From: Anaerolineae bacterium | GTDB lineage: Bacteria; Chloroflexota; Anaerolineae; Aggregatilineales; UBA3940 | NCBI GenBank assembly: GCA_034435015.1 | Contig: DAOTYH010000062.1 | Coordinates: forward strand, 1,219 to 65,218 | Length of the DNA: 64,000 nt | Reading direction: 5' to 3' | In this document: piece by piece, positions 1 to 64,000 of the stretch | How the letters are laid out: every line of letters starts with the position of its first letter | Position numbering within the stretch: position 1 is the first letter of the stretch | The notes under the pieces: model-generated | Seen by the model: only the letters and a program-made list of their open reading frames with translations | The model's database searches: none | Told to the model about the DNA's origin: nothing | Made by a program: the position numbers and the translations under genes

Positions 1-1
1 A

Positions 2-229
2 CGTCTGATCGGAACATACACCGGTTTCTACTTCTTGGCCTCACAAGTAGGGGCGGCACTGGCTCCACTGATGCTGGGCAGTATAGTAGACCTGTTCGGC
101 GGCGACTTCCGAACTATCTTCCTGTCAGGCCCTGTCTTCTTCCTGCTGGGGCTAATAGCCATGAGCATGGTCACTCGCGGCGAGGCGCGGGGGATAGGCA
201 GACCCCCTCAGGCTGAAACTGCCGCTTGA
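2..229 (+). CDS. C-terminal fragment of a membrane transporter (MFS-like); 5' end lies outside the window
   Basis: The frame is open from the window edge (nt 2) to TGA at 227-229. The tail RLIGTYTGFYFLASQVGAALAPLMLGSIVDLFGG...FFLLGLIAMSMV forms two hydrophobic TM-like segments, as in the last helices of MFS permeases. The ORF-track start at 35 is only an in-frame TTG. Confidence 0.45.
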   Translation, partial: RLIGTYTGFYFLASQVGAALAPLMLGSIVDLFGGDFRTIFLSGPVFFLLGLIAMSMVTRGEARGIGRPPQAETAA

Positions 230-297
230 GGCGCCGCACCTGCTAAACCCATTAGATTCGTCAGCATGGCTGTGAGGAGCGTTCCCCTACATCCCGA

Positions 298-1167
298 ATG
301 GAGCAGATTATGGGATATGTAATCTATGATTGTGACAACACTCTCGGCTTGAAGAACAAAGAAGTTGATGACGGGTTGACCATTTACTACCTGCTGGGCA
401 GACCTGATATAGAGCTGATAGGGGTCACCACGACCTTTGGCAATGGGACAATCGAACAGGTCTATACACAGACGCAGGCCTTGCTGGCCGACATGGGGCG
501 GAACGACTTGCCTGTCAAGAAGGGAGCAGGCAGACGCGGTGAAGGCCCAACTGAGGCGGCTCACTTTCTGGCAGAAAGCGTTGCGGCACGCCCTGGCGAG
601 ATTTCCATTCTAGCCACAGGCCCGCTGGGGAATCTGCGTGCCGCCTGCGAGATAGACCCTGATTTCTTCCGCAAGGTAAAGCAAATTGCCTGCATGGGGG
701 GCTATCTAGCGCCCCTGCGGATGGGCTGGCGCCGGGTTAATGAGCTTAACCTCTCAGCCGACCCGGAAGCCTCCCATCTTGTGCTCAATGCGCCTTGCCC
801 CGTGACTCTGATGAATGCGCAAACTTGCCTGCAAGCCCCCTTCTACTGGCGTGACCTCAGGGAACTGAGCTTCTGGAGTCAGAAAACACGCCGAGCTGTG
901 CGGCGCTGGCTGATTCTGCATGCTATCTTCTGCGGGCTGCCCAACTTCTACCTTTGGGACCTGCTGCCTGCTGTCTATCTGTCTTACCCTGATCTGTTCG
1001 ATACAAACAGGGTCACAATACTCTCTTCCGTCCGCGACCTGGAGACAGGCAGTCTCATGATGGCTGAGCAACCCGGAGATAAGACGGTCAACATGCCTCG
1101 TTCCATTACCGACGTAAGCCGATTCAAGGCGATTCTGTTTGAGGCGTGGCAACATGTACGGGCCTGA
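298..1167 (+). CDS. nucleoside hydrolase family protein (IUNH-like)
   Basis: 289-aa ORF. The N-terminal VIYDCDNTLG...VDDGLTIYYLL resembles the Asp-rich IUNH signature (DxDxxxDD), but with an insertion between the Asp pairs. The GVTTTFGN block and the length fit the family. The start is ATG at 298 or 310. Confidence 0.65.
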   Translation: MEQIMGYVIYDCDNTLGLKNKEVDDGLTIYYLLGRPDIELIGVTTTFGNGTIEQVYTQTQALLADMGRNDLPVKKGAGRRGEGPTEAAHFLAESVAARPGEISILATGPLGNLRAACEIDPDFFRKVKQIACMGGYLAPLRMGWRRVNELNLSADPEASHLVLNAPCPVTLMNAQTCLQAPFYWRDLRELSFWSQKTRRAVRRWLILHAIFCGLPNFYLWDLLPAVYLSYPDLFDTNRVTILSSVRDLETGSLMMAEQPGDKTVNMPRSITDVSRFKAILFEAWQHVRA

Positions 1168-1185
1168 CTATGCCCGGTGATGACT

Positions 1186-1227
1186 AGTCCCTCTCCTGCT
1201 ACCGATGAGGGATGCGGGAGAGGGACT
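1186..1227. terminator. hairpin between convergent genes (11-bp stem AGTCCCTCTCC / GGAGAGGGACT)
   Basis: Perfect 11-bp inverted repeat (1186-1196 and 1217-1227) with a 20-nt loop. It sits in the gap between the + strand hydrolase gene and the last gene of the minus-strand operon. There is no clear U-tract. Confidence 0.4.
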
Positions 1228-1272
1228 CTAGCCATAGGCTATTCAACTCAATAGAGCAGAGAAACTATGCTC

Positions 1273-2343
1273 TTAAGGCCGAATGGGGTACCGGCCATAC
1301 TTCTCAGCGGCACGCACCATTGCATCAATATTTTCTACCGGCGTCCCGCCGCTTAGGCAACCTGAGGCGCTGAGGATGTAGCCGCCTCCCGGCGCCCCCT
1401 CTTGGATCATCCGGCGGCATTCTTCTTCGACATCTTCGGGCGTGCCGTTGAGCAGGGTGTCTAACTGGGCCATGTTGCCGATCAAGCACAGCTTATCACC
1501 AACCCGCTGTTTAGCCTCTGCGACGCTGATGTCCGGTGCGAAGTGCAGGCCGTCTATGCCCGTGTCGGGGTACATATCAAGGATATGCCCGACCCGGTCG
1601 CAGTTGTGAGCCAGCACGATGACGCCCTTAGGCATCCCTTCAACCAGCCGCTTGATATACTGCCCAGAAAACTCCCACCAGAGCTTAGGCGAAAGCTGGG
1701 CGCCGCTGTCATCAGAAAACATGATCTGCACCATCGTACCGCCAACCACTTCGTATTGCTTGTTGATGTAGCGGATACAGGTCTCTGTAATGATCTCCAT
1801 CATCGCGTGTACGCCTTCCGGGTCCGTGATGACCTCGGTCATCAGGTCAGTTGCCCCGCGTACCAATAGGGCTACGTCGAAAGGTGCATGCAGGAAACCC
1901 GCCGTGACCTCGTACCCATACTCCGGAAGCTTTTGGGCCAGCCAAGCGAAGTTTTCTAACACCATAGGCATACGGCCGTCTTTTTCAGGGTCGGGCACTT
2001 TGAGTTTCGGCACATCCCTGCGCAGATCATGAACAACAGGGTTGGCATGCGGCGTCTGACCCGGCAGGGTGACGATCTCGCACCCCAGCGCGGACGCCTC
2101 TACCGTTGATCCAGACGAGCCGCGGAAGCCGGGGAAATATTGCATATCGGGGTAGCGCTCGCCGTAGAACTCCACCATGGCGCGGAGTTGCATTTCGCGA
2201 TCCTCGTACCATTTGGAGGCATCTACACCGTAGTATTTGCTGAAGAAGGCGCTCGTCAGCCATGGGCAGGCCGGCACTCTATCTGGCTCGCCGCGCCGTG
2301 CTACCGTCAGGAAGCGCTCTCTTGGTGTCATCTCTTTGACCAT
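1273..2343 (-). CDS. uroporphyrinogen decarboxylase (URO-D / MtaA-CmuA) family protein
   Basis: ATG at 2343 is preceded by AAGGAG with a 7-nt spacer. The ORF-track GTG at 2379 would overlap the upstream gene. Sequence blocks (EPDRVPACPW, FPGFRGSSGSTVEASALGCEI, MFSDDSGAQLSP) and the roughly 356-aa length are typical of the URO-D fold. It is the last gene of the operon. Confidence 0.7.
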   Translation of the reverse strand: MVKEMTPRERFLTVARRGEPDRVPACPWLTSAFFSKYYGVDASKWYEDREMQLRAMVEFYGERYPDMQYFPGFRGSSGSTVEASALGCEIVTLPGQTPHANPVVHDLRRDVPKLKVPDPEKDGRMPMVLENFAWLAQKLPEYGYEVTAGFLHAPFDVALLVRGATDLMTEVITDPEGVHAMMEIITETCIRYINKQYEVVGGTMVQIMFSDDSGAQLSPKLWWEFSGQYIKRLVEGMPKGVIVLAHNCDRVGHILDMYPDTGIDGLHFAPDISVAEAKQRVGDKLCLIGNMAQLDTLLNGTPEDVEEECRRMIQEGAPGGGYILSASGCLSGGTPVENIDAMVRAAEKYGRYPIRP

Positions 2344-2371
2344 ATTGATCTCCTTATCAGCCGATGAGGGC

Positions 2372-3526
2372 TTATTCACCTAGACGCTCAACCATTGCCC
2401 GGAAGTGCCGGCTGCTCTCTACCAGATCGGGGCCATGCCGGTGGAGATTGCCTGCCACTAGAAAGACAGCATCCGGCCCGTAGAAGTCCCGCATCTCTTC
2501 AAAGAACTCCGGACGCACCCCGCCGCCCGGCGAGGGCAAGTTGGGCTTGATGTCCCCCATAGGCACACGTGTTCCTTCTGCCGCCAAGCGGCATTCCTCC
2601 TGAGGCGGCGCAAACCGCCCCTCGTAGTGGGGGAAGATGGAAATATCTGCTCCCATCAGCCGTGAGAGTTGTCCATGTAACACATAGGGTGAGATACCAA
2701 ACTCAGGAGTGCGCCGGTATGTACCCAGAAAACCCGGATGAAACATAATAGGCAGACCAACGGCGTCATCTTCAGCGAGCATGCGTATCATGTCCAGCCC
2801 GCTGAAGGCAGGCATCAGCATAAGGCCATCTGCACCCGCCTCTTTGGCAAAGCGAACCTTCGCCAAGAGTTTCTCCATTGGCCCGCTAATGCATGGAAAA
2901 TACAAGCAGTGGTAACCCGTCTGGTGATTGGCCCTGGCAATGGCTTCCACACAACGGACAACGCGCTCCTCAAACGGGCAGAAAGCCTGATCGGACAACC
3001 CATGGTCATCCTTGATGATGTCAATGCCTCCCAGTGCACACTGATAGGCCATCTCGGCAAGCTGTTGTGGAGACTGCCCCATCGGCTTGAGGGCAGTGCT
3101 GGTCAGAGGACGCGAAGAGACACCTAGAAGTTCACGAATGCCCTTCCGTCCAAAGCGCGGTCCCTTGAACGCCGCCGTTAGACTAGGCGGCAGGTCAAGA
3201 GACTCCAGTCGGACTCCCGGCGTGAAGCTGATGTTACCAAAAACCACGTTTAGGAACTGGGGCAACTCATAGCCTGTGCTCTCAGCGGCATAGGAGATCA
3301 AAACCTCGTAACTGCCGTCTGGGAGCGGCACGAAAGTCTCAATCCAGCCCACCAAGTTGTCACGTAACAGGCCGGGCGCAAGAAGCTCATAAGGGAACTC
3401 GACTGTCTGTTCCACACAGATAAACTCAGCGATTCGGCGTGCATCGGCCTCGTTTAACCCATGCAGGGTATAGCGCACCCGAAGACGTTCACCCGAAAAA
3501 GTAAGTTCAGGGTTATCGTACTGCAT
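2372..3526 (-). CDS. RuBisCO large-subunit-like protein (form IV RLP), not a carboxylase
   Basis: 384 aa. The block ALKPMGQSPQQLAEMAYQCALGGIDIIKDDH aligns by eye with the RbcL block [32 protein letters not shown]. The equivalents of K175 and K201 are kept, while K177 becomes M and E204 becomes H. MFHPGFLG aligns with HIHRAMHA. No small-subunit or PRK gene is nearby. Confidence 0.85.
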   Translation of the reverse strand: MQYDNPELTFSGERLRVRYTLHGLNEADARRIAEFICVEQTVEFPYELLAPGLLRDNLVGWIETFVPLPDGSYEVLISYAAESTGYELPQFLNVVFGNISFTPGVRLESLDLPPSLTAAFKGPRFGRKGIRELLGVSSRPLTSTALKPMGQSPQQLAEMAYQCALGGIDIIKDDHGLSDQAFCPFEERVVRCVEAIARANHQTGYHCLYFPCISGPMEKLLAKVRFAKEAGADGLMLMPAFSGLDMIRMLAEDDAVGLPIMFHPGFLGTYRRTPEFGISPYVLHGQLSRLMGADISIFPHYEGRFAPPQEECRLAAEGTRVPMGDIKPNLPSPGGGVRPEFFEEMRDFYGPDAVFLVAGNLHRHGPDLVESSRHFRAMVERLGE

Positions 3527-3605
3527 CCAATTGTCCTTTAGTCACACCTCGCTAAACCCGAAACCTCCAAGAGACTTGTTGCTTCGTTGAGAAGGGACGG
3601 CCCCC

Positions 3606-4844
3606 TCAGATGTCACTCTCTCCAGCAAAGCGGTTGAAGCGTGCGATCAGCCACTCACTGGTCTCACGTACCAGCGGGATACAGACACCATGCAAGTGAC
3701 GCTCTGTGCTGTATTGTTTCGCCTGCTCAGGGTCGCTTAGGTCAAGTTGAAGCAGATCACGGCAATTAGTGGTGCTCTTCTGAGCCTGATACCAGCGGAC
3801 CAGCTCAGCGGCCATAGCGCGCGCCGCATAGCGCGGCGGCTTGTATTGGGGGTTGCTGTGGGCTTCGCGTGCGCCAATAACCATCAGCCCCCCTATAAGG
3901 GAGCCGCAGGTCAGGCCCTGCCTTGCCATGCCGCCGATAAAGGAGGTTGCGGCACGGTGCGCAACCTCAGAGCTGTACCCCTCCGCCTCGGCAAAGGCGG
4001 TGAAGACAGACTCGGCACAGGAGTACCCCTGTCTGAAAAGCTCCTCTGCATAGGCAGGGATGTCAATCGGGGTGAAGGGTGCTTGCCCCTCACTTCCTGT
4101 GATCTTCAGGCAGGCTGATAATGACCCGCACAGGGCGTTGTCACGCTGGTCAAGGAGGGTGTGCGGCTTGAAATCTGGGGCGGATATGTGCTGACGCAAT
4201 GCGCCCGTCAGGGCTTCTGTCAGTATGGGGGTACAATCAAAACCGCGCACACCCAGTGCCAGCGCACGCTTCAGGTCCTCTTCCGGAAGAACAGCCGCCG
4301 TCCTCAGCAACAAGGGGGCAGACAGCCCCTCACACAGGGCGGCCAGACGATCAAACGGGACAGCGTCCCCCCACGACAGTAGCAGTGCATCCGGGCCGGC
4401 GCTTTCGACAAAGGCGCGGGCACGCACTGGATCAACCGCCTCTGCCTGACCCAGAAGGACGGCAACAGCCAAGCCGTTTTCACGGGCAAGCCTGCCAGAT
4501 TCCTGCACAAAGTCTGTCTCATGATTCTCGATCAGGCAGGCACAAAATCCCAGCCGGATCGCCTCACCCACCTGTTCGAGGTTTTGCACCCCTGCCAGCA
4601 TCAGGCAGATTGGCACGCGGGCCATACGCGCCTGTTCACGCAAGGCATCGGACAGACGGCGTACCTCGCCTGTAGAGATGCCTCTGAACCTGTCCGTACG
4701 CACAACCAGCACAAGCGGCGCTTCCTGCTTGCCAGCCTGTGTCATCAACGCTTGCGCGGCCAGCAGATCATCAACACTGGCCAGCACCAACCCGTAGGCC
4801 TTCTCCGTAGCGGCAGTAAGCAAAGCCGGCAGGGAACCTAGCAT
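3606..4844 (-). CDS. fusion protein: class-II aldolase-like (FBA/GatY fold, apparently zinc-less) N-domain + C_GCAxxG_C_C C-domain
   Basis: 412 aa. ATG at 4844 has GGAGG upstream, inside the end of the preceding gene. The N-terminal ~240 aa align by eye with GatY/KbaY (details in the findings). The C-terminal ~150 aa carry the C_GCAxxG_C_C pattern: GYSCAESVF, LTCGSLIGG, TNCRDLL, HGVCIPL. Confidence 0.6.
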   Translation of the reverse strand: MLGSLPALLTAATEKAYGLVLASVDDLLAAQALMTQAGKQEAPLVLVVRTDRFRGISTGEVRRLSDALREQARMARVPICLMLAGVQNLEQVGEAIRLGFCACLIENHETDFVQESGRLARENGLAVAVLLGQAEAVDPVRARAFVESAGPDALLLSWGDAVPFDRLAALCEGLSAPLLLRTAAVLPEEDLKRALALGVRGFDCTPILTEALTGALRQHISAPDFKPHTLLDQRDNALCGSLSACLKITGSEGQAPFTPIDIPAYAEELFRQGYSCAESVFTAFAEAEGYSSEVAHRAATSFIGGMARQGLTCGSLIGGLMVIGAREAHSNPQYKPPRYAARAMAAELVRWYQAQKSTTNCRDLLQLDLSDPEQAKQYSTERHLHGVCIPLVRETSEWLIARFNRFAGESDI

Positions 4845-4847
4845 GGC

Positions 4848-6284
4848 CTAAGCCTCCATCGGCCTGAGGTAAGGCCGGTAAATTTGCTTTCCGATAGGAC
4901 GCATCCCCAGCCAAGCCGCCAATTCCAACCCCGCCCCGCTGAGGTCGCCGTAAGCCAGCGGATAGTGATGCTGGTAACCGCTAGCCATTAAAGTCTCGAT
5001 CAAGTCTGGCACAGTGACAGCTTCGTCGTTCAAGCGCAGGTCACAGAACCAACCCCGGCTCCCTACGTAGCTGGACTTGCTGTTGTCCAGCCTGCCGCCC
5101 AGCACAAGAACGCGGTCAAAGTCTGTGGTGAACCCGAAGACGGTAGCCTGCCCCGGCTTCAGCACAAGATCGTTGTGCAGGCCAATGCCATCTCCGCCAT
5201 AGCCGTCAAAAAGCCAGAGAGACTGCATCCTGACGCCCTTCTCATCCGCCAATGAGGGAGCAGTCGGGCCGCAGTGCCAGAGCAGTATACTTTCGTCCGT
5301 CTCATCCACAGCGGAAAGGTCCATCAGGGTGACGACCGTACCGCCGCTCATGTAGCGCAAAGCCAGCATCCCGGCGGCGCTTGTGACATCCCCTTCGCAG
5401 GCGGCGATCAGGCCGTCTTCATTGAGCTGGCCCAGCACACTGCACACGGCTAGATGATAGTCTGACTGGAAACGCGGCCAGCAACTTATTGCCAACGCAT
5501 CGAGAGAACGCTCCTCAGCCAGTTGCCGATAGGTCAGCAGTACACGTCCCGCTCTATCTAATGCAGGAGCTTGTCCTTCGTCGAAGGTGGCGGCCCCTCC
5601 GCGGATACGTTCAGAAGCCTCCATTGCTGGTTCGCTAGGCTGGGCTTCAGCCCGCCCGATGACCTCATCAAATTCAATGTGAGCCACGCGGATACCCAGA
5701 CGCTCATAGAGCACACGCTCGTCAATAATGAGGTTGTCAAAGCCGGGAGCTACCCCGCCTACCAGCCCAATGCGTGCCCCTTGCAGATTGATGAGTGCCG
5801 TGAGCGCCTTCACCGTGAGTGCCAGCCGCTCATCAAAGAGCGGTTGACCGGGCCGCCCGTAAAACCACTTGACGGGCTTGCGATAGCCGCTCAGGAAGGT
5901 CTTGGCGATGCTGTTGTACATATTAGCGGCAGTGAAGCTGTTAAGCGGCAGGCCGCCTTTGGGCGCAGGCGGCCCTTCGGGCACAGCCCAGATACCCAGC
6001 CGGGCATCCAGCGTGGTGAACTCGTAGATGAACTCACCGGGGCCAAAGGAGCTGGTCTGTAGCAGGATGAAATCCGCCCCCCACTCCTTCAGCTCGGCGG
6101 CGGCGCGGCGTGCGTCTTCGATATTCCACATGCCGCCAGTGATCACATGCAGGTCAAAACCAAGATGTTCAGCGAGTGCGTTGAGCCGCTCGGCGCTGTC
6201 GGCAAACTGCGCCGCCTTGTCACCTAGAAAAGGTGTACACATCACGCCGGTCAGGCCTACCTTGAGCCGTCGAGTTTCGCGCAT
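4848..6284 (-). CDS. L-fucose/L-arabinose isomerase-like sugar isomerase family protein
   Basis: ATG at 6284 has GGAG 7 nt upstream. The ORF-track start at 6311 is TTG. The ~478-aa layout fits the family: an N-terminal Rossmann-like region (LKVGLTGVM...DFILLQTSSFG) and a C-terminal YQHHYPLAYGD block. It resembles COG2407-type FucI-like proteins. Confidence 0.6.
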   Translation of the reverse strand: MRETRRLKVGLTGVMCTPFLGDKAAQFADSAERLNALAEHLGFDLHVITGGMWNIEDARRAAAELKEWGADFILLQTSSFGPGEFIYEFTTLDARLGIWAVPEGPPAPKGGLPLNSFTAANMYNSIAKTFLSGYRKPVKWFYGRPGQPLFDERLALTVKALTALINLQGARIGLVGGVAPGFDNLIIDERVLYERLGIRVAHIEFDEVIGRAEAQPSEPAMEASERIRGGAATFDEGQAPALDRAGRVLLTYRQLAEERSLDALAISCWPRFQSDYHLAVCSVLGQLNEDGLIAACEGDVTSAAGMLALRYMSGGTVVTLMDLSAVDETDESILLWHCGPTAPSLADEKGVRMQSLWLFDGYGGDGIGLHNDLVLKPGQATVFGFTTDFDRVLVLGGRLDNSKSSYVGSRGWFCDLRLNDEAVTVPDLIETLMASGYQHHYPLAYGDLSGAGLELAAWLGMRPIGKQIYRPYLRPMEA

Positions 6285-6323
6285 AACACACTCCAAATGA
6301 CAACTAAGCAAACCGCTATAAGC

Positions 6324-7991
6324 TCAACCCACCGGCCAGCGGAAGTATGGCCCCTGCGCAGGCCAATCCCAGAAAGGCTGGCTGGCAGAGTCCAGCGCGT
6401 ACAGCGAGAGTGAAAAGCCAGCCATCTCCTGTGTGGTGAAGAAGGAGCCTACCACACTGCCGGCGACCTCCAGCCCATGTGCCCGCAAGGCATGATGGAC
6501 ACGCCTGTTGAGGATATGCAATTCCATCAGCGAAGTGCCGCCTGCACCATTCAGGAAGCTGAGTACACGTTTTTCCAACAGCGGGTTGAGGTCTTCCAGC
6601 AGTCGCTGAATAAGCATGTCAATCAGGGCGTCGGCATGCAGATGCGCCCCGCGATAGACCCCTGCCTCTCCATGCACGCCTGCCCCTACCTCAATCTGGC
6701 CGGGCGGCATCTCAAACATGGGTTGTCCAGAGACAGGATGGGTAGGCGGTCGTGCCGCCACCATCAGGGTAGCAGTACGTTCATTAGCGGCCCGCATCAG
6801 GGCGGCAACATCAGCCAGCGGAAGCCCCTGCTCAGCGGCGGCGCCTCCGATCTTGAGGCTGAAGAGTAATCCGCCCAACCCGCGCCGCTCCTCCAGACGG
6901 GAGCGGGGCGCGGTAGCAATATCGTCCCCTAGTAATACACCTTCGACTACAATACCTTCCTGGCTAGCCCTTCGAAGGGCCAGCCGGGCGTTAAGCACGT
7001 CCCCAGTATGGTTGGAGATCAACAGCACAACGCCCGCGCCGCGATCCGCTCGACGGATCGCCTCCGCAATGCGAACACCAGGGGCACAGGTGAAGATCGG
7101 GCCGTAAACATCGGCATCAAGCAGGCCCGGCCCAACAAACCCTCCCATCGAGGGGGTGTGACCGCCGCCGTGTCCGATGGCCAGCGCAGCCTTTCCGGCG
7201 GCCTTGGGCTGTGCCCTCACCAGGATGTCAGGAGGGACATAATGGAGCAGGGCCGGATAAGTAAGAGCCATGCCCTCTAATTCTTCAGCGATCAGGTTGG
7301 CAGGCTGGTTGATGAACTTACCGGGCGGCGGAAGTTGTTCTGCCTGTCCGGAAGGGAGGGAAGGGATCGCTGTGCCGACCGCTAGATCATGCAAGGTTTC
7401 AACAAGGATGGCCAGCGAAGTCGCACCTGCATCCTGATAGCCCGCTGAGCGCTCGCCAAGGAAGCGGGCGCGGCCATGCATGGCCGCCATCCCGCGTGTC
7501 AACTCAGCGCCTTGACGCGCCGCGATAGCCGCTACTGCCAGCGCACTGGCTGGCGGCTCCAGAGAGTGCTCTGCCAGAGCCTGCGCCGCCGGCGCCAAGG
7601 CGTCAACAAGCGTCTTCTGGCCGGGCTGGGCACCACCTATCTGTTGGACAGCCTCCAAGCCGCCCGCAAAAAAGGCGGCCAGATCAGCGCTGTTGAGTTG
7701 TTGTTTGCCGCGCAGTAGCACGCCGCCTTCTGCAAAGAAGGCCGCCAGCAGGGGGCCAATAGCCCCGCCTGCCGCAACAGCCAGCGCTTCTGAGGCTGTA
7801 TCAAGGAGGGCGCCTATATCAGCACAACCCGCCTGCACGGCCAGCTCGGCGGCCGCAAAGGCACGGCTGACTGTGTAGCCGTGATCGCCGTCCCCCACTT
7901 CCGCGTCAAGCGCATTGAGGGCGTCACGTTCTTGCTCGAAGCGTGCACGCAATAGCGAGAAGAAGCCCCTCAGTGCATCCAGATCAAGCAC
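6324..7991 (-). CDS. dihydroxyacetone-kinase-family ketose kinase, fused with permuted domain order (DhaL N-terminal, DhaK C-terminal)
   Basis: 555 aa. The N-terminal ~200 aa carry the DhaL signature LDAEVGDGDHGYT. The C-terminal ~330 aa carry DhaK blocks: ALAIGHGGGHTPSMGGFVGPGLLDADVYGPIFTCAP, LLISNHTGDVLNARLA, ERRGLGGLLFSLKIGGAAAE and GAGVHGEAG. The GTG start overlaps the upstream stop by 8 nt (GTGCTTGA). Confidence 0.8.
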   Translation of the reverse strand: MLDLDALRGFFSLLRARFEQERDALNALDAEVGDGDHGYTVSRAFAAAELAVQAGCADIGALLDTASEALAVAAGGAIGPLLAAFFAEGGVLLRGKQQLNSADLAAFFAGGLEAVQQIGGAQPGQKTLVDALAPAAQALAEHSLEPPASALAVAAIAARQGAELTRGMAAMHGRARFLGERSAGYQDAGATSLAILVETLHDLAVGTAIPSLPSGQAEQLPPPGKFINQPANLIAEELEGMALTYPALLHYVPPDILVRAQPKAAGKAALAIGHGGGHTPSMGGFVGPGLLDADVYGPIFTCAPGVRIAEAIRRADRGAGVVLLISNHTGDVLNARLALRRASQEGIVVEGVLLGDDIATAPRSRLEERRGLGGLLFSLKIGGAAAEQGLPLADVAALMRAANERTATLMVAARPPTHPVSGQPMFEMPPGQIEVGAGVHGEAGVYRGAHLHADALIDMLIQRLLEDLNPLLEKRVLSFLNGAGGTSLMELHILNRRVHHALRAHGLEVAGSVVGSFFTTQEMAGFSLSLYALDSASQPFWDWPAQGPYFRWPVG

Positions 7992-8844
7992 CGGCTACCT
8001 CCCGCCGGACAAAATCCGCACCGGCACGCGCCCCTGCATCCAGATCATCCCCAAGAGGACGCCAAATCGAGAGGGCCGGGCCGACCTCTTCGCCCGGCTG
8101 TACAAATGACTCAATGGTCAGCCAGCCACGGTAGCCCGCCGCATCGAGCGCCTCACGCACACTGGCCCATGGAATATGTCCCTGCCCCGGCATCTTGCGG
8201 TTGTTCTCCGAGCAATGGAAGTGGCCAATCTGATCACCCGCCAGCCGGATCGCTTTGCTGATGTCATCTTCTTCAATGTTCAAATGGAAAGTGTCGAGGT
8301 GTAATTTAATGGCGGGACTGTTCACTTCGGCCAACAGGGCTAGACCCTGTTCAACCGTGTTGATCAAATACCCTTCGAAGCGGTTGAGCACCTCAAGGCA
8401 AAGCGTCACGCCCAGACTGGCGGCGATCTGTCCAACCTCACGCAATGCCTTGATGCAACGTTTGCGGGCCTCAGCCTGCTCTGCGTAGGGCGGAAAGACA
8501 CCCCAAGCGGCGTACGTCACCCCGCCCAGCACGGGACTGCCGAGAGCCGCACATCCTTCCAGACAGGCCCGCAAATGGGCTGTACCTGCTGTGCGTATGC
8601 CGCTGTCGGGGCTGGTAATGTCGGTCGCGGGGCCAAGGCCAGTGCCGCAGGTGGCGTGCATTCCCTGTTCGTCCAATGCGGCCCGCAGACGCGGAAAATC
8701 CATTGTTGCCGGCGACAGCAAAGGAAACTCTGCCCCGTCAAAGCCGGCCTGCCGTGCCCGTGCGATCAACGGCACTAGATCGTCTGACCATTGCCGTTGC
8801 CAATAAGAAAGATGTATCCCAATTGGGCGGGGCATCGTCAGCAC
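7984..8844 (-). CDS. ketose 3-epimerase-like sugar-phosphate isomerase/epimerase (xylose-isomerase-like TIM barrel)
   Basis: 286 aa. It is collinear by eye with D-tagatose/D-psicose 3-epimerases: IGIHLSYW, LCLEVLNRFE, HLDTFHLNIEE, GHFHCSENNRKMPGQGHIPW, TIESF. These blocks hold the E/D/H/E metal-ligand positions. The start is GTG at 8844 or ATG at 8835. Confidence 0.75.
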   Translation of the reverse strand: MLTMPRPIGIHLSYWQRQWSDDLVPLIARARQAGFDGAEFPLLSPATMDFPRLRAALDEQGMHATCGTGLGPATDITSPDSGIRTAGTAHLRACLEGCAALGSPVLGGVTYAAWGVFPPYAEQAEARKRCIKALREVGQIAASLGVTLCLEVLNRFEGYLINTVEQGLALLAEVNSPAIKLHLDTFHLNIEEDDISKAIRLAGDQIGHFHCSENNRKMPGQGHIPWASVREALDAAGYRGWLTIESFVQPGEEVGPALSIWRPLGDDLDAGARAGADFVRREVAGA

Positions 8845-8852
8845 CTTTCAGG

Positions 8853-8890
8853 GAGGCCCTTCCTCCCCCACTGGCGCGAGGAAGGGCCTC
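8853..8890 (-). other. intra-operon RNA hairpin (13-bp perfect stem, 12-nt loop)
   Basis: GAGGCCCTTCCTC (8853-8865) and GAGGAAGGGCCTC (8878-8890) are exact reverse complements. They sit in the 63-nt gap between the EIIC stop and the epimerase start. No U-run follows on the transcribed strand. Confidence 0.55.
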
Positions 8891-8907
8891 AGGCTATTGT
8901 GGACGAG

Positions 8908-10194
8908 CTAGAAGCCGAGCAGTTTGGCAATCCCTCCTACCACAATGGCGATCAACGAGAAGTCGTTGCCGCCAAAGAGCTGGATGAAATTGCCCGCCGA
9001 GTTGGAGATGAGGGGGAGTGAGAACGCCTGCAGTACGATCAACAACACACCGCCAACAGCCGCCGCAATGATCGCTCCACGCCGCCCCCCTGTGGCGTTC
9101 GCTACCACTGCCGCCGGGCCAACATCAAAGAAGGCCGCAACAACCAGCGGGAACAGCACATAGCTGTAGCCTGCCAAGTTGAAGATCACGAGCGTGATCA
9201 GCGAGGTGATCATTGCGATTGGGAAGCCGATAGCCAGCGCGTTCTGGCCGTAAGGGAAGACCATCGGGCAGTCCAGAGCAGGCACAGCCTCTGGCACGAT
9301 AGCCTTGGCAATGCCATGGAAGGCCGGGATGATCTCAGCCAGCATCATGCGGACACCGGTCAGCAAGACGACCAGTGCGGCACCAAAGCTGATACCCTTG
9401 AAGAGCGTCCAGAACACCCAGATCCACACCTGCCCGCCGGTATAGGTGTCAGCCGCCCACTGCGGGCCGGCCAGCAGACCGAAGATCAAGTAGAGCAGGA
9501 ACATGATCAGCGAGGTTGTGATCACCATTTCCTTGAGGAAACCAAGCCCCTTGGGAACCTCAATATCCTCAGTAGACTTGTTGGGGTTGCCAAGCAGTTT
9601 GCCCAGCAGAGCACCGATCAACACATGGATGGTGGTGGTGTGGCCAATGCTGAACTGCCTGTCGCCCGTCAGCTTGAAGATGAAGGGGGCGATTATGGCC
9701 GGCAGGACGGTAGAGATGATGCCGAGGACGATACTGCCGACAATAACCAAAGGTACACCGGTGATGCGGCCGCCGTCCGCCAGCGCCGCCGCCACCATGA
9801 ACGCATTCCAGAACAGGATATGCCCTGTTAGGAAGACGTACTTGAGCGGCGTTACGCGGGCGAGGATCACATTCACCAAGAAGCCAAAGACCATGATCAG
9901 CACGACTTCAATGCCCCGCTCAGCTAGGAAGGCAGTGAAGTCGGCCACAGCGGCTGTTCCCCCGCCACTGCCTTGATAGACCTGTGCAAAATGCTCTGAG
10001 ATCGGCGTGATAGCCGCAACCAGCAGGTCTACTGCGGCAAAAAGGATGAGCACACCTGCCATCGTCTTGATCGTGCCGCTGATGACCTCATTGACCGGCT
10101 TGCGCTGGAACAGCAAGCCTAGCAGGGCTACAATGCCCAGCATAAAGGTCGGCAGGATGCGCGGGACAAGGGTGAAGATAATATTGATGTCCAT
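8908..10194 (-). CDS. PTS ascorbate-family EIIC permease (SgaT/UlaA-like)
   Basis: 428 aa and polytopic. ATG at 10194 follows AAAGGAGGA. The N-terminus (ILPTFMLGIVALLGLLFQRKP...ISGTIKTMAGVLILFAA) and overall hydropathy fit the UlaA/SgaT family. The cognate EIIB and EIIA are in the same operon. Confidence 0.75.
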   Translation of the reverse strand: MDINIIFTLVPRILPTFMLGIVALLGLLFQRKPVNEVISGTIKTMAGVLILFAAVDLLVAAITPISEHFAQVYQGSGGGTAAVADFTAFLAERGIEVVLIMVFGFLVNVILARVTPLKYVFLTGHILFWNAFMVAAALADGGRITGVPLVIVGSIVLGIISTVLPAIIAPFIFKLTGDRQFSIGHTTTIHVLIGALLGKLLGNPNKSTEDIEVPKGLGFLKEMVITTSLIMFLLYLIFGLLAGPQWAADTYTGGQVWIWVFWTLFKGISFGAALVVLLTGVRMMLAEIIPAFHGIAKAIVPEAVPALDCPMVFPYGQNALAIGFPIAMITSLITLVIFNLAGYSYVLFPLVVAAFFDVGPAAVVANATGGRRGAIIAAAVGGVLLIVLQAFSLPLISNSAGNFIQLFGGNDFSLIAIVVGGIAKLLGF

Positions 10195-10236
10195 AGCATT
10201 CCTCCTTTAGGGTTAGTACAGCAACTACGATGAGAA

Positions 10237-12411
10237 CTACTCACCCGCCTGCCAGAAAATGTCAACGACGAGGCTTGCCTCACTGCGGGGGGCACAGCGG
10301 ACAAGCAGGTTATCCCCCTCCAGAGACCAGTCTGCAGGCCCGCTCTGGCTGGGGAACATCTCTACCCGTTCTGGCATGCGGCCATTCCGTTGGATACACA
10401 GCACACAGCTTGTATCCTCTCTCAAATAGTTTGCAATCAGCAGAGTACTGCGGCCCGACCCTTCCAATAAATGGTGGTCGAGGGTACGCTCTCCCTGTTG
10501 CTGATAGCTGATGCAAACACGGGGCCGGATCGCAAGGCGCTCCAGCACAACGGCCAGCAGGCTTTTGAGCCAGGCCCCCTCCGGTTTCAGATAACCGGCG
10601 TCGGCTCTGGTGGCAATATACAGGCCTGCGCCTTTGCCGCGCTGAGCCAATGTGATAGCAGGCCACCCATCCGTAAAGCGGGCCAGCACCTCCGTATTTG
10701 GCTCAGGCTGGATTAGATCACGATGGAATGCGCCCTGCACTGCCTGCCCCTCCAGATCAAGGATCGGCGTGCCAAGTGCGTCAGGTTCGATCTGGGCCAG
10801 CCCGAAAGCTTCACGCAAGCCGGGGATCGGCAGATGATGATGATACCAGCCTGCTTCGGTCAGGGCGGCACAACGCGCAAAGGCAATCAGCAGACCCCCG
10901 CTCTCTACATAAGCCAGCAGTGCCGCCGCCTCCTCAAGGTTGAGGAGAGAAACCAGCGGCAGTACGATAACCCGGTAGAACTTGATCTCTGGAAGTTTCA
11001 GGTGGGGTGGAGTAATGAAGTCCACGCTGAAGCCCTGCTCCCAAAGGGCGCGGTAAGCACCACGCTGGGCGGCAAACAATATCTCTTCCTGACCGATACT
11101 GCTGAAGAAGATCGCATTAGGCTTCGATTCAAGCAGAGCAACCTCGCCTTGCGGCACATGTGCCGTGAGCAGATGCTCTTTGTTATGCTGGATATAGCGG
11201 CCCAACCCAGTTGCCGCTTCGAGGCGCGGCGTAGGTTGCCCGTCTAGATCAACCAGTGCGCCCCAGTGCAACGGCTGATAATCCCACTCACGCCATGGCA
11301 TGTAGAGCAGCATCTTGGCATCATGTCCCAGCGCCTCAAAGCCGTTGCGCCAGATGTCTGTTGGGCTGGTGTTGTATTCCGGCCCCAGTACCCAGCCGCC
11401 AATGGGGCCTGACTCAACTTCATGCAACCAGAAATCGCGTCCACCCCAACGGCTGACACTCCGCCCATGATCGAGGAAGATCGAGGTGTGTTCAGGGCGG
11501 GACACTATCTTGGCTCCACTGCCGGGGTAGAGATCATAGCCAATGTGATCTACCTGCTTAGCGATCTGCCACTGATCTAGGCCGGTAAGAGCGCCAAAAC
11601 GGTCATATCCTTTGAAGTTAAAGGTGTTGATCGAGGTTGGATGATCAGGATCATACTGGCGGATCAGATCATGCTGGCGGCGTGCAAACTCTGCAAAAGC
11701 CTCCTGCCAGAAGAGCCGCCAGTCCAGCCAGCGCGTCACGCCTGACCACGTGTCCGGTGTTGCTTCAGGAGGATCAACCTCCTCCCAATCATTATACCAG
11801 AAGGCTGTTGTACTCCACATCCAAGCGGCATTAAGCGCCTCAAGCGTGTGATATTTGGCCTGTACCCACTCACGAAAGCGTGCCTTGCTGTGATCGCAGT
11901 AACAGTAGATGTCAAGGCGGCCCTTCTCCCGCGTGGGGTTAAAGGGAAAGCCGATCTCGTTGCTGATCTGCCAGCCAAAGTGATTCTCATGTCTAACAGC
12001 AAATTGAGCCAGAGCCGCCAGATAGCGGTCACTAGCCTCTAGGAAGCCCGGATGATGGATGCAGGCCCAATGATAGGAGGCTGCCAGCGGATAACGCTCC
12101 CCCCGGCTGGACAGGATCACCGCATCAGGATACTTACGCGCCAGCCAGAGCGGCGGGCAGGAGGCGCCGGTGCTCAGCAACACATCCAGACCGAAGGCCC
12201 CGGCACGGCGGTAAAAGGAGTCGAGGACCTCCAAGCGAATGCGGCCCTCCTGCGGTTCGAGGCGATCCCACGAACCATGTACATCCCCAATGCGGATCAG
12301 GTTCATGCCTGCCGCCTGCATCTGCCGCAGGTCTTCCTCCCACTCCGACTCCGGGAAGATCAAAGGGGAGTAAGATGCACCGTAGCGCATCACCGCCCGT
12401 GAGCCTGACAT
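10237..12411 (-). CDS. glycoside hydrolase family 42 (beta-galactosidase-like)
   Basis: 724 aa. The GH42-type N-terminus reads YGASYSPLIF..WEEDLRQMQAAGMNLIRIG..SWDRLEPQEG. The acid/base motif is GWQISNEIG and the candidate nucleophile region is FWLHEVESGPIGGW. Trimerisation-domain-sized and C-terminal beta-domain-sized regions follow. Confidence 0.8.
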   Translation of the reverse strand: MSGSRAVMRYGASYSPLIFPESEWEEDLRQMQAAGMNLIRIGDVHGSWDRLEPQEGRIRLEVLDSFYRRAGAFGLDVLLSTGASCPPLWLARKYPDAVILSSRGERYPLAASYHWACIHHPGFLEASDRYLAALAQFAVRHENHFGWQISNEIGFPFNPTREKGRLDIYCYCDHSKARFREWVQAKYHTLEALNAAWMWSTTAFWYNDWEEVDPPEATPDTWSGVTRWLDWRLFWQEAFAEFARRQHDLIRQYDPDHPTSINTFNFKGYDRFGALTGLDQWQIAKQVDHIGYDLYPGSGAKIVSRPEHTSIFLDHGRSVSRWGGRDFWLHEVESGPIGGWVLGPEYNTSPTDIWRNGFEALGHDAKMLLYMPWREWDYQPLHWGALVDLDGQPTPRLEAATGLGRYIQHNKEHLLTAHVPQGEVALLESKPNAIFFSSIGQEEILFAAQRGAYRALWEQGFSVDFITPPHLKLPEIKFYRVIVLPLVSLLNLEEAAALLAYVESGGLLIAFARCAALTEAGWYHHHLPIPGLREAFGLAQIEPDALGTPILDLEGQAVQGAFHRDLIQPEPNTEVLARFTDGWPAITLAQRGKGAGLYIATRADAGYLKPEGAWLKSLLAVVLERLAIRPRVCISYQQQGERTLDHHLLEGSGRSTLLIANYLREDTSCVLCIQRNGRMPERVEMFPSQSGPADWSLEGDNLLVRCAPRSEASLVVDIFWQAGE

Positions 12412-12416
12412 AGAGA

Positions 12417-12704
12417 CTACTTCTTGCCTTCTAGCAGAGGACGAATGGCCGGCAGGACCTTCTCCACCACCTCGGTTTTACTGAGGAAGTTGTTGACGAC
12501 CACCACCGGCTGAGGGATGTCCTTAAACGCTGTAGAGAGGTCTTTTGAGGTGACTACAACATCGAAGCGCTCACCTTTAGCGGTAGTCATATCTGTGCAG
12601 AAGGTCTCAGCCTTAAGTCCGCTCTCCTTGAGGACTTCATCTATTTTGAGCTTCAAGATCATGCTTGACCCAAGGCCAAAGCCACATACAACCATGATGC
12701 GCAT
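12417..12704 (-). CDS. PTS EIIB component (ascorbate/lactose-type, SgaB-like)
   Basis: ATG at 12704 is preceded by AGGAGG with a 6-nt spacer. The ORF-track start at 12731 is TTG. MRIMVVCGFGLGSSMILK contains the phospho-Cys loop typical of PTS_IIB. Confidence 0.8.
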   Translation of the reverse strand: MRIMVVCGFGLGSSMILKLKIDEVLKESGLKAETFCTDMTTAKGERFDVVVTSKDLSTAFKDIPQPVVVVNNFLSKTEVVEKVLPAIRPLLEGKK

Positions 12705-12820
12705 CTGTATCCTCCTGATGGGATAGGCCAATAGCGCGGGAGGGGTCGAGAAGAAAGCCCTTTATTTTAAGGTGTACTGCCCCAACACAGCCAGGGGCTT
12801 GATGCTAGGGACAGGATGCC

Positions 12821-13279
12821 TCAGGAGTTAGCAATGTCAAACTGCTGGATGATGTCTACAACTTCTTTAACACTCTTAGCGGCACTCAGTTTCTGACGGG
12901 TAGTTTCTTCTCCAAGAAAGCCCGCCAGTTGAGTCAACATGCTAATATGGCTGGTCTTGTCTGGGTTACCGAAGGCAATCACCAGCGAGACAGGATCATT
13001 CTCTTGAGAGCCAAACTCGACTGGCTTCGCCAGCGTAACCAGTGATACACCCACGGCCAGCACACCATCCTCTGGACGCGCATGAGGCAATGCAAGACCA
13101 GGTGCCAGTACCATATAAGGCCCGACGCGGTAAACAGCATCTATCATAGCCTGAACATACCGAGGCTCACACTTGCCAGCCTTGACAAGCGGCTCTCCCG
13201 CCGCACGGATAGCCTCTTCCCAGTTCTTGGCGGGAACTTTTAGCCGGATCATATCCGGTGTCAGGGTTTCACTGAGCAT
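12821..13279 (-). CDS. PTS EIIA component (EIIA-2, mannitol/fructose/ascorbate type)
   Basis: 152 aa. PGLALPHARPEDGV matches the phospho-His loop of PTS_EIIA_2, and the size is typical of SgaA/UlaC. Confidence 0.8.
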   Translation of the reverse strand: MLSETLTPDMIRLKVPAKNWEEAIRAAGEPLVKAGKCEPRYVQAMIDAVYRVGPYMVLAPGLALPHARPEDGVLAVGVSLVTLAKPVEFGSQENDPVSLVIAFGNPDKTSHISMLTQLAGFLGEETTRQKLSAAKSVKEVVDIIQQFDIANS

Positions 13280-13288
13280 TTTCTTTCT

Positions 13289-14254
13289 TTAGTCCTCTTT
13301 CAGAAGTTTCAGTGCTGTCAGGGAGTCCGTGATCAGAGTATTGAGAAGCCTGCCGCGCATAGCGGCACGCAGTACTTCTACCTTTTCGGGGCCGCCTGCT
13401 ACCACCACACTGCGAGGCACATGCCGCAGGTCTTCAAGGCTGATGGCAATGGCCCGCTCGCAGATCGGATGCTGGATATACTCTCCCTGACTGTCAAAGA
13501 ATTGGCCTAGCATATCCCCCACTGCGCCACGCGCCCGCAGGTCCTCTAGATCATCATCATTCAAATAGCCGTGCAGGTAAAGCAGGGCCGACCGATCAAC
13601 CGGGCCAACGCTCTGCAGGACCATATCAGCCCGACGGGCTAGCTCCAGCGCCGCCGCGATGGGCGGCTCCCGCAGGAGAGCTTCGCGCATCTCCGGGCTG
13701 GAAACAATGGTCGGCGCATACAGGTAAGCCGCTTTGCTCTCGGTCAGCTCGGCTATACGCGAAGTAATGTTGTAATCGGTGAAGCCGCCAGTACTCCCTA
13801 CGCCTCCGGCAACCTCAACAAACTGACACCCGATTGTCTGCGGAGGGCCGAATACCTGTGGAATATAGGAAAGAGTGCGCCCCTGCCCAATCCCGACGAT
13901 CATATCTGGCCGCAGGTTGCTGGTCAGCCATAGAACGGCGCCCTGAGCCAGTGTGCGGTAAAGCGGCTCTCCCGGCTCAGCCTCAGTAACGACCAGCGCC
14001 TCCCTCAAACCGTATCTACGGCATAGCTCCTGCTCCAAGCCAAAGTGGATCGGCTCCGGCGTGTTAATCCTGATCTCTACAATACCCAACTCGCGGGCCT
14101 GTTGAAGCAGACGATTCACCTTAACGCGGGAGAGTTCAAGCAGGTCACCGATCTCCTGCTGAGTCAGGCCGTCAATGTAATACATCCAGGCCGCCTGAGC
14201 CAGCAGGCGGGTCAGCGCTGAATTGGGGGTGGTACGTGCCTGACTACGGATCAT
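13289..14254 (-). CDS. SorC/CggR/DeoR-type sugar-binding transcriptional regulator
   Basis: 321 aa. The N-terminal HTH reads LTQQEIGDLLELSRVKVNRLLQQARELGIVEI. A sugar-phosphate-binding domain follows (IVGIGQGRTL..., VVVAGGPEKVEVLRAAM). It is the first gene of the operon. Confidence 0.8.
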   Translation of the reverse strand: MIRSQARTTPNSALTRLLAQAAWMYYIDGLTQQEIGDLLELSRVKVNRLLQQARELGIVEIRINTPEPIHFGLEQELCRRYGLREALVVTEAEPGEPLYRTLAQGAVLWLTSNLRPDMIVGIGQGRTLSYIPQVFGPPQTIGCQFVEVAGGVGSTGGFTDYNITSRIAELTESKAAYLYAPTIVSSPEMREALLREPPIAAALELARRADMVLQSVGPVDRSALLYLHGYLNDDDLEDLRARGAVGDMLGQFFDSQGEYIQHPICERAIAISLEDLRHVPRSVVVAGGPEKVEVLRAAMRGRLLNTLITDSLTALKLLKED

Positions 14255-14320
14255 GTGTTCACGAGGTTTTACAATTGTTCACACTGCTCCCATTCTCAGG
14301 CAGGATAGCCTGTATTCACA

Positions 14321-14334
14321 GTGACAAATGTCAC
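14321..14334. promoter_or_regulatory. candidate operator: perfect palindrome GTGACA-AA-TGTCAC
   Basis: The 14-bp palindrome lies 67-80 nt upstream of the SorC-regulator start, in the divergent intergenic region. The half-site-like TTCACA(C/G)TG also occurs twice nearby (about 14275 and 14315). Confidence 0.3.
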
Positions 14335-14383
14335 CTGCAAAGCATGACATTATGAACAGGTCTCTCCTGTTTTCTAACCAGAT

Positions 14384-14413
14384 TTGACACCTACGCCAAC
14401 TTCTGCCATAACT
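14384..14413 (+). promoter_or_regulatory. sigma-70-like promoter for the M23 hydrolase gene (TTGACA-N18-ATAACT)
   Basis: TTGACA is at 14384-14389 and ATAACT at 14408-14413, about 45 nt upstream of the ATG at 14459. The ORF-track start at 14384 is the TTG of this -35 box. Confidence 0.4.
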
Positions 14414-14458
14414 GCACTGTGTCGTGTGGAAGGCCGTGAATTTGAAGGAGACAGGCGA

Positions 14459-16267
14459 ATGGCAACACCCTATGACGGCAAGGTAGGTCTTTGGCATGTA
14501 GCGGGTAGCTGGGTAGGAGAGCCGGATATTGCAACACTGGCCAGCTCAGTTAAGCAACAATGTCCGGTCGCTGATGCGATCTATGTAAAAACCAGCAACG
14601 GCAAAGACTGGCAGGGCGTTTTTGATACAAAGGCCTCCATGGAGATCAACGGGCCGTCTGATATAGCCAAGTGGGTCAGTACGCTTGCCAGCTACGGCCT
14701 AGAGACGCACGTGTGGTGTGTGCTCAAGGGGCAAGACATTCAGGCTGAGATAGCCCGTGTGGTTGAGGCCGCCAGTGTGCCGGGTGTCAGGTCCATGATC
14801 CTCGATGTGGAGCCTTATACCGGCTACTGGCAGGGTACCCGCGCACAGGTCACGCAACTGATGAGCGGGGTGCGTAGTGCGCTGGGCCAGAGTTTCCATA
14901 TCGGCATCAGTGTGGACCCCCGCCGGCAACACTATGCCTCCATCTACCCTGACGCGTGGCGCCCCTACGTGAACAGCGTTCATCCTCAGGTGTACTGGGA
15001 GGAGATGCGGCGCGAGCCTGAAGACATCTTGAATGAGACCTACGTGGTGTGGGGGGGGTACGGGTTACCGATCTACCCGGTCTTACAGGGTTATGCCAGT
15101 GACCCTAACAGCATCCGCCGGGCACAAGACCTCGCCCGCAGTGTGCGCGGTGCAACCGGATTGTCCTACTTCCGGCTGGGGGTGATCGGGCCGATGCAGT
15201 TTCAGGCCATCAACGAGGAGTTCGTGGATGAGGAGGTCGGGCCAGACAAGGTCCTGCGGCGTTATGGCTGGGAAAAGATCATCTCCCCTGATGACGCCGG
15301 CTACCGGGATGGGACACGTTCCGGGCAGGCGACCAGCACCGTCTTTACGCAATTTACCAGCGTGCGCGGCCACATCATTAAGTACAAGAAGACTGAGGTT
15401 GCCCGTGACACCGTCTGGGCACAGTGGACCCCTCAACTGCCAGCCAAGGGGATTTATGAGATCTCGGTTTATGTGCCGGGACGGCATGCTACAACGCGCA
15501 ATGCTAAATACCATATTCATGGTGTGGCGGGCGTGGGAACTGAACTGCTGGTCAGCCTAAATCAGTATATTTACTCTGACCAGTGGGTCCCGCTGGTAGT
15601 CTATGAATTCGACAATACGAAGCCCAACGGCGGTCAGGTCAACCTGACTGATCTGACCGGTGAAAACAACCTGGAAATTGCCTTCACAGCGATCCGCTGG
15701 CGGCAGGTGATCGAGCAGATACAGCCAGAGGAAGAGGCAGGGTTCGACCCGCCCGTTGGAACAGCCCAAGAACGGCTGAGCAGTAAGGTCTGGCCGGGCA
15801 AATGGTATGATGCCACTGGTTATGCCACTTACTACACTACCGTTGGACCTGCCTATCACACAGGTGCTGATCTCAACCTGCCCGGCGACGCCGACCGTAA
15901 TACGCCGGTGTACGCGCCCGCTGATGGAGTTGTCACCTTCTCTGGCCGTAGCAGTGGCACGTGGGGGCGTCTGATTGTGATCCGCCACGATCCGTTGCCG
16001 GATGGCACAGTGGTCTGGAGCCGTCTGGCGCACATCACCAACCCGCTGGTCAAAGAGGGGGATCGTGTCGAGCGCGGCCAGCAGATAGCCAGCATTGGGA
16101 ATGCCGAAGGGCAGTTGCCGTTCCATCTGCACTTTGACATCGCCAAGACAGACATACTGGAACGAAACCCCGGACACTGGCCCGGCAGTAACCTTGATCT
16201 AGTGCGCAGACACTACGTTGATCCGCGCCTGTTCATCGAACAGCACCGTCCGCCTGGTCGTGTCTAG
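14459..16267 (+). CDS. multidomain cell-wall hydrolase: N-terminal TIM-barrel glycoside-hydrolase-like domain + golvesin/CBD-like middle domain + C-terminal M23 peptidase
   Basis: ATG at 14459 follows GAAGGAG. The C-terminus has M23 motifs HTGADLN (HxxxD) and FHLHFDI (HxH). The middle region (GIYEISVYVPGRHATTRNAKYHIHG...NQ...DQWVPLVVYEF) resembles golvesin-C-type binding domains. The N-terminal ~270 aa (VKTSNGKDWQG, MILDVEPY) resemble GH25/DUF1906-like barrels. Confidence 0.75.
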   Translation: MATPYDGKVGLWHVAGSWVGEPDIATLASSVKQQCPVADAIYVKTSNGKDWQGVFDTKASMEINGPSDIAKWVSTLASYGLETHVWCVLKGQDIQAEIARVVEAASVPGVRSMILDVEPYTGYWQGTRAQVTQLMSGVRSALGQSFHIGISVDPRRQHYASIYPDAWRPYVNSVHPQVYWEEMRREPEDILNETYVVWGGYGLPIYPVLQGYASDPNSIRRAQDLARSVRGATGLSYFRLGVIGPMQFQAINEEFVDEEVGPDKVLRRYGWEKIISPDDAGYRDGTRSGQATSTVFTQFTSVRGHIIKYKKTEVARDTVWAQWTPQLPAKGIYEISVYVPGRHATTRNAKYHIHGVAGVGTELLVSLNQYIYSDQWVPLVVYEFDNTKPNGGQVNLTDLTGENNLEIAFTAIRWRQVIEQIQPEEEAGFDPPVGTAQERLSSKVWPGKWYDATGYATYYTTVGPAYHTGADLNLPGDADRNTPVYAPADGVVTFSGRSSGTWGRLIVIRHDPLPDGTVVWSRLAHITNPLVKEGDRVERGQQIASIGNAEGQLPFHLHFDIAKTDILERNPGHWPGSNLDLVRRHYVDPRLFIEQHRPPGRV

Positions 16268-16285
16268 ACCAAGATGAAAGCGCAA

Positions 16286-16324
16286 GGGTGGACAGCCTCT
16301 ATCACAAAGACTGCCCACCCTTTT
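16286..16324. terminator. hairpin terminator between convergent genes
   Basis: GGGTGGACAG (16286-16295) pairs with CTGCCCACCC (16311-16320) with one mismatch, followed by TTTT at 16321-16324. It lies between the M23 gene (+) and rtcB (-). Confidence 0.5.
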
Positions 16325-16361
16325 CACTACCCGCATATAGCCGGCGGCTCGTGCCGCACAA

Positions 16362-17810
16362 CTAACCTTTGATCACTGCCAGCGGGATCAGCCGCGCTAC
16401 CTTGCGGGCAATACCTGCCCCGCTCACAACCTTGACCACCTCATCCACATCCTTATAGGCCTGAGGGGCCTCCTCAGCTAGGCCGGGCATGCTTCCTGCC
16501 CGTATAGTGATACCTTCCTTCTCTAACTCAGTGCGCAACGCCTCGCCGCGTATGGTGCGTTTGGCCTCGTTGCGGCTCATGACGCGCCCGGCACCGTGGC
16601 AGGTGCTTCCGAAAGTCTGCCTCATGCTCTCTTCTGTTCCCACCAGTACCCAACTGGCTGTACCCATTGAGCCGGGCACCAGAACAGGCTGACCGATGAT
16701 ACGGTACTCAGGCGGGAGTCCCTCAAAGCCGGGTCCAAAAGCACGTGTCGCGCCCTTGCGATGAACAACAACCTCGATGGTCTTTCCGTCAACCTGGTGT
16801 TTCTCAACTTTGGCCATGTTGTGGGCAATGTCATAGACCTGCCATAGACTCCAGTCGCGCACCTTGCCAGCCAGAACCGCTTCGAAACTGCGGCGGATAT
16901 GGAAGGCCAGCACCTGACGATTGGCAAAAGCATAGTTGGCGGCGGCACACATGGCGGCGTAGTAAGCCTGCCCCTCCGGTGAATGAAACGGAGCGCAAAT
17001 CAGCTCGCGGTCAGGGAGTTTAATGCCGTATTTCTGGCTCGCCGTTTGAAAGTCGCGTACATAGTCAGTACAAACCTGATGACCAAATCCCCGTGAGCCG
17101 CAGTGAATCTGGACGGCTATTCGACCCTTGTACAACCCCATTGCATTAGCGGCCTGCTCATCGTAGACCTCGTCAATCAAGTCCACTTCAATGAAGTGGT
17201 TTCCTGCGCCAAGTGTCCCTACCTGTTCGATTCCGCGCTCCCATGCCCGCTTGCTGACCTTGCCGCTGTCAGCGGCTTTCAGACAGCCGCCTTCTTCTGT
17301 CCGGGCAAGGTCCTCCGGCGTGGCATATCCCTTCTGAAGTGCCCATTTGGCCCCTTCATGCAACAGCTTCTCGAAGTCTTTATCTTTCAATTTGAGACTG
17401 CCCTCTTTACCGACACCGCTGGGGCAGTTCTGATATAACGTTGAAGCCAGCACAGACAGATGCGGACGTATCTCTTCTAGATCGATGTTGCTGGCAAGCA
17501 CGCGGACTCCACAGTTGATGTCAAACCCAACCCCGCCGGGCGAGATGATTCCACTGTCAGCCCGCGATGCTACCACGCCGCCAATCGGAAATCCATACCC
17601 TTGATGGATGTCAGGCATGGCCAGCGCATACTGTACCAGACCGGGAAGTGTGGCTGTGTTGACCAACTGATCAACCGATTGATCACCCAGAGCATCCTCT
17701 AATAACCGCTCGCTGGCATACAGCCGTGCTGGAACACGCATGTCATCCCGGAATGTGGCGGGAATCTCCCACAGATACTCGGACAGGCGATTGATGTCTT
17801 GCTTGCGCAT
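16362..17810 (-). CDS. rtcB: RNA-splicing ligase RtcB (3'-phosphate/5'-hydroxy RNA ligase)
   Basis: 482 aa with the hallmark blocks [36 protein letters not shown] and CHGAGR. Confidence 0.9.
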
Positions 17811-17835
17811 AGGCTTCTCTCCTCTACCTCACTAC

Positions 17836-18261
17836 CTACACATCAAAGACAATGACCGTCTCATAGCCCTTATCAGTCTGTCGGATGACAAGGTTATGAT
17901 AGGTGACCGCTTTGATGTACTTGTCGAAACGGCCATTTGTCCTGCCAGTCACCTCAGCATCTAACCTGAAATCAGCGGCACGCTGTACAGCAATGTGGGT
18001 AAACACAACCCGCTGATCTTCAATGAGGTACAATAATTCCGTCAGCCAGTCCACCAGCAGGATTTCCCAGTCCGGGGCATGTAAAGAGATGGTTCTGTGA
18101 ATGACAGCCCCTGCTGGGGAAGCCTCTCCCCCGATCAAGCTGACCATGCCCCGTGCGGCATTCTCAAACAGCGCACGCAGGTCCTCCCCCCGTACCCGCA
18201 GTGCCCAGTCCGCAGTATGCTCAATTTCCTCCCATGCAGGGAGAGAGGGTGTATCAGCCAT
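17836..18261 (-). CDS. archease (RtcB activator)
   Basis: ATG at 18261 is preceded by GGAGAA. WEEIEHTADWALRVRG, IKAVTYHNL and the ~141-aa size are typical of archease. It lies 25 nt upstream of rtcB on the same strand. Confidence 0.85.
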   Translation of the reverse strand: MADTPSLPAWEEIEHTADWALRVRGEDLRALFENAARGMVSLIGGEASPAGAVIHRTISLHAPDWEILLVDWLTELLYLIEDQRVVFTHIAVQRAADFRLDAEVTGRTNGRFDKYIKAVTYHNLVIRQTDKGYETVIVFDV

Positions 18262-18337
18262 AGCAATTCTCCAGTATCGGGAGATTTGGGAAATGATCAC
18301 CTATCTCTATTGAGTATACACAGAGTATACACAAGGT

Positions 18338-20161
18338 TTACAGAGGATAGATAAGCGGCAGTAGAAAAACAACACCCAGCCCTGTCAGGAGTACCAGAGG
18401 AAAGCCAAGCTTAGCATAATCTCCAAAGCGATAGCCGCCCGGCCCCATCACTAACAGGTTGGCGGGGTGACCAACTGGGGAGAGAAAGGCCGCTGAGGCG
18501 CTGATGCCGACTGCAATAGCAAGAGCTTGTGGATCAAGGTTGCTGTGAAGGGCCATAGTGATTGCCAGCGGTCCCACGATCAGTGTTGCGGCCTGCCCGG
18601 ATGTGATCTGAGTCAGGAGAGTAGTAAGAAGAAAGAAAACAAACAGAACCAGATGCGGTCCGCCGATTTCCAACAGGCGTGGAAACTCCTGTGTCAGCCA
18701 TTCTGTAGCGCCGGTCTGTTCCAACGCCTTCGCTAGCGGCAACATCCCGCCGATCAGGAAAATCACCTGCCACTGGATACTAGAGCGGGCCTGCTCGACT
18801 GTTTCACAGCCGGTAATGATGACAGCTATCCCTGCCAGTAGAGCCGCTAGTGACACCGGTAACCAGTTGAGGGCAACCACGATGAAAAACAGAATCAATA
18901 TCAAGCCGGCAACCCATGCGCGGCGGGTGTTCTCGGGGACTTCGGGCAGGCGTGTCATGACCAAGAAGTCAGGCTCCCGGCTGAGAACGCTTAGCTGATC
19001 AGGCTGTCCCTGCACCAATAGGGCATCGCCTAAGGCAAGCCGATGCTCCCCCAAATGCGAGCGAATGGGGCGGCCTTCATGCCAGATCGCTACCACATTC
19101 AACCCATATTTCTCACGGAAGTTCACCTCGCTGAGGGTTTGGCCCACCAGCGTACTGCGGGGCGAAAGGGAAACCTCAGCCATTTCGGTATTACTGGCAA
19201 ATAGAAGAGCATTACGTTCCTCGTCCTGCGAAGACAACACCAAGCCAGTATCCTGAGCGGCAGTGGTGATGTCATCGGGTCTGCCGCCAAGTAACAGCAA
19301 ATCACCGGCCTGAAAGCGCATATTTGCCCCCGGCGGTGCAAAAGTCTGGCGGCCACGGATCAAGGCGGCAACAGTCACGCCGTAAAGATGTCCTAGGTCG
19401 CTTTCTACCAGCGTCCGTCCCGCCAGCTTTGACTCCGGTGCAACGTAGGCTTCAAATAAACGTTTGCTGAGCGCATACGTCCGGGTCAGTTCGTAGCGGG
19501 CCTGCTGAAGAGCGGTCCACAGATCGGCGGGGGAACGCTCCGGCAGGAGGAGAGGGCCGAATATCGTCAGATAGATCATGCCGATCAGGGCAATCGGCCC
19601 GCCGACCGGCAGGAAGTCCAGTAACCGGAGGGGGGGCAGGCCACTTCCTGCCAGCAGGCTGGACATGAGCAAGTTGCTGGTAGTCAGCAGAGTGGCCATC
19701 CCGCCCAGCAAGGCCCCAAAAGCAACCGGCATCATCAGGCGGGATGGACTGATGTTGCGCCGATAGGAGACCTGCCGACCGACTGGGGCGATCAAGGCAG
19801 TTGAGGCAATGGTATTCATCATCAGAGAACCCACGCCAGCGGCCAGCGCTAGCAGGCCTACCAACGGGCGTTCACTTAGCCCCTGGGTGATGCGCAATAG
19901 GAGTTGCGCCAAGCGGGCCGTTAGACCGGTGTGGCGGAGAGCTGAGACAAGGATGAAGATACCTACCAGCGTGAGAACCACCGGATTACCGAAGCCGCTG
20001 AAAAGCACCGGCAAGTCGAGAATGCCGCTCAAGCCCAGGCTGGCCAGGACCAACAGAGCCACTACATCCGGGGCGAGCAATTCAGATGCAAACAGGACTA
20101 AGGCAACACCAGCAATACCTAAGACGAAGATGATGTCTGTGTTCAGCCCCATACGTCTCAA
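18338..20161 (-). CDS. SLC13/DASS-type anion permease with two central TrkA-C (RCK_C) domains
   Basis: 607 aa. Hydrophobic N- and C-terminal halves flank two soluble ~70-aa repeats (KLAGRTLVESDL...FQAGDLLLLGG and LVGQTLSEVNFREKYGLNVVAIWH...GDALLVQG). Confidence 0.7.
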   Translation of the reverse strand: MRRMGLNTDIIFVLGIAGVALVLFASELLAPDVVALLVLASLGLSGILDLPVLFSGFGNPVVLTLVGIFILVSALRHTGLTARLAQLLLRITQGLSERPLVGLLALAAGVGSLMMNTIASTALIAPVGRQVSYRRNISPSRLMMPVAFGALLGGMATLLTTSNLLMSSLLAGSGLPPLRLLDFLPVGGPIALIGMIYLTIFGPLLLPERSPADLWTALQQARYELTRTYALSKRLFEAYVAPESKLAGRTLVESDLGHLYGVTVAALIRGRQTFAPPGANMRFQAGDLLLLGGRPDDITTAAQDTGLVLSSQDEERNALLFASNTEMAEVSLSPRSTLVGQTLSEVNFREKYGLNVVAIWHEGRPIRSHLGEHRLALGDALLVQGQPDQLSVLSREPDFLVMTRLPEVPENTRRAWVAGLILILFFIVVALNWLPVSLAALLAGIAVIITGCETVEQARSSIQWQVIFLIGGMLPLAKALEQTGATEWLTQEFPRLLEIGGPHLVLFVFFLLTTLLTQITSGQAATLIVGPLAITMALHSNLDPQALAIAVGISASAAFLSPVGHPANLLVMGPGGYRFGDYAKLGFPLVLLTGLGVVFLLPLIYPL

Positions 20162-20176
20162 ACCCTGCTGAGAGAC

Positions 20177-21541
20177 TCAGCCCAACACCATGTCAATAGC
20201 CTCATTCAAAGAGCGGACGGCTATCGCTTCAACTCCCCCAGGCAATGGCTCCCCACCGCGGCGGGCTGTCTTAGGAATTAAAACTCGGCGGAAGCCCAGT
20301 TTGGCCGCTTCATTCAAGCGAGCCGGTAGCTGGCTGACAGCCCGCAGTTCGCCGCTTAACCCAACCTCCCCCACTACGGCCAGATCGGCAGGAAGTGGTA
20401 CATCCTTCACGCTGGAGGCAATAGCAAGCGCGATGGCTAAATCCGCGGCAGGTTCGTCAATCTTCAACCCGCCAATCACATTGACAAACACATCCTGCTC
20501 AGAAAGGCGGATGCCCACCCGCCGCGTCAGGACAGCCGTCAATAGCAACAGCCGGTTGAAATCAACACCGTTAGCTGTACGGCGCGGGTTGGCAAAGCTG
20601 GTGAGTGTGGCAAGCGCCTGCACTTCGGCCAGCAAAGGCCGTGTGCCTTCCATGGTGACCACGATGGATGAGCCGGGCGCATTGACCATCCGCTCGGCCA
20701 GAAATGCCTCTGACGGGTTTTTGACTTCTACCATGCCGTCGCCGCGCATTTCAAAAACACCAACCTCAGAGGTTGCCCCAAAGCGATTCTTGACACTGCG
20801 CAACAGCCGGAATGCCTGAAAGGCATCACCCTCCAGATAAAGAACGGTGTCCACGATGTGCTCCAGTACACGCGGGCCTGCAATGCTCCCCTCTTTGGTC
20901 ACATGCCCGACCAGGAAGATAGCAATGCCGGTGTCTTTAGCTACCTGCTGGAAGGATGCCGCACAGTGTCTTATCTGGCTGACACTCCCCGACGTTGACT
21001 CTAGTATATCGCTGTAAGTTGTCTGGATTGAGTCCACCACTAACACGCGGGGCCGCAGTGACTCGACATGTGCCAGTATGGCCCCCAGATTAGTCTCAGT
21101 GACAAGGTAGAGATTCTCTGTTGTGATGCCCAACCGCTCGGCCCGCATCTTGATCTGCCGGGCTGACTCCTCACCCGACACATAAAGCACAGGCCCGCTA
21201 TAGTCAGCCATCAGCGCTGTGACCTGAAGCAGAAGGGTACTCTTGCCTATGCCAGGGTCTCCGCCAATCAGGATCAGACTGCCGGGCACCACCCCGCCCC
21301 CCAGAACACGAGCAAACTCCTCCATAGGCAGAGGAAGGCGTTCCCATGGATCGCCCTCGATCTCGGATAAACGGCGCGGCAGGGAGCGTGCCCCTGCGGC
21401 CTGCTGGCCTGGGGATACTGATGACTCGACCACTTCCTCAACCATGCTGTTCCATTCACCACAGCTAGGGCAACGCCCCATCTCACGGGGGGAAGTACGG
21501 CCGCAGTTTTGACAAACATAAACAGTGCGAGTTTTTGCCAT
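20177..21541 (-). CDS. radA: DNA repair protein RadA/Sms
   Basis: 454 aa. It has an N-terminal zinc finger (CQNCG...CPSCGEW), a Walker A motif (GGDPGIGKST), a KNRFG motif and a Lon-like C-terminal domain. Confidence 0.9.
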   Translation of the reverse strand: MAKTRTVYVCQNCGRTSPREMGRCPSCGEWNSMVEEVVESSVSPGQQAAGARSLPRRLSEIEGDPWERLPLPMEEFARVLGGGVVPGSLILIGGDPGIGKSTLLLQVTALMADYSGPVLYVSGEESARQIKMRAERLGITTENLYLVTETNLGAILAHVESLRPRVLVVDSIQTTYSDILESTSGSVSQIRHCAASFQQVAKDTGIAIFLVGHVTKEGSIAGPRVLEHIVDTVLYLEGDAFQAFRLLRSVKNRFGATSEVGVFEMRGDGMVEVKNPSEAFLAERMVNAPGSSIVVTMEGTRPLLAEVQALATLTSFANPRRTANGVDFNRLLLLTAVLTRRVGIRLSEQDVFVNVIGGLKIDEPAADLAIALAIASSVKDVPLPADLAVVGEVGLSGELRAVSQLPARLNEAAKLGFRRVLIPKTARRGGEPLPGGVEAIAVRSLNEAIDMVLG

Positions 21542-21617
21542 AGAAAAGCCTCAACCCCGTCTGGTTCTCACGAGGAAGATTGTATAGCCGCTCATCATAG
21601 GGGGCGAATTCCCCTCA

Positions 21618-21645
21618 TTGCATCCCCCCGCAATTAGCTTATACT
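21618..21645 (+). promoter_or_regulatory. sigma-70-like promoter for glgP (TTGCAT-N16-TATACT)
   Basis: TTGCAT is at 21618-21623 and TATACT at 21640-21645, leaving a ~90-nt leader before the ATG at 21744. The ORF-track start at 21618 is the TTG of the -35 box. Confidence 0.5.
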
Positions 21646-21743
21646 GGACAAGGAGCGGGACTCTCAGCCGTAGCCCCGTCTATGCATCTCTTGAAGCAGT
21701 ACATGCATTGCTCCCCGTCAGAGTCGGGAGGGAGGAGACACCA

Positions 21744-24311
21744 ATGCAACCCATTGCCACCTACACTGTTGTCTCATCTATCCCTGAGCCGCTCCACCGG
21801 TTGCCTGAGCTGGCCTACAACCTGCGTTGGAGCTGGGATCATCAGACCATCGAACTATTCCGGCGCATGGGCCGCGATCTGTGGGAGGAAACCAACCACA
21901 ACCCGGTCAAGATGCTGGGATTACTGAGCCAGAGCAAGCTTGACGCCCTTGCGCGTGATGAAGGTTTTCTGGCTCATCTGGCACGTGTGACCGAAGCGTA
22001 TGACGAATACATGCGCAAAGGACAAAGGACGTGGTACGCACAGGAATTCGGACTCGAAGAAAAGCCCCAGATGGCTTACTTTTCATTTGAATTTGGCTTA
22101 TCTGAGTGTATCCCAAATTACTCCGGCGGACTGGGTATTCTCGCGGGTGATCACCTCAAAGCCTCCAGTGACTTGAATGTACCGCTGGTCGGGGTCGGCC
22201 TGCTATACCAGCAGGGCTACTTTCGGCAGTATCTCAATATTGACGGCTGGCAACAGGAGCTCTACCCGGACAACGATTTCTACACCATGCCGCTCAGGCT
22301 GATGAGAGACGAGAATGGCCAGCCGATCCAAATCTCCATTGAGTTAACGGGCCGGCAAGTTTATGCTCAAATCTGGCGTGTGCAGGTTGGACGGGTTGAT
22401 CTCTACCTGTTAGACACCAATATTCGTGAGAATCGGGAGCGTGGTGACCAGGACCTGACCGATCAGCTCTACGGCGGTGATCGCGAGATGCGGATTAAGC
22501 AGGAGATTCTGCTGGGTATCGGCGGATTGCGTGCCCTGTATGCTCTGGGCATTGAACCAGCCGTCTGCCACATGAACGAAGGGCACTCGGCCTTCCTCTC
22601 GCTGGAACGGGCGCGTATCCTGATGGAACGCTTCAGGATGAGCTTTGCAGAGGCGGCGGCTATCACATCAGCCAGTAATGTGTTCACCACCCATACACCT
22701 GTTCCGGCAGGCAACGACTATTTTGCACCCGATCTGGTCGAGAAGTACTTCCAAGATTATCGGCAGGCACTTGGGCTGTCCTCTGAAGAGTTTCTGGCGC
22801 TAGGGCGGATCGATCCCAATAACCCCAGTGAGCCATTCTGTATGACCGTTCTAGCATTGCGGATGTCAGCCTATGCGAACGGCGTAAGCCGCCTGCATGG
22901 CGAGGTGGCCCGCAAGATGTGGAAGGATGTTTACCCTCAGGTGCCGCTCTCAGAAGTGCCGATCAACTCGATCACAAACGGTGTGCATATCTACTCTTGG
23001 GTCTCCCAGGATATGGCGAATCTGTATGATCGCTATCTTGGCCCGCGCTGGCGCGAGGACCCTGCCGACCGGCGGGTCTGGCAACGTGTGAACAGCATCC
23101 CCGGTGAGGAGTTGTGGCGCACCCATGAACGTCGTCGGGAAAGGCTGGTAGCCTTTGCCCGTAACAGGCTGGCGGCTCAGCTTGAGCGGCGCGGTGCACC
23201 GCCCACTGAGATTGAAAGGGCACAAGAAGCACTCAACCCGGAAGCGCTGACCATTGGCTTTGCCCGGCGGTTCGCCACATATAAGCGGGCTACGCTGTTA
23301 TTGCGCGATCCTGACCGCTTGACTAGGCTGTTGTGCAGTGATCGTCCCATCCAGCTTATCTTTGCTGGAAAGGCTCACCCGCACGACAACGAGGGTAAAG
23401 AGTTCATCCGTCAGATCATCCACTTTGCCCACAATGTCGGCTGTCAGCATCGGATCGTCTTTCTAGAAGACTATGATATGGTCATAGCACGCTATCTCGT
23501 GCAGGGTGTTGATGTATGGCTGAACACTCCCCGGCGGCCTATGGAAGCCAGCGGCACAAGCGGCATGAAGGCCGCTATGAATGGCGTGTTGAACCTGAGC
23601 GTTCTGGACGGCTGGTGGGCAGAGGCTTACCGCAGCAACATCGGCTGGGCCATTGGCCGTGGCGAGGTATATGCAGACGAAGGCCTGCAGGATTACGTTG
23701 AGTCAAATGCCGTCTATGACCTGCTGGAGAAAGAAATTATCCCGGCCTTTTACGATCGGGGGCATGACAACTTGCCTAGGGTCTGGATCATGCGTATGAA
23801 GTCCAGCCTGCGGGAGCTGGGGCCGGTTTTCAATACTTCCCGTATGGTGCAAGAATACGTGCGCCGGGCCTACTACCCAGCGCTTGAGCAGGCCCGCTAC
23901 TTCAGTGAGAATAACTACAAGCGCGGGCAGGATTACGCGGCTTGGTTATTGGAACTCAAGGAACATTGGCAGGAGATTGACACAGGCGACATAACCGCTG
24001 TAACAGACACCGAGATACGTGTGGGGGACAGCCTGCATGTAGAGGCAGAGGTCTATCTGGGCAGTCTCTCGCCAGACAAAGTAGCTGTGCAGCTCTACGA
24101 GGGAGTACTCGACCGGCAAGGACAGATCAGCAGAGGGCATGCCCACACGATGCACCGGGCCGGAGACAGCCCGCGGGGCGAGGGGTGGCACCGCTACACC
24201 GTTGAATTCACCTGCGAGACGACAGGCCATCACGGCTACACAGTCCGGATCATCCCCTTCCATCCCGACATGGCCAATACCCTGCGTCTGGGGCTGATTA
24301 CATGGGCCTAG
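21744..24311 (+). CDS. glgP: alpha-glucan (glycogen/maltodextrin) phosphorylase, GT35
   Basis: ATG at 21744 follows GGAGGAG. The sequence shows [30 protein letters not shown], the PLP-lysine region [14 protein letters not shown], and a length of ~855 aa. Confidence 0.9.
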
Positions 24312-24319
24312 ACCTGTAA

Positions 24320-24359
24320 CCCGCAGGGGGATGGATTGTCAGGCATATCCCCCTGCGGG
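24320..24359. terminator. hairpin between convergent genes (13-bp perfect stem)
   Basis: CCCGCAGGGGGAT (24320-24332) pairs with ATCCCCCTGCGGG (24347-24359) around a 14-nt loop. There is no U-tract. Confidence 0.45.
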
Positions 24360-24404
24360 CTGGCTGGCATTGGCTCCTGTCTTTGCTGATGATAGCAGCT
24401 AGGC

Positions 24405-25982
24405 CTAGGGCGGCATCTGCGGCGCGGGGACAGTCACAGGCGATTGCCAGAAAATGTCCGGCTTGTAATACCATACCTCGTGATCAGGATACAGCGCCAT
24501 CACTTGGGCGTTGCGTTCAAAAGAGCCGGTGTGCGCCGCCACGATCGGGCCGTCCAACCACGGGGTATTGAAATAGAAAAAGGGGGCATACTCCCGCCAG
24601 TGGGGGCTGTCTACAAAGATCAGTATCTGCTCAGAGTCACTCAGCCTCTCCAAGCGATTGATCGGATTACGTGTAATGCCGTACAGGCCATGCCAGTCTC
24701 TAAGACGTACCGGCAGATACACCAGCCCATTGACAGCGATTAGAGCGGCCAGAAGCAAGAACACAGGCCATAGCTGTCGGGGCTGAAGCCGCCAAATGGA
24801 CTCAGCGGTCTGCCGAGCGTGCAACCGCTTCAAAAGCCCTGCCAGCAGGCGGATCATTCCTCTTAAGCCCAGTGCGGCTAGAATGCACAGTCCAGCATGT
24901 CCCTCGTAGTAGTAGCGTGGCCCATAGACCCATGCCCCAACCCAGTAAGCTAGATGGACAACCACCAATGCCACAAAGGGGGCCAGCAGTAGAAACGGCC
25001 ACTTTCGGCGTTCCCGTCGTATCTCCAAGACACCGAAGACGAGGCCGGGGATCAGCGGCACCCAGCTTGCCTGAGGCCACCCGAACAGATCACTGACCCA
25101 GTAACGCAGGTCACGTGCCGCATTCTGGAAGGCCTTTGCCAGCGTGTGTCCTCCCCGGCCAAATTCGGGGCCAAAACCAACCCGGTCATAGGCCCATACC
25201 ATCGTGTAGAGGTTGGTTGTTGGGCTGCCCGTCACCACATACAGATAGAGCGGCTGAAGAGCAACCAGCAACAGCGCTATGACGATCATGGGCCAGTAGG
25301 CTCGGAGCAAAAACACGACACGGCGGGAGTGCACTGCTCGGATCAGCAACGCCACAGCGAATGGAAATACAACCGCCACTGCCGTCAGAGGGCGCGTTAG
25401 GGCCAGCATACCGATGGCAATCCCGGCCAGCCCAGCCCACCACCGGCCACTGCCCCCCTCTTCCTGTGCCTGCTCGCCTCGCAGGAAGGACCACATCAGT
25501 AACGCCGTCCAGAAGCAGGAAGCGGCATGACTCATGTAGGTACTGGATTGGAGCAGAAAGAAGGGTGAAGATAACCCCAACAGGCCTGCTAAGGCGCCTA
25601 TCTGCCGATCGTATAACTCGCGACCGAGCATATAAATCAGTATCACGGTTAATGCACCCAGCACCGGCGCTGCCAGCCATCCAGCACCAAACCGCTCACC
25701 CAATGCCAGTACCAGAGGCCAGCCGATTGGATACTTGCCGATCCATCTCTCATTCACTACCAGCACAAAGGGGGTAAAAAATGCGCCGGGAACAGGCGGC
25801 ATGGGCGCCCACAATGCCCCGCGGGCTAACGTGCGTGCCTGAAAAAGATAGGCGATCTCATCCTCTAAGTGCGGGAGCCGCTCTGTAACAAAATAGGCCA
25901 TTAAAATTGAGCAGGCTAACGCTATCAGCGCCAGCCCAGACATAATGAGGTAGTCTAGGCGTGTATAGCGAGGGGTTTTCAT
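24405..25982 (-). CDS. ArnT/PMT-like membrane glycosyltransferase (GT39/GT83-like)
   Basis: 525 aa and polytopic. The first loop contains an acidic DE motif (HLEDEIAYLFQA), as in the dolichyl/undecaprenyl-phosphate-sugar transferase families. A soluble C-terminal tail follows. Confidence 0.55.
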   Translation of the reverse strand: MKTPRYTRLDYLIMSGLALIALACSILMAYFVTERLPHLEDEIAYLFQARTLARGALWAPMPPVPGAFFTPFVLVVNERWIGKYPIGWPLVLALGERFGAGWLAAPVLGALTVILIYMLGRELYDRQIGALAGLLGLSSPFFLLQSSTYMSHAASCFWTALLMWSFLRGEQAQEEGGSGRWWAGLAGIAIGMLALTRPLTAVAVVFPFAVALLIRAVHSRRVVFLLRAYWPMIVIALLLVALQPLYLYVVTGSPTTNLYTMVWAYDRVGFGPEFGRGGHTLAKAFQNAARDLRYWVSDLFGWPQASWVPLIPGLVFGVLEIRRERRKWPFLLLAPFVALVVVHLAYWVGAWVYGPRYYYEGHAGLCILAALGLRGMIRLLAGLLKRLHARQTAESIWRLQPRQLWPVFLLLAALIAVNGLVYLPVRLRDWHGLYGITRNPINRLERLSDSEQILIFVDSPHWREYAPFFYFNTPWLDGPIVAAHTGSFERNAQVMALYPDHEVWYYKPDIFWQSPVTVPAPQMPP

Positions 25983-26092
25983 AGCCGGCTAGTCTACATC
26001 AGCACGCGAGTCAACGCTAGATAAGGGGGCCGGCACCCACAGGCTGTCATGTCCGTTCATCGTCTTGGAGGTTAGCGCAGCGGCACTAGTTG

Positions 26093-26101
26093 TGCTAAAT
26101 T
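26093..26101 (+). promoter_or_regulatory. extended -10 element TGCTAAATT upstream of the kinase gene
   Basis: A TGn + TAAATT element lies 40 nt upstream of the ATG at 26141. The same TGCTA-type element recurs at 28395 and 52359. Confidence 0.35.
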
Positions 26102-26140
26102 GACATTGACTCCTAGTCTGCGGTACTGCTTGAGGGAAAT

Positions 26141-28324
26141 ATGATCGGTGAGCAGATCGGCCAGTACAAGATTGTCGAGTTGATTGCTCAGGGCGGCATG
26201 GCCACCGTCTACAAGGCCTATCAGGAATCCTTTGGGCGTTATGTGGCAGTCAAGGTACTCCCACGTCAACTTTCTGAAGACCCCACCTTTCTCAAGCGCT
26301 TCCAAAACGAAGCCCGCGTGATTGCCCGGCTTGAGCATCGCTCGATCCTGCCAGTCTATGATTATGGGGAACACGACGGGATGCCCTATATCGTGATGCG
26401 GCTGGTTGAGACAGGGACATTGCGTAAGAAGCTGTTCTATGAACAGATTGACCTGCAAACAGCGGCCCGCATCATTGAGCAGGTTGCCGAGGCACTTGAC
26501 TACGCCCACGCACATGGGGTCATACACCGCGATCTGAAGCCAAGCAACATCCTGCTGGATGAGCGCAACAATGCCTATCTGACCGACTTCGGCATTGCTA
26601 AGATGCTGGGGTCTACCTCGCAAGTCACAGGAAGCGGGGTAGTCGGCACGCCAAGCTACATGTCGCCTGAGCAATGTCAGGGCAAGACCGTCACGCCTGC
26701 CAGTGACATTTATGCACTGGGAGCTATCCTCTATGAGGTTGTGACAGGCAAAGCACCCTTCGAGGCTGACACGCCGCTGGGGGTCATGTATATGCACGTG
26801 CGCACGCCGGTGCCCTCTGTACAACAGATCAAGCCATCTTTGCCTGCCGCTATTGATAGGGTGATCGCGCGGGCTATGGCCAAGCGCCCCTTTGAGCGCT
26901 ACTCCTCAGCGTCAGAGTTGGCCGCAGACTTCCGGCGGGCTATCGAGGGCCAGCCATTGGCTGGCGAACAGCCCTATACAGTCACCCAAGGCGAGGCGTT
27001 TACGCCTCCGACACCTCCTCCCAGTCCAACTCCCTATTACGATGCCAGCTCAGGTTTTCAAGCTGAGGGCGTGGCCACATTACCGGACGCGGCGCCGGCT
27101 GAATATCCTTTGCCAAGAGCCGCCTCTCCTGTTCCTAGCAGAAGGAAGCTTTCGCCTCAAGTGATTGCAATCCTTGCCATGGTCTTAGGGTTGGCGTTCA
27201 TGCTGGGGGCGGCAGGCATCGGCTTGGTGGTCATTTCGTGGCTCAACAGCAACACTGACAATCCGTCCATTCTTGCGATGCCCAGCCGTACCCCTCCATT
27301 GGAGGCGGCAAGTACGCAGACGCCCCAAGCCAGCCCCACGCTACAGATTTCAACTCAACAGGGAGGGGGAATCGTTGAGCCGTCCCTTGCCTTGACAGAC
27401 ATGCCTAGCGTAGTCCCGCCGACTTCCCCGCCGCCTGTCACATCAATGCCCACCCCGACGTCTCCGCCTGCATGGACAAATACCCCTCTTCCCACCCCGA
27501 CTCCTTACAGCGCCAACGCGAAAGGGTGGCTGGCCTATACGCAAGGGACTGGCGATTCGGCTGAGATCGTTGTGATCGACACTCAAGGCGAGAACCGCCG
27601 CGTCCTGACAGCCAACAACTGGTATGATGGTGAGCCGGACTGGTCACCAGACGGCACATGGATTGCCTTCGAGTCATCGCGCGACAGCAATGTAGAAGGC
27701 ATCTTTATCATGACCTCCAGCGGCGGCGATGTACGAAAGCTCACTACCTCCGGTGAGCGCGAGCGGCATCCAGATTGGTCACCAGATGGGCGTCTGATCG
27801 CATTTGAGGCCGGCGACGGGGATGCCATTGAACTCTACGTGATGAACGCGGACGGCACAGGACGTTCCCGCCTGACCAACAACAATTACGGCGACCGGGC
27901 ACCCCGCTTCTCCCCTGACGGCACGCGGATTGCCTATATGACTGAGGCACGCGGCAAGTGGGAGATTGCTATTATGGCCTATCCAAGTGGAGAAGTATTA
28001 CGCATTTTTGACTGCCCAGCCCCTGACTGCCGCTTCCCGGCTTGGTCACCGGACGGCACCCGGATCGCCTATAACACGCTTAACAGTGCAGGCGCTGTGG
28101 ACAGCATCTGGATATTGGATGTTGCAACCGGCCAATCCACCTTATTGATACAGGGACGCGAGAATGGCCGCCCGGCATGGTCTGGGGATGGGGCTTACAT
28201 CTTTTTCAACCGTACCGTTAGCGGCAATACTGACCTATATGCTTATGAGATCAGCTCTGGGGCGATTCGGCGTCTGACAACCAGTGCCTCCAACGACTAT
28301 GGGCCAGATTGGGGGCCTCAGTGA
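26141..28324 (+). CDS. Ser/Thr protein kinase with TM segment, Pro/Thr/Ser-rich linker and C-terminal TolB-like PD40 beta-propeller
   Basis: Hanks kinase motifs are present: GGMATVYKA, HRDLKPSNILL, DFG, SPEQ. One TM segment (VIAILAMVLGLAFMLGAAGIGLVVI) is followed by six or more repeats of the (P)DWSPDG / FSPDG type. Confidence 0.85.
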   Translation: MIGEQIGQYKIVELIAQGGMATVYKAYQESFGRYVAVKVLPRQLSEDPTFLKRFQNEARVIARLEHRSILPVYDYGEHDGMPYIVMRLVETGTLRKKLFYEQIDLQTAARIIEQVAEALDYAHAHGVIHRDLKPSNILLDERNNAYLTDFGIAKMLGSTSQVTGSGVVGTPSYMSPEQCQGKTVTPASDIYALGAILYEVVTGKAPFEADTPLGVMYMHVRTPVPSVQQIKPSLPAAIDRVIARAMAKRPFERYSSASELAADFRRAIEGQPLAGEQPYTVTQGEAFTPPTPPPSPTPYYDASSGFQAEGVATLPDAAPAEYPLPRAASPVPSRRKLSPQVIAILAMVLGLAFMLGAAGIGLVVISWLNSNTDNPSILAMPSRTPPLEAASTQTPQASPTLQISTQQGGGIVEPSLALTDMPSVVPPTSPPPVTSMPTPTSPPAWTNTPLPTPTPYSANAKGWLAYTQGTGDSAEIVVIDTQGENRRVLTANNWYDGEPDWSPDGTWIAFESSRDSNVEGIFIMTSSGGDVRKLTTSGERERHPDWSPDGRLIAFEAGDGDAIELYVMNADGTGRSRLTNNNYGDRAPRFSPDGTRIAYMTEARGKWEIAIMAYPSGEVLRIFDCPAPDCRFPAWSPDGTRIAYNTLNSAGAVDSIWILDVATGQSTLLIQGRENGRPAWSGDGAYIFFNRTVSGNTDLYAYEISSGAIRRLTTSASNDYGPDWGPQ

Positions 28325-28374
28325 CAGGCTGATAGACACGGCGGGGGAAATGGCTCAGTGCCGTACCGGTCACA

Positions 28375-28403
28375 TGGAACAGGATATTGTCCCATGCTAC
28401 AAT
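28375..28403 (+). promoter_or_regulatory. extended -10 promoter (TGGAAC-N17-TACAAT with TGC extension)
   Basis: TGCTACAAT is at 28395-28403 and lies inside the ORF-track N-terminus. This argues for the downstream ATG at 28441 as the true start. Confidence 0.4.
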
Positions 28404-28440
28404 CTGCCGCTGGCAGCTACGAGTTGAATTGAATCTGGGG

Positions 28441-30000
28441 ATGGTCATGCGACAAGACATTGACAGGCCGGAGCATCTTATCGGTATCCGTGAGGGAATA
28501 CTGCTTACCCTTGCACTAGTCGTGCTGGCAGGAGCGGCATCCCTGTTTGCGTTTGGGGTCATCCATTTCAATGAACGCGGCACACAGCCCGAAGCCGCCT
28601 TGCTCCCCGTGGCGACTCCATCCGCGATCAGCCCCTTCCCAGCGGCGACGCCTACCCCTCTATTGGGGCCAACAGCCGAGCCGACCTCCGATACTATCAC
28701 CCATACTGTCCAATCAGGTGAGACGCTGATCACCATTGCGGCATTGTACGGTGTTGATCTCCAGGCACTGCTGAATGCAAACGGCTTGACATTGAACAGT
28801 GTTATACAGGTCGGGCAGTCTATTATAGTGCCGTTGTCAGCCATTCAGCCTGATACTTGGCATGTAGTGCAGTACGGCGAGACACTGACCAGCATTGCAA
28901 ACCTGTATGGAGTAACACCTGAACTCATCCAAGCGGCCAACAGTCTGCCTGATGTCAACGCTATCTATGTCGGCCAGCGGTTGCGGATACCTGTAGCCTC
29001 CAGCACCGTGCAGCCATCCGCTGGCCTAACAACTTCCGCCACCTCTACTCCGCCCTCTCAGGCATCTGTTGCTAGCTGGCCCCGCTCCATTCTAGACGGC
29101 GACCTGAGTGCGAATTATCCCCTGCTGTACGAGGGCGAACGCTTCAGGCTGCACTATCAGCCCGGAACCTACACAGCGGCTCACCTGAACGAGACTGTGG
29201 CGCTGATCGAACAAGCCCTGAACCGCGTAGAGACAACTCTCAATGTGCGCCTAGACGGGTCCTTCGACCTGTACATGGCAGGGACGCTGTTTGCCTCTCC
29301 AAATGCCCACCTGCATGGTTTGAGCCAATCGCTGGATCGGCGCACATTTGTCCTGAACGATGGGAGCGGCACTGCCGCGGATCGGGCTTACTTCCTGACC
29401 CATGAACTGACACATCTTGTGGCATGGAACACATGGGGAGCACCCTCTTCCACAATGCTCTCAGAAGGGTTAGCGACTTACGTTGGTCGTCCTTTGCTTG
29501 AGCAGGCAGGCTACCTGCCTTACGATCAGGTCTGTCTAGCGGCCTATGCGAGCGGCCAGCTTCCTTCAGTAGCGGCTGTTGAAAGAGATTGGCAGGCATT
29601 TCAGGGACATATCCGCCACTCTTTCAACTACTTTGGGAGTGCCTGTTTTATTGACTATCTGATTGAGACCTACGGACTGGAGCCGCTCAGCAGGCTCTAC
29701 CACACCTCGGATTATGTGAATCTATACGGGGCTTCACTACGGGAATTGGATACCGCGTGGCGGGCCGCGCTGGCCGCAAGACAGTCAGAGCTGACTGTTG
29801 ATCCGGCGGCACTGACAGCTTACACGCAGGAACTGGAGCTTGTCTACGACTTTGTCTTTGACAATTACGATGGTACTGACCGGATGCATCAGGCATACCT
29901 TGCCGTAGATCAGGCCCGTGTAGCGGTCTGGAAAGGCGACTTTACCTCAGCAAGGCGCTGGCTGGATGAGGTATATGCACTGACCGGCTTCACCCCCTGA
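28441..30000 (+). CDS. membrane-anchored protein with two LysM domains and a C-terminal HExxH (putative metallopeptidase) domain
   Basis: A TM segment (LLTLALVVLAGAASLFAFGV) is followed by two LysM repeats (HTVQSGETLITIAALYGVDLQALLNANGL and HVVQYGETLTSIANLYGVTPELIQAANSL), then FLTHELTHLVAW. Confidence 0.65.
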   Translation: MVMRQDIDRPEHLIGIREGILLTLALVVLAGAASLFAFGVIHFNERGTQPEAALLPVATPSAISPFPAATPTPLLGPTAEPTSDTITHTVQSGETLITIAALYGVDLQALLNANGLTLNSVIQVGQSIIVPLSAIQPDTWHVVQYGETLTSIANLYGVTPELIQAANSLPDVNAIYVGQRLRIPVASSTVQPSAGLTTSATSTPPSQASVASWPRSILDGDLSANYPLLYEGERFRLHYQPGTYTAAHLNETVALIEQALNRVETTLNVRLDGSFDLYMAGTLFASPNAHLHGLSQSLDRRTFVLNDGSGTAADRAYFLTHELTHLVAWNTWGAPSSTMLSEGLATYVGRPLLEQAGYLPYDQVCLAAYASGQLPSVAAVERDWQAFQGHIRHSFNYFGSACFIDYLIETYGLEPLSRLYHTSDYVNLYGASLRELDTAWRAALAARQSELTVDPAALTAYTQELELVYDFVFDNYDGTDRMHQAYLAVDQARVAVWKGDFTSARRWLDEVYALTGFTP

Positions 30001-30022
30001 AAGGCTCAGGGTCACAAAAGAT

Positions 30023-30055
30023 AGCGGAGCGGCCCCGCCCCACAGCCGCTCCGCT
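30023..30055. terminator. hairpin between convergent genes (11-bp perfect stem)
   Basis: AGCGGAGCGGC (30023-30033) pairs with GCCGCTCCGCT (30045-30055). Confidence 0.45.
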
Positions 30056-30061
30056 TCGATC

Positions 30062-31252
30062 CTAAGCGATGACTTTTAGCTCTTTGCCCACCTTCTCGAA
30101 GGCGGCTAGGCCGCGTTCGAGGTCTTCCTGAGTGTGGGCGGCGGTGTTCATCACACGGATGCGGGCCTTGCCGCGCGGCACAGTCGGGAAGCCGATCGCC
30201 ATGGCGAAAACACCTTCCTCAAACAGGCGCCGGCTGAACTCCTGTGCCAACGGCGCTTCACCCAACATGACAGGAACGATAGGGGTCTGTGTCCTGCCAG
30301 TATCGAAGCCCATCTGTTGCATACGTGACTTGAAATACTCAGCGTTGGCCCACAGGCGGGCTACCTGCTCGGTGCTGGACTCCAACAAGTCTACACCGGC
30401 CAAACAGGCCGCCACATCCGGCACTGTCATGGCAGAGGAGAACAGGAAAGGCCGTCCCCGTTGGCGGAGCCATTCCACGATGACCTTCTTGCCGGCCACG
30501 ATCCCGCCTATCACACCGAACGCCTTCGACATCGTGCCGACCTCAACGTCTACCTTACCATGCAAGCCGAAATGATCAACAATGCCGCGCCCGCCCCGGC
30601 CTAGCACCCCCTCGCCATGCGCATCATCTACCATCAGCAAGTAGCCATACTCAGAGGCAACTTCATACAGTTCAGGCAACGGTGCAATGTCACCATCCAT
30701 GCTGAACACGCCATCCGTGATGATGATGGCCCTGTTTTTGACCTCTGTCTCCTTGATCACCCGGCGTAGATCGTCCGGATCGCAATGGGCATAGCGCACA
30801 ATCTGAGCACGGGAAAGACGGCATCCGTCAATGATGCTGGCATGGTTCAGCTCATCGGAGAAGATCACATCATCGGGGCCAACCAGTGCGGGGATGGTTG
30901 CCAAATTAGCGGCAAAGCCGCTCTGGAAAGTGATCGCCGCTTCCACCCCTTTGAACTCAGCCAGCCGTTTCTCAAGCTGGACATGCAGGCTCATTGTTCC
31001 AGCAATTGTGCGCACCGCTCCCGGCCCGATACCGTATTGATCAATAGCCTGCTTGGCGGCCTCACGTAGTTTAGGATGGTTGGCGAGGCCAAGATAGTTG
31101 TTAGCACAGAAGTTCAGGACACGCCGGCCCTCGATGGTTACCCAACCATCCATAGGGCTTTCAATAGTGCGGATGTTAGCCAGAAGACCCTGCTCTTTGA
31201 GCGAGGCAAGCTCCTGCTCGATCCACTGCGTCTTATCTATCGCAACGGCCAT
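30062..31252 (-). CDS. kbl: glycine C-acetyltransferase (2-amino-3-ketobutyrate CoA ligase) / alpha-oxoamine synthase family
   Basis: ATG at 31252 follows GGGGAG. The ~396-aa protein shows [32 protein letters not shown] and the PLP-Lys region GTMSKAFG. The length favours Kbl over BioF, but the two are hard to separate by eye. Confidence 0.7.
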
Positions 31253-31478
31253 GGGTTTACTCCCCTGAAAAACCAACGTTTAGAAAAGTGAGGACAGAAC
31301 AAGTTTATCCCCTCAGATGGCTTAAGCCGGCTTATGGGGTAAACAACTTCAAATTGCTCCTGCATTTACTATACATCAAGAATCAGAGGAGAGATACATG
31401 ATCGCGGGCAGGAACAGATGCCCTTTTCCGCCTTCCAGACAGGGAAGCCCGTCAACAAGCTGAAGCAGAAGGCCCTCC

Positions 31479-33209
31479 TCAGGCCCCAAGCTGGTTGAGG
31501 ACACTGCTCATGTATTCCTCGACTTCGGCGGTTGTACCCAGACTCAGCGCGTGTTGTGCGATCTGAGCCGCCTGCTGGCTGGTCAAATGGCCGATCAGCC
31601 ACTTTGCCTCTGGAATAGCACGTGCCACCATGCTGAACTCATCCAAGCCGATACCCAGCAAAATAGGAATAGCTTTTTTCATGCCAGCCAGCTCACCGCA
31701 CATGCCAACCCATTTGCCTTTGGCATGTGCGGCATCTATGGTCTGCTTGATCAGGCGCAGGACCGCCGGATGAAGCGGCTGGAACAGATTGGCTACCCGT
31801 TCGTTACCCCGGTCAACGGCCAAGGTGTACTGGGTCAAGTCATTGGTGCCAAGGCTAAAGAAGTCGCACTCCTCTGCCAGCAGGTCAGCAATGGCCACTG
31901 CCGCCGGAGTCTCGACCATAATGCCTACCGGCACCTCCCGCGAATATTCCCGTCCTTCTGCTTCCAACTCGGCCTGGCACTCGGCCAGTATTGCATTTGC
32001 ACGGCGCAGTTCCTCCAGACTCGTGATCATGGGATACATGATCAGCGCCCGATACCCAGCCGCCGCCTGCAAAATGCTTCGGAGCTGGGTCTTGAAGAGG
32101 TTCACCTCGTCAAGAGAGATGCGGATCGCCCGCCACCCCAAGAAGGGGTTCATCTCCTCCGGGAACTTGAGATAGCTGGGCGGCTTATCTCCACCGATGT
32201 CCAGCGTGCGGACGATAACAGGACGTTCACCCATCACCTCGAAGATAGCGCGGTAGACCTTAACCTGTTTCTCTTCGCTGGGCGGGCGGGTATCCTGCAA
32301 ATACAGAAACTCTGTGCGCAACAATCCCACCCCTTCTGCCCCAAATGCAACCGCTTCACGGGCGGACTCAACCTCACCGATGTTGGCTACGACCTCTACG
32401 CGCTTCCCATCGGCGGTGTGCGCAAGCTGGACAGCGCTGGCCTGAATCTGAGCCAGCCGTGCCGCACGAGACTCCTGCTTAGCCCTGTATTCCTCTACCC
32501 TCGAACGCTTGGGGTTGACGACAACAACACCCTCTGAACCGTCCAATGCTAGCACATCGCCATCTTTAATCTGCTCTACGGCTTCGACTCCCATCCCTAC
32601 TACAGCAGGGATGCCCAGCGTGCGGGCAAGAATAGCCGTGTGAGCAGTCAGGCCGCCGCCAGCCGTACAGAAACCGAGCGTCAACTCAGGCTTGAGGCTG
32701 GCCGTGTCGGAAGGCGTCAGATCGTGTGCCACAACAATAGAAGGTTCTTGGAGCACATCCAGGGAGGTATCGGGTAAGCCCAGCAGGATGCGCAATACCC
32801 GCCGCCCTATGTCACCCACATCAGCGGCGCGGGCGGCGAACATCTCATCTTCCATGCCGGCCAGCATAGCAGACAGCTCCTCCGTAGTCTCCATGACAGC
32901 CGCTTCAACTATTTTGCCGGCGTTCACACGCGACTCCACGCCCTCCGAGAACATAGGGTCTTCCAGCATCATGGCGTGGGCATCAAAGATCGCGGCACTT
33001 TCAGCGTCAGCACGGGTGAGAAGGTTGGCCTTGAGCGCCCCGATCTCTTCAAGCGCCTGAGCGCGGGCCGCCTCAAAACGGGCCAGTTCCTCAGCAGGCG
33101 GGCTGGGGGAGCGCTGGGGAATCGTAAGCTGTGGGGGGCGATAACAAAAAGCCGGACCGATGGCAATCCCCTCGGCGGCGGCGATACCTTTTAGAATCCT
33201 TTCGTTCAT
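31479..33209 (-). CDS. ptsI: phosphoenolpyruvate-protein phosphotransferase (PTS Enzyme I)
   Basis: ATG at 33209 follows GAGGAA. The sequence shows GIAAAEGIAIGPA, the phospho-His region GGLTAHTAILARTLGIPAVVG, FFSLGTNDLTQYTLA, and a C-terminal PEP-utilising domain. Confidence 0.9.
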   Translation of the reverse strand: MNERILKGIAAAEGIAIGPAFCYRPPQLTIPQRSPSPPAEELARFEAARAQALEEIGALKANLLTRADAESAAIFDAHAMMLEDPMFSEGVESRVNAGKIVEAAVMETTEELSAMLAGMEDEMFAARAADVGDIGRRVLRILLGLPDTSLDVLQEPSIVVAHDLTPSDTASLKPELTLGFCTAGGGLTAHTAILARTLGIPAVVGMGVEAVEQIKDGDVLALDGSEGVVVVNPKRSRVEEYRAKQESRAARLAQIQASAVQLAHTADGKRVEVVANIGEVESAREAVAFGAEGVGLLRTEFLYLQDTRPPSEEKQVKVYRAIFEVMGERPVIVRTLDIGGDKPPSYLKFPEEMNPFLGWRAIRISLDEVNLFKTQLRSILQAAAGYRALIMYPMITSLEELRRANAILAECQAELEAEGREYSREVPVGIMVETPAAVAIADLLAEECDFFSLGTNDLTQYTLAVDRGNERVANLFQPLHPAVLRLIKQTIDAAHAKGKWVGMCGELAGMKKAIPILLGIGLDEFSMVARAIPEAKWLIGHLTSQQAAQIAQHALSLGTTAEVEEYMSSVLNQLGA

Positions 33210-33455
33210 AGTTTCCTCATGGCATGTTTGACAGGTTAACCTGATATCGCAATGTGTGGAGACCACCGGCAGCATGAACTAGCAGACTCTATTTTACCCT
33301 ACTATATGCCAAAAATATGGACACAAATGTCAAAGAAACCAGCTCTGAGAAGATTACTCATCTGCCGGCTTGCCTGTGAGATGTCCTGCTCAATTATGAT
33401 ATACTAAAGCCTGTTGACAACGTGTACCCAGTGTGTGGAGCAGTGCATCTAAAAA

Positions 33456-34061
33456 ATGACAGGTTTGCCATCGGCTGAACAAGCTATTGACCTTGAGGCC
33501 CTCAAGAGGGGAGACAAAGCGGCTTTTGCCCAATTGGTCGAGCTTTATGCAGATTCGCTCTACAACTTGCTCTACAAACTGCTGGGCGATCCGTATGAAG
33601 CGGAGGATGCCTTACAGGAAGTATTCATAAGCGTTTATAAAGGGATCGGGCAGTTTGAGATGCGGAGCAATCTCGGAACATGGTTGTACCGGATTGCTTA
33701 CAATGTCGCCATGATGCGCCATCGCAAGCGGCGCCCAGAGACTATCTCCATTGATGAGCCGCTCGAACTTGAGGATGGCGAACAAGTACCGCGCCAGTTC
33801 TTTGATTGGTGCTGCCTTCCGGAGAGCGATCTGCTGAGCGACGAAGCACGTGCCTACATGGAGCAGGCCATCCAGTCGTTGCCTGACTCGCTGAAGGCGG
33901 TCTTTACCCTGCGAGACATCGAGGAACTGTCTACCACTGAGGTGAGCGAGATACTAGGCCTGTCTGTGCCGGCAGTCAAATCGCGACTGCATCGGGCACG
34001 GTTATTCTTACGTGAGCAATTATCTGATTACTTTGTTGAGTGGGCCGGAAGGAACAACTAA
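33456..34061 (+). CDS. ECF-type RNA polymerase sigma factor (sigma-70 family, group 4)
   Basis: 201 aa. Region 2 reads FAQLVELYADSLYNLLYKLLGDPYEAEDALQEVF. Region 4 reads VFTLRDIEELSTTEVSEILGLSVPAVKSRLHRAR. Confidence 0.85.
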   Translation: MTGLPSAEQAIDLEALKRGDKAAFAQLVELYADSLYNLLYKLLGDPYEAEDALQEVFISVYKGIGQFEMRSNLGTWLYRIAYNVAMMRHRKRRPETISIDEPLELEDGEQVPRQFFDWCCLPESDLLSDEARAYMEQAIQSLPDSLKAVFTLRDIEELSTTEVSEILGLSVPAVKSRLHRARLFLREQLSDYFVEWAGRNN

Positions 34062-34063
34062 CT

Positions 34064-34333
34064 ATGGTAACTGATCACGATCACAGCAAATGCCAGCTCC
34101 TGCTGGGTGAATTGTCTGCCTATCTGGATGGAGAGGCAGGGGAAGCCCTGTGTCAGGAGATCGAACGCCATATTGCCGAGTGCGAAAACTGCCGGATCGT
34201 TGTTGATACGATGGCTCGGACTGTGAAGTTGTACCGCGAACATGGGCGTACTGCCCTTCCTGCCAAAGCCAAGCTTCGCCTGTACAAGACCTTAGACCTG
34301 ACCGACTATCTGCCAGATAAGGAACAACCTTAG
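34064..34333 (+). CDS. anti-sigma factor, zf-HC2 type
   Basis: ATG at 34064 lies 2 nt after the sigma-gene stop. The H-x3-C-x2-C motif (HIAECENCR) and small size fit the type. No TM segment is visible, which suggests a soluble form. Confidence 0.65.
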   Translation: MVTDHDHSKCQLLLGELSAYLDGEAGEALCQEIERHIAECENCRIVVDTMARTVKLYREHGRTALPAKAKLRLYKTLDLTDYLPDKEQP

Positions 34334-34391
34334 CGCAGGCCCCCAATAAGCCGCCAGCTCCCTTAAGAGAGCGTTACATCCCAACTTATCT

Positions 34392-34420
34392 TTGACAGTC
34401 TGCTTGAGTATGGGTATGAT
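34392..34420 (+). promoter_or_regulatory. near-consensus sigma-70 promoter TTGACA-N17-TATGAT for the yvcK-gap-pgk-tpiA operon
   Basis: TTGACA is at 34392-34397 and TATGAT at 34415-34420 with an exact 17-nt spacer, about 100-140 nt upstream of the yvcK-like ORF. Confidence 0.6.
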
Positions 34421-34524
34421 GATCAGGGCGGTAGACATAAAATAGAGGCACCTGGCCCATTTCATACTCTGAGGTGCTTCTTGCGTAGTAGGCCGTTCCA
34501 TAGAGGCATCACGGAGCGGCTCAT

Positions 34525-35847
34525 TTGCTGTGTCTATACCTTGAGGCCTGTGAGGGGTATTTGAAGAGTCAGCCCCGTCGCTCACATTCTCTGCTCAAAT
34601 GGCTGACGCCCGGCATCGGCGTCAAGCGCTGGCTTGGACTTTTATTTGTGGGCGTGACGTTACTAGGGCTGGCCTTCGCACTGGTAGTAGTTGATCTATA
34701 TCGGGCCTATCCCTCACCGTTATGGTCTGCGCTCACGCTGGGCGGAGCACCCATGTGGGTGCGGGCTGGGCTGGCAGGCCTGCTGGGCATCACACTCGTG
34801 ATTCTGGCGATCCTTCAGTTCAACCGGGCTGTTCTTGAACCGCTGGAACTAGGGCGCGGCGAGCTGATTGACGCCATGGTCGAGTACCGCCGGGGACAGC
34901 GCGGCCCAAGGATCGTCGCTATTGGAGGGGGCACAGGCCTGCCTGTCCTGTTGCGCGGTCTGAAAGCCTACACCTATAACCTGACGGCTATTGTCACTGT
35001 CGCGGATGATGGGGGAAGCTCAGGCCGCCTGCGAAGGGAGCTGGGTGTCCTGCCGCCGGGAGACTTCCGTAACAATATCGCGGCACTGGCACGCGATGAA
35101 GGGTTGATGACACAACTCTTCCAGTATCGCTTCGGCGAGGGCGGCCTGGAGGGCCACAGCTTTGGCAACCTGTTGATCACAGCGCTAAGCGGCGTGACAG
35201 GCAGTTTCGAGCAGGCATTGATCGAGAGTAGCCGTGTGCTGGCAATCCGGGGGCAGGTATTGCCATCTACATTGGCAGATGTGACCCTGATGGCCGATCT
35301 CCGTGATATTCAGGCCGACAGCACACGGCGCATCGCCGGCGAGTCTGCCATACCGGAGGTCGCCGGGACAGTCGAGCGGGTCTTCCTACAGCCGGACGAT
35401 GCTCCTGCCTATCCAGAGGCAGTGCGGGCTATCCTTTCCGCCGATCTGATCGTTCTGGGGCCGGGCAGTCTGTTCACGAGTATCCTGCCCAATCTGCTGG
35501 TGCCCGGCATTGCTGAAGCTGTGCGGGCCAGCAAGGCGCTCAAGGTGTACGTATGCAACGTGGCCACTCAGCGTGGTGAGACAGATGGCTTCAGCGTAGC
35601 CGATCATGTGCACGCCATCGAGCGGCACGTAGGGAAAGGAATATTCTCAGTGGTGTTGGCAAATAACCGCTTTATCCCCCAGCCGGAGAACGCTAACTTC
35701 TCTTATGTCCGGCTCGACAGCATAGACGATCCGGCGATTCGTGTCTGTACCGCCCCGCTGGCAGACGACAGCCGTCCATGGCGGCATCATCCTGAACGGC
35801 TGGCTCAGGCTGTCATGGACCTGCTCGCAGAGACACAGGGTACATGA
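34525..35847 (+). CDS. YvcK/CofD-family protein (gluconeogenesis factor family) with N-terminal TM segments
   Basis: The sequence shows [45 protein letters not shown] and PPGDFRN. The start is uncertain: TTG at 34525 or TTG at 34561, with no early ATG. Confidence 0.75.
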
Positions 35848-35864
35848 CAGCGCCAACGAGGTAA

Positions 35865-36929
<1,065 letters not shown>

Positions 36930-36996
36930 CCTACCCTCTCTGCGGCAGGGGTGGCAGATTGGCCACCCCTGCTAACGGCTATCTTTGGGGGAAAAG

Positions 36997-38184
36997 ATGA
37001 ACAAGAAAACCATCCGTGACGTAGACCTCAAGGGTAAACGGGTACTGGTGCGTGTGGATTTCAATGTGCCGGTTGAGGATGGCAAGGTAACCGACGATAC
37101 ACGCATCGTGGCCGCTATCCCGACTATTCGGGCCATTCTAGATCAGAAGCCTAAGGCCGTGATTCTCATGTCGCACTTTGGGCGTCCGAAAGAAGGCCCG
37201 GACCTCAAGTACTCGATCAAGCCGGTTGTGCCTGTCCTGTCCGAGAAGTTGGGAATGCCGGTAGCCTTTGCTGAGGACTGTGTCGGTGAGGTGGCAGAGA
37301 AGGCCGTTGAGGCTCTGCCTGAAGGCGGTGTGTTGTTGCTGGAAAACACCCGCTTTCACCCGACAGAGACTAAAAATGATCTTGAGCTTGCCAAACAGAT
37401 GGCCAGGCTGGGTGACATCTATGTCAATGATGCCTTTGGCTCAGCTCACCGTGCCCATTCAAGTACTGAGGGAGTGGCCCGCTTCCTGCCTGCTGTGGCA
37501 GGCCTGCTGATGGAAAAGGAGATCGAGTTCCTAGGTACAGCCCTCGAAAACCCCAAACGTCCGTTCGTGGCAATCTTGGGAGGGGCCAAAATCTCTGACA
37601 AGATCGGCGTGATCGAGAATCTGCTTGCTAAAGCCGACAAAATCTTGGTTGGCGGCGGAATGGCAAACACCTTCTTCAAGGCACAAGGCATTGAGGTAGG
37701 CGACTCGCTGGTCGAGGATGAGGCGCTTGAAACCGCCAAGTCTATTTTGTCTAAGGCAGGCGACAAACTTGTTCTGCCCGTTGATGTGACCATTGCGGAT
37801 GCCTTCGAGGCAACGGCTGTAGCCGATACGATTGAGGTACGGAAAGGCGTCCCTGCTGGATGGCGTATCCTTGACATCGGTGTCGGCACAGTGAGGTTAT
37901 TCAGCAGTCAACTCACCGATGCGATGACCATTGTCTGGAATGGCCCAATGGGCGTCTTCGAATTTGAGCGCTTTGCTCAAGGGACATTCGCTATCGCCCA
38001 AGCGGTCGCAGGGCGTGCAGAGGCCGGAGCAGTTGTGATCATCGGCGGCGGCGATTCGGCGGCGGCCATCCAACAGGCAGGGCTGGCTGATAAAGTAACG
38101 CACGTCAGCACCGGCGGCGGCGCCAGCCTGGAAATGCTTGAGGGCAAGGTCCTGCCCGGCTTAGCGGCTCTGAACGACAAATAG
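36997..38184 (+). CDS. pgk: phosphoglycerate kinase
   Basis: The start is ATG at 36997. The sequence shows [35 protein letters not shown] and [10 protein letters not shown]-type blocks. Confidence 0.95.
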
Positions 38185-38296
38185 GCTTTCTCGTATCGTC
38201 TTGAATGTCTTAAGCAGGCCAGCCTGATAGCTGGCCTGCTTGTTACCCCATGTTACAATACATTGTACCCCCGTCTTTTGGTAAGGAGAGTGGCTA

Positions 38297-39070
38297 ATGC
38301 GGATACCCGTGCTGGCTGGCAACTGGAAAATGTATAAGACCGTCACCGAGGCGCTGGATTTCGCCGCGGCAGTCAAGGGGCCACTGGCCGATCTCACAGG
38401 AGTTGAGAAAGCCATTTGTGCCTCCTTTGTGTCCTTGTCACCTTTAGCCGAAGCCTTGCGGGGCACAGGCATCAAGCTGGGCGCTCAAGATATGCACTGG
38501 GAAGAGCAGGGGGCTTTTACAGGCGAAGTATCGCCGCTAATGCTCAAGGGTCTGTGTGATTTGGTGATCATCGGCCACTCAGAGCGGCGGCAATATTTCG
38601 GCGAGACAGATGAGACCGTCAACAAGAAGATCAAGGCCGCTCTGACGCACGGCATCACCCCCATCGTATGTGTCGGCGAGAGTCTGGAGCAGAACCGTGC
38701 CGGCGAGACCGAGGCATTTGTCAGCAAGCAGGTGCAGGCCGCTTTTGATGGGATCACGGCTGAACAGGCACGCGGGATCATCGTTGCCTATGAGCCGATC
38801 TGGGCTATTGGTACGGGGCTGGCCGCTACCCCTGATGACGCCAATCGCATCATTGGCCAGGTGGTACGTGCTACTCTGGCCAAGCTGTATGGGGATGAGG
38901 CCGCTCAGGCCATGCGTATCCAGTATGGCGGTAGTGTGAACGTCAAGAACGTTGAGGAATTGATGATACAACCTGAGATTGACGGCGGGCTGGTAGGCGG
39001 TGCATCATTGAAGCCGGACGACTTCATAACGTTGGTTAAGGTCACCGCTCAGGCCAAAGGGTTGGCATAG
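38297..39070 (+). CDS. tpiA: triosephosphate isomerase
   Basis: The sequence shows AGNWKMYK, IIGHSERR, VAYEPIWAIGTG and YGGSV. Confidence 0.95.
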   Translation: MRIPVLAGNWKMYKTVTEALDFAAAVKGPLADLTGVEKAICASFVSLSPLAEALRGTGIKLGAQDMHWEEQGAFTGEVSPLMLKGLCDLVIIGHSERRQYFGETDETVNKKIKAALTHGITPIVCVGESLEQNRAGETEAFVSKQVQAAFDGITAEQARGIIVAYEPIWAIGTGLAATPDDANRIIGQVVRATLAKLYGDEAAQAMRIQYGGSVNVKNVEELMIQPEIDGGLVGGASLKPDDFITLVKVTAQAKGLA

Positions 39071-39125
39071 CCGGCTCAGGGGGCGTACGTCTCTCTGGCC
39101 TGTGCCGGTGGTGAGGTAAGGCAAC

Positions 39126-39893
39126 ATGCCCGACTGGATCATCCCGTGGATACTAGCCGCTCTGGCGATATGGCCGCTGGTACAGCTCGAACGTTGGATA
39201 CATAAACACGTTCAGGGGCTGGGTCTATTGTTGACCAACAATCCGCAAGCCGCCGTATTGATATACTATCTGGCTCTCCTACCTGGGGTCGCACTTCATG
39301 AGGGGAGCCAGTGGCTGATGGCTCAGATTCTGCGGGTCAGGGTTAAGAGGTTCCGGATATGGCCGGAGAAACAGCGTGATGGCGTGATCCGGCTGGGGCT
39401 GGTCGAGATCGAGCCGGATACTGACAGTGTACGCGCTACGCTGGTCGGCATGATCCCTCTGATCGCGGGAGTAGCTGTCATTGCCTTGATCAGTGCCACT
39501 CACTTCGATACCGACATGTTGCTGGCTTCACTGCTGGGTGGTGATCTCCCTGTCATGATCGCTGGTATCAGGGCATTCACAGCCGCACCAGATTTCTGGC
39601 TGTGGGTCTACCTGATCTTTGCAATTGGTAATGCCATGCTCCCTGAAGAACATGACCGGATCAACTGGTGGTTGTTGATAGGCGTAGTTGCTGGCATAAC
39701 TATCGCTTTGTTGCTACTCGATCTCAACATCCTGATTCAGGCATGGCTGGAAGGCCCGCTGGCACAATTAGCCCGATGGCTAAGTCTCGCCCTGATCATG
39801 GTGCTGGCCATTGACCTGATATGCATGGGGCTGATGGCTGGAGCTGAGGCATTGTTTAGCCGTCTCTTGAATCGGGAGATCGAATATCATTAG
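39126..39893 (+). CDS. polytopic membrane protein, possibly a degenerate site-2-protease (M50)-like protein
   Basis: 255 aa with 5-6 hydrophobic segments. LPGVALHEGSQWLMA sits where M50 proteases have HExxH (here HEGSQ). AIGNAMLPEEHD resembles the NxxPxxxxDG block. There is no soluble domain. Confidence 0.4.
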   Translation: MPDWIIPWILAALAIWPLVQLERWIHKHVQGLGLLLTNNPQAAVLIYYLALLPGVALHEGSQWLMAQILRVRVKRFRIWPEKQRDGVIRLGLVEIEPDTDSVRATLVGMIPLIAGVAVIALISATHFDTDMLLASLLGGDLPVMIAGIRAFTAAPDFWLWVYLIFAIGNAMLPEEHDRINWWLLIGVVAGITIALLLLDLNILIQAWLEGPLAQLARWLSLALIMVLAIDLICMGLMAGAEALFSRLLNREIEYH

Positions 39894-40030
39894 GAGCTGA
39901 CCAAGACTCAGAAGGAGCGCCTGTAGCCATCGCTTGAAAAGATCGCACATTTGGTGTTAAAACAGACGCGCCCTCCTGATAAGAGGGATCGAGGAGTTTG
40001 TCTTAACGAGTTGAAGTAAGGAGATTGTCA

Positions 40031-40783
40031 ATGAATAAACTTGTACTCCTCAGGCATGGAGAAAGTACTTGGAACAAGGAAAATCGATTCACAGGCTGGA
40101 CGGATGTTGATCTTTCTGAAAAGGGGATCGAAGAGGCAAAGGAAGCGGGGCGCATCCTCAAGCAGGAGGGCTATACCTTCGATATAGCCTTTACCTCAGT
40201 GCTTAAGAGGGCTATCCGCACATTGTGGATCGTGCTGGATGAGATGGATTTGATGTGGATACCCGTTGTCCGTCACTGGCGCCTGAACGAGCGCCACTAT
40301 GGGGCTTTGCAGGGTCTCAACAAGGCGGAAATGGCAGAAAAGTACGGCGAGGAGCAGGTCCACCTATGGCGGCGCAGTTATGATGTTCCCCCTCCTCCGC
40401 TGGATATAACCGATGAGCGGTGGCCGGGCCATGACCCGCGCTACAAGAATCTTGATCCCAAAGACATCCCGCAGTCGGAGAGCCTGAAAGATACCGTCAA
40501 GCGGTTCTTGCCCTACTGGCATGAGACTATTGCGCCAACGGTCAAGTCCGGACAGAGGGCTATTGTTGTCGCTCATGGCAATAGCCTGCGGGCGCTGGTC
40601 AAGTATCTTGATAATATCTCGGACGCCGAAATCCCCGGCCTGAATATTCCGACCGGCATCCCTCTTGTATACGAATTTGATGATGATATGAACCCGCTGA
40701 CCCACTACTATCTGGGCGACCCAGAAGCGGTTGCAAAGGCGGCACAGGCTGTGGCCAATCAGGGCAAAGCGAAGAAATCCTGA
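40031..40783 (+). CDS. gpmA: 2,3-bisphosphoglycerate-dependent phosphoglycerate mutase
   Basis: ATG at 40031 follows AAGGAG. The sequence shows [29 protein letters not shown] and [10 protein letters not shown]. Confidence 0.9.
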
Positions 40784-40803
40784 GCGTAGATCATCACACG
40801 GCG

Positions 40804-40841
40804 AAGGCGCGGCAAGACCGGTTGCCGCGCCTTTGTTTTTG
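40804..40841 (+). terminator. rho-independent terminator of the glycolytic operon
   Basis: A 12-bp perfect stem (AAGGCGCGGCAA / TTGCCGCGCCTT) with a 6-nt loop is followed by TGTTTTTG. Confidence 0.8.
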
Positions 40842-40884
40842 CTGTGGAAGAAGAATGTCTCATGGGCCGGCGAAGGCCTATCTC

Positions 40885-41586
40885 CTATCCATCGGCGGGG
40901 ATTTTCATATTGCCTTCCCGCGGCCAAGCGGCATGCGGGCCAATGATAATCCCCCGCCCGGAAAAGCCCTGCATAAAGCGCACCGCTGGAATGCGGGCGC
41001 CCGCCTGCAAGGCTGTTGTCCGCCCTGACGGGTTATGGATAATGACATGGGTTACATCACGCCCCTTCAGTTCTACCCCCCAGACAACCACTAGATGCCC
41101 CGAACGGCGGGTCAGAGGCCCATCCTCCCCCAGCTCCGCCGATACCGATGCGATAATCACCTTCCCTGTCTGGATGATGCGGGCCAAGTCGGCAAGCGTT
41201 AGATCGCCGGCTAGCTCAGCCCAACAGCCCCGCTCAATGGCAAGCTGGGCCAGAGCTAGATGTTTCCAGCCTTTTTCGACAGGCTTATCAGGCCGGTCGG
41301 GGCGAAGCTCTGTCAGATAGCCATCCAGCATCAGCCCGGCCCGCACCCAGTCCATCACCGGCCCAGACGGCTGGCCGGTAATACCGTCCACTGCCATCTT
41401 CACACACACAACACCGCAGGAGCGCCATGCCCAATGAGCATACTCCTGCGGCGAGATCGCACCATATTCCAGCCAACGGGGATCGGTCCGAGGGTCCCGC
41501 TTGCCATGTACGAAGTCATGGACCAACTCAGGAGTGGCAAACTGGCAGATATATGGGATAGAGTAAGGGACAAGCAGGTCAGCCAT
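40885..41586 (-). CDS. papain-like cysteine peptidase, C39-like family (putative)
   Basis: The start is ATG at 41586. The sequence shows PYICQF..., a candidate catalytic Cys in WRSCGVVCVKMA, and a downstream His in RSGHLVVVWGV. This spacing fits Peptidase_C39_2-type proteins. Confidence 0.45.
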   Translation of the reverse strand: MADLLVPYSIPYICQFATPELVHDFVHGKRDPRTDPRWLEYGAISPQEYAHWAWRSCGVVCVKMAVDGITGQPSGPVMDWVRAGLMLDGYLTELRPDRPDKPVEKGWKHLALAQLAIERGCWAELAGDLTLADLARIIQTGKVIIASVSAELGEDGPLTRRSGHLVVVWGVELKGRDVTHVIIHNPSGRTTALQAGARIPAVRFMQGFSGRGIIIGPHAAWPREGNMKIPADG

Positions 41587-41645
41587 GTTGGGCAGATTGT
41601 AACGGCAACTGTGGCCGCGGGCTAGTGCCAGTTGAGGGAAGTGTG

Positions 41646-42791
41646 ATGCACCATTTTCTTCCTGTCCCAAAACAAAAACGACGCTGGGCAGGCAGTCTAT
41701 GGGTTGCTCTCTTGATCTTCTTCTCTGCCTGCCAGCAGGACATTGCCACTCCGCTGACCCAGCCTTACGTCTCTACAGCCGTGCCACGCCCGACGGTTAC
41801 ACCGTCACCCACTCCCACCGATGCCCCGCCGCCTTCTTCCACTCCAAGCATCACTCCTCTCCCAACATTGTCTCCCGATGCCATCACCGCACAGACCGCA
41901 GGTGACCTGGACCCAGCCTTATTCCTCTCTGGCCATCAGGGACCAGTCTACGGCGTAGCTGTGTCGGCAGATGGCCGGCTGATAGCCTCAGCCAGTACTG
42001 ACCGCCGGGTACGTCTCTTCGATGGGCTGAATGGTGATCTTCTGTCTGTGCTGGAACATCATCGGAACTGGGTTTATTGTGTGGCCTTCTCACCAGATGG
42101 GACACGGCTTGTCTCTGGCGGTCGCGACCGAACAGTTCAACTCTGGGATACGTCAACCGGTGAGCGCTTGATCGGCTCACGAACTTCGGGAGAAGTCTCA
42201 CAGGTAGCGTTTTCACCGGATGGCTCTCGGTTTGCCACAGTAGGCTACTACAGTGCCATTGGCAATGTATGGGACACACTCACAGGCGCACCGTTGTTCG
42301 AGCTGGAGGGACATCGTACCCGGCTCCGCAGTGTGGCATACTCACCCGACGGCCAATGGCTCGCTACCGGAGACCTGAACAGCTTGATCATCCTCCACGA
42401 CCCACAGACAGGGCAGATAGGCTTACAGCTCTATCAGGAGGGGGGGCAGGCCCTTAGTTTGGCCTTTTCGCCAGACAGCGCTTATCTCGTAGTGGGCACT
42501 GACCGGGGGGAAATCAGGTTATGGGATGTAGAGAGACAGCAAATCGTTGCTGTGTGGACGGCCCATTCAGGCGAGGTGTGGAGCCTGACTTACTCGCCGG
42601 ACGGCAGTTTGCTGATTTCGGCAGGCGGCGATGGGGCAATTCGGCTGTGGAACACAAACACCTACGAACGAATCCGTAGCCTGACGGCACATGGGGCTTC
42701 CGTGAGAAGCGTGGCTATTTCTGCAGACGGGACAACGCTAGTGTCGGGCGGGGATGATAACCGGGTGATCGTGTGGCGTATTGATCACTAG
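41646..42791 (+). CDS. secreted/lipid-anchored WD40-repeat protein (7-bladed propeller)
   Basis: ATG at 41646 follows GAGGGAAG. A signal-like segment ends in FFSAC (lipobox-like) and is followed by a Pro/Thr/Ser linker. About seven WD40 repeats follow (GHQGPVYGVAVSADGRLIASASTDRRVRLFD and others). Confidence 0.8.
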   Translation: MHHFLPVPKQKRRWAGSLWVALLIFFSACQQDIATPLTQPYVSTAVPRPTVTPSPTPTDAPPPSSTPSITPLPTLSPDAITAQTAGDLDPALFLSGHQGPVYGVAVSADGRLIASASTDRRVRLFDGLNGDLLSVLEHHRNWVYCVAFSPDGTRLVSGGRDRTVQLWDTSTGERLIGSRTSGEVSQVAFSPDGSRFATVGYYSAIGNVWDTLTGAPLFELEGHRTRLRSVAYSPDGQWLATGDLNSLIILHDPQTGQIGLQLYQEGGQALSLAFSPDSAYLVVGTDRGEIRLWDVERQQIVAVWTAHSGEVWSLTYSPDGSLLISAGGDGAIRLWNTNTYERIRSLTAHGASVRSVAISADGTTLVSGGDDNRVIVWRIDH

Positions 42792-42816
42792 CGAGGAGGG
42801 GCAGTATTCTCAATAA

Positions 42817-43014
42817 AAATGCGACTCCGTGATAAAGTTGTAGAGCCAAAACCAACAACAGAATCACGGAGCGCTGATGGACAGTATAACACAGATTCGG
42901 GTGGCGTGAGCACTGCGCCGTGCAGATTGACTATTCCGCCTGCTGTCACCACCGGCGTCCTCACCTGGCGCTGGGCATGCGCACCCCTGCTCAGGCCTTC
43001 GCGGAGTCGCATTT
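42817..43014. repeat. 13-bp perfect long-range inverted repeat enclosing ~172 nt of noncoding sequence
   Basis: AAATGCGACTCCG (42817-42829) and CGGAGTCGCATTT (43002-43014) are exact reverse complements. CTCCGTGAT (42826-42834) can alternatively pair with ATCACGGAG (about 42873). Confidence 0.6.
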
Positions 43015-43035
43015 GATATGACACATTGCGGAGCC

Positions 43036-43064
43036 TTGACATGACCCCGCAGGCGCGCTACCAT
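43036..43064 (+). promoter_or_regulatory. sigma-70-like promoter for the LysM-M23 gene (TTGACA-N17-TACCAT)
   Basis: TTGACA is at 43036-43041 and TACCAT at 43059-43064, about 75 nt upstream of the ATG at 43141. Confidence 0.4.
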
Positions 43065-43140
43065 TCAAGAATAGTCCATAACTCGAACACCCAGCCAGGA
43101 CGCAGTGCGCCTGGCCATTTAGTTGTCTGTGAGGGAGGCC

Positions 43141-44298
43141 ATGGATCACACAAATGAGCCGTTCTTCCCACGAAGGGGAATGTTGCAGGCTCTTCATGTC
43201 GTGGCAGACTTCTTTAGCCGTTACTTGACTCCCATCTCTGTGGCGGTAGTGATAGTCGGGCTGGCTCTGGTGATTGCAGGGCCGGTGCGAGCCATGTTCA
43301 GCGACCGCCTTGCGGCAGGGAGCAACGAGGGCGATGTGAGCGGTATCTCCGAATCTGAGGAGTCGCAGGTAGAGACCGCCATAGTAAATACAGCCTTGCC
43401 GTCTCAGACTGAGGATGACACGCTCGATCGGGCATTGGTGCCCTTTACCATTATCCCTGACCGCCCGCGTGATCGGGTCATCTCCTATACAGTCAAGCCG
43501 GGCGATACCTTGTTTGCCATCGCCAATGAGTTTGGCATTGACCCGAATACACTCTTCTGGTCAAACTCGGAGACACTGGGTGATAACGTTCACATGTTGC
43601 AGAACGGGATAGACCTGTTCATCCTGCCGGTTGACGGCGTCTATCACAAATCGGACGGGCAGCATACCCTCCAGTGGATCGCTGACCAATATCAGGCAGA
43701 TGTCAATGCCATCATTGACTCTGAATACAACGAACTGAGCGGCTATACTCCAGCCGACATCCCGCCGTGGGGAATGCGGATTGTGGTGCCCGGCGGACGG
43801 CGTGAGATCGTGGACTGGCGTCCTCCGATCATCGAAACGACTGACCAGAGCACAGGGCGGGTTGTACGCGGGTTCATGCCCGGCATGGGCGGCTCATGCG
43901 CCGCCGGCATCGTGGGGTCCGGCGGCACAGGCGGCTGGATTCCGCCCCTGTCTGCTTATGCCTTCACCCAGAGTTATTACCCTGGCCACTCTGGCGTGGA
44001 CTTGGCCGCTCCTGTAGGGACGCCTGTGTTAGCCGCTGATTCCGGCGTGGTGATCTTCTCTGGATGGACTGCGGCGGACTGGGGCTATGGTATTCTGGTG
44101 GTGTTGGATCATGGTAATGGATGGACGACCTACTACGCTCACCTCAGCGGGACCAATGTGGGTTGCGGGCAGTTTGTACCTCGCGGCGGCACAGTAGGAT
44201 ATGTAGGCACGACAGGGCGCAGTAGCGGCCCCCATCTCCACTTTGAGATGCGTTGGGGGCACGTACCCGACAACCCAGCTAACTATATCGGGTTCTGA
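43141..44298 (+). CDS. membrane-anchored LysM + M23 family metallopeptidase
   Basis: ATG at 43141 follows GAGGGAGG. A TM segment (ISVAVVIVGLALVIAG) and a LysM domain (YTVKPGDTLFAIANEFGIDPNTLFWSN) are followed by M23 motifs HSGVDLA and PHLHFEM. Confidence 0.85.
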   Translation: MDHTNEPFFPRRGMLQALHVVADFFSRYLTPISVAVVIVGLALVIAGPVRAMFSDRLAAGSNEGDVSGISESEESQVETAIVNTALPSQTEDDTLDRALVPFTIIPDRPRDRVISYTVKPGDTLFAIANEFGIDPNTLFWSNSETLGDNVHMLQNGIDLFILPVDGVYHKSDGQHTLQWIADQYQADVNAIIDSEYNELSGYTPADIPPWGMRIVVPGGRREIVDWRPPIIETTDQSTGRVVRGFMPGMGGSCAAGIVGSGGTGGWIPPLSAYAFTQSYYPGHSGVDLAAPVGTPVLAADSGVVIFSGWTAADWGYGILVVLDHGNGWTTYYAHLSGTNVGCGQFVPRGGTVGYVGTTGRSSGPHLHFEMRWGHVPDNPANYIGF

Positions 44299-44312
44299 GA
44301 TAAAGAGATCAG

Positions 44313-44352
44313 CACAGCGGCTGGCGCAGGGATAAAAACGCCAGCCGCTGTG
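44313..44352. terminator. hairpin between convergent genes (14-bp perfect stem)
   Basis: CACAGCGGCTGGCG (44313-44326) pairs with CGCCAGCCGCTGTG (44339-44352) around a 12-nt A-rich loop. Confidence 0.5.
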
Positions 44353-44408
44353 TCAGCAAAAATTGACAGATTCATACTTCCTGCTTAACTGTGCAGGAAA
44401 AGACCAGC

Positions 44409-44735
44409 TCAGACATTGACCTCCATGCGGGCTGAACGGCGGCGTGCTCTGGCCGCACCGCCGGAACCGCCTCCCCAGATCGCTGTAAGACCCAGCAGAA
44501 AGCCGAAGTTGTACCATCCGCCATTGTTATGAATCTCGTACATGGATACATTGTCCTTAAAAAGGGAGATGACGAACGTGATCGGCGCAATGATTCCATG
44601 CCAAAGTCCCAGCCAGAAGCCGGCGACATGTCCATCCTCGTCGGGGGTATTTGCCTGTTCGTTTGGGCCGGCGGCACAGCCAGTCAGTACTATCAGCACG
44701 AATACCAGTATGCCGGCGAAAAAGATGTATTTCAT
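44409..44735 (-). CDS. small lipoprotein/membrane protein, unknown function
   Basis: 108 aa. A signal peptide with lipobox LTGC is followed by two further hydrophobic segments and a Gly/Arg-rich tail. Confidence 0.45.
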   Translation of the reverse strand: MKYIFFAGILVFVLIVLTGCAAGPNEQANTPDEDGHVAGFWLGLWHGIIAPITFVISLFKDNVSMYEIHNNGGWYNFGFLLGLTAIWGGGSGGAARARRRSARMEVNV

Positions 44736-44858
44736 GGATTCCCTCGCATTGTGCTAGATAAAAATCCCTTTGCTGATAATAAGTACGTATTTGGAAGCTG
44801 GGCGTTACCTCACGGCATGGGTCTGAGGCTTATACTACAGGCGGAGCGTTTGTTAGCC

Positions 44859-45500
44859 CTAAGGTCGGCGCTGGAGTGCTTGCCGGAGGGCCGCCTCATC
44901 TAGGGGGCCAGGTCGTATAATTCGCAGGTCATCTCCGCTGGCATCTACAACTGTGGAGGGAATACCGCCGGGGCAGGGGCCGCCATCCAGCACTAGTTGG
45001 ACTGCGTCCCCCAGTGCAGAAGAGGCTTCCTGAGCGGTAAGGGGGCTAGCCGCACCAGATAAGTTGGCACTCGTGACGGCCAGTGCACCGCCGCAGGCCC
45101 GAATGACTGACCGTGTCCTCTCGTGGTTGGGGATGCGTACACCGATTGTAGGAAGTGCCGAGACAATTGCCGGAATACCTGCCCGTTTCGGTACGGCAAT
45201 GGTCAATGGGCCGGGCCAGAACACCTCTGCCAGCCGTCGAGCCATCTCCGGTACTTCGGAGGCCACCTTGGTTATATCCTCTAGATCGGCCAATAGTACT
45301 GGAATGGCGCGCTCTGGCGGGCGCTGTTTGGCAGAATAGAGCGCGGCGACCGCCTCCGGTTGCCACAGATCGGCGGCAACACCATAGACTGTATCGGTCG
45401 GCAGAATAACCAGCCCGCCCGCGCGGATCACCTCAGCGGCATAGGCAGGCGCACGCGGATCGTCAACAGAGAGCCATTGCGTGTTCATGTGTCTCTTCAC
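44859..45500 (-). CDS. tsaC: L-threonylcarbamoyladenylate synthase (YrdC/TsaC type, t6A biosynthesis)
   Basis: 213 aa with a YrdC domain only. The sequence shows VILPTDTVYGVAADL, WPGPLTIAVPK, GVRIPNH and TSANLSG. Confidence 0.85.
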   Translation of the reverse strand: MKRHMNTQWLSVDDPRAPAYAAEVIRAGGLVILPTDTVYGVAADLWQPEAVAALYSAKQRPPERAIPVLLADLEDITKVASEVPEMARRLAEVFWPGPLTIAVPKRAGIPAIVSALPTIGVRIPNHERTRSVIRACGGALAVTSANLSGAASPLTAQEASSALGDAVQLVLDGGPCPGGIPSTVVDASGDDLRIIRPGPLDEAALRQALQRRP

Positions 45501-46390
45501 ACTTCTACGCGGACAATACGATCAAGCCCTGCAAGGTCGGGCAGTAACGTGATCTGTGCCGTAGGGAAAGCCTGACGGCATAACTCCACCGCCCGCTTAC
45601 CCTGATCATACCCTATTTCCAGCGCGACCAGCCCGCCTGCCCTGATCAGCGGAGGGGCCTGCCTTAGTAATCTCCGGATCAGCTCAAGCCCGTCAGGGCC
45701 GCCATCTAGTGCGACACGAGGCTCCCAGCGCCCAACCTCAAGTGCTGACAGCTCCTCTTGGCTGATGTAGGGCAGGTTAGCCACAATTGCGTCGAACGGC
45801 CCATCCTGCCCTGATAACAGGTCTCCCTGAACAAAGGCAACGCGATCTGCAACCCCATGGCGCACCGCGTTACTGCGGGCTACCTCTAGAGCCTCCGCTG
45901 AGATCTCAATCGCTGTGAGACGGGCCAAGGGTAGCTCCAGAGCCAATGCAATAGCGATAGCCCCACTGCCTGTACCTACATCCGCCACTGATGGTGCGGG
46001 GAGTTCGTGCCGCCGGACCCAGTCTAATACTACCTCGACTAGGGCCTCTGTCTCCGGGCGGGGAATCAATACGTCCGGTGTAACGGCAAAGGGGAGTCCC
46101 CAGAACTCACGTTGGCCTACCAGATAGGCCAATGGCTCCCCGTCTGCGGCGCGGCTAAGCAGGGTCATAAAGCGCTCGCTCTGAGCGGCGGTTAAGGGGG
46201 TATCGCGATGAGCAAATAACCACGCTCGACCTTTACCTGTGACGTGTGCCAGTATAGCCTGCGCGGTTTCGAGCGTCAGGGTGGCCGGGTTAGCCTCACA
46301 GGCCTGACGCGCCCAAGCCAGCGCATCGCTGACCCTCTCGATGGTGACTTGCCTACCTGCCAACCATTGCCTCCCGTCGGGCCTGCTCAA
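45497..46390 (-). CDS. prmC: peptide chain release factor N5-glutamine methyltransferase
   Basis: The SAM motif is VADVGTGSGAIAIALA. The catalytic tetrapeptide reads NLPY (IVANLPYIS) instead of the usual NPPY. The 3' end overlaps tsaC by 4 nt. The start is uncertain: TTG at 46390 or TTG at 46363. Confidence 0.8.
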   Translation of the reverse strand: MSRPDGRQWLAGRQVTIERVSDALAWARQACEANPATLTLETAQAILAHVTGKGRAWLFAHRDTPLTAAQSERFMTLLSRAADGEPLAYLVGQREFWGLPFAVTPDVLIPRPETEALVEVVLDWVRRHELPAPSVADVGTGSGAIAIALALELPLARLTAIEISAEALEVARSNAVRHGVADRVAFVQGDLLSGQDGPFDAIVANLPYISQEELSALEVGRWEPRVALDGGPDGLELIRRLLRQAPPLIRAGGLVALEIGYDQGKRAVELCRQAFPTAQITLLPDLAGLDRIVRVEV

Positions 46391-47693
46391 GCGCAGACTG
46401 GATAGCCTGCAAGGAAGTCAGCCAGCGCACTCTGGCCACAAAGTCATGGAGTGAAGCGCTGTAGTAGCGTAGCTCACGTAGCGCCGGCCCAATCGGGTCC
46501 GAGCCGGTAGCGCCCGGCTGGTCGGCATAGGAGCCATAGAAAGCAAAGTAAGCTTGATTCAGTTTGCGGATCGCATATCCATTCTCTACAAACAGGGCAC
46601 GCCTCTCTTCCATATATTGCTCGGCTTCCTCCACGCGCCCGGCGGCAAGCAGTTCGTCCACGCGGACACGGGTGGTGTGCATCTCGGCACGGAAGTCGAA
46701 GGCAGGCTGTTCCGGCGGTTGGGCGGGTTGCTCTGGAGGGGGGGCAGGTGCATAGGAAGGGGGCGGCCCCGCCAGATCGGGATAGTAGCGATTTAACACG
46801 GCCCACCCAATCTCATTGCCAATGATGCTGGCTACCGTCTCGTTGATCGTGTACAACTCCGGTGTGAGGCCGTAGCTTAGCCCCAGTGGGAAGAAACTCA
46901 GGTAATGATGGCTCCACTCATGCGCGCCAATTTCGAACACATGCGGGAGATAACCGGTCTCAATGAGCATAGCCGGCCAGACAGCCAATCCTCCCAGCGG
47001 CACAATCAGAGAGGAGACGTTCATTTGGCTGTCTACGTTGTCCTCAATGGTCTCCATCTGTTCTACGGTCAGGCCATGTTCGAGCGGATAAGAGCCGATA
47101 CGCTCAATATGGTCACGGGGAGAGATAATCAGAATAGTGGGAAGCCGGGTAAAGCGGAGCGCAACGGGCGGGAAGATCTGGCCTCCTAAACCGAAGCCGT
47201 ACTCTTCGAGTGTCTCGGCAATCTGGGCCTCGATGATTGACTCGGCCAGCGCCTGTCGCGACTCTTGAACGGCACGTAAGGCATCCCGTCGAGTGCGGAG
47301 GTCTGCGCTGGCAGTCTGCGGGTCTTCGATGGAGGGATCAGCATAAATGGCCTGTACCTGAATCTCAAGCTGGGCAATGTCATAGACTAGTTTGAGGTAG
47401 TCACGCACATACTGGGTACGCTCTTCCTCAGCCATGTAGCGCTGAGGGGCCAGAGTCGCATTGGCGGCCTTGTCGAGTAAGGCATTGATCTCCCAGCCGG
47501 CGAAGTTGAACAGGTAATCCCGTGCGAAGCCAAGCGTCCGAAAGGCTTGATCCTGTGGGTTGGGGCGGACACCCGGCACAACGGCCAGCAGTAGCGCGGC
47601 GAGAACCACTGCCCAAAAGCCCCGCCAGAAGGCAGGCCAGTTAATCCGCTGTGTTGAGCTGATCTTCCCGTGTGATGGCATATGAGCGATCAT
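46353..47693 (-). CDS. membrane-anchored hypothetical protein with HExxH motif (putative zinc metallopeptidase)
   Basis: 446 aa. One N-terminal TM segment (FWAVVLAALLLAVV) is followed by IGAHEWSHHYLSF and a Pro-rich segment (PPPSYAPAPPPEQPAQPPEQP). I do not recognise the family. Confidence 0.45.
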   Translation of the reverse strand: MIAHMPSHGKISSTQRINWPAFWRGFWAVVLAALLLAVVPGVRPNPQDQAFRTLGFARDYLFNFAGWEINALLDKAANATLAPQRYMAEEERTQYVRDYLKLVYDIAQLEIQVQAIYADPSIEDPQTASADLRTRRDALRAVQESRQALAESIIEAQIAETLEEYGFGLGGQIFPPVALRFTRLPTILIISPRDHIERIGSYPLEHGLTVEQMETIEDNVDSQMNVSSLIVPLGGLAVWPAMLIETGYLPHVFEIGAHEWSHHYLSFFPLGLSYGLTPELYTINETVASIIGNEIGWAVLNRYYPDLAGPPPSYAPAPPPEQPAQPPEQPAFDFRAEMHTTRVRVDELLAAGRVEEAEQYMEERRALFVENGYAIRKLNQAYFAFYGSYADQPGATGSDPIGPALRELRYYSASLHDFVARVRWLTSLQAIQSALEQARREAMVGR

Positions 47694-47753
47694 CTCCTCG
47701 CAAGGAGATTATATCGTAGGGAGTATCGGTTAGTCGTGTCTGCAAGACGAGAC

Positions 47754-47783
47754 AGAAGTTGGCAAGAAATAAGGCCAACTTCT
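47754..47783 (-). terminator. hairpin downstream of the FAD-oxidoreductase gene (10-bp stem)
   Basis: AGAAGTTGGC (47754-47763) pairs with GCCAACTTCT (47774-47783). There is no U-tract on the minus strand. Confidence 0.35.
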
Positions 47784-47830
47784 ATCTGTGGGCTGGTTAA
47801 ATAAACAGCAGGTGGCCGGGGATAGTAACA

Positions 47831-49141
47831 CTAAGCAGATGTATGGACAGCGGGTTTGTTACCCATCATTCTGCGGATGAGTTGCCAGTCGCGCAGGATC
47901 AAGGGCAGGCTGGACATGCCCCATTTCAACATTTCCATCATCATGGGCTTCCAACTGCCAGAGAAGAATGGCGCCAAATTCACTCTGCCCAACGTCCCAC
48001 TGATACGATCCAGCTCCTCATCGCTCATCTCAGCCATGCTGGTAATGATCTTGCCTTCCATGTCTAGACCACGCAGAAGAGGGCCGTGAAACAGTCGGTC
48101 GTAAGCGGCCAAACTCTTGGCTGAGGTGTCACCTCTTGCAATGGCCTGAGCGGCGATGCGGGCCGCCTGTTGCCCCAGATAGATGCAAGGCAGGATGCCC
48201 AGATGGCCGCCGGGGGTCACTGAGTCGCCAACACCAATCAAGCCGTCTTTTACAACATGGGGAGGGGCATCACAGATCACCATTCGTGTACCTGCTCGAT
48301 TGGTCACTTTTGACTCTGTAAATAAGTCTTTCACACGCGGGTCGTTATGCTTGTATTCCTCGAGGTAGCACCATAAAGACTCTTCTGTGCAGGCCTGGGG
48401 GCGGTCAGCGAAAACTGAGAAGTAGATGCCTGCCCGGCCCGCTGTTGGTATTACTACCGCCCCAAAGGCGGGTTTGTTGACAGAGGTGTACCGCCTCCCA
48501 AGTGTGTTGATCTGTTGCCCTGCGTGGTGGGGCTGAATAGCGGGGGCTTCAACTTCCTCAGCCGCGATAAAAGCATAGCGCTTGCTTGAGGGAGGATATA
48601 GTCCTCCCTCAAGCGTGAACTGGCGTGAAACCCCTTCCGCAGACAGGACAATCCGCGCGTGTATTTTCTCCTGACGGGTGCATACACCAACAATCCACCC
48701 GTTTTCTATCACCAGCCCCGTAACAGGCGTACCGAAACGAAGTTCAGCCCCTGCGGCAACAGCTTCCTCAGCCATTAATCGCAACAGGACAGCCTTATCA
48801 ACTGCGGCAATCGGGAAGTCGTCCCGGTTAGGGAAGATGGCCTCAAAGGTCAGACCGCCTGGGCTGATGTAGCACTGCTTGTAAAGCGATCCGATTACCA
48901 AGGCGGCAGGAATGAAGAGGTCTAGCTCAGGGAAGTGCAGTCCATCCTCTTGACGTTGGCCCGTAACGAAGCCCGGCAGAGGGGCAATGACGGCGCTACA
49001 GGGATGTCCTAACTCGCCTGCGGCTGAAAGCTTCTCCAGCAACAGGGTCTTGAGGCCCGATTTAGCCGCTGTACGGGCGGCGCTCAAACCCGCCGGCCCT
49101 CCCCCGATAACGACGGCATCGAACAATTCGTGACCGGGCAT
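47831..49141 (-). CDS. FAD-dependent oxidoreductase, geranylgeranyl-reductase-like family
   Basis: The sequence shows DAVVIGGGPAGLSAARTAAKSGLKTLLLEK (GxGxxG) and LIGVGDS near the C-terminal FAD contact. A ~100-aa C-terminal extension follows. Confidence 0.7.
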   Translation of the reverse strand: MPGHELFDAVVIGGGPAGLSAARTAAKSGLKTLLLEKLSAAGELGHPCSAVIAPLPGFVTGQRQEDGLHFPELDLFIPAALVIGSLYKQCYISPGGLTFEAIFPNRDDFPIAAVDKAVLLRLMAEEAVAAGAELRFGTPVTGLVIENGWIVGVCTRQEKIHARIVLSAEGVSRQFTLEGGLYPPSSKRYAFIAAEEVEAPAIQPHHAGQQINTLGRRYTSVNKPAFGAVVIPTAGRAGIYFSVFADRPQACTEESLWCYLEEYKHNDPRVKDLFTESKVTNRAGTRMVICDAPPHVVKDGLIGVGDSVTPGGHLGILPCIYLGQQAARIAAQAIARGDTSAKSLAAYDRLFHGPLLRGLDMEGKIITSMAEMSDEELDRISGTLGRVNLAPFFSGSWKPMMMEMLKWGMSSLPLILRDWQLIRRMMGNKPAVHTSA

Positions 49142-49178
49142 GGCAACGCTCCTTCTAGAGTATGCCCATTTCAGACAC

Positions 49179-50108
49179 TTAGCCCGAAATAGATACCGCT
49201 TCCAGAACCTCCATGTGTTCAGGGCGTAGTTGGCGAATTACCTCTAGCGATTGCTCCACTTCTTCCACTTGGGGTAACTCGATCACAATCGGCCCCGTCC
49301 AGCCAGCCTGCTCAAGGGTGTTCAGCAGACGTGCTAAGTCAAGATCGCCTTCACCCAATGCTCGGTGATCCTCGCCATACCGCATGATATGCTCCGGCCC
49401 CTGCGCCAGCGAGTCATGCAGGTGAACCTCACCTAGGATCGGCATGGCATCTTCCAATGCGGCAAAGAATTCAACCGGGCCGCTGAAGCCAGCCAACACG
49501 TGCCCTGTATCAAAGCACAGAGAGACACCCATTTCCATTGCCAGCCTTACTGTCATCTCAAAGGGGAAGGTGATGGTCTCGATAGCCAGCCGCTGGCTGT
49601 CAATCTGGGTCTGGGTAAGTATCTCTTCGATACTGCGCCGGGCATAATCCAAGAATTGGTACATGATAAGGCTACAGGCTGGTTCAGGCAGGTTGCGCGT
49701 ATAAAACTCAGCCGCCAGCGGCCCGGTGGCATGATAAACATAGCGCTCCGGGCATAGTGGTTCAAACGTCTGGATGGCCTGAACAGTAGCCAGCGCTGAT
49801 GCCTTGCGGACTGCATCAAGGGGGGTGGCAGGCTCTACTGACCAGAGCGGCAGGTGCACTGTGTAGGTAATGTTTTCCTGTTCCGCAATCTGGCGCAGGT
49901 CGGCAATGCTGGACGGTGAGGCCACCTGCGGTAGGAAGACAGGCAAATCACTGGCAAGCTCCACCAGCCGAATCCCTCTCTCAACCAGCGATTCAACCAC
50001 GCTCCTGTAATTGAACTTCATGACCATTTGGAGAAGTTGCTCAGGCGAAGCAGACGAGCTGTTAGATACCAGTGAGGCAGGCATCAGGGCAGGGGCTCCA
50101 AAACGCAT
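49179..50108 (-). CDS. xylose-isomerase-like TIM-barrel protein (sugar phosphate isomerase/epimerase / AP-endonuclease-2 superfamily)
   Basis: ATG at 50108 is preceded by AAGGAG with a 7-nt spacer. Metal-ligand-type blocks are visible: YTVHLP, YVYHATG, LAIETI, CFDTGH, EVHLHD and IVIELP. Confidence 0.6.
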   Translation of the reverse strand: MRFGAPALMPASLVSNSSSASPEQLLQMVMKFNYRSVVESLVERGIRLVELASDLPVFLPQVASPSSIADLRQIAEQENITYTVHLPLWSVEPATPLDAVRKASALATVQAIQTFEPLCPERYVYHATGPLAAEFYTRNLPEPACSLIMYQFLDYARRSIEEILTQTQIDSQRLAIETITFPFEMTVRLAMEMGVSLCFDTGHVLAGFSGPVEFFAALEDAMPILGEVHLHDSLAQGPEHIMRYGEDHRALGEGDLDLARLLNTLEQAGWTGPIVIELPQVEEVEQSLEVIRQLRPEHMEVLEAVSISG

Positions 50109-50294
50109 AACAAGTCTCCTTAAAACTATAAACGCTACCTTTCCCATGACGCTACTACTGCGATGATAAGGGAAGCGCAAGCTCTGCTTAAGAACGGTTT
50201 ATGGGAATGTTAAGAAAGACTGCTTTTAGGGGCCTTATTCTTAAGTGCCCCATAAAGTGCAGTTAACATTAGGCGCATACCTTCTAGTGCGCCT

Positions 50295-51008
50295 ATGGAC
50301 GCACAGAAGATGAGCCTAGCCGATGTGAGTGTTATCCTCCCTACTCGTAATGAGGCAGGGAATATACGCACCTTTTTATCTTCATTACCCTCATGGGTGC
50401 CGCTGATCGTCGTTGATTCAAGCCGCGATCACACGACAGATATTCTTCTTGAAGCGAGGCCATTGAACACGGTTGTTATCAGCCAGCCTGCCAACATTCC
50501 GCAGGCCCGCAACATCGGGGCGCAGATGGCACGGACACGTTGGCTGTTGTTCACCGATGCCGACGTGGTGTTCGACAAAAATTACTTTGCCCGCCTCAAC
50601 GACTATCTACAGGGTGAGGCAGGGCTGGTTTATGGCCCTAAACATTCCGCTGGCGGTTATGAAGGGTATTACCGTCTGTTTGTCTGGGGACAAAGCCTAG
50701 CGCACCGGCTGGGTATCCCGGCGGCCTCAGGGTCTAACCTGTTGATCCGGCGGGATGCCTTCCAAGCATGTAATGGTTTCGATGAGAAGCTGACCGTTAA
50801 TGAGGACACAGAAATCGCCTTTCGAATCAAACGCGCCGGATACGCAATCGTCTTTGCCCCCCATCTGTCTGTCTATTCCACTGATCATCGCCGTCTGAGG
50901 CGGGGAGTTCTTCGCAAGACTCTACACTCCGCCATTCGGGGGTTGTTGTTGTACTCTCGCCTGATGCCTGAGCGCTGGCGCTCTCATGACTGGGGTTACT
51001 GGTCATAA
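50295..51008 (+). CDS. glycosyltransferase family 2
   Basis: VSVILPTRNEAGNI and the FTDADVVF (DxD) motif are present in a 237-aa protein. Confidence 0.75.
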   Translation: MDAQKMSLADVSVILPTRNEAGNIRTFLSSLPSWVPLIVVDSSRDHTTDILLEARPLNTVVISQPANIPQARNIGAQMARTRWLLFTDADVVFDKNYFARLNDYLQGEAGLVYGPKHSAGGYEGYYRLFVWGQSLAHRLGIPAASGSNLLIRRDAFQACNGFDEKLTVNEDTEIAFRIKRAGYAIVFAPHLSVYSTDHRRLRRGVLRKTLHSAIRGLLLYSRLMPERWRSHDWGYWS

Positions 51009-51025
51009 GGATAGCGTAAGGAGAT

Positions 51026-52198
51026 ATGATGCGTATTGCCCTGTTTACTGAGACCTTCCTCCCTAAGATTGACGGGATTGTCAACACGTTGTGTTCTCTA
51101 CTCGAATATCTGGCCCAGCAGGGGCACGAGAGCATTCTATTTGCGCCAGAAGGGGCACCACTATCTTATGCCGCAACGCGCATCTATCCCCTGCCGGCTA
51201 TGCCGCTACCCTTCTACCCAGAGCTTAAGCTGGCTTCCCCCTTGGTGGAGATTAGAGAACAGCTTATCGCCTTCAGACCGGATGTAGTCCACCTCCTTAA
51301 TCCGTTGGCCTTGGTCGGTGCCGGGATGGCAGGTTTGAGTCAGGCGCAAGCGTTGGGAATACCTACCGTAGCCTCGTTTCACACCGATATTGCAGGCTTT
51401 GCAGAACAGTGGGGTTTAGGATTCCTAGATGAGGCAATCTGGGCGCTGTTACGCTGGACCTACAATAAGGCAGATTTAACTCTGGCTCCTTCGTTTGCTA
51501 CCTTATATGAACTTGAACGCCGCAGTTTTGAGCATCTTGATGTGTGGACACGGGGTGTTGATTCAGCACGCTTTAACCCGGCCCGTTTTAGTGAGGAGTG
51601 GCGATGGCGTCTGTCAGATGGCAACCCCGATGCGCCATTGTTGCTGTATGTTGGCCGCACTTCTACGGAAAAGCGCATTGACTGGCTGAGGCCATTGATG
51701 GACGCTCTACCCGGCGTGAGGCTGGCCATTGTAGGCGATGGTCCGGCTCGTGATGATCTAGAGAGGCTGTTTGCCGGTACAGCAACGGTATTCACCGGTT
51801 ACCTGCGCGGCGACGACCTGGCATATGCCTATGCCTCAGCGGATGTGTTTGTCTTCCCTTCACACAAAGAGACGCTGGGCAACGTTGTGTTGGAGGCTAT
51901 GGCCTCTGGACTGCCGGTTGTGGCGGCAGGTTCTGGCGGCCCGCTGGACCTGATCGCCGATGGTAAAAATGGCTTGCTGTTTGAGCCTACAGACCCCGAC
52001 GATCTACTCAGGTGCGTGAGATGGCTGTTGCAACATCCGGATTTAGCCCAGAGACTAGGCGTTGAGGCACGCCGGACTGCTGAGCATCGCGAGTGGAACT
52101 ATGTCCACGATCAACTATTAGCACATTATCAGCGTGTGTGCCTGCCAACTGAGGCCTCCTTTCAAATGTATTCTTACCCAGACAAGGTACTTCGCTAA
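51026..52198 (+). CDS. glycosyltransferase family 4 (GT-B, retaining)
   Basis: The sequence shows MRIALFTETFLPKIDGIVN and the E-x7-E region FPSHKETLGNVVLEAMASGLPVV. Tandem ATGs lie at 51026 and 51029, and the AAGGAG spacing favours 51029. Confidence 0.8.
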   Translation: MMRIALFTETFLPKIDGIVNTLCSLLEYLAQQGHESILFAPEGAPLSYAATRIYPLPAMPLPFYPELKLASPLVEIREQLIAFRPDVVHLLNPLALVGAGMAGLSQAQALGIPTVASFHTDIAGFAEQWGLGFLDEAIWALLRWTYNKADLTLAPSFATLYELERRSFEHLDVWTRGVDSARFNPARFSEEWRWRLSDGNPDAPLLLYVGRTSTEKRIDWLRPLMDALPGVRLAIVGDGPARDDLERLFAGTATVFTGYLRGDDLAYAYASADVFVFPSHKETLGNVVLEAMASGLPVVAAGSGGPLDLIADGKNGLLFEPTDPDDLLRCVRWLLQHPDLAQRLGVEARRTAEHREWNYVHDQLLAHYQRVCLPTEASFQMYSYPDKVLR

Positions 52199-52338
52199 CA
52201 GGGCTAGATACTCTGCGGGCAGGCCCGGCCTCGGCCTGATATGACCAGTTGCTCCTGATTGTCATCTTTCTGCCGTTGCGTCTCCTATAGACTGCATACA
52301 TGCCCGTCTATTAGATATTTCTCTGTCTTCTACTCAGA

Positions 52339-52367
52339 TAGACGATCATTCTTGATGGTGCTATACT
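52339..52367 (+). promoter_or_regulatory. extended -10 promoter for the ROK kinase gene (TAGACG-N17-TATACT with TGC extension)
   Basis: TGCTATACT at 52359-52367 sits just upstream of the ORF-track TTG start at 52383. The ATG at 52401 is therefore the more plausible start. Confidence 0.45.
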
Positions 52368-52400
52368 TGCCCCGATTCCTTCTTGTCCCGGAGACACGTC

Positions 52401-53363
52401 ATGGAGACCATCATTGGTGTTGACGTAGGGGGCACATTGTTACGTGCCGCCCGCTATGATCTTGACATGAATCTGCTGGAACGGACTGAGCAACTGACGC
52501 TGGCAGAGCTTGGCCAAGACGCAGTGCTGGAGAGGCTGTACGAGACAATCACGCAAGTTCTGCCGGAGCCGCCAGATGAGTTGCTGGGGATTGGGGTAGC
52601 TCTTCCCGGCCCGCTTGATGCTGAGGGAGGCATCCTGTTCAATCCACCAAACCTGCCTTTTCAAGAAAATCTTCCTATTAGCTACCTGATCGAGCAGGCC
52701 GTTGGCGGGCCGGTGTTCATCGGCAATGATGCTGACCTCGCCGGGCTGGCCGAACATCAGCTTGGCGCTGGGCGGGGCACACGCTCGATGATCTATATGA
52801 CGATCAGCACAGGGATAGGCGGGGGCGTGATCTTGAACGGCCAAGTTTACAGCGGCCGCGGGCTGGCTGGAGAGGTCGGCCATATGGTCGTCTGGCCCGA
52901 TGGGCCGCTGTGTGGTTGTGGACGGCATGGTCATCTAGAGGCTATTTCCTCCGGCACAGCCATTGCCCGTATTGCACGTGAGCGGCTGGCAGGGGGCGCA
53001 CTCTCCAGTATCACTGAACTGGTTGGCGGTGATCTCACTCAGGTAACAGCCAAAGTGGTAGGAGAGGCGGCGCAGGCAGGCGATCCGCTCGCTCTGGAGA
53101 TTGTCACGCAGGCGGGACGATATTTGGGCATCCACATTGCTTCACTGATGGCACTTCTCAACCCGGATATGTTTGTGCTAGGCGGGGGCGTGACAAAGCT
53201 GGGGGACCTGCTGTTCAAACCCATGCATGAGGCAATTCACGAATATGCCCTGCATCCACGCTACTGGGAGAATTGCCCTATCGTCACTGCTCAACTTGGG
53301 AGTGACGTAGGTCTGATTGGCGCCGCCGCGTTGGTAAAGATGAAAATAGGGGTGCCAGAATAG
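52401..53363 (+). CDS. ROK-family glucokinase
   Basis: The sequence shows IIGVDVGGT, GNDADLAGLAEH and the ROK zinc motif CGCGRHGHLEA. Confidence 0.8.
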   Translation: METIIGVDVGGTLLRAARYDLDMNLLERTEQLTLAELGQDAVLERLYETITQVLPEPPDELLGIGVALPGPLDAEGGILFNPPNLPFQENLPISYLIEQAVGGPVFIGNDADLAGLAEHQLGAGRGTRSMIYMTISTGIGGGVILNGQVYSGRGLAGEVGHMVVWPDGPLCGCGRHGHLEAISSGTAIARIARERLAGGALSSITELVGGDLTQVTAKVVGEAAQAGDPLALEIVTQAGRYLGIHIASLMALLNPDMFVLGGGVTKLGDLLFKPMHEAIHEYALHPRYWENCPIVTAQLGSDVGLIGAAALVKMKIGVPE

Positions 53364-53397
53364 AATTGTTTAGAGAGACGCCGTATTGAGATTAAGC

Positions 53398-53428
53398 AGG
53401 CACGTCAGCGGTTGACGTGCCTTTTTTG
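53398..53428 (+). terminator. rho-independent terminator
   Basis: A 10-bp stem (AGGCACGTCA / TGACGTGCCT) with a 5-nt loop is followed by TTTTTTG. Confidence 0.75.
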
Positions 53429-53549
53429 CCTGCCTGCGGCTCGATTGCACCACTTTTGGGGATAATGGTATACTGACCTCAGGCTCCCAGATTTTCACAA
53501 CTGAGGCTGGCTTGCAACTCGGCTCGTGCAGGGATGAGAGCAAGAAAGT

Positions 53550-55817
53550 ATGGCAGATCAACAAGAAGCATACCAGGCCGCGATGAGGGAAGCATCAAGT
53601 GCCGCGTGGGATCATGACTGGGAACGCGCTGTCTCCGCCTGCGAGCGTGCCTTACGAGTCTTCCCTGATGACCCTCAGGCATTGGCACTTTTAGCCTCTA
53701 GTCTAATGGAATTAGCCCGTTACCCAGAGGCACTGAGTGCCTATCAACGGGTCGGCCAGCTAGTTCCTAATGACCCCCTTCCCTTTGAGAAAATAGCAGA
53801 GATCCAAGAGTTCCTGGGGCAGATAAAAGAGGCGGCCAAGACCTACATGAATGTGGGCGAACTCCATTTTGCGCGGCGGGATGTTTCCCGTGCCGTCCTC
53901 AACTGGGAGCAGGCTGTACGTCTTGAGCCTGACTTGGCTCAGGCGCATTACCGGCTAGCAACAGTCTATGAGCGGAATCCCAAAAAGCATCCACAGGCAG
54001 TCATCGAATACTTGATCTTGGCTCGGCTCCTCCAACAGTACGGCCAAATACAGCGCGCTGAGCAGGCGCTTCAGCGGGCGGCAAACCTTGATCCGATCAA
54101 CCCGGATGTACGTAACGCGCAGGGCGATCTTAAGAGCGGGAAGCCCATCCAGCCGGTACAGCTCACCCCCCCAGAGGAATCTCTGTATCCTCAGCCCTCG
54201 GCAGAGGTGGAAACACGCGAGGAGCAAGAGCCTCTGCCGCCCTCACCCAAAGAGCCTACCCCCATCGAGGAGGCGGCCAAGTATGCGATGGGCCTTCTGG
54301 CGGATATGGTGTTCAGCGATCAGATCCCATCAGCGGCCAGAGTACCCCTGGTGAAAGCGACTGAACTACATCAGATAGCCCTTGATTCCCAACAGCCGGA
54401 CGATATAGAGAAGGCAATAACCGCCTATACCAAGACATTTGAGGCTGGCGTGGATCACCCCGCCTTGCGGTTTAATTTGGGCACGCTCTACCAGCAAGCC
54501 CGCCGCTTCCGTGATGCGTTGGGGTTACTCTCGCAGGTGGCTGAGATACCCGAATACTCTATCGCATGTAATCTGTCGCTGGGCTTGGTCTACTTCTCTC
54601 TCGATGAGTATCTGAAGGCGGCCCAGTGTCTGGTGCAGGCCTTGAGATTGGCTGATCAGCGGTTGAATCCCCAGCCAGACAGGGGCGGCTATGAACGCCT
54701 CCTGAGTAGTTTAAACAGCCTCAACACTGATCACTTGGTCGAGCTGTGCAAGGCTCTTGCACTCTACCTGAATGACGGTCATTGGCAAGCCAAGTTAACA
54801 CAAACGCTGGCCGGCTATGCCTCGCAGGGTAAGGCTAGTTATGTACCTGATCTAATCGAATTGGTCATCGAGGGCGGACGTCCGCAAATTGCCGAGATCA
54901 TGCAGCGTATTGACCATTACATGCAACGCAACATGATGATGCTGGCAATGGAAGAAGCCCATCATGCAATCGAGAAGTCACCTGACTACCTTCCAGCGCA
55001 CCGCCGCATGGCCGACATCCTGATCAAAGAGGGGCGTGCGCAAGAGGCGGCTACGAAGATCAACCTTGTCGCCAATACTTACCTGATACGCGGCAATGAA
55101 GATAAAGCGGCTGACCTGTTTATGCAGGTGATCGATCTATGGCCGGCGGATATGGCCGCCCGCCAGCGCGTGATTGATATGCTCAAGAGGCAAGGTCGGG
55201 TGGCAGAAGCGTTACGCCAGTATGGGGATATGGCCGGCATCTACCACCGCCTGATGGCCGATACCGACAAGGCAGTTGAGGTGTACAGCGAGGCGCTTCA
55301 CTATGCCGAACAGAATAAGGCTGAACCAACGTCTGTGATCCCAATTCTGAAGGCATTGGCGGATATTGAGAGCCAACGTCTCAACTGGAACAAGGCTCTA
55401 GGTTACTACATGCGCGTTCTAGAACTTGATCCTGAGGACGAGTCCTCCGTGCTGGCACTCATTGATCTGCACTTTCAATCGAATGATCCAGTCCGCGCCA
55501 TAGCCGCCCTCGATGCATACATGAAGCGTTGCATTGAGCGGAATGATGTTGAGCGTGCTCTATCAACATTGGAGGATCAAGTTCGCCGCAGGCCCGATGA
55601 GATCGGGCTGCGCCAGCGTCTGGCTGAGGTTTACCGGCAACAGAACCGTATTCCTGAGGCCATTGCCCAACTGGATGCTCTGGGTGAACTGCAACTGGAT
55701 GCTGGTCGTCGCGATGACGCCGTCAAGACAATTCGGCAGATCATCGCCCTGAACCCGCCCGGTGTAGAGGGGTATCGTCAGCTTTTAGAACAGCTTGAAA
55801 GTTCGGTGGACAGCTAG
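53550..55817 (+). CDS. TPR-repeat protein (large, soluble)
   Basis: 755 aa with many 34-aa TPR-like units (for example ALSAYQRVGQLVPNDP, AVLNWEQAVRLEPDLAQAHYRLATVY, ALGYYMRVLELDPEDE). No catalytic motif is recognised. Confidence 0.7.
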   Translation: MADQQEAYQAAMREASSAAWDHDWERAVSACERALRVFPDDPQALALLASSLMELARYPEALSAYQRVGQLVPNDPLPFEKIAEIQEFLGQIKEAAKTYMNVGELHFARRDVSRAVLNWEQAVRLEPDLAQAHYRLATVYERNPKKHPQAVIEYLILARLLQQYGQIQRAEQALQRAANLDPINPDVRNAQGDLKSGKPIQPVQLTPPEESLYPQPSAEVETREEQEPLPPSPKEPTPIEEAAKYAMGLLADMVFSDQIPSAARVPLVKATELHQIALDSQQPDDIEKAITAYTKTFEAGVDHPALRFNLGTLYQQARRFRDALGLLSQVAEIPEYSIACNLSLGLVYFSLDEYLKAAQCLVQALRLADQRLNPQPDRGGYERLLSSLNSLNTDHLVELCKALALYLNDGHWQAKLTQTLAGYASQGKASYVPDLIELVIEGGRPQIAEIMQRIDHYMQRNMMMLAMEEAHHAIEKSPDYLPAHRRMADILIKEGRAQEAATKINLVANTYLIRGNEDKAADLFMQVIDLWPADMAARQRVIDMLKRQGRVAEALRQYGDMAGIYHRLMADTDKAVEVYSEALHYAEQNKAEPTSVIPILKALADIESQRLNWNKALGYYMRVLELDPEDESSVLALIDLHFQSNDPVRAIAALDAYMKRCIERNDVERALSTLEDQVRRRPDEIGLRQRLAEVYRQQNRIPEAIAQLDALGELQLDAGRRDDAVKTIRQIIALNPPGVEGYRQLLEQLESSVDS

Positions 55818-55929
55818 CCAGACTCTTCCTGCCTGTGTGGAGTTTGCTTTCACTGATGGAGCATCCGTGCACCAATGCGGGGTGTGCGGTTCGCGCTTGC
55901 CCGAATAACCTGAGCTGGAGAGGCCGTCC

Positions 55930-56769
55930 GTGGGCCTGCAAGAGATCGTATGGTCAATTGAGAATCTGCTGTCAAACTGGCAGAATGTCCTTGACATTTT
56001 GCTGGTAGCTTCTGTTTTCTTCTTGGTACTCCAGCTTGTACGTGGAACGCGTGCCGCAACATTGTTGCGCGGCATTGCGATTGTCTTGATCTTGGTCTGG
56101 ATGCTCTCCTTCCTCCTCAATCTGCGCGCCTTCTCATGGCTGTTGAGCCGGACCCTGACAGCCCTCTCGGTGGCCTTGCCAGTTATCTTTCAGGAGGAAC
56201 TGCGCCGCTGGTTGGATCGGGTAGGGCGATTCGTACCCTTTTTCCGCCGCCCATCGGCTGGCGGACAGGAGTATGAGGGGCTGATCGCCGAGATCTGCGA
56301 TGCGGCGCGGGTGTTGGCTCGCCGCCGGCATGGTGCGTTGATTGTCTTGGAGCGTGAGACGGGGTTGCAAGAGTACAGTGACCCCGGCGTCAAGATGGAT
56401 GCCGCTGTGTCCAGCGCGTTACTCCAGACCATCTTCTTTCCCAATACGGCTCTCCACGATGGGGCTGTCATCATCCGCGAGAGTCGGATCGTGGCCGCCG
56501 CTTGCACCCTGCCTATTTCTGCCGCCCGCCGTTTGCCGGATCGTCAGATGGGGTTGCGTCATCGGGCCGCACTAGGCATTTCTGAGGTCAGTGATGCCTT
56601 AGCCGTCGTAGTCTCTGAGGAGACAGGGCGCATCTCCGTTGTTGTGGGAGGGCGTTTCATCCGGGGGATTGATCCGGAGAGGCTGGCCATTATCCTTGGT
56701 GAGTACATCAAACAACAGCGGCCCTCGCGCCTCAGTTCATGGCTCGGCAATCTCCTTCGGGCGGGTTGA
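55930..56769 (+). CDS. cdaA: diadenylate cyclase CdaA (c-di-AMP synthase, membrane-bound)
   Basis: The GTG start follows GGAGAGG. Three N-terminal TM segments precede a DAC domain with HGALIVLE, LHDGAVII, MGLRHRAALGISEVSDALAVVVSEETG. Confidence 0.9.
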   Translation: MGLQEIVWSIENLLSNWQNVLDILLVASVFFLVLQLVRGTRAATLLRGIAIVLILVWMLSFLLNLRAFSWLLSRTLTALSVALPVIFQEELRRWLDRVGRFVPFFRRPSAGGQEYEGLIAEICDAARVLARRRHGALIVLERETGLQEYSDPGVKMDAAVSSALLQTIFFPNTALHDGAVIIRESRIVAAACTLPISAARRLPDRQMGLRHRAALGISEVSDALAVVVSEETGRISVVVGGRFIRGIDPERLAIILGEYIKQQRPSRLSSWLGNLLRAG

Positions 56770-56780
56770 GGATTTCCAGT

Positions 56781-58019
56781 ATGTTGAGCAGACTAGCCCA
56801 GTGGGCGCGTTCCAACCTCTCGTCGTTCATCTTGGCCCTGTTACTGGCGCTGGTTGTCTGGATCGTGGCCACTCAGGAACAAAACCCAATTGTGGAGATT
56901 GACTTCGGCACACCTGTCCCTATTGAGGTGACGGGGTTACAATCTGGTCTGGTTATTACCAATGACTACCCCCGCACTACGCAGGTCCGTTTACGCACAC
57001 AGCGGAATACGACAGGCTCAATTTCAGTGGACGATATTCTGGCAACAATTGATCTCAGCGGATTAGGCCCTGGTGTCTATCAGGTCCCGCTCCGTTTTCA
57101 AATAGCCACACAGGCTATTCTCGTATCAGCCAACCCTTCTCACATCCGCATCCAGATTGAGGAGGAGTATCAGCGTGAAGTACCTGTGCAGTTGGTATTG
57201 CAGGGTCAGCTTCCTGCCGGCTATCGGACGGGTGCTTACGCAATAGAGCCGGACAGCGTAGTAGTACGCGGCCCGCGCTCACGGGTTGAGATGGTCAGCG
57301 AGGTCAGAGCTGAGGTGTCGTTGGATGGCTTGCGTGAGTCGTTTCAGGGTCAGCTTTCCCTGAACGTGCTGGATGTGGAAGGAAATCTTGTCGAGGGATT
57401 GTCTCTGACACCTGCCAGTGTCAGTGTGACCATTCCGATCAGTCAAGAGGCAGGCTACCGGGATATTGCCGTTGTGGCGCGTACAATAGGCCGTCCCGCT
57501 CCCGGCTACTATGTTACTAGCATCACGGTTACCCCCCCGCTGATCACGGTGAGAGGGGACCCCCAGATCATCTCAAGCATGCAGCCCTACGCTGAGACTC
57601 AGACAATTGACCTGACGGGCCTTACAGATGACCTGATCACTCAGGTCACGCTTGATCTGCCATCCGGCGTAACCCCGATTGAGGCACGCAGTATCGAAGT
57701 GCTGATTTCGATTGCCGCCCAACTGGGGAGTCGTTCGGTCACTGCGTCTGTGCAGGCAATCAATCTGGGCAGTAATCTATCTGCTGACTTTTCGCCAGAG
57801 ATCGTCGAGCTGATTTTATCAGGCCCCTTGCCGGTTCTGGATGCCATAAACCCTGTGCAGGATATTCAAGTCACGGTCAATCTGGCGGACTTGGGGGCTG
57901 GAATCTATCAGATCAGGCCTGAAGTTCGGCTGTCACGCAGTGAAGTCTCAGTGGAGTCGGTATTGCCCATGCTGGTTGAAGTGCAAATTACCTCCGGTAC
58001 ATCGCAGGGGAATCAGTAA
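56781..58019 (+). CDS. cdaR: CdaR (YbbR-domain) regulator of CdaA
   Basis: ATG at 56781 lies 12 nt after the cdaA stop. An N-terminal TM segment is followed by about four beta-rich ~90-aa repeats. Position and architecture match YbbR/CdaR. Confidence 0.7.
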   Translation: MLSRLAQWARSNLSSFILALLLALVVWIVATQEQNPIVEIDFGTPVPIEVTGLQSGLVITNDYPRTTQVRLRTQRNTTGSISVDDILATIDLSGLGPGVYQVPLRFQIATQAILVSANPSHIRIQIEEEYQREVPVQLVLQGQLPAGYRTGAYAIEPDSVVVRGPRSRVEMVSEVRAEVSLDGLRESFQGQLSLNVLDVEGNLVEGLSLTPASVSVTIPISQEAGYRDIAVVARTIGRPAPGYYVTSITVTPPLITVRGDPQIISSMQPYAETQTIDLTGLTDDLITQVTLDLPSGVTPIEARSIEVLISIAAQLGSRSVTASVQAINLGSNLSADFSPEIVELILSGPLPVLDAINPVQDIQVTVNLADLGAGIYQIRPEVRLSRSEVSVESVLPMLVEVQITSGTSQGNQ

Positions 58020-58024
58020 ATCAC

Positions 58025-59383
58025 ATGAGCAGTTACCCGCTGGTGGCACTGGTTGGCCGGCCTAATGTCGGCAAGTCTACTCTGTTTAACCGCATAGTCG
58101 GCGGACGGCGGGCTGTCGTCCATGACTCGCCCGGCACAACACGCGACCGGCAACAGGCCGAAGCAGAATGGAACGGCGCCATCTTTACGCTGGTAGATAC
58201 AGGCGGGATTGAGCCGCTTCATGTTCTTTCTGGCGGCGGGGAGCCGCTGGCGCAGGACTCGGCCCAGTTCCTTCGGGAGATCAGAGAGCAGGCGGAGATC
58301 GCCATTGCAGAGTCAGACGCAGTTGTGTTGGTGGTTGATCTGGAATCCGGCCTTACGGCCGCAGATGAGGAGATCGCGGAGGTACTTCGACGGGCCGGCA
58401 AGCCGGTTATCGTTGCGGCCAGCAAAGGTGAGAACGCCTCCCGCCGTGAGGCTCTGGCAGAGTTTTACAGGCTGGGCTTCGAAGAGTTGTATGCGGTCTC
58501 TGGATTACATGGCACGGGGGTAGGCGACCTGCTGGATGCGGTGGTCAGCGCATTACCGCGTAGACCTCAGGAGGAGATACCGGATACATCGCTCAAGATT
58601 GCAATTGTCGGCAGGCCTAATGTGGGTAAATCCTCTCTATTGAACCGGATATTAGGGGAGGAGCGGGTCATTGTCAGCCCTGTTCCGGGTACAACCCGTG
58701 ATGCGATTGACACCCGCATTGTCTGGCAGGGACAGCCCATTACATTGATTGATACGGCGGGCATCCGGCGGCGGGGACGGATTGACCCAGGCGTTGAACG
58801 ATACAGCGTCCTGCGGGCCTTGAAGGCCATCAAGCGGGCAGATGTAGCATTGTTGCTGGTGGATGCAACCGAAGGCGCCACCGCTCAGGATGCGCATATT
58901 GCCGGTTTCATCTTAGAAGAAATGAAAAGCGTTATTGTGCTGGTCAACAAGTGGGATGCTGTTGAGAAGGATACCCACACCATCGAGGCCTATACGTCAC
59001 AGGTTCGTGATACGCTTAAGTTCTTGAGCTATGTGCCGGTACTCTTTGTCTCAGCTAAAACGGGACAGCGCGTTCACCGCGTGATCCCGTTGGCTGTGCA
59101 GGTACGTGAGGAGCGGTTGGCTCGTATCCCCACCGCTGAGGTCAACCGCTTGGTCCGTGATGCAGTTGCCCGTCAATCACCTCCTTCAAAGGGGGGAAAA
59201 CGATTGAAGATTCGCTATGCCAGTCAGGTAGCAACCGATCCTCCCAAGTTTCTATTCCACGTCAATGATGTGAGTCTGGTGCATTTTTCCTACGAGAGAT
59301 ACTTGGAGAACCAGATACGGGCTGTGTACCCCTTCACCGGTACACCGATCCAATTGGAGTTCCGGGCGGCAAGGGAAGATTGA
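58025..59383 (+). CDS. der: ribosome-biogenesis GTPase Der (EngA)
   Basis: Two tandem GTPase domains (GRPNVGKSTLFNR and GRPNVGKSSLLNR, each with DTGG/DTAG and NKxD) are followed by a KH-like C-terminus. Confidence 0.9.
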   Translation: MSSYPLVALVGRPNVGKSTLFNRIVGGRRAVVHDSPGTTRDRQQAEAEWNGAIFTLVDTGGIEPLHVLSGGGEPLAQDSAQFLREIREQAEIAIAESDAVVLVVDLESGLTAADEEIAEVLRRAGKPVIVAASKGENASRREALAEFYRLGFEELYAVSGLHGTGVGDLLDAVVSALPRRPQEEIPDTSLKIAIVGRPNVGKSSLLNRILGEERVIVSPVPGTTRDAIDTRIVWQGQPITLIDTAGIRRRGRIDPGVERYSVLRALKAIKRADVALLLVDATEGATAQDAHIAGFILEEMKSVIVLVNKWDAVEKDTHTIEAYTSQVRDTLKFLSYVPVLFVSAKTGQRVHRVIPLAVQVREERLARIPTAEVNRLVRDAVARQSPPSKGGKRLKIRYASQVATDPPKFLFHVNDVSLVHFSYERYLENQIRAVYPFTGTPIQLEFRAARED

Positions 59384-59401
59384 TACCGCCTCTGGTTTGG
59401 C

Positions 59402-60256
59402 TTACTTTCTTGCGGCCCAGTCCCGTAGGTACAAGAAGTCATGGCCTATGGTGCGCTGAGATAATTTCATGACAATGGGCAGACGGCGCTTGTAGTGCAT
59501 CCGGCGGACCGTTTGCCATACCTTGCGGACAAAATCAGGGGGGAAGCCTGCCTCAATGGCTTCTTCTAGTTTGTAGCGCCGATCCACCAGCAGGTAGAGG
59601 AGCTGATCAACCTCATCGTAGGTGTATCCCAACTCACCTTCATCAGTCTGGCCAGGCCATAGATCGGCAGAGGGGGGCTTGGTGATAATTTCCTCCGGCA
59701 CACCAACCGCGCGAGCAAGTTGCCGCACTTGATATTTGTACAGGTCGCCAATGGGATGGATGGCGGCGGCGTTGTCGCCGTACAACGTCGTATATCCCAG
59801 AAGCGACTCCGTTTTGTTGCTTGTCCCCACTACCAGGCCCCCGAAAGCTACTGACTGATCGAACAGGATGATCATGCGCTGGCGGGCCATAATGTTGCCT
59901 GCCCGCAGAGGGGTGATGTCAGGAAAGCGGGCCAGCAGGGGGTCAACCATCGGTGTGATCTCAACCACATCATGCCGGATACCCAGCTTCTCAACCACCA
60001 GCTTGGCGTGGTCAAGGCTGATCTGGGCCGAGCTTTTATAGGGCATCAGGAGGGCAAGTACATTCTCTGGACCCAGCGCCTCGGCAGTAAGGTAAGCCAC
60101 CAATGCCGAGTCTACCCCGCCAGATACACCCAGCACAGCACGGCTGAACCCTACCCCTACGATCTCCTCGCGGATGAAATCTACAATCAGGCGCCGGGCC
60201 AGTGCTGTGTTGATGTCCAGATCATGCAGGAACTGGGAAATCGCCACGACCTCCAC
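59402..60256 (-). CDS. nadE: NAD+ synthetase (synthetase domain only)
   Basis: 284 aa with the PP-loop GVSGGVDSALVA. There is no fused nitrilase domain. Confidence 0.85.
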   Translation of the reverse strand: MEVVAISQFLHDLDINTALARRLIVDFIREEIVGVGFSRAVLGVSGGVDSALVAYLTAEALGPENVLALLMPYKSSAQISLDHAKLVVEKLGIRHDVVEITPMVDPLLARFPDITPLRAGNIMARQRMIILFDQSVAFGGLVVGTSNKTESLLGYTTLYGDNAAAIHPIGDLYKYQVRQLARAVGVPEEIITKPPSADLWPGQTDEGELGYTYDEVDQLLYLLVDRRYKLEEAIEAGFPPDFVRKVWQTVRRMHYKRRLPIVMKLSQRTIGHDFLYLRDWAARK

Positions 60257-60286
60257 CTTTCGCAGTGATGGGTTGCCGGCAGGCTG

Positions 60287-61132
60287 TCATTCTAGGATAC
60301 GGGTTAGGATGCGCATGGTGAGCGCCGTCCGTTCATCACGCAACAGAGGTAAGCGGGCCCGTGTCCGATGTAGCTGATTCAAGTCAACCGGCACAACGAG
60401 AAGTTCTTCGCCATCATAGGCCGCCTGAGCCAACAGCTCACCGTCCGGGTCATAGACCATAGACCCTCCCCAGAAGTTGAACCCATCCTCAAAACCAACC
60501 CGATTGGTATGCGCAACGAAACAGGTGAACAGGCCGGCATAAGCCTGAGTGACTCGTTCGACCCAACGTGAGCTGGCTAGCTTCTCGTGCCGGTCGAGGC
60601 CGCGCCCCGGGCTAGCTGATGCCAGCAACAGAATGTCAGCTCCATCCAGCCATAGCAGATAAGGGGGACTGGCGTGCCAGAAGTCTTCACAGATTAATAT
60701 CCCCATTCGGCCAAAGCGTGTATCGAAGGCACGCACATCATCGCCCCATGCAAAATAGCGTCCCTCATCAAACAGGCTGTAGGTTGGCAGGTAACATTTG
60801 CGGTGAACATGAACTAGCTTTCCCTGACTGAGATAAGCCGATGCAATAAAAAAACGGTGACGGGCATCTTCTTCAACGAAGCCTACCATCAGATCAAGGT
60901 CATGGCTGGCTCTGTAAAGCGGCTCAAAGACGGGGTGATCGGCGGCAGGACGGATTGCCACCTCATAGGTGAGGTCCTGCAGGTTATAGCCTGTCAGCGA
61001 AAGCTCAGGGAAACACAACAGTTGGACACCCTCTTGGCGAGCCTGCTCGATGTAGGCCAGATGTTTTTGCAGGTTGGTCTGCACATCCCCCAGCACAGTT
61101 TTGATCTGGGCTAGACCCAATATCAGTTGCAT
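60287..61132 (-). CDS. carbon-nitrogen hydrolase (nitrilase superfamily); candidate stand-alone glutaminase subunit for NadE
   Basis: The Glu-Lys-Cys triad context is present: CFPELSLTGY, HRKCYLPTY, ILICEDFWH. It lies directly upstream of nadE on the same strand, with a 30-nt gap. Confidence 0.75.
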   Translation of the reverse strand: MQLILGLAQIKTVLGDVQTNLQKHLAYIEQARQEGVQLLCFPELSLTGYNLQDLTYEVAIRPAADHPVFEPLYRASHDLDLMVGFVEEDARHRFFIASAYLSQGKLVHVHRKCYLPTYSLFDEGRYFAWGDDVRAFDTRFGRMGILICEDFWHASPPYLLWLDGADILLLASASPGRGLDRHEKLASSRWVERVTQAYAGLFTCFVAHTNRVGFEDGFNFWGGSMVYDPDGELLAQAAYDGEELLVVPVDLNQLHRTRARLPLLRDERTALTMRILTRILE

Positions 61133-61146
61133 AGGTCTCCTTTAAA

Positions 61147-61953
61147 CTATAATGCGTTCGTTGTTTCCGGCTGAGAAGGAGTTCTTGTCAGTTGGCCGGC
61201 GGCTGAGGATAGTAGCGTGCCAAGCAGCCCTGCTGTGGCAATAGCCAGATCGAGGACCTGATCAAGGCGGAGAGTGCCCACCGAGAGGGCCGCATCACCG
61301 CGCGTGAATCCAATGCCAAAAGAACCCGCACCGAGCAGTATCAGCACCAGCCAGAGCCTCACGCCGGGGCGGCGGATCAGCTTAGTCATCAGCACAACGC
61401 CCCCTGCTAGTAGTACTCCCCATACTATACCGTATAGCTGGCTTGCCAGACGCGGTGCGACGATGCCATAGAGATCAGGTAGCTCAGCCGCAACAAGCGG
61501 AGGGTAACCTGCCAGCGTTTCGACCTCCCGCCCATATCCACAGCGTGCCATCAGGCAACCGGCATAAGCAAAAACAGCTCCTATCGGCAGGATCAGGGCC
61601 AGCGTATCTGCGATCTGCCGGAAGCTCAGACGGCGCACGGCGCAGAAGATCGCCAGGCCGGCTAATCCTCCAGCAACAGCCCCATGCCAGCCTAGCCCCC
61701 CGCGCCACAGTTGGACTATCTCGTCAGCATGGCCGGAGAAATACTCCCAGTGAATCAGGATATGCTCCACACGCCCCATGACGATACCCCCTAGCAGGGC
61801 ACTGAGACCTGCATCCAGCCAAGCGACTGCCTGTTGTTCTGTGCGCCAGCCCTGCCATGCCAGCGCTCCCAACCCGCCCAGAATGGCCAGATCGAGTAAC
61901 ACCGTGTAGGTCTGTATAACAATGGGGCCGATCCTCAACAACTCTGGCATCAT
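61147..61953 (-). CDS. lgt: prolipoprotein diacylglyceryl transferase-like membrane protein
   Basis: The start is ATG at 61953; the ORF-track start at 62028 is TTG. The sequence shows RIGPIVIQTY, LWRGGLGWHGAVAGGL and ARCGYGREV, which resemble Lgt blocks. The protein is ~268 aa and polytopic. Confidence 0.5.
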   Translation of the reverse strand: MMPELLRIGPIVIQTYTVLLDLAILGGLGALAWQGWRTEQQAVAWLDAGLSALLGGIVMGRVEHILIHWEYFSGHADEIVQLWRGGLGWHGAVAGGLAGLAIFCAVRRLSFRQIADTLALILPIGAVFAYAGCLMARCGYGREVETLAGYPPLVAAELPDLYGIVAPRLASQLYGIVWGVLLAGGVVLMTKLIRRPGVRLWLVLILLGAGSFGIGFTRGDAALSVGTLRLDQVLDLAIATAGLLGTLLSSAAGQLTRTPSQPETTNAL

Positions 61954-62049
61954 GTTGCGATCATACCAGCGTAGCAGGATGTCGTGCAAACCTCCTCTTG
62001 CCAGCTCCTCTGAACAGCCTATAATCAAGCCCGCTGTTCGGATGCAACG

Positions 62050-62970
62050 TTGATATGCAAAGAAATGAGCTTCCGGATGAATGAGGCAGACAGAGGCAGC
62101 CTATCGGATACCACACAACCTGCGCCTGCTCCTAGGGTTTCGCTGAGGCAACGTCTGATACCGCCCCCGGATCGCTTGCTCTGGGTTGCGGCAATGGCGT
62201 TGCTTGTCGTGACGGCTGTATGGGCCTACTTCACACCGCCTGGCCTGCTGGGACGAGCCGATGCTATAGGTTATGCGGTCTGCCATCGTATAGCCGTGCG
62301 TTCGTTTGCCTTCCCTGATGGGCGTCAGCTTCCGATGTGCGCCCGTTGTTCTGGGACATTTCTGGGGGTACTGATCGGCCTGCTGGGGCCGGGCTTCATC
62401 CTCCGGCGGCGCCGTGCCGGCCTTTTCCCCCCGCCTGCCGTGATAGCAGTACTGATCGGCTTCAGCCTGTTCTGGGCCTTCGATGGAGCTAATTCATTTG
62501 TTCATCTACTGCCGCCAGCTCTCCCGCGCTTGTACACTCCTACCAACTTTCTGCGCCTGCTGACAGGGATGCTTCATGGTATTACGATGGGAAGCCTGCT
62601 CCTGCCGGTGTTGAATGCTGTGTTATGGGCCAATGTCACACCGGAGCGCACTATTGAGAATGCTGGTCACCTGCTGGTCCTGATGGGGATAGGCGGGATC
62701 GTGATCGGGATGATATTGAGCGGTCTGGCGGTTTTCCTGTACCCGCTGGCCCTGTTGAGCGCAGTAGGGGTGCTTTCTATTCTGGGGACGGTGTGTACCG
62801 TGTTGCTGACAACCTTACTGGGTTATGAGAACAAGGCCCGCTCCCTGCGCGAGGCGCTCCCTCTGCTCTTGTTAGGTTTAACGTTGGCGCTTATCATGAT
62901 TGGCGGAGTAGACGCTCTTCGCTTTGCTATGTTCAAGACGTGGGAAGGATTTGTATTTCCCAGCGCGTGA
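62050..62970 (+). CDS. DUF2085-family membrane protein
   Basis: AVCHRIAVRSFAFPDGRQLPMCARCSGTFLG matches the CH...RSF...CARC-G signature of DUF2085. The start is uncertain: TTG at 62050, or ATG at 62065 or 62077. Confidence 0.6.
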   Translation: MICKEMSFRMNEADRGSLSDTTQPAPAPRVSLRQRLIPPPDRLLWVAAMALLVVTAVWAYFTPPGLLGRADAIGYAVCHRIAVRSFAFPDGRQLPMCARCSGTFLGVLIGLLGPGFILRRRRAGLFPPPAVIAVLIGFSLFWAFDGANSFVHLLPPALPRLYTPTNFLRLLTGMLHGITMGSLLLPVLNAVLWANVTPERTIENAGHLLVLMGIGGIVIGMILSGLAVFLYPLALLSAVGVLSILGTVCTVLLTTLLGYENKARSLREALPLLLLGLTLALIMIGGVDALRFAMFKTWEGFVFPSA

Positions 62971-63056
62971 ACCCGTCTGATGCTAAACTGCAACTACGCT
63001 GGTGATAGATGCGTATGGATTAAAAGGGGAGTTATTGTGAAAGGCGGGTATAACAA

Positions 63057-63614
63057 ATGGTAGGGATATTTTCAGCCTTTGGTCTCTCGGCCAGCGCAGG
63101 GCTTAATGCCTATCTGCCCCTGCTGATTGTCGCAGTATGTGCCAAGATCGGCATCTTTACCCTGCAAGAGCCTTTTGATGTCATGACCAGTTGGTGGGTG
63201 ATCGGGGTATTGAGCGTCCTGTTGTTGATCGAAATCTTTGTAGACAAAGTCCCCGCTGTAGATACGGTCAATGATGTGATCAATACCGTTATTCGTCCGG
63301 CGGCAGGGGCGATCCTCTTCGCCGCCAGCGCAAATATCGTCACCGATGTCAGCCCGGTCTTGTCTGTCATTCTTGGGCTTCTGGTAGCAGGAGGAGTCCA
63401 TTTTGCTAAGGCCTCGGTCCGGCCTGCTATAACGGTGACTACCGGTGGAACAGGCAACGCAATTGTGAGCACAGTGGAAGACGTGATCTCCGGCATCACT
63501 GCTCTGGTTTCGATTGTGTTGCCGTGGCTCGTGATACTGGTAGCAGTGACAGGGATTGTCATATTCTTGAACTGGCGTTTAAAACAGGCAGAGCGCCGAG
63601 GGGCGAAGCCTTAA
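63057..63614 (+). CDS. DUF4126-family membrane protein
   Basis: 185 aa. GLNAYLPLLIVA, DKVPAVD and four TM segments are characteristic of DUF4126. Confidence 0.6.
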   Translation: MVGIFSAFGLSASAGLNAYLPLLIVAVCAKIGIFTLQEPFDVMTSWWVIGVLSVLLLIEIFVDKVPAVDTVNDVINTVIRPAAGAILFAASANIVTDVSPVLSVILGLLVAGGVHFAKASVRPAITVTTGGTGNAIVSTVEDVISGITALVSIVLPWLVILVAVTGIVIFLNWRLKQAERRGAKP

Positions 63615-63695
63615 CAGGGGAGAGCGTCATAAGTGCGCTCCCCCCTCTAATAAAAGATTAGTCGCTATATCAGTTAATATCATTACTTACTAAGA

Positions 63696-64000
63696 GTTTC
63701 AGTACCCTCAGTCGGGTATTAGTCCTCTGCAACGGCGGCGGCCCCTGCCGTAAGCCGCCGGTACCCATGCGTTTCAGTACCCTCAGTCGGGTATTAGTCC
63801 TCTGCAACACTGGCCAGGTCCGGGGCCGGCAGGCCTGACCAGCCTGCGTTTCAGTACCCTCAGTCGGGTATTAGTCCTCTGCAACTGAAATCCGTATACG
63901 CTGTGACCAAACCACAACACCCGTTTCAGTACCCTCAGTCGGGTATTAGTCCTCTGCAACTTATTGGAAAGTGGATCAACTGAGACCAGCATCCGACGTT
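63696..64000. CRISPR. CRISPR array, truncated by the window end: 4 identical 38-nt repeats and 3 complete spacers (37, 39, 37 nt) plus 40 nt of a fourth
   Basis: The repeat GTTTCAGTACCCTCAGTCGGGTATTAGTCCTCTGCAAC occurs at 63696-63733, 63771-63808, 63848-63885 and 63923-63960. The spacers are unrelated to each other. Read on the minus strand, the repeat is GTTGCAG...GGGTACTGAAAC, ending in the common ...GAAAC 3' handle. No cas genes occur in the preceding 63 kb. Confidence 0.9.

Follow-up and report, generated by a model that had tools for sequence, protein, structure and literature searches.

Methylthioribulose-1-phosphate has two fates in Rhodopseudomonas palustris, where a RuBisCO-like protein (RLP) plus cupin route and a route through the aldolase Ald2 run in parallel from this one ketose-1-phosphate (PMC5893883). 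Growth of E. coli on 5'-deoxynucleosides through the DHAP shunt is described in two reports (PMC10986504, PMC12632272). The URO-D superfamily includes S-, O- and halide-demethylases as well as a thiol-epoxide transferase (PMC10418091). A literature search found no paper on an RLP linked with URO-D or Dak enzymes. In the window, i.e. the whole stretch of 64,000 nucleotides analysed here, these three types of genes belong to a single string of eleven genes at positions 1273-14254, all on the minus strand, whose ORFs were recovered where the original prediction had placed them. The locus and its surroundings comprise the following features, in transcription order.

14255..14383, no strand: divergent intergenic region upstream of sorC, 129 nt
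13289..14254, minus: SorC/DeoR-LsrR-type sugar-phosphate-sensing regulator, first gene of the operon (PF04198, 6.8e-67, plus N-terminal HTH)
12821..13279, minus: PTS EIIA, EIIA_2, ascorbate/mannitol type (PF00359, 4.8e-34)
12417..12731, minus, true start probably 12704: PTS EIIB, PTS_IIB (PF02302, 4.5e-13)
10237..12411, minus: divergent GH42 glycosidase, between EIIB and EIIC (PF02449, 6.9e-61, plus PF08532, GH42M)
8908..10194, minus: PTS EIIC, Ula/SgaT (EIIC-GAT) family (PF03611, 3.8e-102)
7984..8844, minus: ketose 3-epimerase-like TIM barrel, D-psicose/D-tagatose 3-epimerase type (PF01261, AP_endonuc_2, 1.5e-43)
6324..7991, minus: permuted DhaL(N)-DhaK(C) fusion kinase (Dak2 residues 31-201, Dak1 residues 239-547)
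4848..6311, minus, true start probably 6284: SftI-like aldose-ketose isomerase candidate, 487 aa (NF048012 SftI, 1.5e-51)
3606..4844, minus: degenerate class II aldolase fold (residues 1-255; PF01116, F_bP_aldolase, weak, 9.7e-12) fused to a Cys-rich C_GCAxxG_C_C domain (residues 274-399; PF09719, 1.7e-24)
2372..3526, minus: form IV RLP (PF00016, RuBisCO_large, 1.7e-23)
1273..2379, minus, true start probably 2343: URO-D-superfamily protein, MtaA/CmuA type, with a His-Cys-Cys zinc site (PF01208, 3.1e-58)
1186..1227, no strand: hairpin separating the convergent genes for URO-D and nucleoside hydrolase, 11-bp perfect stem, 20-nt loop
298..1167, plus: inosine-uridine-type nucleoside hydrolase, possible accessory, convergent with URO-D (PF01156, 1.8e-38)
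31479..33275, minus: general PTS Enzyme I, encoded away from the operon, with all three PEP-utilisers domains (N, mobile, C; 4.8e-117)

The original prediction had described eleven head-to-tail minus-strand genes of named families, with gaps from -8 to 89 nt, between a divergent region and a hairpin. ORF positions and profile matches agreed with this layout, as did the measured gaps (9, 89, 5, 42, 63, -8, 12, 3, 79 and -8 nt in transcription order), and both borders were located. The label FucI-like needed revision: the similarity of the isomerase to Fucose_iso_C is faint (E = 0.28), as is that to L-arabinose isomerase 7CHL (E = 0.95), and the SftI family is the solid anchor. Three start codons (URO-D, isomerase and EIIB) were probably called too far upstream, orthologue lengths (95-97 aa for EIIB) pointing to the internal starts given above, so that both -8 overlaps and some gap sizes are not firm. 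The upstream region contained a single sigma-70-like site (14376-14349, minus strand), a consensus match only, at 9/12 positions, and a direct repeat TTCACA(C/G)TG at 14278 and 14315. The hairpin, with stem arms AGTCCCTCTCC / GGAGAGGGACT, had no T-tract and was not called by the terminator scan. Compared with locus L165, every operon gene was under purifying selection (dN/dS 0.00-0.29), EIIC (0.025) and URO-D (0.04) being among the most constrained, and catalytic motifs were intact in GH42, epimerase, DhaL-DhaK, isomerase, RLP and URO-D.

The SorC regulator, found in 7/9 related loci, scored under the cut-offs of the NCBIfam DeoR and LsrR models. EIIC passed the NCBIfam ascorbate IIC model NF006919 (417 bits, cut-off 380), while EIIA reached 127 bits against the ascorbate IIA model (cut-off 187) and displayed an ALPHARPE histidine motif; the phosphorylatable cysteine of EIIB lies within MRIMVVCGFGLGSS. 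Since Enzyme I is encoded in the window, the operon EII proteins can be energised. As predicted, the canonical ascorbate partners UlaG, UlaD and UlaF were absent from the operon. The GH42 protein is probably cytoplasmic. Its best PDB matches were GH42 beta-galactosidases, at only 8e-45, with which it aligns both at the NE motif of the acid/base residue and at the nucleophilic Glu; an NCBIfam search gave no match.

Among the sugar-converting enzymes, the epimerase scored 250.5 bits with D-psicose 3-epimerase NF051856 (cut-off 300) and 43 bits with sugar-phosphate 3-epimerases. The DhaK half of the kinase aligned with L. lactis DhaK 3CT4 over its His, Asp and His motifs (GGGHTP, NHTGDVLN and GAGVHGE), and the DhaL half carries GDGDHG. 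Dak enzymes phosphorylate the hydroxymethyl group next to a carbonyl, a reaction that would fit the window kinase because the hemiaminal His is kept along with the rest of the catalytic residues. The isomerase had no match in the Pfam profile search and its closest NCBIfam model was that of the sulfoquinovose isomerase SftI, NF048012 (176 bits, below the 700-bit cut-off); E306, D331, H346, H448 and H449 were invariant among 11 homologues. As SftI also isomerises G6P/F6P (PMC7491151), the isomerase could act on a phospho-sugar.

The aldolase-like protein had been described as zinc-less. This was correct for the window, where other residues stand in place of the Asp-His pair and the two remaining zinc-binding His (LMLAG, SWGDA and LLLRTAA instead of the orthologues' LHLDH, GNVHGAY and LVLHGSS(G)), but not as a general trait of the cluster: the zinc-less form and the GCAxxG fusion were limited to the window, L165 and L081, whereas four other lineages keep LHLDH, GNVHGAY and LVLHGSSG. 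Judged from these alignments, the zinc-less state arose within the window's lineage, its relatives keeping every catalytic motif. The aldolase domain showed the highest dN/dS of the operon (0.29 and 0.22), still indicating constraint. Intact orthologues matched ketose-bisphosphate aldolase models, so the intermediate may be a bisphosphate rather than a 1-monophosphate.

The RLP matched MtnW best among NCBIfam models (216 bits, cut-off 409). Its closest structure was 3QFW (1e-71, 38% identity), with which it shares the motifs KDDHGL(S/A)DQ and ALKPxG; 3QFW/P0241 was identified with R. palustris RLP1, a validated DeepYkr methylthioribulose-1-phosphate isomerase. An OiaX-like assignment was rejected (74 bits, cut-off 700), the protein being DeepYkr-like instead. 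The tree placed the RLP outside functionally assigned clades, as had been suggested: its subclade was monophyletic in 99/100 bootstraps, was split from DeepYkr in 98-100/100 and was 35-39% identical to validated DeepYkr isomerases. Its neighbours also differed from those of any assigned clade, and the operon indeed contained none of the partner sets known for RLPs (MtnA/K/P, cupin, DUF1537). The sister clade has split-transketolase, MtnK and MtnA as neighbours, several loci encoding bona fide MtnK (500 bits, cut-off 275) and MtnA (413 bits, cut-off 279). Only two positions separate it from the window subclade, namely G265, beside the conserved H263, and H300, which we take to be in loop 6 by RuBisCO numbering. 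This argues that the window RLP catalyses the same type of reaction, with a related ketose-1-phosphate as substrate.

The URO-D protein had been proposed as a decarboxylase-like partner of the RLP, a claim contradicted by its better match to MtaA/CmuA methyltransferases (151 bits) than to hemE (64 bits, cut-off 303). Its best PDB match was MtaA (4AY7), a methanogen methyltransferase whose His-x-Cys...Cys zinc site is retained in the window protein as H258-x-C260...C341 and was kept in orthologues of at least 61% identity; the N-terminal DRVP motif is likewise MtaA-like. The obligate chemical pairing of RLP and URO-D had to be abandoned too. Orthologues with 66-75% identity were found in type B operons (URO-D-ADH-ADH-GH42-isomerase), which contain neither RLP nor kinase, and URO-D thus cannot rely on the product of the RLP as such.

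The comparison covered nine loci, i.e. the window and eight further metagenomic loci in which the cluster genes recurred, in four different arrangements. DhaL-DhaK kinase and SftI-like isomerase were present in 9/9, as was RLP followed by URO-D. The class II aldolase was found in 8/9, the ninth locus (L168) ending before its position, and the ketose 3-epimerase in 8/9, being missing from L085. The block of PTS and GH42 was confined to 6/9, the core standing without PTS or GH42 in L085, L166 and L167. The arrangement was colinear in the window, L165, L081 and L169; L168 has RLP-URO-D in first place, and in L082, L085, L166 and L167 this pair is transcribed divergently from the remaining genes. 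The cluster is therefore modular, not monolithic: the core proved to be co-conserved across rearrangements, but the idea of one eleven-gene unit could not be retained. URO-D, GH42 and isomerase co-occurred in three architectures (types A, B and C), and in L170 an orthologous PTS/GH42 block (55-61% identity) lies beside MtnA, PNP and URO-D paralogues. Nucleoside-cleaving enzymes adjoin URO-D in separate lineages. L165 has the same nucleoside hydrolase neighbour, with an MFS transporter; L166 has a PNP_UDP_1 gene after URO-D, best matching MTA phosphorylase models below cut-off; a PNP_UDP_1 gene is also present in L170. In L081, an ORF between RLP and URO-D contains TGA in frame where GrdB has its Sec, and is a putative GrdB-like selenoprotein. 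With the GCAxxG fusion, it represents the thiol or selenol proteins adjoining the RLP segment.

The reading that we prefer, though tentatively, is that of a modular operon under SorC control, serving to catabolise a sugar that arrives at least partly as a glycoside. GH42 would release an aldose inside the cell, the isomerase would convert it to a 2-ketose whose C3 would then be inverted by the epimerase, and the Dak-type kinase would bind the carbonyl and phosphorylate the neighbouring C1-OH to yield a ketose-1-phosphate; the same or a related phospho-sugar may also enter directly through the Ula-type PTS. As with methylthioribulose-1-phosphate in R. palustris, this compound would have two fates. 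Aldol cleavage to DHAP and an aldehyde may operate in relatives, where the enzyme is intact, and would be inactivated in the window's lineage; alternatively, a 1,3-type isomerisation by the RLP would shift the carbonyl toward the far end of the chain. The MtaA-like zinc enzyme would then act on a terminal substituent of that sugar (methyl, thio or ether), possibly aided by the fused Cys-rich GCAxxG domain or, in L081, by the putative GrdB-like selenoprotein. Such a scheme parallels the MTA-isoprenoid and DHAP shunts, the former using a cupin methylsulfurylase where MtaA-like URO-D is placed here. An MTA-like scheme does not explain what GH42 and PTS do. The proposal is weakest on which sugar is used and on what URO-D catalyses.

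Another explanation, doubtful in our opinion, can be based on by-product salvage: isomerase, Dak kinase, aldolase, RLP and URO-D would form a variant of the MTA/5'-deoxyadenosine DHAP/isoprenoid shunt for nucleoside-derived 5-substituted ribose, PTS, GH42 and epimerase being an independent galactoside module. There is a one-to-one correspondence between these five core genes and R. palustris MtnP/MtnA, Ald2, RLP1 and cupin, and the three loci without PTS or GH42, the nucleoside hydrolase or MTAP-like phosphorylase beside URO-D, the MtnK and MtnA neighbours of sister-clade RLPs and the E. coli growth mentioned above all point the same way. However, GH42 and isomerase accompany URO-D orthologues in three architectures, L170 included, for which coincidence is hard to argue; in the window lineage, PTS and GH42 lie inside one gene string, with sorC on one side of them and the core on the other; and ribo-configured MTR needs no epimerase.

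Catabolism of methylated sugars is rather unlikely. Here, GH42 would free a galactose- or arabinose-type sugar that is O-methylated or methylated in another way, URO-D would serve as a methyltransferase-I-like demethylase, and isomerase, epimerase, kinase, aldolase and RLP would funnel the ketose to central metabolism. The triad of URO-D, GH42 and isomerase, kept in types A, B and C, is in agreement with this; URO-D is its most conserved member (66-75% identity against 36-38% for GH42 and isomerase) and belongs to the MtaA/CmuA family with its zinc site. In L170, a B12-binding_2 protein is encoded directly upstream of the URO-D homologue, and MttB-family methyltransferase clusters occur near the L081 and L172 loci. 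MtaA-type methyl transfer normally needs a corrinoid protein, but neither this protein nor methyltransferase II or an activase was found in the window or among the type A and B loci covered. The L170 B12-binding_2 protein is a cap domain only (130 aa), a plain demethylated sugar leaves the tight RLP-URO-D coupling (9/9 loci) unexplained, and the literature search found no paper on corrinoid-dependent sugar demethylation.

An ordinary galactoside/arabinoside (tagatose-type) pathway with RLP-URO-D as a functionally unrelated neighbour appears quite improbable: GH42, isomerase, 3-epimerase, kinase and ketose-phosphate aldolase would suffice for a rare-sugar route and RLP-URO-D is a separate divergent unit in four loci, but the pair adjoins the kinase-isomerase-aldolase genes in 9/9 loci and four arrangements, and flux must bypass aldol cleavage in the window lineage because its aldolase is inactivated while strong constraint acts on RLP and URO-D. 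Very improbable is the original model of a PTS-imported glycoside or ketose epimerised, isomerised and phosphorylated before RLP enolate chemistry with a decarboxylase-like URO-D, for although gene order and families are as it described and decarboxylating RLPs exist, the weak OiaX score of a DeepYkr-like RLP, the hemE score, MtaA zinc ligands and DRVP motif of URO-D and its occurrence in RLP-free operons are against it.

The sequence comparisons support the original claim of a real catabolic-type cluster with no assigned function, conserved in related uncultured bacteria. Combining an RLP subgroup without assigned function with an MtaA-related zinc enzyme, this cluster is a good candidate for a new pathway.

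The eleven minus-strand genes of the operon were found as consecutive ORFs in the window's ORF list, from position 14254 down to 1273, in the head-to-tail arrangement of the original prediction and with intergenic gaps (9, 89, 5, 42, 63, -8, 12, 3, 79 and -8 nt in transcription order) that match its range. The gene families named at that stage were recovered with Pfam and NCBIfam, the similarity of the isomerase to FucI being non-significant. The operon genes, in transcription order, and two further genes of the window are:

Gene 1, minus strand: SorC regulator (Pfam/NCBIfam).
Gene 2, minus strand: EIIA_2 (Pfam/NCBIfam).
Gene 3, 12417-12731, minus strand: PTS_IIB, with the phosphorylatable Cys within MRIMVVCGFGLGSS.
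Gene 4, minus strand: GH42 (Pfam).
Gene 5, minus strand: EIIC-GAT (NCBIfam 'ascorbate IIC' NF006919, 417 bits, above the cut-off of 380).
Gene 6, minus strand: AP_endonuc_2 barrel, nearest to D-psicose 3-epimerase (250.5 bits against a cut-off of 300).
Gene 7, minus strand: Dak2-Dak1 fusion, in L-K order (Pfam).
Gene 8, 4848-6311, minus strand: isomerase of 487 aa without Pfam match, sole named relative SftI (1.5e-51).
Gene 9, 3606-4844, minus strand: fusion of F_bP_aldolase (weak) and C_GCAxxG_C_C (Pfam).
Gene 10, 2372-3526, minus strand: RuBisCO_large (PF00016, 1.7e-23), the RuBisCO-like protein (RLP).
Gene 11, 1273-2379, minus strand: URO-D (Pfam).
298-1167, plus strand: inosine-uridine-type nucleoside hydrolase, convergent with the URO-D gene.
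31479-33275, elsewhere in the window: PTS Enzyme I gene.

The flanks were likewise as described, with a 129-nt divergent region containing a single promoter-like site upstream of the operon and, between the URO-D and nucleoside hydrolase genes, a hairpin with an 11-bp stem (1186-1227). No RNA families were detected by an Rfam scan of the window, and scans of the 79-nt gap ahead of the RLP gene for promoters and terminators, and of the region after the URO-D gene for an intrinsic terminator, were negative. The start codons called for the URO-D (GTG), isomerase (TTG) and EIIB (TTG) genes probably make these genes 9-12 codons too long in comparison with orthologues, and the true starts are probably located at 2343, 6284 and 12704. 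Because orthologue lengths suggest that these three starts lie further downstream, the '-8' overlaps are uncertain; with the shorter forms, the overlap between the RLP and URO-D genes would be lost and two gaps would become wider. A direct repeat (TTCACACTG at 14278-14286 and TTCACAGTG at 14315-14323, 37 nt apart) lies upstream of sorC; it could be an operator, and a 9-mer in two copies may also occur by chance. Elsewhere in the window, on the minus strand, a second xylose-isomerase-like TIM barrel (49179-50180) adjoins an FAD oxidoreductase (47831-49141) and a 446-aa protein without Pfam match (46353-47693), and this region (46353-50180) may represent another small sugar-modifying cluster.

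This is a genuine cluster maintained by selection. Tracing RLP homologues (60% identity or higher) back to their contigs gave nine loci, window included.

Gene arrangement at the nine loci (L-numbers are metagenomic or genomic loci compared with the window; RLP identity in brackets)
Full colinear string: window; L165 (95%); L081 (73%).
Colinear, aldolase unfused, HAD phosphatase added: L169 (60%).
RLP-URO-D ahead of the sorC-PTS-GH42-... string: L168 (62%).
RLP-URO-D divergent from the sorC...aldolase string: L082 (64%).
Core without PTS and GH42, divergent from RLP-URO-D: L085 (66%); L166 (63%); L167 (61%).

All nine loci have the DhaL-DhaK kinase, the isomerase and the RLP-URO-D pair, with the RLP transcribed ahead of URO-D. 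The aldolase was found at eight of them, the ninth (L168) ending before the aldolase position, and the epimerase also at eight, followed by sorC (7/9) and the PTS and GH42 block (6/9). For every operon gene, dN/dS was below 0.3 (window versus L165 or L081). The idea of an eleven-gene unit therefore held for a co-conserved core and not for a fixed set of eleven, since the cluster is modular and only six loci have the PTS and GH42 block. A metagenome scan with the subclade alignment gave one close relative, L085, among the 600 matches listed, which were otherwise taken up by the sister clade described below. Four loci carry a SAM-dependent methyltransferase gene (CMAS/UbiE-type) directly after the URO-D gene:

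L081, 13090-14130, same strand as URO-D.
L082, 12290-12958, convergent with URO-D.
L085, 12298-13026, convergent with URO-D.
L167, 11214-11879, convergent with URO-D.

At L165, an MFS transporter gene follows the nucleoside hydrolase, and at L166 the position after URO-D is occupied by an MTAP-like PNP_UDP_1 gene.

The RLP of the window belongs to form IV: it has the RuBisCO large catalytic domain with substitutions of carboxylase-essential residues (KDDH instead of KDDE, K-P-M instead of K-P-K, H-P instead of H-R). Its best PDB matches were RLPs, far ahead of true RuBisCOs. The closest solved structure was 3QFW (1e-71), with which it aligns in the motifs KDDHGL(S/A)DQ, ALKPxG, HP, GAD...FP.Y.GRF and P.P.GG. 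Since 3QFW is 100% identical to P0241, a 368-aa protein of Rhodopseudomonas palustris, and RLP2 of this species is a separate 452-aa entry (2QYG), 3QFW is taken to be RLP1, an enzyme of the validated methylthioribulose-1-phosphate isomerase clade DeepYkr. RLP1 isomerises 5-methylthioribulose-1-phosphate in vivo and in vitro, together with a cupin methylsulfurylase, and in R. palustris an Ald2 aldolase branch runs parallel to this route (PMC5893883).

In a neighbour-joining tree (100 bootstraps), the window RLP was placed outside the validated R. rubrum/R. palustris DeepYkr clade (100/100), in a subclade of its own (99/100) that grouped with a large sister clade apart from DeepYkr (98/100). It was 35-39% identical to seven DeepYkr-clade proteins, P0241 included, and did not reach the MtnW/YkrW equivalog scores (216 bits against 409; 177 against 514). 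MtnA, MtnP/MtnK and the cupin methylsulfurylase were absent from the operon and from the eight other subclade loci. Tree and neighbourhoods thus place this RLP outside any functionally assigned clade sharing the same neighbours; membership of such a clade would have refuted the original prediction.

The sister clade shares about 50% identity with the window RLP and was represented by 80 genome loci (L001-L080). None of the window's partner genes was found in the neighbourhoods of these 80 homologues, which are therefore a sister clade and not further copies of the cluster. Their RLP was accompanied by a split transketolase (41/80 and 37/80 loci), at several loci also by bona fide MtnK and MtnA and a sugar ABC transporter, and at a few by a cupin. 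The clade appears to represent a route for MTR or 5-deoxyribose, so far undescribed, whose RLP product is taken by a transketolase instead of a cupin. It was observed in Chloroflexota, Nitrospirota, Chromatiaceae, Spirochaetota and Bacillota; L019, L020, L037 and L071 are examples, with the RLP at ~10001-11130 in most. Only two positions separated it from the window subclade at the 90% level, G265 (HPG in the window subclade, HPA in the sister clade) and H300 (FPHY and FPNY, respectively), the latter located in loop 6 according to RuBisCO numbering. On the basis of descent and motif conservation, we argue for DeepYkr-type chemistry of the window RLP on a related ketose-1-phosphate. An independent link between an RLP (58% identical) and a Ula-type PTS was seen at L084 (7246-17374), in the order EIIA-EIIB-EIIC(GAT)-RLP-cupin-ADH-OsmC-SorC-E1alpha/E1beta/E2, that is, with a cupin and a 2-oxoacid-dehydrogenase-like complex.

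The URO-D protein had been described as decarboxylase-like, a designation that our data did not sustain. Scores and motifs ruled out HemE (64.5 bits with TIGR01464, cut-off 303). The best structural match was the methylcobalamin:CoM methyltransferase MtaA (4AY7), whose zinc-ligand motifs HICG and PGC align with H258-x-C260 and C341. Every orthologue with 61% identity or more has kept this zinc triad; the third Cys is missing in the 50-57% group. With MtaA, MtbA, MtsA and CmuA the protein shares the fold family and the His-x-Cys...Cys pattern, and MtaA was the top match by structure and by HMM. However, the MtaA/CmuA models of NCBIfam scored under their cut-offs (NF004889, 151 bits against 244; TIGR01463, 124 against 235), no B12-binding or corrinoid protein was found in the operon with Pfam and NCBIfam, and the gene is set in a sugar operon and belongs to a discrete family of limited size (about 55 clusters down to 50% identity, after which identity drops to 39%).

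Orthologues of this protein, 66-75% identical, were also found in operons without RLP, kinase or aldolase (type B), with the order URO-D-ADH-ADH-GH42-(EamA)-isomerase-(ABC transporter: SBP/permeases), and a third architecture was observed at L170:

L171, 10001-21071: type B.
L172, 10001-16835: type B.
L173: type B.
L174, 4474-15532: type B.
L170, 1-21068: orthologous sorC-EIIA-EIIB-GH42-EIIC block (55-61% identity).

L170 additionally encodes an isomerase orthologue (64% identity) and three URO-D paralogues, one of them directly preceded by a 130-aa B12-binding_2 cap-only protein, with a bona fide MtnA after it; a PNP_UDP_1 gene, an LsrK/XylB-like FGGY kinase and several Zn-ADHs are present as well. 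Since URO-D, GH42 and isomerase occur together both in type B and at L170, they form a recurring triad, and the RLP is not an obligatory partner of URO-D. One may speculate that in type B the two ADHs relocate the carbonyl by reduction and re-oxidation.

Among the remaining enzymes, the kinase has both Dak1 and Dak2 domains with their catalytic residues, in L-K instead of K-L order: the His, Asp and His residues of DhaK aligned with L. lactis DhaK, and DhaL keeps GDGDHG. NF011049 matched this fusion in two stretches (461 bits, cut-off 492). The GH42 protein has kept the catalytic and trimerisation domains, the NE acid/base and the nucleophile Glu, and is only distantly akin to characterised beta-galactosidases. 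Among the 15 GH42 structures matched, the least similar was the arabinopyranosidase 5XB7. In the isomerase family, E306, D331, H346, H448 and H449 are invariant, a pattern resembling the metal ligands of AraA. The SftI match remained under the family cut-off, a homologue matched Fucose_iso_C non-significantly (E 0.28), a profile search of the PDB gave non-significant matches only (AraA 7CHL, E 0.95) and a single-sequence AlphaFold model was unusable (pLDDT 35). SftI itself has been validated by experiment as an aldose-ketose isomerase, and G6P and F6P are also interconverted by it (PMC7491151). The epimerase is closest to the ketose 3-epimerases (DPEase/DTEase), below the cut-off, and metal-ligand motifs were seen by eye.

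Alignment of the aldolase-like fusion protein with the class II FBA of T. aquaticus and with orthologues showed that the catalytic Asp and the three His zinc ligands of class II aldolases are not kept in the window:

Asp-His motif: LMLAG in the window, L165 and L081; LHLDH in L085, L166, L167 and L169.
Second His motif: SWGDA in the window, L165 and L081; GNVHGAY in L085, L166, L167 and L169.
Third His motif: LLLRTAA in the window, L165 and L081; LVLHGSS in L085, L166, L167 and L169.

The zinc-less aldolase fold initially proposed is thus confined to the first three loci, the motifs of the other four being intact. Intact orthologues have 282-287 aa, with TIGR00167 scores of 220 bits for L167 and 201.6 for L169, over and just under the cut-off of 215.6, respectively. 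The window lineage also displays loop deletions and the C-terminal C_GCAxxG_C_C domain. The degenerate aldolase domain had the highest dN/dS of the operon (0.29 and 0.22), yet is constrained, and the fused Cys-rich domain is tightly so (0.05-0.10). A decaying pseudogene is ruled out by these values of 0.22-0.29 and by a frame that is intact in three lineages. Given the intact motifs in the relatives and the continued constraint on the degenerate domain, the zinc-less state represents loss of the aldol-cleavage branch in this lineage, its scaffold being retained.

Comparison with known systems disposes of the L-ascorbate (Ula/Sga) regulon, because its enzymes are missing: neither UlaG lactonase, UlaD decarboxylase nor UlaF epimerase is among the eleven products and, although the PTS components are of the Ula family, EIIC exceeds the ascorbate-IIC cut-off and the 3-epimerase shares the TIM-barrel superfamily of UlaE, EIIA (127 bits against 187) and EIIB (37 against 138) fall under the ascorbate cut-offs and the epimerase scores much higher with models of free-ketose epimerases (250 bits) than with those of sugar-phosphate epimerases (43). 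The D-apiose/oxo-isoapionate pathways (OiaX etc.) also combine an RLP in a sugar operon with its own dedicated kinase, but the window RLP scored 74 bits with the OiaX model (cut-off 700) and lies in another subclade, and there is no DUF1537 kinase. The logic from aldose to 2-ketose, to ketose-1-phosphate, to DHAP and an aldehyde recalls the routes for L-fucose (FucI/K/A), D-arabinose via Fuc enzymes, L-rhamnose and 5-deoxyribose (DrdK/I/A) as well as sulfo-EMP, and, among named proteins, the sulfoquinovose isomerase SftI is closest to the isomerase. In contrast to these routes, the operon has a permuted Dak fusion in place of an FGGY or PfkB kinase, the aldolase is dead in the window lineage, and there is an extra RLP/URO-D branch.

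The MTA-isoprenoid and DHAP shunts of Rhodospirillum rubrum and R. palustris (MtnP, MtnA, DeepYkr RLP1, cupin methylsulfurylase and Ald2) share with the window an RLP with KDDH and ALKPxG, nucleoside-cleaving enzymes nearby, a ketose-1-phosphate as likely branch point with a parallel aldolase branch and, in our proposal, a thiol-chemistry enzyme after the RLP. They differ in the RLP clade (35-39% identity, bootstrap separation of 98-100/100). MtnA, MtnK, MtnP and a cupin are missing from the operon, in which the MtaA-like zinc protein takes the place of the cupin. The ketose-1-phosphate would be reached by isomerase and then Dak kinase, whereas the shunts use kinase or phosphorylase and then MtnA; the aldolase is of PF01116 instead of PF00596, and the window locus is coupled to a PTS, GH42 and a 3-epimerase.

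It is very likely that the cluster encodes a genuine, co-selected pathway of unassigned function, and we rate it as an RLP-dependent ketose-phosphate isomerisation pathway whose RLP subclade and partner set both await assignment. For the specific flow, we infer that GH42 would free an aldose (step 1), which the isomerase would convert to the 2-ketose, with C3 adjusted by the epimerase (step 2), before the Dak kinase phosphorylates C1 to give a ketose-1-phosphate (step 3). This could be cleaved to DHAP and an aldehyde, a branch that would be intact in relatives and lost in the window lineage (step 4a), or undergo an RLP-catalysed isomerisation that brings the carbonyl next to the distal carbon (step 4b), whereupon URO-D, as a zinc-thiolate enzyme, would act on the terminal substituent (step 5). 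The flow maps one-to-one onto the pair of MTA shunts of R. palustris. It fits with nucleoside-cleaving enzymes beside URO-D in separate lineages and with the GCAxxG fusion, as a result of which a Cys-rich domain adjoins the RLP segment. It also fits with two contiguous ORFs between the RLP and URO-D genes of L081 (11186-11941), a single frame interrupted by TGA that matches the C-terminal half of GrdB up to this codon, where the Pfam GRDB model ends (...IFTPC-TGA-VTCQQ...), and is probably a short GrdB-like selenoprotein. The flow does not explain the GH42 and Ula-type PTS, the corrinoid source or the identity of the sugar, and we regard it as possible while falling somewhat short of likely. 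An MttB-family methyltransferase cluster lies downstream in L081. A further reading, which we consider improbable, is a hitherto undescribed route for a glycosidic sugar with a terminal heteroatom-methyl group (such as methylthio-, methylseleno-, arseno- or O-methyl-), where the RLP, of a new subclade, would shift the carbonyl beside the substituted carbon and the MtaA-like zinc enzyme would remove or transfer the substituent with the help of Cys/Sec redox proteins.

To our knowledge, the known functions of RLPs are few, and the majority of form IV clades lack an assigned one. No link of an RLP to URO-D or Dak enzymes, nor this cluster, was described in the open-access literature searched, an absence that is not proof, and searches on RLP with PTS and on RLP with transketolase and methylthioribulose gave nothing on this cluster. 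The cluster provides a specific, testable enzyme set for one unassigned RLP clade, tied by descent to the methylthioribulose-1-phosphate isomerases, in which isomerase and Dak kinase would make the substrate and RLP and zinc URO-D would consume it. The dead aldolase with its GCAxxG domain clearly exemplifies a pathway branch that was closed while its scaffold persisted. If the heteroatom-methyl reading is true, RLPs would gain a new function and a protein of the URO-D superfamily an activity that is novel or independent of corrinoids. If the proposed flow is true, carbonyl migration by RLPs would extend from by-product salvage to the catabolism of growth substrates, and the discrete MtaA-like family of sugar operons would have its first role.

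Follow-up and report, generated by a model that had tools for sequence, protein, structure and literature searches.

A RuBisCO-like protein with a KDDH metal site is a probable member of the DeepYkr (RLP1) superclade with unusual gene neighbours

The gene at 2372..3526 (minus strand) of the window, by which we denote the whole 64-kb stretch of DNA that was analysed, probably encodes a functional form IV RuBisCO-like protein (RLP) of the DeepYkr (RLP1) superclade, with the motif KDDH, read in place of KDDE, as the normal metal-site signature of that clade. KDDH is the ordinary mark of a large and widespread RLP superclade with a crystal structure and a demonstrated methionine-salvage function, and a supposed new metal site need not be pursued. 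The protein falls within this family, carries its conserved catalytic constellation and lies in a conserved gene neighbourhood; what is unusual in the window is the set of neighbouring genes only.

The RLP gene is intact, begins with ATG and encodes 384 aa. Its product matches Pfam RuBisCO_large (83.8 bits against a cut-off of 30.1) and, in a PDB sequence search, the crystallised Rhodopseudomonas palustris RLP 3QFW (E 9.9e-72), both far beyond chance. An AF2 model of the protein (pLDDT 96.2) returned chain 3qfw_B as its top Foldseek structural match (target-normalised TM 0.95, rmsd 1.7 Å). Residue equivalences were assigned with a family HMM built from the query and 97 homologues and then aligned to spinach RbcL, the reference sequence of which was identical at 475/475 positions to PDB 1ir1/8ruc. 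This profile alignment gave the same equivalences as the preliminary description of the sequence, including retention of K175, K201 and D203 (K147, K172 and D174). KDDH itself is real: in GGIDIIKDDH (residues 166-175; 3002..3031, on the minus strand like all motifs below), K172 corresponds to the carbamylatable K201, D174 to D203 and D169 to D198, and H175 replaces E204. No register shift restores a canonical KDDE, as the HMMER alignment to MtnW (2oek) sets KDDH opposite KDDE.

The remaining active-site positions were similarly placed. ALKPMGQS (residues 145-152; 3071..3094) contributes K147 for K175 and A145 for T173, within a K175-K177 loop one residue shorter than that of spinach; the earlier reading of K177 as Met is right in that no Lys occurs there, and the position is either deleted (HMM alignment) or occupied by Met149 (MtnW alignment), the gap placement being ambiguous. 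MFHPGFLG (residues 261-268; 2723..2746) keeps one His, as had been described (H263 for H294), with P264 for R295 and L267 for H298. The stretch GADISIFPHYEGRF (2612..2653) includes GADISIFPH (residues 292-300; 2627-2653), which aligns with the GGDHIHAGT region to which it had been assigned, and carries I297 for H327, R304 for K334 (loop 6) and H300, the last typical of the window sub-branch. PSPGGGV (2516..2536) supplies G334/G335/G336 for S379/G380/G381 of the P1 phosphate site, and LVAGNL (2444..2461) A358/G359 for G403/G404. Furthermore, N98 (N123) is kept in VVFGNISF (3224..3247) and E39 (E60) in CVEQTVEFP (3392..3418), where F44/P45 stand for T65/W66.

Among homologues, His at the E204 column is the rule. 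It was present in all 120 of the closest homologues (35/35 close and 85/85 mid-range), in 70/70 relatives from GTDB species genomes, in 120/120 relatives of 3QFW and in 79/93 sequences standing for 50%-identity clusters, with Gln (11) or Asp (3) in the remaining 14; relatives with the pattern GGxDx[IV]KDD[HQ] occupy at least 589 sites in GTDB species-representative genomes. The window RLP and 120/120 relatives of 3QFW and R. palustris RLP1 share a whole active-site pattern, in which E60, N123, K175, D198, K201, D203 and H294 are kept, with His at 204, Pro at 295, Ile or Val at 327 and Arg at 334. The structure 3QFW reads GGVDLIKDDH and is 100% identical to an R. palustris protein. An R. palustris RLP gene with the same motif (P0312) is followed by an overlapping cupin (Cupin_2) gene, which corresponds to the rlp1/cupin (RPA2169/RPA2170) arrangement. 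RLP1 has been placed in the DeepYkr clade and acts in vitro as a 5-(methylthio)ribulose-1-phosphate 1,3-isomerase with a kcat of 1.3 s-1 (PMC5893883).

Because the KDDH superclade includes both 3QFW and the characterised RLP1, KDDH is not a sign of a new subclass. The preliminary description had proposed that it might mark a distinct one, and had named as the contrary outcome that KDDH be common in a characterised RLP clade; the motif does serve as a subclass marker, and the subclass is the already characterised DeepYkr/RLP1 group. Scores in the PDB search were 245 bits for 3qfw, 162 for MtnW, 140 for the Photo RLPs and at most 135 for form III. In an approximate neighbour-joining tree, rooted with MtnW and spinach outgroups and built without the other named RLP clades, the window RLP lay within the DeepYkr/RLP1 superclade, with its group nested among methionine-salvage-linked RLPs. 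Identity between the window RLP and R. palustris RLP1 is only 38%.

Upstream of RLP, a co-directional array on the minus strand begins with a gene for a SorC-family sugar-binding regulator (13289..14254) and continues through PTS EIIA (12821..13279), PTS EIIB (12417..12731), a GH42 glycoside hydrolase (10237..12411), PTS EIIC of the ascorbate (UlaA/SgaT) type (8908..10194), a xylose-isomerase-like TIM barrel resembling ketose 3-epimerases (7984..8844; D-psicose 3-epimerase model at 250.5 bits, cut-off 300), a kinase of the dihydroxyacetone-kinase family (DAK) with fused Dak2-Dak1 domains (6324..7991), a putative aldose-ketose isomerase (4848..6311) and a fusion of a class II aldolase-like domain with a C_GCAxxG_C_C domain (3606..4844). 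The isomerase is distantly similar to sulfoquinovose isomerase SftI and had no Pfam match and no PDB sequence match; the aldolase-like domain retains neither its Asp-His motif nor the two later His residues and, from its sequence, looks catalytically dead. Directly downstream of RLP, on the same strand, lies a gene for an MtaA/CmuA-like zinc methyltransferase of the URO-D fold (1273..2343), and an inosine-uridine nucleoside hydrolase family gene (298..1167, plus strand) is convergent with the operon end. With its PTS, GH42 and SorC regulator, the operon resembles a sugar-utilisation operon. Neither the spacer that separates the aldolase-like gene from RLP (3527-3605) nor the stretch from RLP to the MtaA-like gene holds a terminator-like site, a sigma-70 promoter scan of 1000-5000 gave no site, and an Rfam scan of the window gave no match.

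The likely start of the MtaA-like gene is ATG 2343, with AAGGAG 7 nt upstream; the mechanical open reading frame begins at GTG 2379, and the 8-nt overlap with RLP that it implies is probably not real, ATG 2343 and its upstream AAGGAG fitting the homologue length. The best PDB match of the protein is MtaA (4ay7, E 1.1e-18), with the HxC...C motif aligned, and this motif is conserved in seven full-length orthologues, an eighth (L091) ending before it. On other contigs, orthologues at 53-57% identity adjoin corrinoid-binding proteins, and further orthologues adjoin an isomerase orthologue (L171) or an MtnA-like gene with the same PTS/GH42 array; the window holds no corrinoid protein.

To describe the conservation of this neighbourhood, we considered the window sub-branch, defined as RLPs of at least 61% identity (nine loci). 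The MtaA-like gene directly follows RLP in 9/9 of these loci, and the DAK and isomerase genes are linked to RLP in all eight that retain an upstream flank, as is the aldolase gene except in L003, where the flank ends first; the epimerase-like TIM barrel gene also belongs to this linked set. The PTS/GH42/SorC array is syntenic with the window in L001 and L002; PTS and GH42 were not found in L087, L088, L090 and L091 and are thus accessory to the module. The window and L001 have a nucleoside hydrolase gene next to the module, a slot taken in L087 and L115 by an MTA-phosphorylase-like gene after the MtaA-like gene (its top NCBIfam model is MTAP, at 107 bits and under the cut-off). At five positions (D233, G265, T269, H300 and A358), four of which lie in active-site loops, the sub-branch is fixed for a residue other than that of its relatives; relatives have Ala where the sub-branch has G265, and Gly where 35/35 of the sub-branch have Ala358. 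Judged from the alignment, such sub-branch-specific substitutions could mean an altered substrate.

Wider relatives keep other company. Near 80 relative loci from GTDB we found genes for transketolase (42), MtnA-like (13), MtnK-like (9), cupin (7) and O-acetylhomoserine-sulfhydrylase (OAHS)-like proteins (4), and the 158 loci below 55% identity gave transketolase 85, MtnA 23, MtnK 17, OAHS 15 and cupin 13, several relatives having ABC-MtnK-MtnA-TK-TK-RLP arrays (TK, transketolase). Most superclade members are linked to transketolase and not to the cupin of the published pathway. A literature search on RLPs in connection with transketolase, 5-deoxyribose or 3QFW, with the primary RLP papers outside its scope, found nothing on function. 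URO-D neighbours of distant RLPs (L058, L064 and L124) scored 50-57 bits and lacked the full HxC...C (two keep HxC, none the second Cys), and were set aside as unrelated paralogues. HMMs built from the relatives' neighbours (transketolase, MtnA, MtnK, cupin, class II aldolase/adducin, HAD, Zn-ADH and Propionispora-type EIIC) gave no match in the 64-kb window, where an OAHS-like match was weak (30065-31279, 22.8 bits). Since the Propionispora-type EIIC model was among those with no window match, the EIIC of the window PTS is of another subfamily than the EIIC that accompanies RLP-cupin clusters.

Most likely the RLP acts on a ketose 1-phosphate as a metal-dependent enediolate isomerase, the substrate being the least certain element of a reaction that we infer. 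By analogy with the family, Lys172 would be carbamylated and, together with Asp174 and His175, would hold a divalent metal that binds the C2 carbonyl and C3 hydroxyl of the substrate, with the phosphate presumably bound by G335/G336 and A358/G359, which preserve the glycine-rich P1 site. With Pro, Leu and Ile in place of R295, H298 and H327, RuBisCO's second phosphate site is missing, and the substrate therefore probably carries no charge at its far end. Through enediolate intermediates the carbonyl would be shifted two carbons along the chain; the characterised enzymes convert 5-(methylthio)ribulose-1-phosphate to 1-(methylthio)xylulose-5-phosphate and 1-(methylthio)ribulose-5-phosphate (PMC5893883). 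In the window, two co-operonic enzymes may supply the substrate in place of MtnK and MtnA: the isomerase would turn an aldose into a ketose, which the Dak-type kinase would phosphorylate to the ketose 1-phosphate. The sugar would probably be a 5-modified ribose from nucleoside by-products, for example 5-methylthioribose or 5-deoxyribose. The RLP product would then be handed to the downstream MtaA-like zinc methyltransferase, at the place held by the cupin methylsulfurylase in the characterised system. Several observations count against this account: homologues of MtnA, MtnK, cupin, transketolase and class II aldolase/adducin are missing from the 64-kb window, the operon has the look of one for sugar utilisation, the sub-branch has its own fixed residues in active-site loops, and the RLP is only 38% identical to RLP1.

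We tentatively suggest, as a possibility well short of an even chance, that the sub-branch module encodes an anaerobic route, so far undescribed, by which 5-methylthioribose, 5-deoxyribose or some other modified sugar is processed. In it, the isomerase and Dak kinase would replace MtnK/MtnA, and a corrinoid-type thiol methyltransferase would take the part of the cupin methylsulfurylase and strip the methyl group or the sulfur from the RLP product. The same fold and enediolate chemistry might instead have been recruited to ordinary sugar catabolism, a rather unlikely alternative, in which the isomerase and Dak kinase would convert a sugar taken up by the PTS or freed by GH42 to a ketose 1-phosphate without sulfur, and the RLP would isomerise this to a pentose-phosphate-pathway intermediate (for example pentulose-1-phosphate to xylulose-5-phosphate, or hexulose-1-phosphate to 3-hexulose-6-phosphate). 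That RLP shares its direction with the genes for PTS EIIA/B/C, GH42, the epimerase-like barrel, DAK and isomerase, with a SorC regulator at their head, and that L001 and L002 show the same synteny, speaks for such a role, as do the sub-branch's own substitutions in active-site loops, the lack of methionine-salvage genes within the 64-kb window, and the loss of the Asp-His motif and both later His from the aldolase-like domain, after which a ketose 1-phosphate would need another outlet. A plain sugar route, however, leaves unexplained the one partner found in 9/9 loci, an MtaA-like protein with a thiol-binding zinc motif, and sits poorly with the accessory status of PTS and GH42 (missing from L087, L088, L090 and L091), with the MTA-phosphorylase-like or nucleoside hydrolase genes that flank the RLP/MtaA-like pair, and with the nesting of the group among MtnA/MtnK/cupin-linked RLPs.

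Readings that would move the protein out of the known superclade fare worse. The view that His at E204 sets apart a new subclass of RLPs, one that uses another metal (Fe2+, Mn2+, Zn2+ or a similar transition metal) and hence new chemistry, draws on the strict conservation of the substitution, on His being a softer ligand than Glu, and on the Gln or Asp found in a minority of cluster representatives, which suggests that the position is under clade-specific selection. We nevertheless consider it highly unlikely, as the subclass contains 3QFW and the characterised RLP1 isomerase, and the product assay of the latter contained 10 mM MgCl2 as the sole divalent metal added (PMC5893883), so that activity supported by Mg2+ is compatible with a His there. 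That the protein is a true carboxylating RuBisCO of form II/III-like type, or a known enzyme of another RLP family, such as an MtnW enolase or OiaX decarboxylase, is scarcely credible. The NCBIfam models for these enzymes do match weakly, all far under their cut-offs, namely MtnW at 216.5 bits (cut-off 409) and 176.7 bits (cut-off 513.6), form III at 147.7 (497), form II at 49.1 (489) and the OiaX/OiaT apiose-pathway RLP at 74.1 (700, over residues 74-223 only). Against them, K177, E204, R295, H298, H327, K334 and S379 are absent, leaving the residue set of the carboxylating forms I-III incomplete, and the protein reads KDDH, not the KDDE of MtnW.

To our knowledge, few RLP reactions are known. 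The window sub-branch has swapped partners again, gaining the MtaA-like methyltransferase, the Dak kinase and the isomerase; should the exchange stem from new substrates or from a novel mode of methylthio removal, the range of reactions in the RuBisCO superfamily and in the anaerobic recycling of S-adenosylmethionine by-products would be enlarged.

The closest characterised counterparts are the IV-DeepYkr RLPs of Rhodospirillum rubrum (Rru_A1998) and R. palustris (RLP1, RPA2169), which are 5-(methylthio)ribulose-1-phosphate 1,3-isomerases of the MTA-isoprenoid shunt (PMC5893883, PMC4958253). The window RLP shares with them the superclade, the fold (TM 0.95 to 3QFW), a length of ~365-385 aa, and KDDH with the whole active-site pattern, and genes for MtnA, MtnK, cupin and OAHS accompany many of the intermediate relatives. 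The window RLP differs from the R. palustris proteins in a loop after the HP motif that is longer by 6 residues, and from its DeepYkr relatives in the sub-branch-fixed G265, T269, H300 and A358. Unlike RLP1, it has no cupin, MtnA or MtnP nearby; the shunt gene set (RLP with cupin methylsulfurylase, MtnP/MtnA and OAHS) was not found within the 64-kb window, where the MtaA-like gene holds the cupin's position and the isomerase, Dak kinase, epimerase-like and aldolase-like genes stand instead.

More distant systems share less. MtnW/YkrW (Geobacillus kaustophilus 2OEK, Bacillus subtilis 2ZVI), which acts in methionine salvage, has the RLP fold (target-normalised TM 0.82-0.87), keeps the carbamylatable Lys and Asp and has likewise lost the second phosphate site, but as a 2,3-diketo-5-methylthiopentyl-1-phosphate enolase it carries KDDE and performs a single enolisation. 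With RuBisCO forms I-III (spinach RbcL, 8RUC), the window RLP has in common the N-terminal domain and TIM barrel and the residues E60, N123, K175, D198, K201, D203, H294, G380, G381 and G404; it is ~90 residues shorter, lacks K177 and replaces E204 with His, R295 with Pro, H298 with Leu, H327 with Ile, K334 with Arg, S379 with Gly and T65/W66 with Phe/Pro, and carboxylation is, on these residues, not expected. Finally, the downstream partner resembles MtaA, the methylcobalamin:coenzyme M methyltransferase (4AY7), in its URO-D-like barrel and aligned HxC...C, and differs in that it is bacterial, matches MtaA at E 1.1e-18 only, falls below all NCBIfam cut-offs, has no corrinoid protein in the window and adjoins an RLP.

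The RLP gene (2372–3526, minus strand) is an intact ORF with an ATG start that encodes 384 aa and scores 83.8 bits against Pfam RuBisCO_large (cut-off 30.1). Its translation contains all the motif strings cited in the preliminary description: ALKPMGQS (residues 145–152), GGIDIIKDDH (166–175), MFHPGFLG (261–268) and GADISIFPH (292–300). The Rhodopseudomonas palustris RuBisCO-like protein 3QFW was the best solved-structure match in a PDB sequence search (E 9.9e-72). An AlphaFold2 model, built with a 48-sequence alignment as input, was very confident (mean pLDDT 96.2, pTM 0.94), and the predicted fold also had 3QFW as its top Foldseek PDB match (target-normalised TM 0.95, rmsd 1.7 Å), with MtnW structures ranking below.

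To place active-site residues, spinach RbcL (reference sequence from PDB 1ir1/8ruc, 475/475 identical) was aligned to an HMM made from the window RLP and 97 homologues. The register was that previously guessed by eye, and KDDH also lies opposite the KDDE of the MtnW enolase 2OEK in a HMMER alignment. As had been proposed, K175, K201 and D203 are retained (K147, K172 and D174), E204 is replaced by His (H175), and one His survives in the HIHRAMHA region (H294 as H263; R295 and H298 become P264 and L267). Equivalents that had escaped mention are kept at E60 (E39), N123 (N98), D198 (D169), G380/G381 (G335/G336) and G404 (G359), and changes are found at T65/W66 (F44/P45), T173 (A145), H327 (I297), K334 (R304), S379 (G334) and G403 (A358). 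The suggested replacement of K177 by Met holds insofar as no Lys aligns there; with the loop shortened by one residue, gap placement decides whether K177 counts as deleted or as equivalent to Met149.

The His at the E204 position had been read as a possible mark of a distinct RLP subclass. KDDH occurs in 120/120 best homologues of the window RLP and in 120/120 of those of 3QFW. In HMM-anchored alignments, the E204 column is His in all close (35/35) and mid-range (85/85) homologues, in 70/70 RLPs of GTDB species genomes and in 120/120 relatives of 3QFW; the 93 representatives of 50%-identity clusters divide into 79 with His in that column, 11 with Gln and 3 with Asp. A minority of these representatives (P0134, P0145, P0153, P0154, P0183, P0211 and others) carry KDDQ, KDDD or KEDH/KEDD, and fusion proteins of 500–785 aa with an RLP domain also occur. 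Scanning GTDB species-representative genomes for the pattern GGxDx[IV]KDD[HQ] recovered at least 589 stretches encoding relatives, the best 80 of which span Chloroflexota, Nitrospirota, Bacillota, Spirochaetota, Planctomycetota, Chromatiaceae and others. Judged from these sequences, KDDH is very common, inside one superclade.

This superclade includes characterised proteins. The R. palustris protein P0270 is 100% identical to 3QFW, and a further R. palustris group (P0312, comprising 45 sequences and located on a 5.46-Mb chromosome) has the motif GGVDLIKDDH and an RLP followed by an overlapping Cupin_2 gene. The latter is exactly the pair of rlp1 (RPA2169, DeepYkr clade) and cupin RPA2170 described in PMC5893883, where RLP1 is a 5-(methylthio)ribulose-1-P 1,3-isomerase; Rru_A1998 and cupin Rru_A2000 of R. 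rubrum have the same role (PMC4958253). Together, 3QFW, the rlp1/cupin pair and the KDDH of all best homologues make this motif the hallmark of a characterised clade, an outcome that the preliminary description itself had named as refuting its reading, so that KDDH stands as a clade marker but not as a sign of a new subclass. The assay identifying the RLP1 product contained 10 mM MgCl2 as the sole divalent metal added (PMC5893883), and the data do not require special metal chemistry at the KDDH site, though such chemistry may exist.

Genes up to 6 kb from the RLP were clustered for 80 GTDB loci (the best 80 of at least 589). Transketolase (TK), fused or split and always on the same strand, is the gene directly upstream in 42/80; MtnA-like (eIF-2B family), MtnK-like, cupin, O-acetylhomoserine-sulfhydrylase-like (OAHS) and class II aldolase/adducin genes are near the RLP in 13, 9, 7, 4 and 4, respectively. 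Examples of the TK linkage among GTDB and metagenome loci are L004 (8041–11143), L026, L027, L050, L056 and L079. Several loci, such as that of Chloroflexus sp. MS-G (L079), have the order ABC transporter-MtnK-MtnA-TK-TK-RLP, and TK often belongs to arrays of this kind that lack a cupin. Across 158 loci with RLPs less than 55% identical to the window RLP (metagenome loci included), the counts were TK 85 (again directly upstream), MtnA 23, MtnK 17, OAHS 15 and cupin 13, and a cupin HMM from superclade loci also detects the R. palustris cupin. These neighbours and the HMM match link the KDDH superclade as a whole to 5-methylthioribose and MTA salvage. Given the TK linkage, the RLP product may be processed by a route that depends on transketolase. 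PTS EIIA-EIIB-EIIC(GAT)-RLP-cupin clusters were also seen in L005 (2061–7235, Propionispora sp. 2/2-37, with OAHS-like genes), L089 (7246–11706), L020 and L067, suggesting PTS uptake that feeds an RLP/cupin route; their EIIC and that of the window belong to different subfamilies.

The window RLP belongs to a sub-branch of nine loci with RLPs at least 61% identical to it (the window, L001, L002, L003, L087, L088, L090, L091 and L115), monophyletic in a NJ tree and nested among MtnA/MtnK/TK/cupin-linked RLPs. An HMM search across the 64-kb window found no MtnA, MtnK, TK or cupin. The sub-branch has fixed residues that set it apart from its relatives at five positions (D233, G265, T269, H300 and A358), four of them in active-site loops; H300 is also present in R. 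palustris RLP1. In 9/9 loci the RLP is followed by the window's URO-D-family gene (1273–2343, minus strand) or an orthologue of it, and orthologues of the Dak2-Dak1 kinase (6324–7991, minus strand; dihydroxyacetone-kinase family) and of the isomerase (474–487 aa) are linked to the RLP in 8/8 loci with upstream flank. The fused Dak2-Dak1 domain order is conserved in sub-branch loci, L087 having additional separate Dak1 and Dak2 genes nearby. Every upstream-flanked locus has a class II aldolase except L003, whose flank ends first, and an AP_endonuc_2 TIM barrel except L090. In the window, L001 and L002 all genes of the module run in one direction as a single array, whereas L003, L087, L088, L090 and L091 have a divergently transcribed arrangement. 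At the operon end, a nucleoside hydrolase gene is convergent in the window and L001; L087 and L115 instead carry an MTA-phosphorylase-like gene (best NCBIfam model MTAP, 107 bits, below cut-off) after the URO-D gene. Elsewhere in the window are an M23 peptidase with a Golvesin_C domain (14384–16267, plus strand) and, downstream of the operon region, adjoining RtcB RNA ligase and archease genes (16362–18300, minus strand).

By NCBIfam, the URO-D-family protein resembles MtaA/CmuA, with scores below cut-offs, and its closest solved relative is the methylcobalamin:CoM methyltransferase MtaA (4AY7, E 1.1e-18), with His-x-Cys and distal Cys aligned. This HxC...C motif, the Zn-thiolate site of MT2-type methyltransferases, is kept in 7/7 full-length RLP-adjacent orthologues; an eighth (L091) ends ahead of it. 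The gene probably starts at ATG 2343 rather than at GTG 2379, which overlaps the RLP stop, since AAGGAG lies 7 nt upstream and the resulting 356 aa match homologues (349–356 aa). The family is tight (~55 clusters at ≥50% identity, with a sharp score drop beyond), and orthologues with 53–57% identity adjoin corrinoid-binding proteins. Gene order is corrinoid protein, URO-D and window-isomerase orthologue in L171 (7296–10535), and B12-binding_2 protein, URO-D, MtnA-like gene and then a SorC-EIIA-EIIB-GH42-EIIC array as in the window in L170 (7558–17068); a corrinoid protein also occurs in Pelolinea L067 (4592–11520; corrinoid protein-HAD-EIIC-EIIA-glyoxalase-like-RLP-cupin). Such neighbours hint at corrinoid-dependent methyl transfer tied to this sugar system. 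In the literature searched, which did not extend to the key subscription papers, we found no description of the RLP–transketolase linkage or of a pairing between an RLP and an MtaA-like methyltransferase.

We conclude with high confidence that the window RLP is a DeepYkr-type RLP, predicted to be catalytically competent, for which KDDH is the normal motif of its clade. With moderate confidence, it is predicted to perform metal-dependent enediolate 1,3-isomerisation as in its family, on a ketose 1-phosphate whose tail is uncharged. Least certain is the favoured substrate, which may be a 5-modified ribulose-1-P with a methylthio or deoxy group. The main rival reading, a possible recruitment to plain sugar catabolism, draws on the PTS and GH42 context of the operon; of the nine sub-branch loci, only the window, L001, L002 and L003 have PTS EIIA/B/C, GH42 and a SorC regulator alongside the module. 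In the window (8908–14254, minus strand), a cytoplasmic-type GH42 glycosidase gene is flanked by those for EIIB and EIIC of an ascorbate-family PTS, with SorC as regulator. This combination is unexpected, given that a PTS delivers phosphorylated products; the same array is found again in L001, L002, L003 and L170. The window's class II fructose/tagatose-bisphosphate-aldolase-like domain, fused to C_GCAxxG_C_C (3606–4844, minus strand), has lost the Asp-His motif (LDH to LAG) and both later His. It is probably a dead aldolase, confined to the window/L001/L002 lineage, where the aldolase outlet would thus be closed; the standalone L087 orthologue (4991–5851) keeps all of these residues, and the ketose-bisphosphate aldolase subfamily model gives it 219.8 bits versus 215.6.

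The apparent subclass mark at KDDH is thus already explained by a known clade, and what is left as new is the gene neighbourhood of the sub-branch, conserved and so far undescribed. Under the favoured 5-modified ribulose-1-P reading, the isomerase and Dak kinase would make the substrate, standing in for the MtnK and MtnA of related loci, and the MtaA-like protein would substitute for the cupin.

Follow-up and report, generated by a model that had tools for sequence, protein, structure and literature searches.

The gene considered here occupies positions 3606-4844 of the window, i.e., the whole 64-kb stretch of DNA that was analysed, and, like all features described below, is encoded on the minus strand. 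It is part of a sugar-utilisation operon in which the genes follow the order SorC-type sugar-binding regulator (first operon gene, 13289-14254), PTS EIIA (12821-13279), PTS EIIB (12417-12704), GH42 glycosidase (10237-12411), PTS EIIC of the ascorbate/galactitol type (8908-10194), ketose 3-epimerase-like protein (AP_endonuc_2, 7984-8844), Dak2-Dak1 fused kinase (6324-7991), isomerase-like protein (4848-6284) and, finally, a two-domain fusion protein, the product of the gene in question. The isomerase-like protein of 478 aa, which matches an SftI-like NCBIfam model with 175 bits and has neither a Pfam match nor a sequence relative in the PDB, is the constant upstream partner in this type of operon. 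The gap between its gene and the fusion gene is 3 nt, and the end of the isomerase gene (4848-4860) includes a GGAGG sequence 8 nt before the ATG of the fusion; both the spacing and the GGAGG are compatible with translational coupling of the 2 genes. Downstream of the fusion, at a distance of 79 nt, is a gene for a RuBisCO-like protein (RLP, 2372-3526), the stop codon of which is part of an 8-nt overlap with a URO-D/MtaA-like gene (1273-2379). Literature searches for an RLP/Dak/isomerase operon in Chloroflexi returned nothing relevant.

The fusion gene is a single unbroken ORF of 412 aa, with an ATG start and a TGA stop, which combines a degenerate class II aldolase barrel (residues 1-255, 4080-4844), a short linker (residues 256-261, 4062-4079) and a C_GCAxxG_C_C domain (residues 262-403, 3636-4061). 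Both assignments made in the preliminary description, a class II aldolase fold in the N-terminal part and its fusion to a C_GCAxxG_C_C domain, were corroborated by profile searches: PF01116 (F_bP_aldolase) matches residues 7-254 with 45.4 bits and PF09719 (C_GCAxxG_C_C) residues 274-399 with 86.6 bits, above the respective Pfam curated cutoffs of 25.5 and 27, and the protein also passes the TIGR01909 cutoff (52.1 versus 47.4 bits). It fails every NCBIfam aldolase cutoff, scoring 27-55 bits where 215-545 are needed. There is no Met between residues 82 and 306, and hence none in the linker or elsewhere ahead of the first Cys of the C-terminal domain, so that this domain can be translated solely through the barrel. 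That the fusion of the 2 halves results from faulty sequencing or assembly, or that the gene is a pseudogene, has a negligible probability. An identical 412-aa protein is present on contigs of 4 independent assemblies (ENA twice, JGI and Logan), which rules out a frameshift or misassembly; the same continuous 2-domain architecture recurs in homologues at 40-72% identity and is seen in 7 protein clusters with a dead barrel and about 40 with an intact one; and the strong purifying selection on the C-terminal domain and the ribosome-binding site ahead of the start codon speak against an artefact as well.

The AlphaFold2 model of the protein (pLDDT 93.4, pTM 0.89) consists of a barrel with all eight strands in place and, behind it, an all-helical domain, and keeps the barrel core fold with its C-terminal helix, although the high confidence for the barrel may owe to intact homologues in the alignment. 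Foldseek searches with the model retrieved class II aldolases with E-values of about 1e-16 and target TM-scores of 0.71-0.88, consistent with an aldolase-like (beta/alpha)8 barrel. The register was agreed upon by 3 alignments (phmmer against solved aldolases, the Pfam match and MAFFT with Escherichia coli GatY), all of which support the pairings of IHLDHH with LMLAGV, VEAELG with VAVLLG and VLHGASG with LLRTAAV that had been proposed by eye. Thus, MLAG (residues 82-85, 4590-4601) stands in place of HLDH, with Asp82 of GatY replaced by Ala84 and the zinc ligand His83 by Gly85; AVLLG (residues 128-132, 4449-4463) in place of EAELG, with Glu132 replaced by Ala128 and Glu134 by Leu130; LRTAAV (residues 180-185, 4290-4307) in place of LHGASG, with the zinc ligand His208 replaced by Arg181 and the phosphate-binding Ser211-Gly212 by Ala-Val; and RGFDCT (residues 200-205, 4230-4247) in place of KINVAT, with Asn230 replaced by Asp203. 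The fourth of the original pairings, GTAHG with SWGDA, was correct in that the His is absent but was 2 residues off in register: SWGDA (residues 157-161, 4362-4376) aligns to AIGTA of GatY, and the His180-Gly181 that follows directly, comprising a zinc ligand and part of the phosphate loop, is deleted rather than substituted. The N-terminal domain contains only 3 His (residues 108, 219 and 228), none of them conserved in the clade, and therefore no other register restores 3 His ligands; together with the 3 concordant alignments, this excludes an alternative, ligand-restoring register. The loss of the Asp-His pair and of the other His ligands thus holds, and because of it the barrel is predicted to be non-catalytic as an aldolase. 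As judged from its residues, the analysis shows that a barrel devoid of the catalytic Asp, all 3 zinc His, the Glu pair of EAELG and the phosphate loops would be incapable of class II ketose-phosphate cleavage.

The C-terminal domain, modelled as all-helical with a pLDDT of 91.6, contains the 4 family-defining Cys in the order C ... (G/T)CGxxxG ... C ... C, namely Cys276 (GYSCAES, 4017-4019), Cys313 (TCGSLIGG, 3906-3908), Cys361 (TNCRD, 3762-3764) and Cys388 (GVCIP, 3681-3683). All 4 are invariant across fusions with dead and with intact barrels, and in stand-alone members of the family 3 of them are invariant and Cys313 is conserved at a level of at least 90%. The C_GCAxxG_C_C family is widespread in anaerobes and includes selenoproteins, but we know of no function established for it; the domain in the window has Cys rather than selenocysteine. 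The sole structural match of the domain in Foldseek searches, a marginal one (probability 0.96, E-value 0.26, TM-score 0.54), was 1H21, and comparison of the family profile with 1H21 yielded a weak match (E = 0.012) over about 60 residues in which the first 2 Cys motifs are aligned, the aligned part covering just 2 of the 4 Cys. A homology search with the C-terminal domain alone returned 1 fragment. The closest stand-alone homologue is a protein of 151 aa, 46% identical and without a barrel, the gene of which is followed by those for a SorC regulator (46%), a Dak kinase (60%) and an isomerase (53%). Because this stand-alone gene adjoins homologues of the regulator, kinase and isomerase found in the window, the cysteine module is the constant element of such loci.

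The fusion, which the preliminary description was not aware of having been described, is indeed absent from the papers that our literature search retrieved (the domain name itself was found in just 6 papers), but other genes share it. The same fusion, with a fully intact aldolase, is present in about 40 protein clusters from Anaerolineae, including Ornatilinea, Bellilinea and Levilinea, usually in the same operon and at the corresponding place behind the isomerase gene; the same operon order and position were found in Ornatilinea, Bellilinea and 3 metagenomic lineages with intact aldolases. These proteins, among them those of Ornatilinea apprima (WP_075062042.1) and Bellilinea caldifistulae, share with the window protein both domains and the same 4 Cys, but retain the HLDH, E-x-E-L-G-H, G-T-x-H-G, L-H-G-x-S-G and K-I-N-V motifs that the window protein has lost, and reach about 225-245 bits with aldolase models as opposed to 27-55 bits. 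They are uncharacterised and known from machine annotation, as 'ketose-bisphosphate aldolase' or 'ketose-bisphosphate aldolase/C_GCAxxG_C_C family probable redox protein'. Window-type proteins are automatically annotated as 'probable redox protein'. The names 'ketose-bisphosphate aldolase' for the former and 'probable redox protein' for the latter each omit half of the protein.

The window protein is a member of a rare subclade that comprises 7 clusters, all with a dead barrel. The catalytic motifs are kept in all 40 of the intact fusions, and the position of Gly85, a residue shared by the whole dead clade, is occupied by His in every one of them (40/40). The barrels of the dead clade measure 243-261 aa, compared to 284-287 aa in the intact fusions, i.e., they are 25-40 residues shorter, and their active-site loops have undergone lineage-specific deletions, such as a 17-aa gap in one cluster (P0004). 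Monophyly of the dead clade received a bootstrap support of 100% in the N-domain tree and 19% in the C-domain tree, the latter fitting either 1 or 2 losses, and a metagenome scan for further loci of this clade yielded 1 full locus and 1 fragment. Since the fusion also occurs with an intact aldolase in about 40 clusters, it is the dead-barrel subclade, not the fusion architecture, that is unusual, and the barrel of this subclade degenerated in place. A literature search for class II aldolase pseudoenzymes returned nothing relevant. The gene content downstream of the fusion differs as well: the RLP in the window sits where operons with intact aldolases have a HAD phosphatase, and an RLP follows the fusion in 3 of the 4 dead-barrel lineages compared to none of the 7 intact contexts. 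The remaining dead lineage (P0006/P0007) has neither RLP nor Dak kinase and instead encodes a PHP-like protein, GT4 and FGGY. The association with the RLP probably goes back to one evolutionary event.

The 2 halves of the protein evolve at markedly different rates. The dN/dS values, obtained with dS near saturation (about 1-2), are 0.25 for the barrel, a figure that does not discriminate between a scaffold and a ligand-binding or weakly catalytic barrel, 0.02 for the C-terminal domain and 0.025-0.096 for the neighbouring genes. Identity to the closest homologue (L007) is 62% in the N-terminal domain versus 92% in the C-terminal domain and 85-97% in the neighbours; the corresponding values are 30%, 70% and 81-83% (with 66% for the RLP) for a more distant locus (L009), and 25%, 40% and 56-69% for Ornatilinea. 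Among the intact fusions, the N-terminal domain is the better conserved half in 743 of 780 pairs; in the dead clade, the C-terminal domain is the better conserved one in all 21 pairs, and the minimum identity within the clade is 28% for the barrel and 64% for the C-terminal domain. These results show that the barrel evolves several-fold faster than its surroundings, yet not neutrally, and that the four-cysteine domain is under very strong purifying selection. Thus, the part of the protein maintained by selection in this operon appears to be the Cys domain rather than the aldolase.

The barrel had initially been described as either non-catalytic or repurposed. The residues lost argue for the former, and a new catalytic or ligand-binding function, for example, sugar-phosphate sensing coupled to the four-cysteine domain, is in our estimate rather unlikely, because almost all barrel residues that are invariant in the clade are structural Ala, Gly, Pro or Leu common to active aldolases. 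A repurposed barrel would be in line with a dN/dS below 1, with a fold predicted to be complete and with confidence, and with the retention of the barrel in all 7 clusters at identities as low as 28%, and 2 of its invariant polar residues are specific to the clade and located at or near the catalytic face, namely Arg63 and Asp203, which takes the place of Asn230. Yet invariant polar residues number only 4 among the 255 barrel positions, none of them His, Glu, Cys or Lys, the Ser-Gly and His-Gly phosphate-binding loops are gone, the active-site loops carry the lineage-specific deletions mentioned above, and divergence within the clade far exceeds that of the C-terminal domain. An opposite view, to which we assign an equally low probability, is that the barrel has no function at all and stays open merely because the C-terminal domain, having no start codon of its own, has to be translated through it. 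The Met-free stretch, which offers no internal start for the whole domain, would explain such persistence, no other part of the operon evolves as fast as the barrel, which has shrunk with many indels, and a 151-aa protein evidently dispenses with it in a related operon. A functionless leader is, however, difficult to reconcile with a dN/dS far under neutrality and with the fact that none of the 7 clusters has cut the barrel down to a short leader, and the invariance of inherited core residues (A12, A37, A42, P43, G99, A120, G124, L154, L180 and G198) points to selection for the fold.

Less probable still is a role as a regulatory dead subunit, which would co-oligomerise with an active class II aldolase encoded at another locus and modulate it in the manner of GatZ/KbaZ. 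Class II aldolases are oligomeric, GatZ of E. coli is annotated as an aldolase chaperone, and the core fold and C-terminal helix are retained in our protein. However, tblastn searches of the 64-kb window with GatY, FbaB and the intact fusions detected no further aldolase of class II, nor was a second aldolase apparent when 39 window proteins were scanned against Pfam (the set excluded roughly a dozen ORFs located at 33.4-34.1, 44.5-44.9 and 55.9-63.6 kb), and no active class II aldolase was found in the operons of the dead clade. A conserved interface would be at odds with how rapidly the barrel has diverged, and there is no similarity to GatZ. Membership in the GatZ/KbaZ family (PF08013) was rejected, given that the protein has no match to this Pfam family and that a tblastn search of the window with E. 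coli GatZ was empty.

We consider it probable that the protein is a pseudo-aldolase which arose in place from a ketose-bisphosphate aldolase::C_GCAxxG_C_C fusion with an active barrel, with the four-cysteine domain under selection and the barrel serving as its folded carrier. The ancestor would have been an active fusion typical of the Anaerolineae sugar operon, the aldolase of which subsequently decayed. The selected function would then reside in the four-cysteine domain, the invariant Cys of which most likely bind an iron-sulfur or other metal centre, suggesting a redox or metal-handling role in the sugar pathway. The dead barrel may be kept for docking or oligomerisation and may also persist because the domain has no start codon of its own, and other enzymes might have taken over carbon-carbon cleavage or bypassed it. 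In the lineage of the window, these enzymes would be the RLP and the URO-D-like protein, which take the place of the HAD phosphatase of intact operons. RLPs act on ketose-1-phosphates, and the isomerase followed by the Dak kinase would be expected to yield such a compound; the presence of an RLP exactly where the aldolase died suggests ketose-1-phosphates as the substrate class of this uncharacterised RLP. There is a precedent for an RLP and an aldolase as alternative fates of one ketose-1-phosphate (PMC5893883). A bolder version of the scheme, which we regard as speculative and rather improbable, is a pathway switch across loci with a live, a dead or no barrel, whereby, in the window lineage, the RLP and the URO-D/MtaA-like enzyme replace aldol cleavage as the fate of the ketose-1-phosphate that the isomerase and the Dak kinase produce, and the four-cysteine domain is an iron-sulfur module needed whichever enzyme follows. 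If true, this would reveal a new function for RLPs in Chloroflexota and, for the first time, a biochemical role of C_GCAxxG_C_C proteins.

The locus represents a clean natural case in which an enzyme domain has decayed in place and the domain fused to it has remained under strong selection, and such a case helps to separate scaffold pseudoenzymes from repurposed ones. It also gives the C_GCAxxG_C_C family a testable setting, a sugar operon with a Dak kinase and an isomerase, in which the domain takes 3 forms, being joined to a live aldolase, joined to a dead one or free-standing. The live form is present in cultured organisms, O. apprima and B. caldifistulae.

Among known systems, the gene set of the operon is similar to those of isomerase-kinase-aldolase routes, in this case for galactose, arabinose or fucose-type sugars freed by GH42. 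Class II aldolases, including GatY, KbaY/AgaY (1GVF), FBA (1RV8/2FJK), YdjI (6OFU) and SqiA (8Q57), have a homologous (beta/alpha)8 barrel; compared to them, that of the window protein lacks the zinc ligands, catalytic Asp and phosphate loops, is shorter by the 25-40 residues noted above, and is followed by an additional C-terminal domain with 4 Cys. GatZ and KbaZ share the concept of a non-catalytic, aldolase-related protein in a sugar operon; however, GatZ belongs to a different family and works with an active GatY encoded alongside, whereas the window operon has no active partner. Stand-alone PF09719/TIGR01909 proteins are about 150 aa long and some are selenoproteins, whereas the domain in the window sits behind a dead barrel. 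Finally, split-Soret cytochrome c of Desulfovibrio desulfuricans (1H21), the entry title of which refers to a non-haem iron centre, differs in its c-type haem attachment, as no CxxCH haem motif is found anywhere in the window protein. The iron centre of the cytochrome is reportedly a [2Fe-2S] cluster, as said to have been described by Abreu and colleagues in 2003.

The fusion gene (3606-4844, minus strand) is a single open reading frame encoding 412 aa, of which, according to Pfam, residues 7-254 match F_bP_aldolase (45.4 bits versus a cutoff of 25.5) and residues 274-399 match C_GCAxxG_C_C (86.6 bits versus a cutoff of 27). The protein also passes the cutoff of NCBIfam TIGR01909 and scores just 27-55 bits against all NCBIfam aldolase models, the cutoffs of which are 215-545 bits. 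Contigs from 4 independent assemblies encode an identical 412-aa protein, ruling out a frameshift or misjoin as the source of the fusion, and the probability that the fusion is an artefact is negligible. A GGAGG motif is located 8 nt 5' of the ATG, within the end of the upstream gene, from which the fusion is separated by only 3 nt. AlphaFold2, given an input alignment that contained intact homologues, predicted that the protein forms a complete barrel of 8 strands and, C-terminal to it, a domain made up of helices only (pLDDT 93.4, pTM 0.89). In Foldseek, class II aldolases were matched at E of about 1e-16 (target TM-scores 0.71-0.88).

The preliminary description had aligned the barrel with class II aldolases by eye and proposed that its catalytic and zinc positions are lost. 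Comparison by phmmer with class II aldolases of solved structure, the Pfam match and a MAFFT alignment (55 sequences, among them Escherichia coli GatY) all agree on the register relative to GatY. HLDH of GatY (80-83) corresponds to MLAG, with Asp82 replaced by Ala84 and the zinc ligand His83 by Gly85; EAELG (132-136) corresponds to AVLLG, with the loss of both Glu residues; AIGTAHG corresponds to SWGDA followed by a gap, with the zinc ligand His180 and Gly181 deleted; LHGASG corresponds to LRTAAV, with the zinc ligand His208 replaced by Arg181 and the Ser-Gly phosphate loop lost; and KINV corresponds to RGFD, with Asn230 replaced by Asp203. The N-domain contains only 3 His residues, none of which (0/3) is conserved among relatives, and hence no alternative register could restore the zinc site. 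The earlier observation and its main interpretation hold; the pairing of GTAHG with SWGDA was off by 2 residues, although the His is indeed lost, by deletion.

With the window protein as query, a search of 5.8 billion proteins yielded just 7 clusters, in all of which the ligand positions are substituted in the same way (the dead clade). When a single genome was scanned for each species, a full-length relative with 29% identity was uncovered in Ornatilinea apprima, a cultured organism; its translation has HLDH, ESELGH, GTIHG and LHGSSG all intact. A search with the latter protein revealed about 40 clusters carrying both domains, named 'ketose-bisphosphate aldolase' or 'ketose-bisphosphate aldolase/C_GCAxxG_C_C family probable redox protein' in the databases, with the catalytic motifs kept in every examined member. 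Wherever a source of the fusion is named, it belongs to the Anaerolineae. When 1.84 billion representative proteins were scanned exhaustively with an HMM, only 3 dead-type and 2 intact-type clusters at 50% identity were recovered, and 241 million metagenome records, scanned as well, contributed one further locus and one fragment. No paper describing the aldolase::C_GCAxxG_C_C fusion was found in the literature. The two-domain architecture is already present in databases, the unusual part being the rare dead-barrel subclade.

The gene order in the window (SorC regulator, EIIA, EIIB, GH42, EIIC, 3-epimerase, Dak2-Dak1 kinase, ~478-aa isomerase-like gene, fusion) is shared with Ornatilinea, Bellilinea and 3 metagenomic lineages with intact fusions, and dead and live fusion proteins are therefore positional counterparts. 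The isomerase-like gene, which in operons of this type always immediately precedes the fusion, encodes in the window a 478-aa protein (4848-6284, minus strand) with a clear distant match to NCBIfam SftI (sulfoquinovose isomerase; 175 bits versus a cutoff of 700), but no Pfam family or solved sequence relative. The fused Dak2 (DhaL)-Dak1 (DhaK) protein of the dihydroxyacetone kinase family (6324-7991, minus strand) scores 461 bits, just under the NCBIfam subfamily cutoff of 492. In every examined operon copy, GH42 lies between the PTS genes EIIB and EIIC (8908-13279, minus strand, in the window), and a cytoplasmic GH42 is an odd partner for a phosphorylating ascorbate/galactitol-type PTS. The gene for PTS Enzyme I (31479-33275, minus strand) lies about 17 kb away from the PTS operon. 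Triose phosphates from the sugar operon would feed into a glycolytic gap-pgk-tpi cluster (35913-39070, plus strand). The window also encodes an RtcB RNA ligase together with the partner archease (16362-18300, minus strand), a fusion of a Ser/Thr protein kinase with PD40/beta-propeller repeats (26141-28324, plus strand), a separate 388-aa WD40 propeller protein (41625-42791, plus strand) and 3 open reading frames without a Pfam match at E <= 1e-5 (39126-39893, plus strand, 255 aa; 40885-41670, minus strand, 261 aa; 46353-47693, minus strand, 446 aa).

Window proteins were compared with their counterparts in 4 other loci. Identities to locus L007 are 85-97% for the neighbours, 92% for the C-domain and 62% for the N-domain; the corresponding values are 81-83% (66% for the RuBisCO-like protein, RLP), 70% and 30% for L009, 62-88%, 65% and 28% for L005, and 56-69%, 40% and 25% for Ornatilinea. 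In the comparison of the window with L007, dN/dS (Nei-Gojobori; approximate values, given dS of about 0.5-2) reaches 0.25 in the N-domain, against 0.02 in the C-domain and 0.025-0.096 in 6 neighbouring genes. The aldolase half is better conserved than the C-domain in 743 of 780 pairs of intact fusions, whereas the reverse is true for all 21 pairs of dead fusions; when C-domain divergence is matched, the N-domains of intact pairs are 75% identical and those of dead pairs 28%. Dead barrels are 243-261 aa long, versus 284-287 aa in intact ones. Nearly all residues invariant in the dead clade are Ala, Gly, Pro or Leu that are invariant in active aldolases too, except for Gly85 (His in 40/40 intact fusions), Asp203 (Asn in 40/40) and Arg63. 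This pattern appears to be the signature of a fold retained under relaxed constraint, devoid of an active site.

In a neighbour-joining tree of the C-domain, the dead clade is placed among intact fusions, beside clusters P0025, P0028, P0034 and P0043, all 4 of which keep the motifs. Monophyly of the whole dead clade receives 100% bootstrap support with the N-domain, where long branches may inflate the value, but only 19% with the short C-domain; the subclade extending from the window to P0005 is supported at 99-100%. Given that members of the dead clade have Gly85, Asp203 and the His-Gly deletion in common, a single loss of barrel function seems most parsimonious, with 2 separate losses being possible.

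A NagD-type HAD phosphatase gene lies 3' of the fusion in 4 of the 5 same-operon intact fusions; in the window lineage, L007 and L009, this position is taken by RLP. The window RLP (2372-3526, minus strand; best PDB match 3QFW, 245 bits) carries the motif GGIDIIKDDHGL (KDDH), with His at the position of RuBisCO Glu204. In the window and L007 (2 of the 3 RLP-bearing dead lineages), RLP is followed by a URO-D/MtaA-like gene overlapping its stop codon (1273-2379, minus strand, with an 8-nt overlap, in the window). No terminator-like site was found in the gap between fusion and RLP, and no RLP was found near intact fusions in 7 contexts. The P0006/P0007 dead lineage has neither Dak nor RLP, but a PHP-like gene, GT4 and FGGY kinase instead. 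In the P0007 lineage (L005; also L033), the gene after the fusion (L005 11380-12303) encodes a 307-aa protein without a Pfam match, which contains an HCHTTESDG motif and looks PHP-phosphoesterase-like, and a nearby gene (15994-19956) encodes a 1320-aa protein with FGGY kinase, 2-hydroxyacid dehydrogenase, SCP2 and Aldolase_II domains. The association of RLP with dead fusions probably goes back to one event in evolution.

Cys276, Cys313, Cys361 and Cys388 of the C-domain are invariant across all fusions; in stand-alone family members, 3 of these are invariant and Cys313 is conserved in at least 90%. The closest stand-alone protein, P0129 (151 aa, 46% identity to the window C-domain), is encoded in a locus (L038, 2198-5853) where its gene is followed by homologues of the window SorC regulator (46% identity), Dak2-Dak1 kinase (60%) and isomerase (53%), with no aldolase barrel present. 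Thus, the Cys4 module travels with the kinase and isomerase set, whether the barrel is live, dead or absent. A second group of intact fusions, forming a separate clade (P0037-P0047), has as its partner a SAF/GD_AH dehydratase (altronate/galactarate-type) rather than the PTS/GH42/Dak operon (L032 10001-12871; L037 9001-11861); here, the aldolase::Cys4 unit has no tie to the isomerase.

We consider it reasonably probable that the window protein is a scaffold pseudo-aldolase: the dead barrel would carry the Cys4 domain, which would be the functionally essential and probably metal-binding part, in an operon with the cleavage step rerouted away from the aldolase. Two other readings of the barrel appear unlikely, to a similar extent: repurposing, one of the options of the preliminary description, and a functionless remnant retained by read-through. 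Still less likely is a regulatory dead subunit.

A profile of 24 C_GCAxxG_C_C sequences gives a weak match to the split-Soret cytochrome c of Desulfovibrio desulfuricans (1H21; E 0.012), with the first 2 Cys motifs aligned. The iron centre of 1H21 is reportedly a Cys-ligated [2Fe-2S] cluster, and we infer a probable metal centre, iron-sulfur or other, in the C-domain. The window protein has no haem motif. By analogy with Rhodopseudomonas palustris, RLP in the window lineage may now act on what the isomerase and Dak kinase make: in that organism, RLP and an aldolase, the latter from a different family than that of the fusion, represent alternative fates of a single ketose-1-phosphate, 5-methylthioribulose-1-phosphate (PMC5893883).
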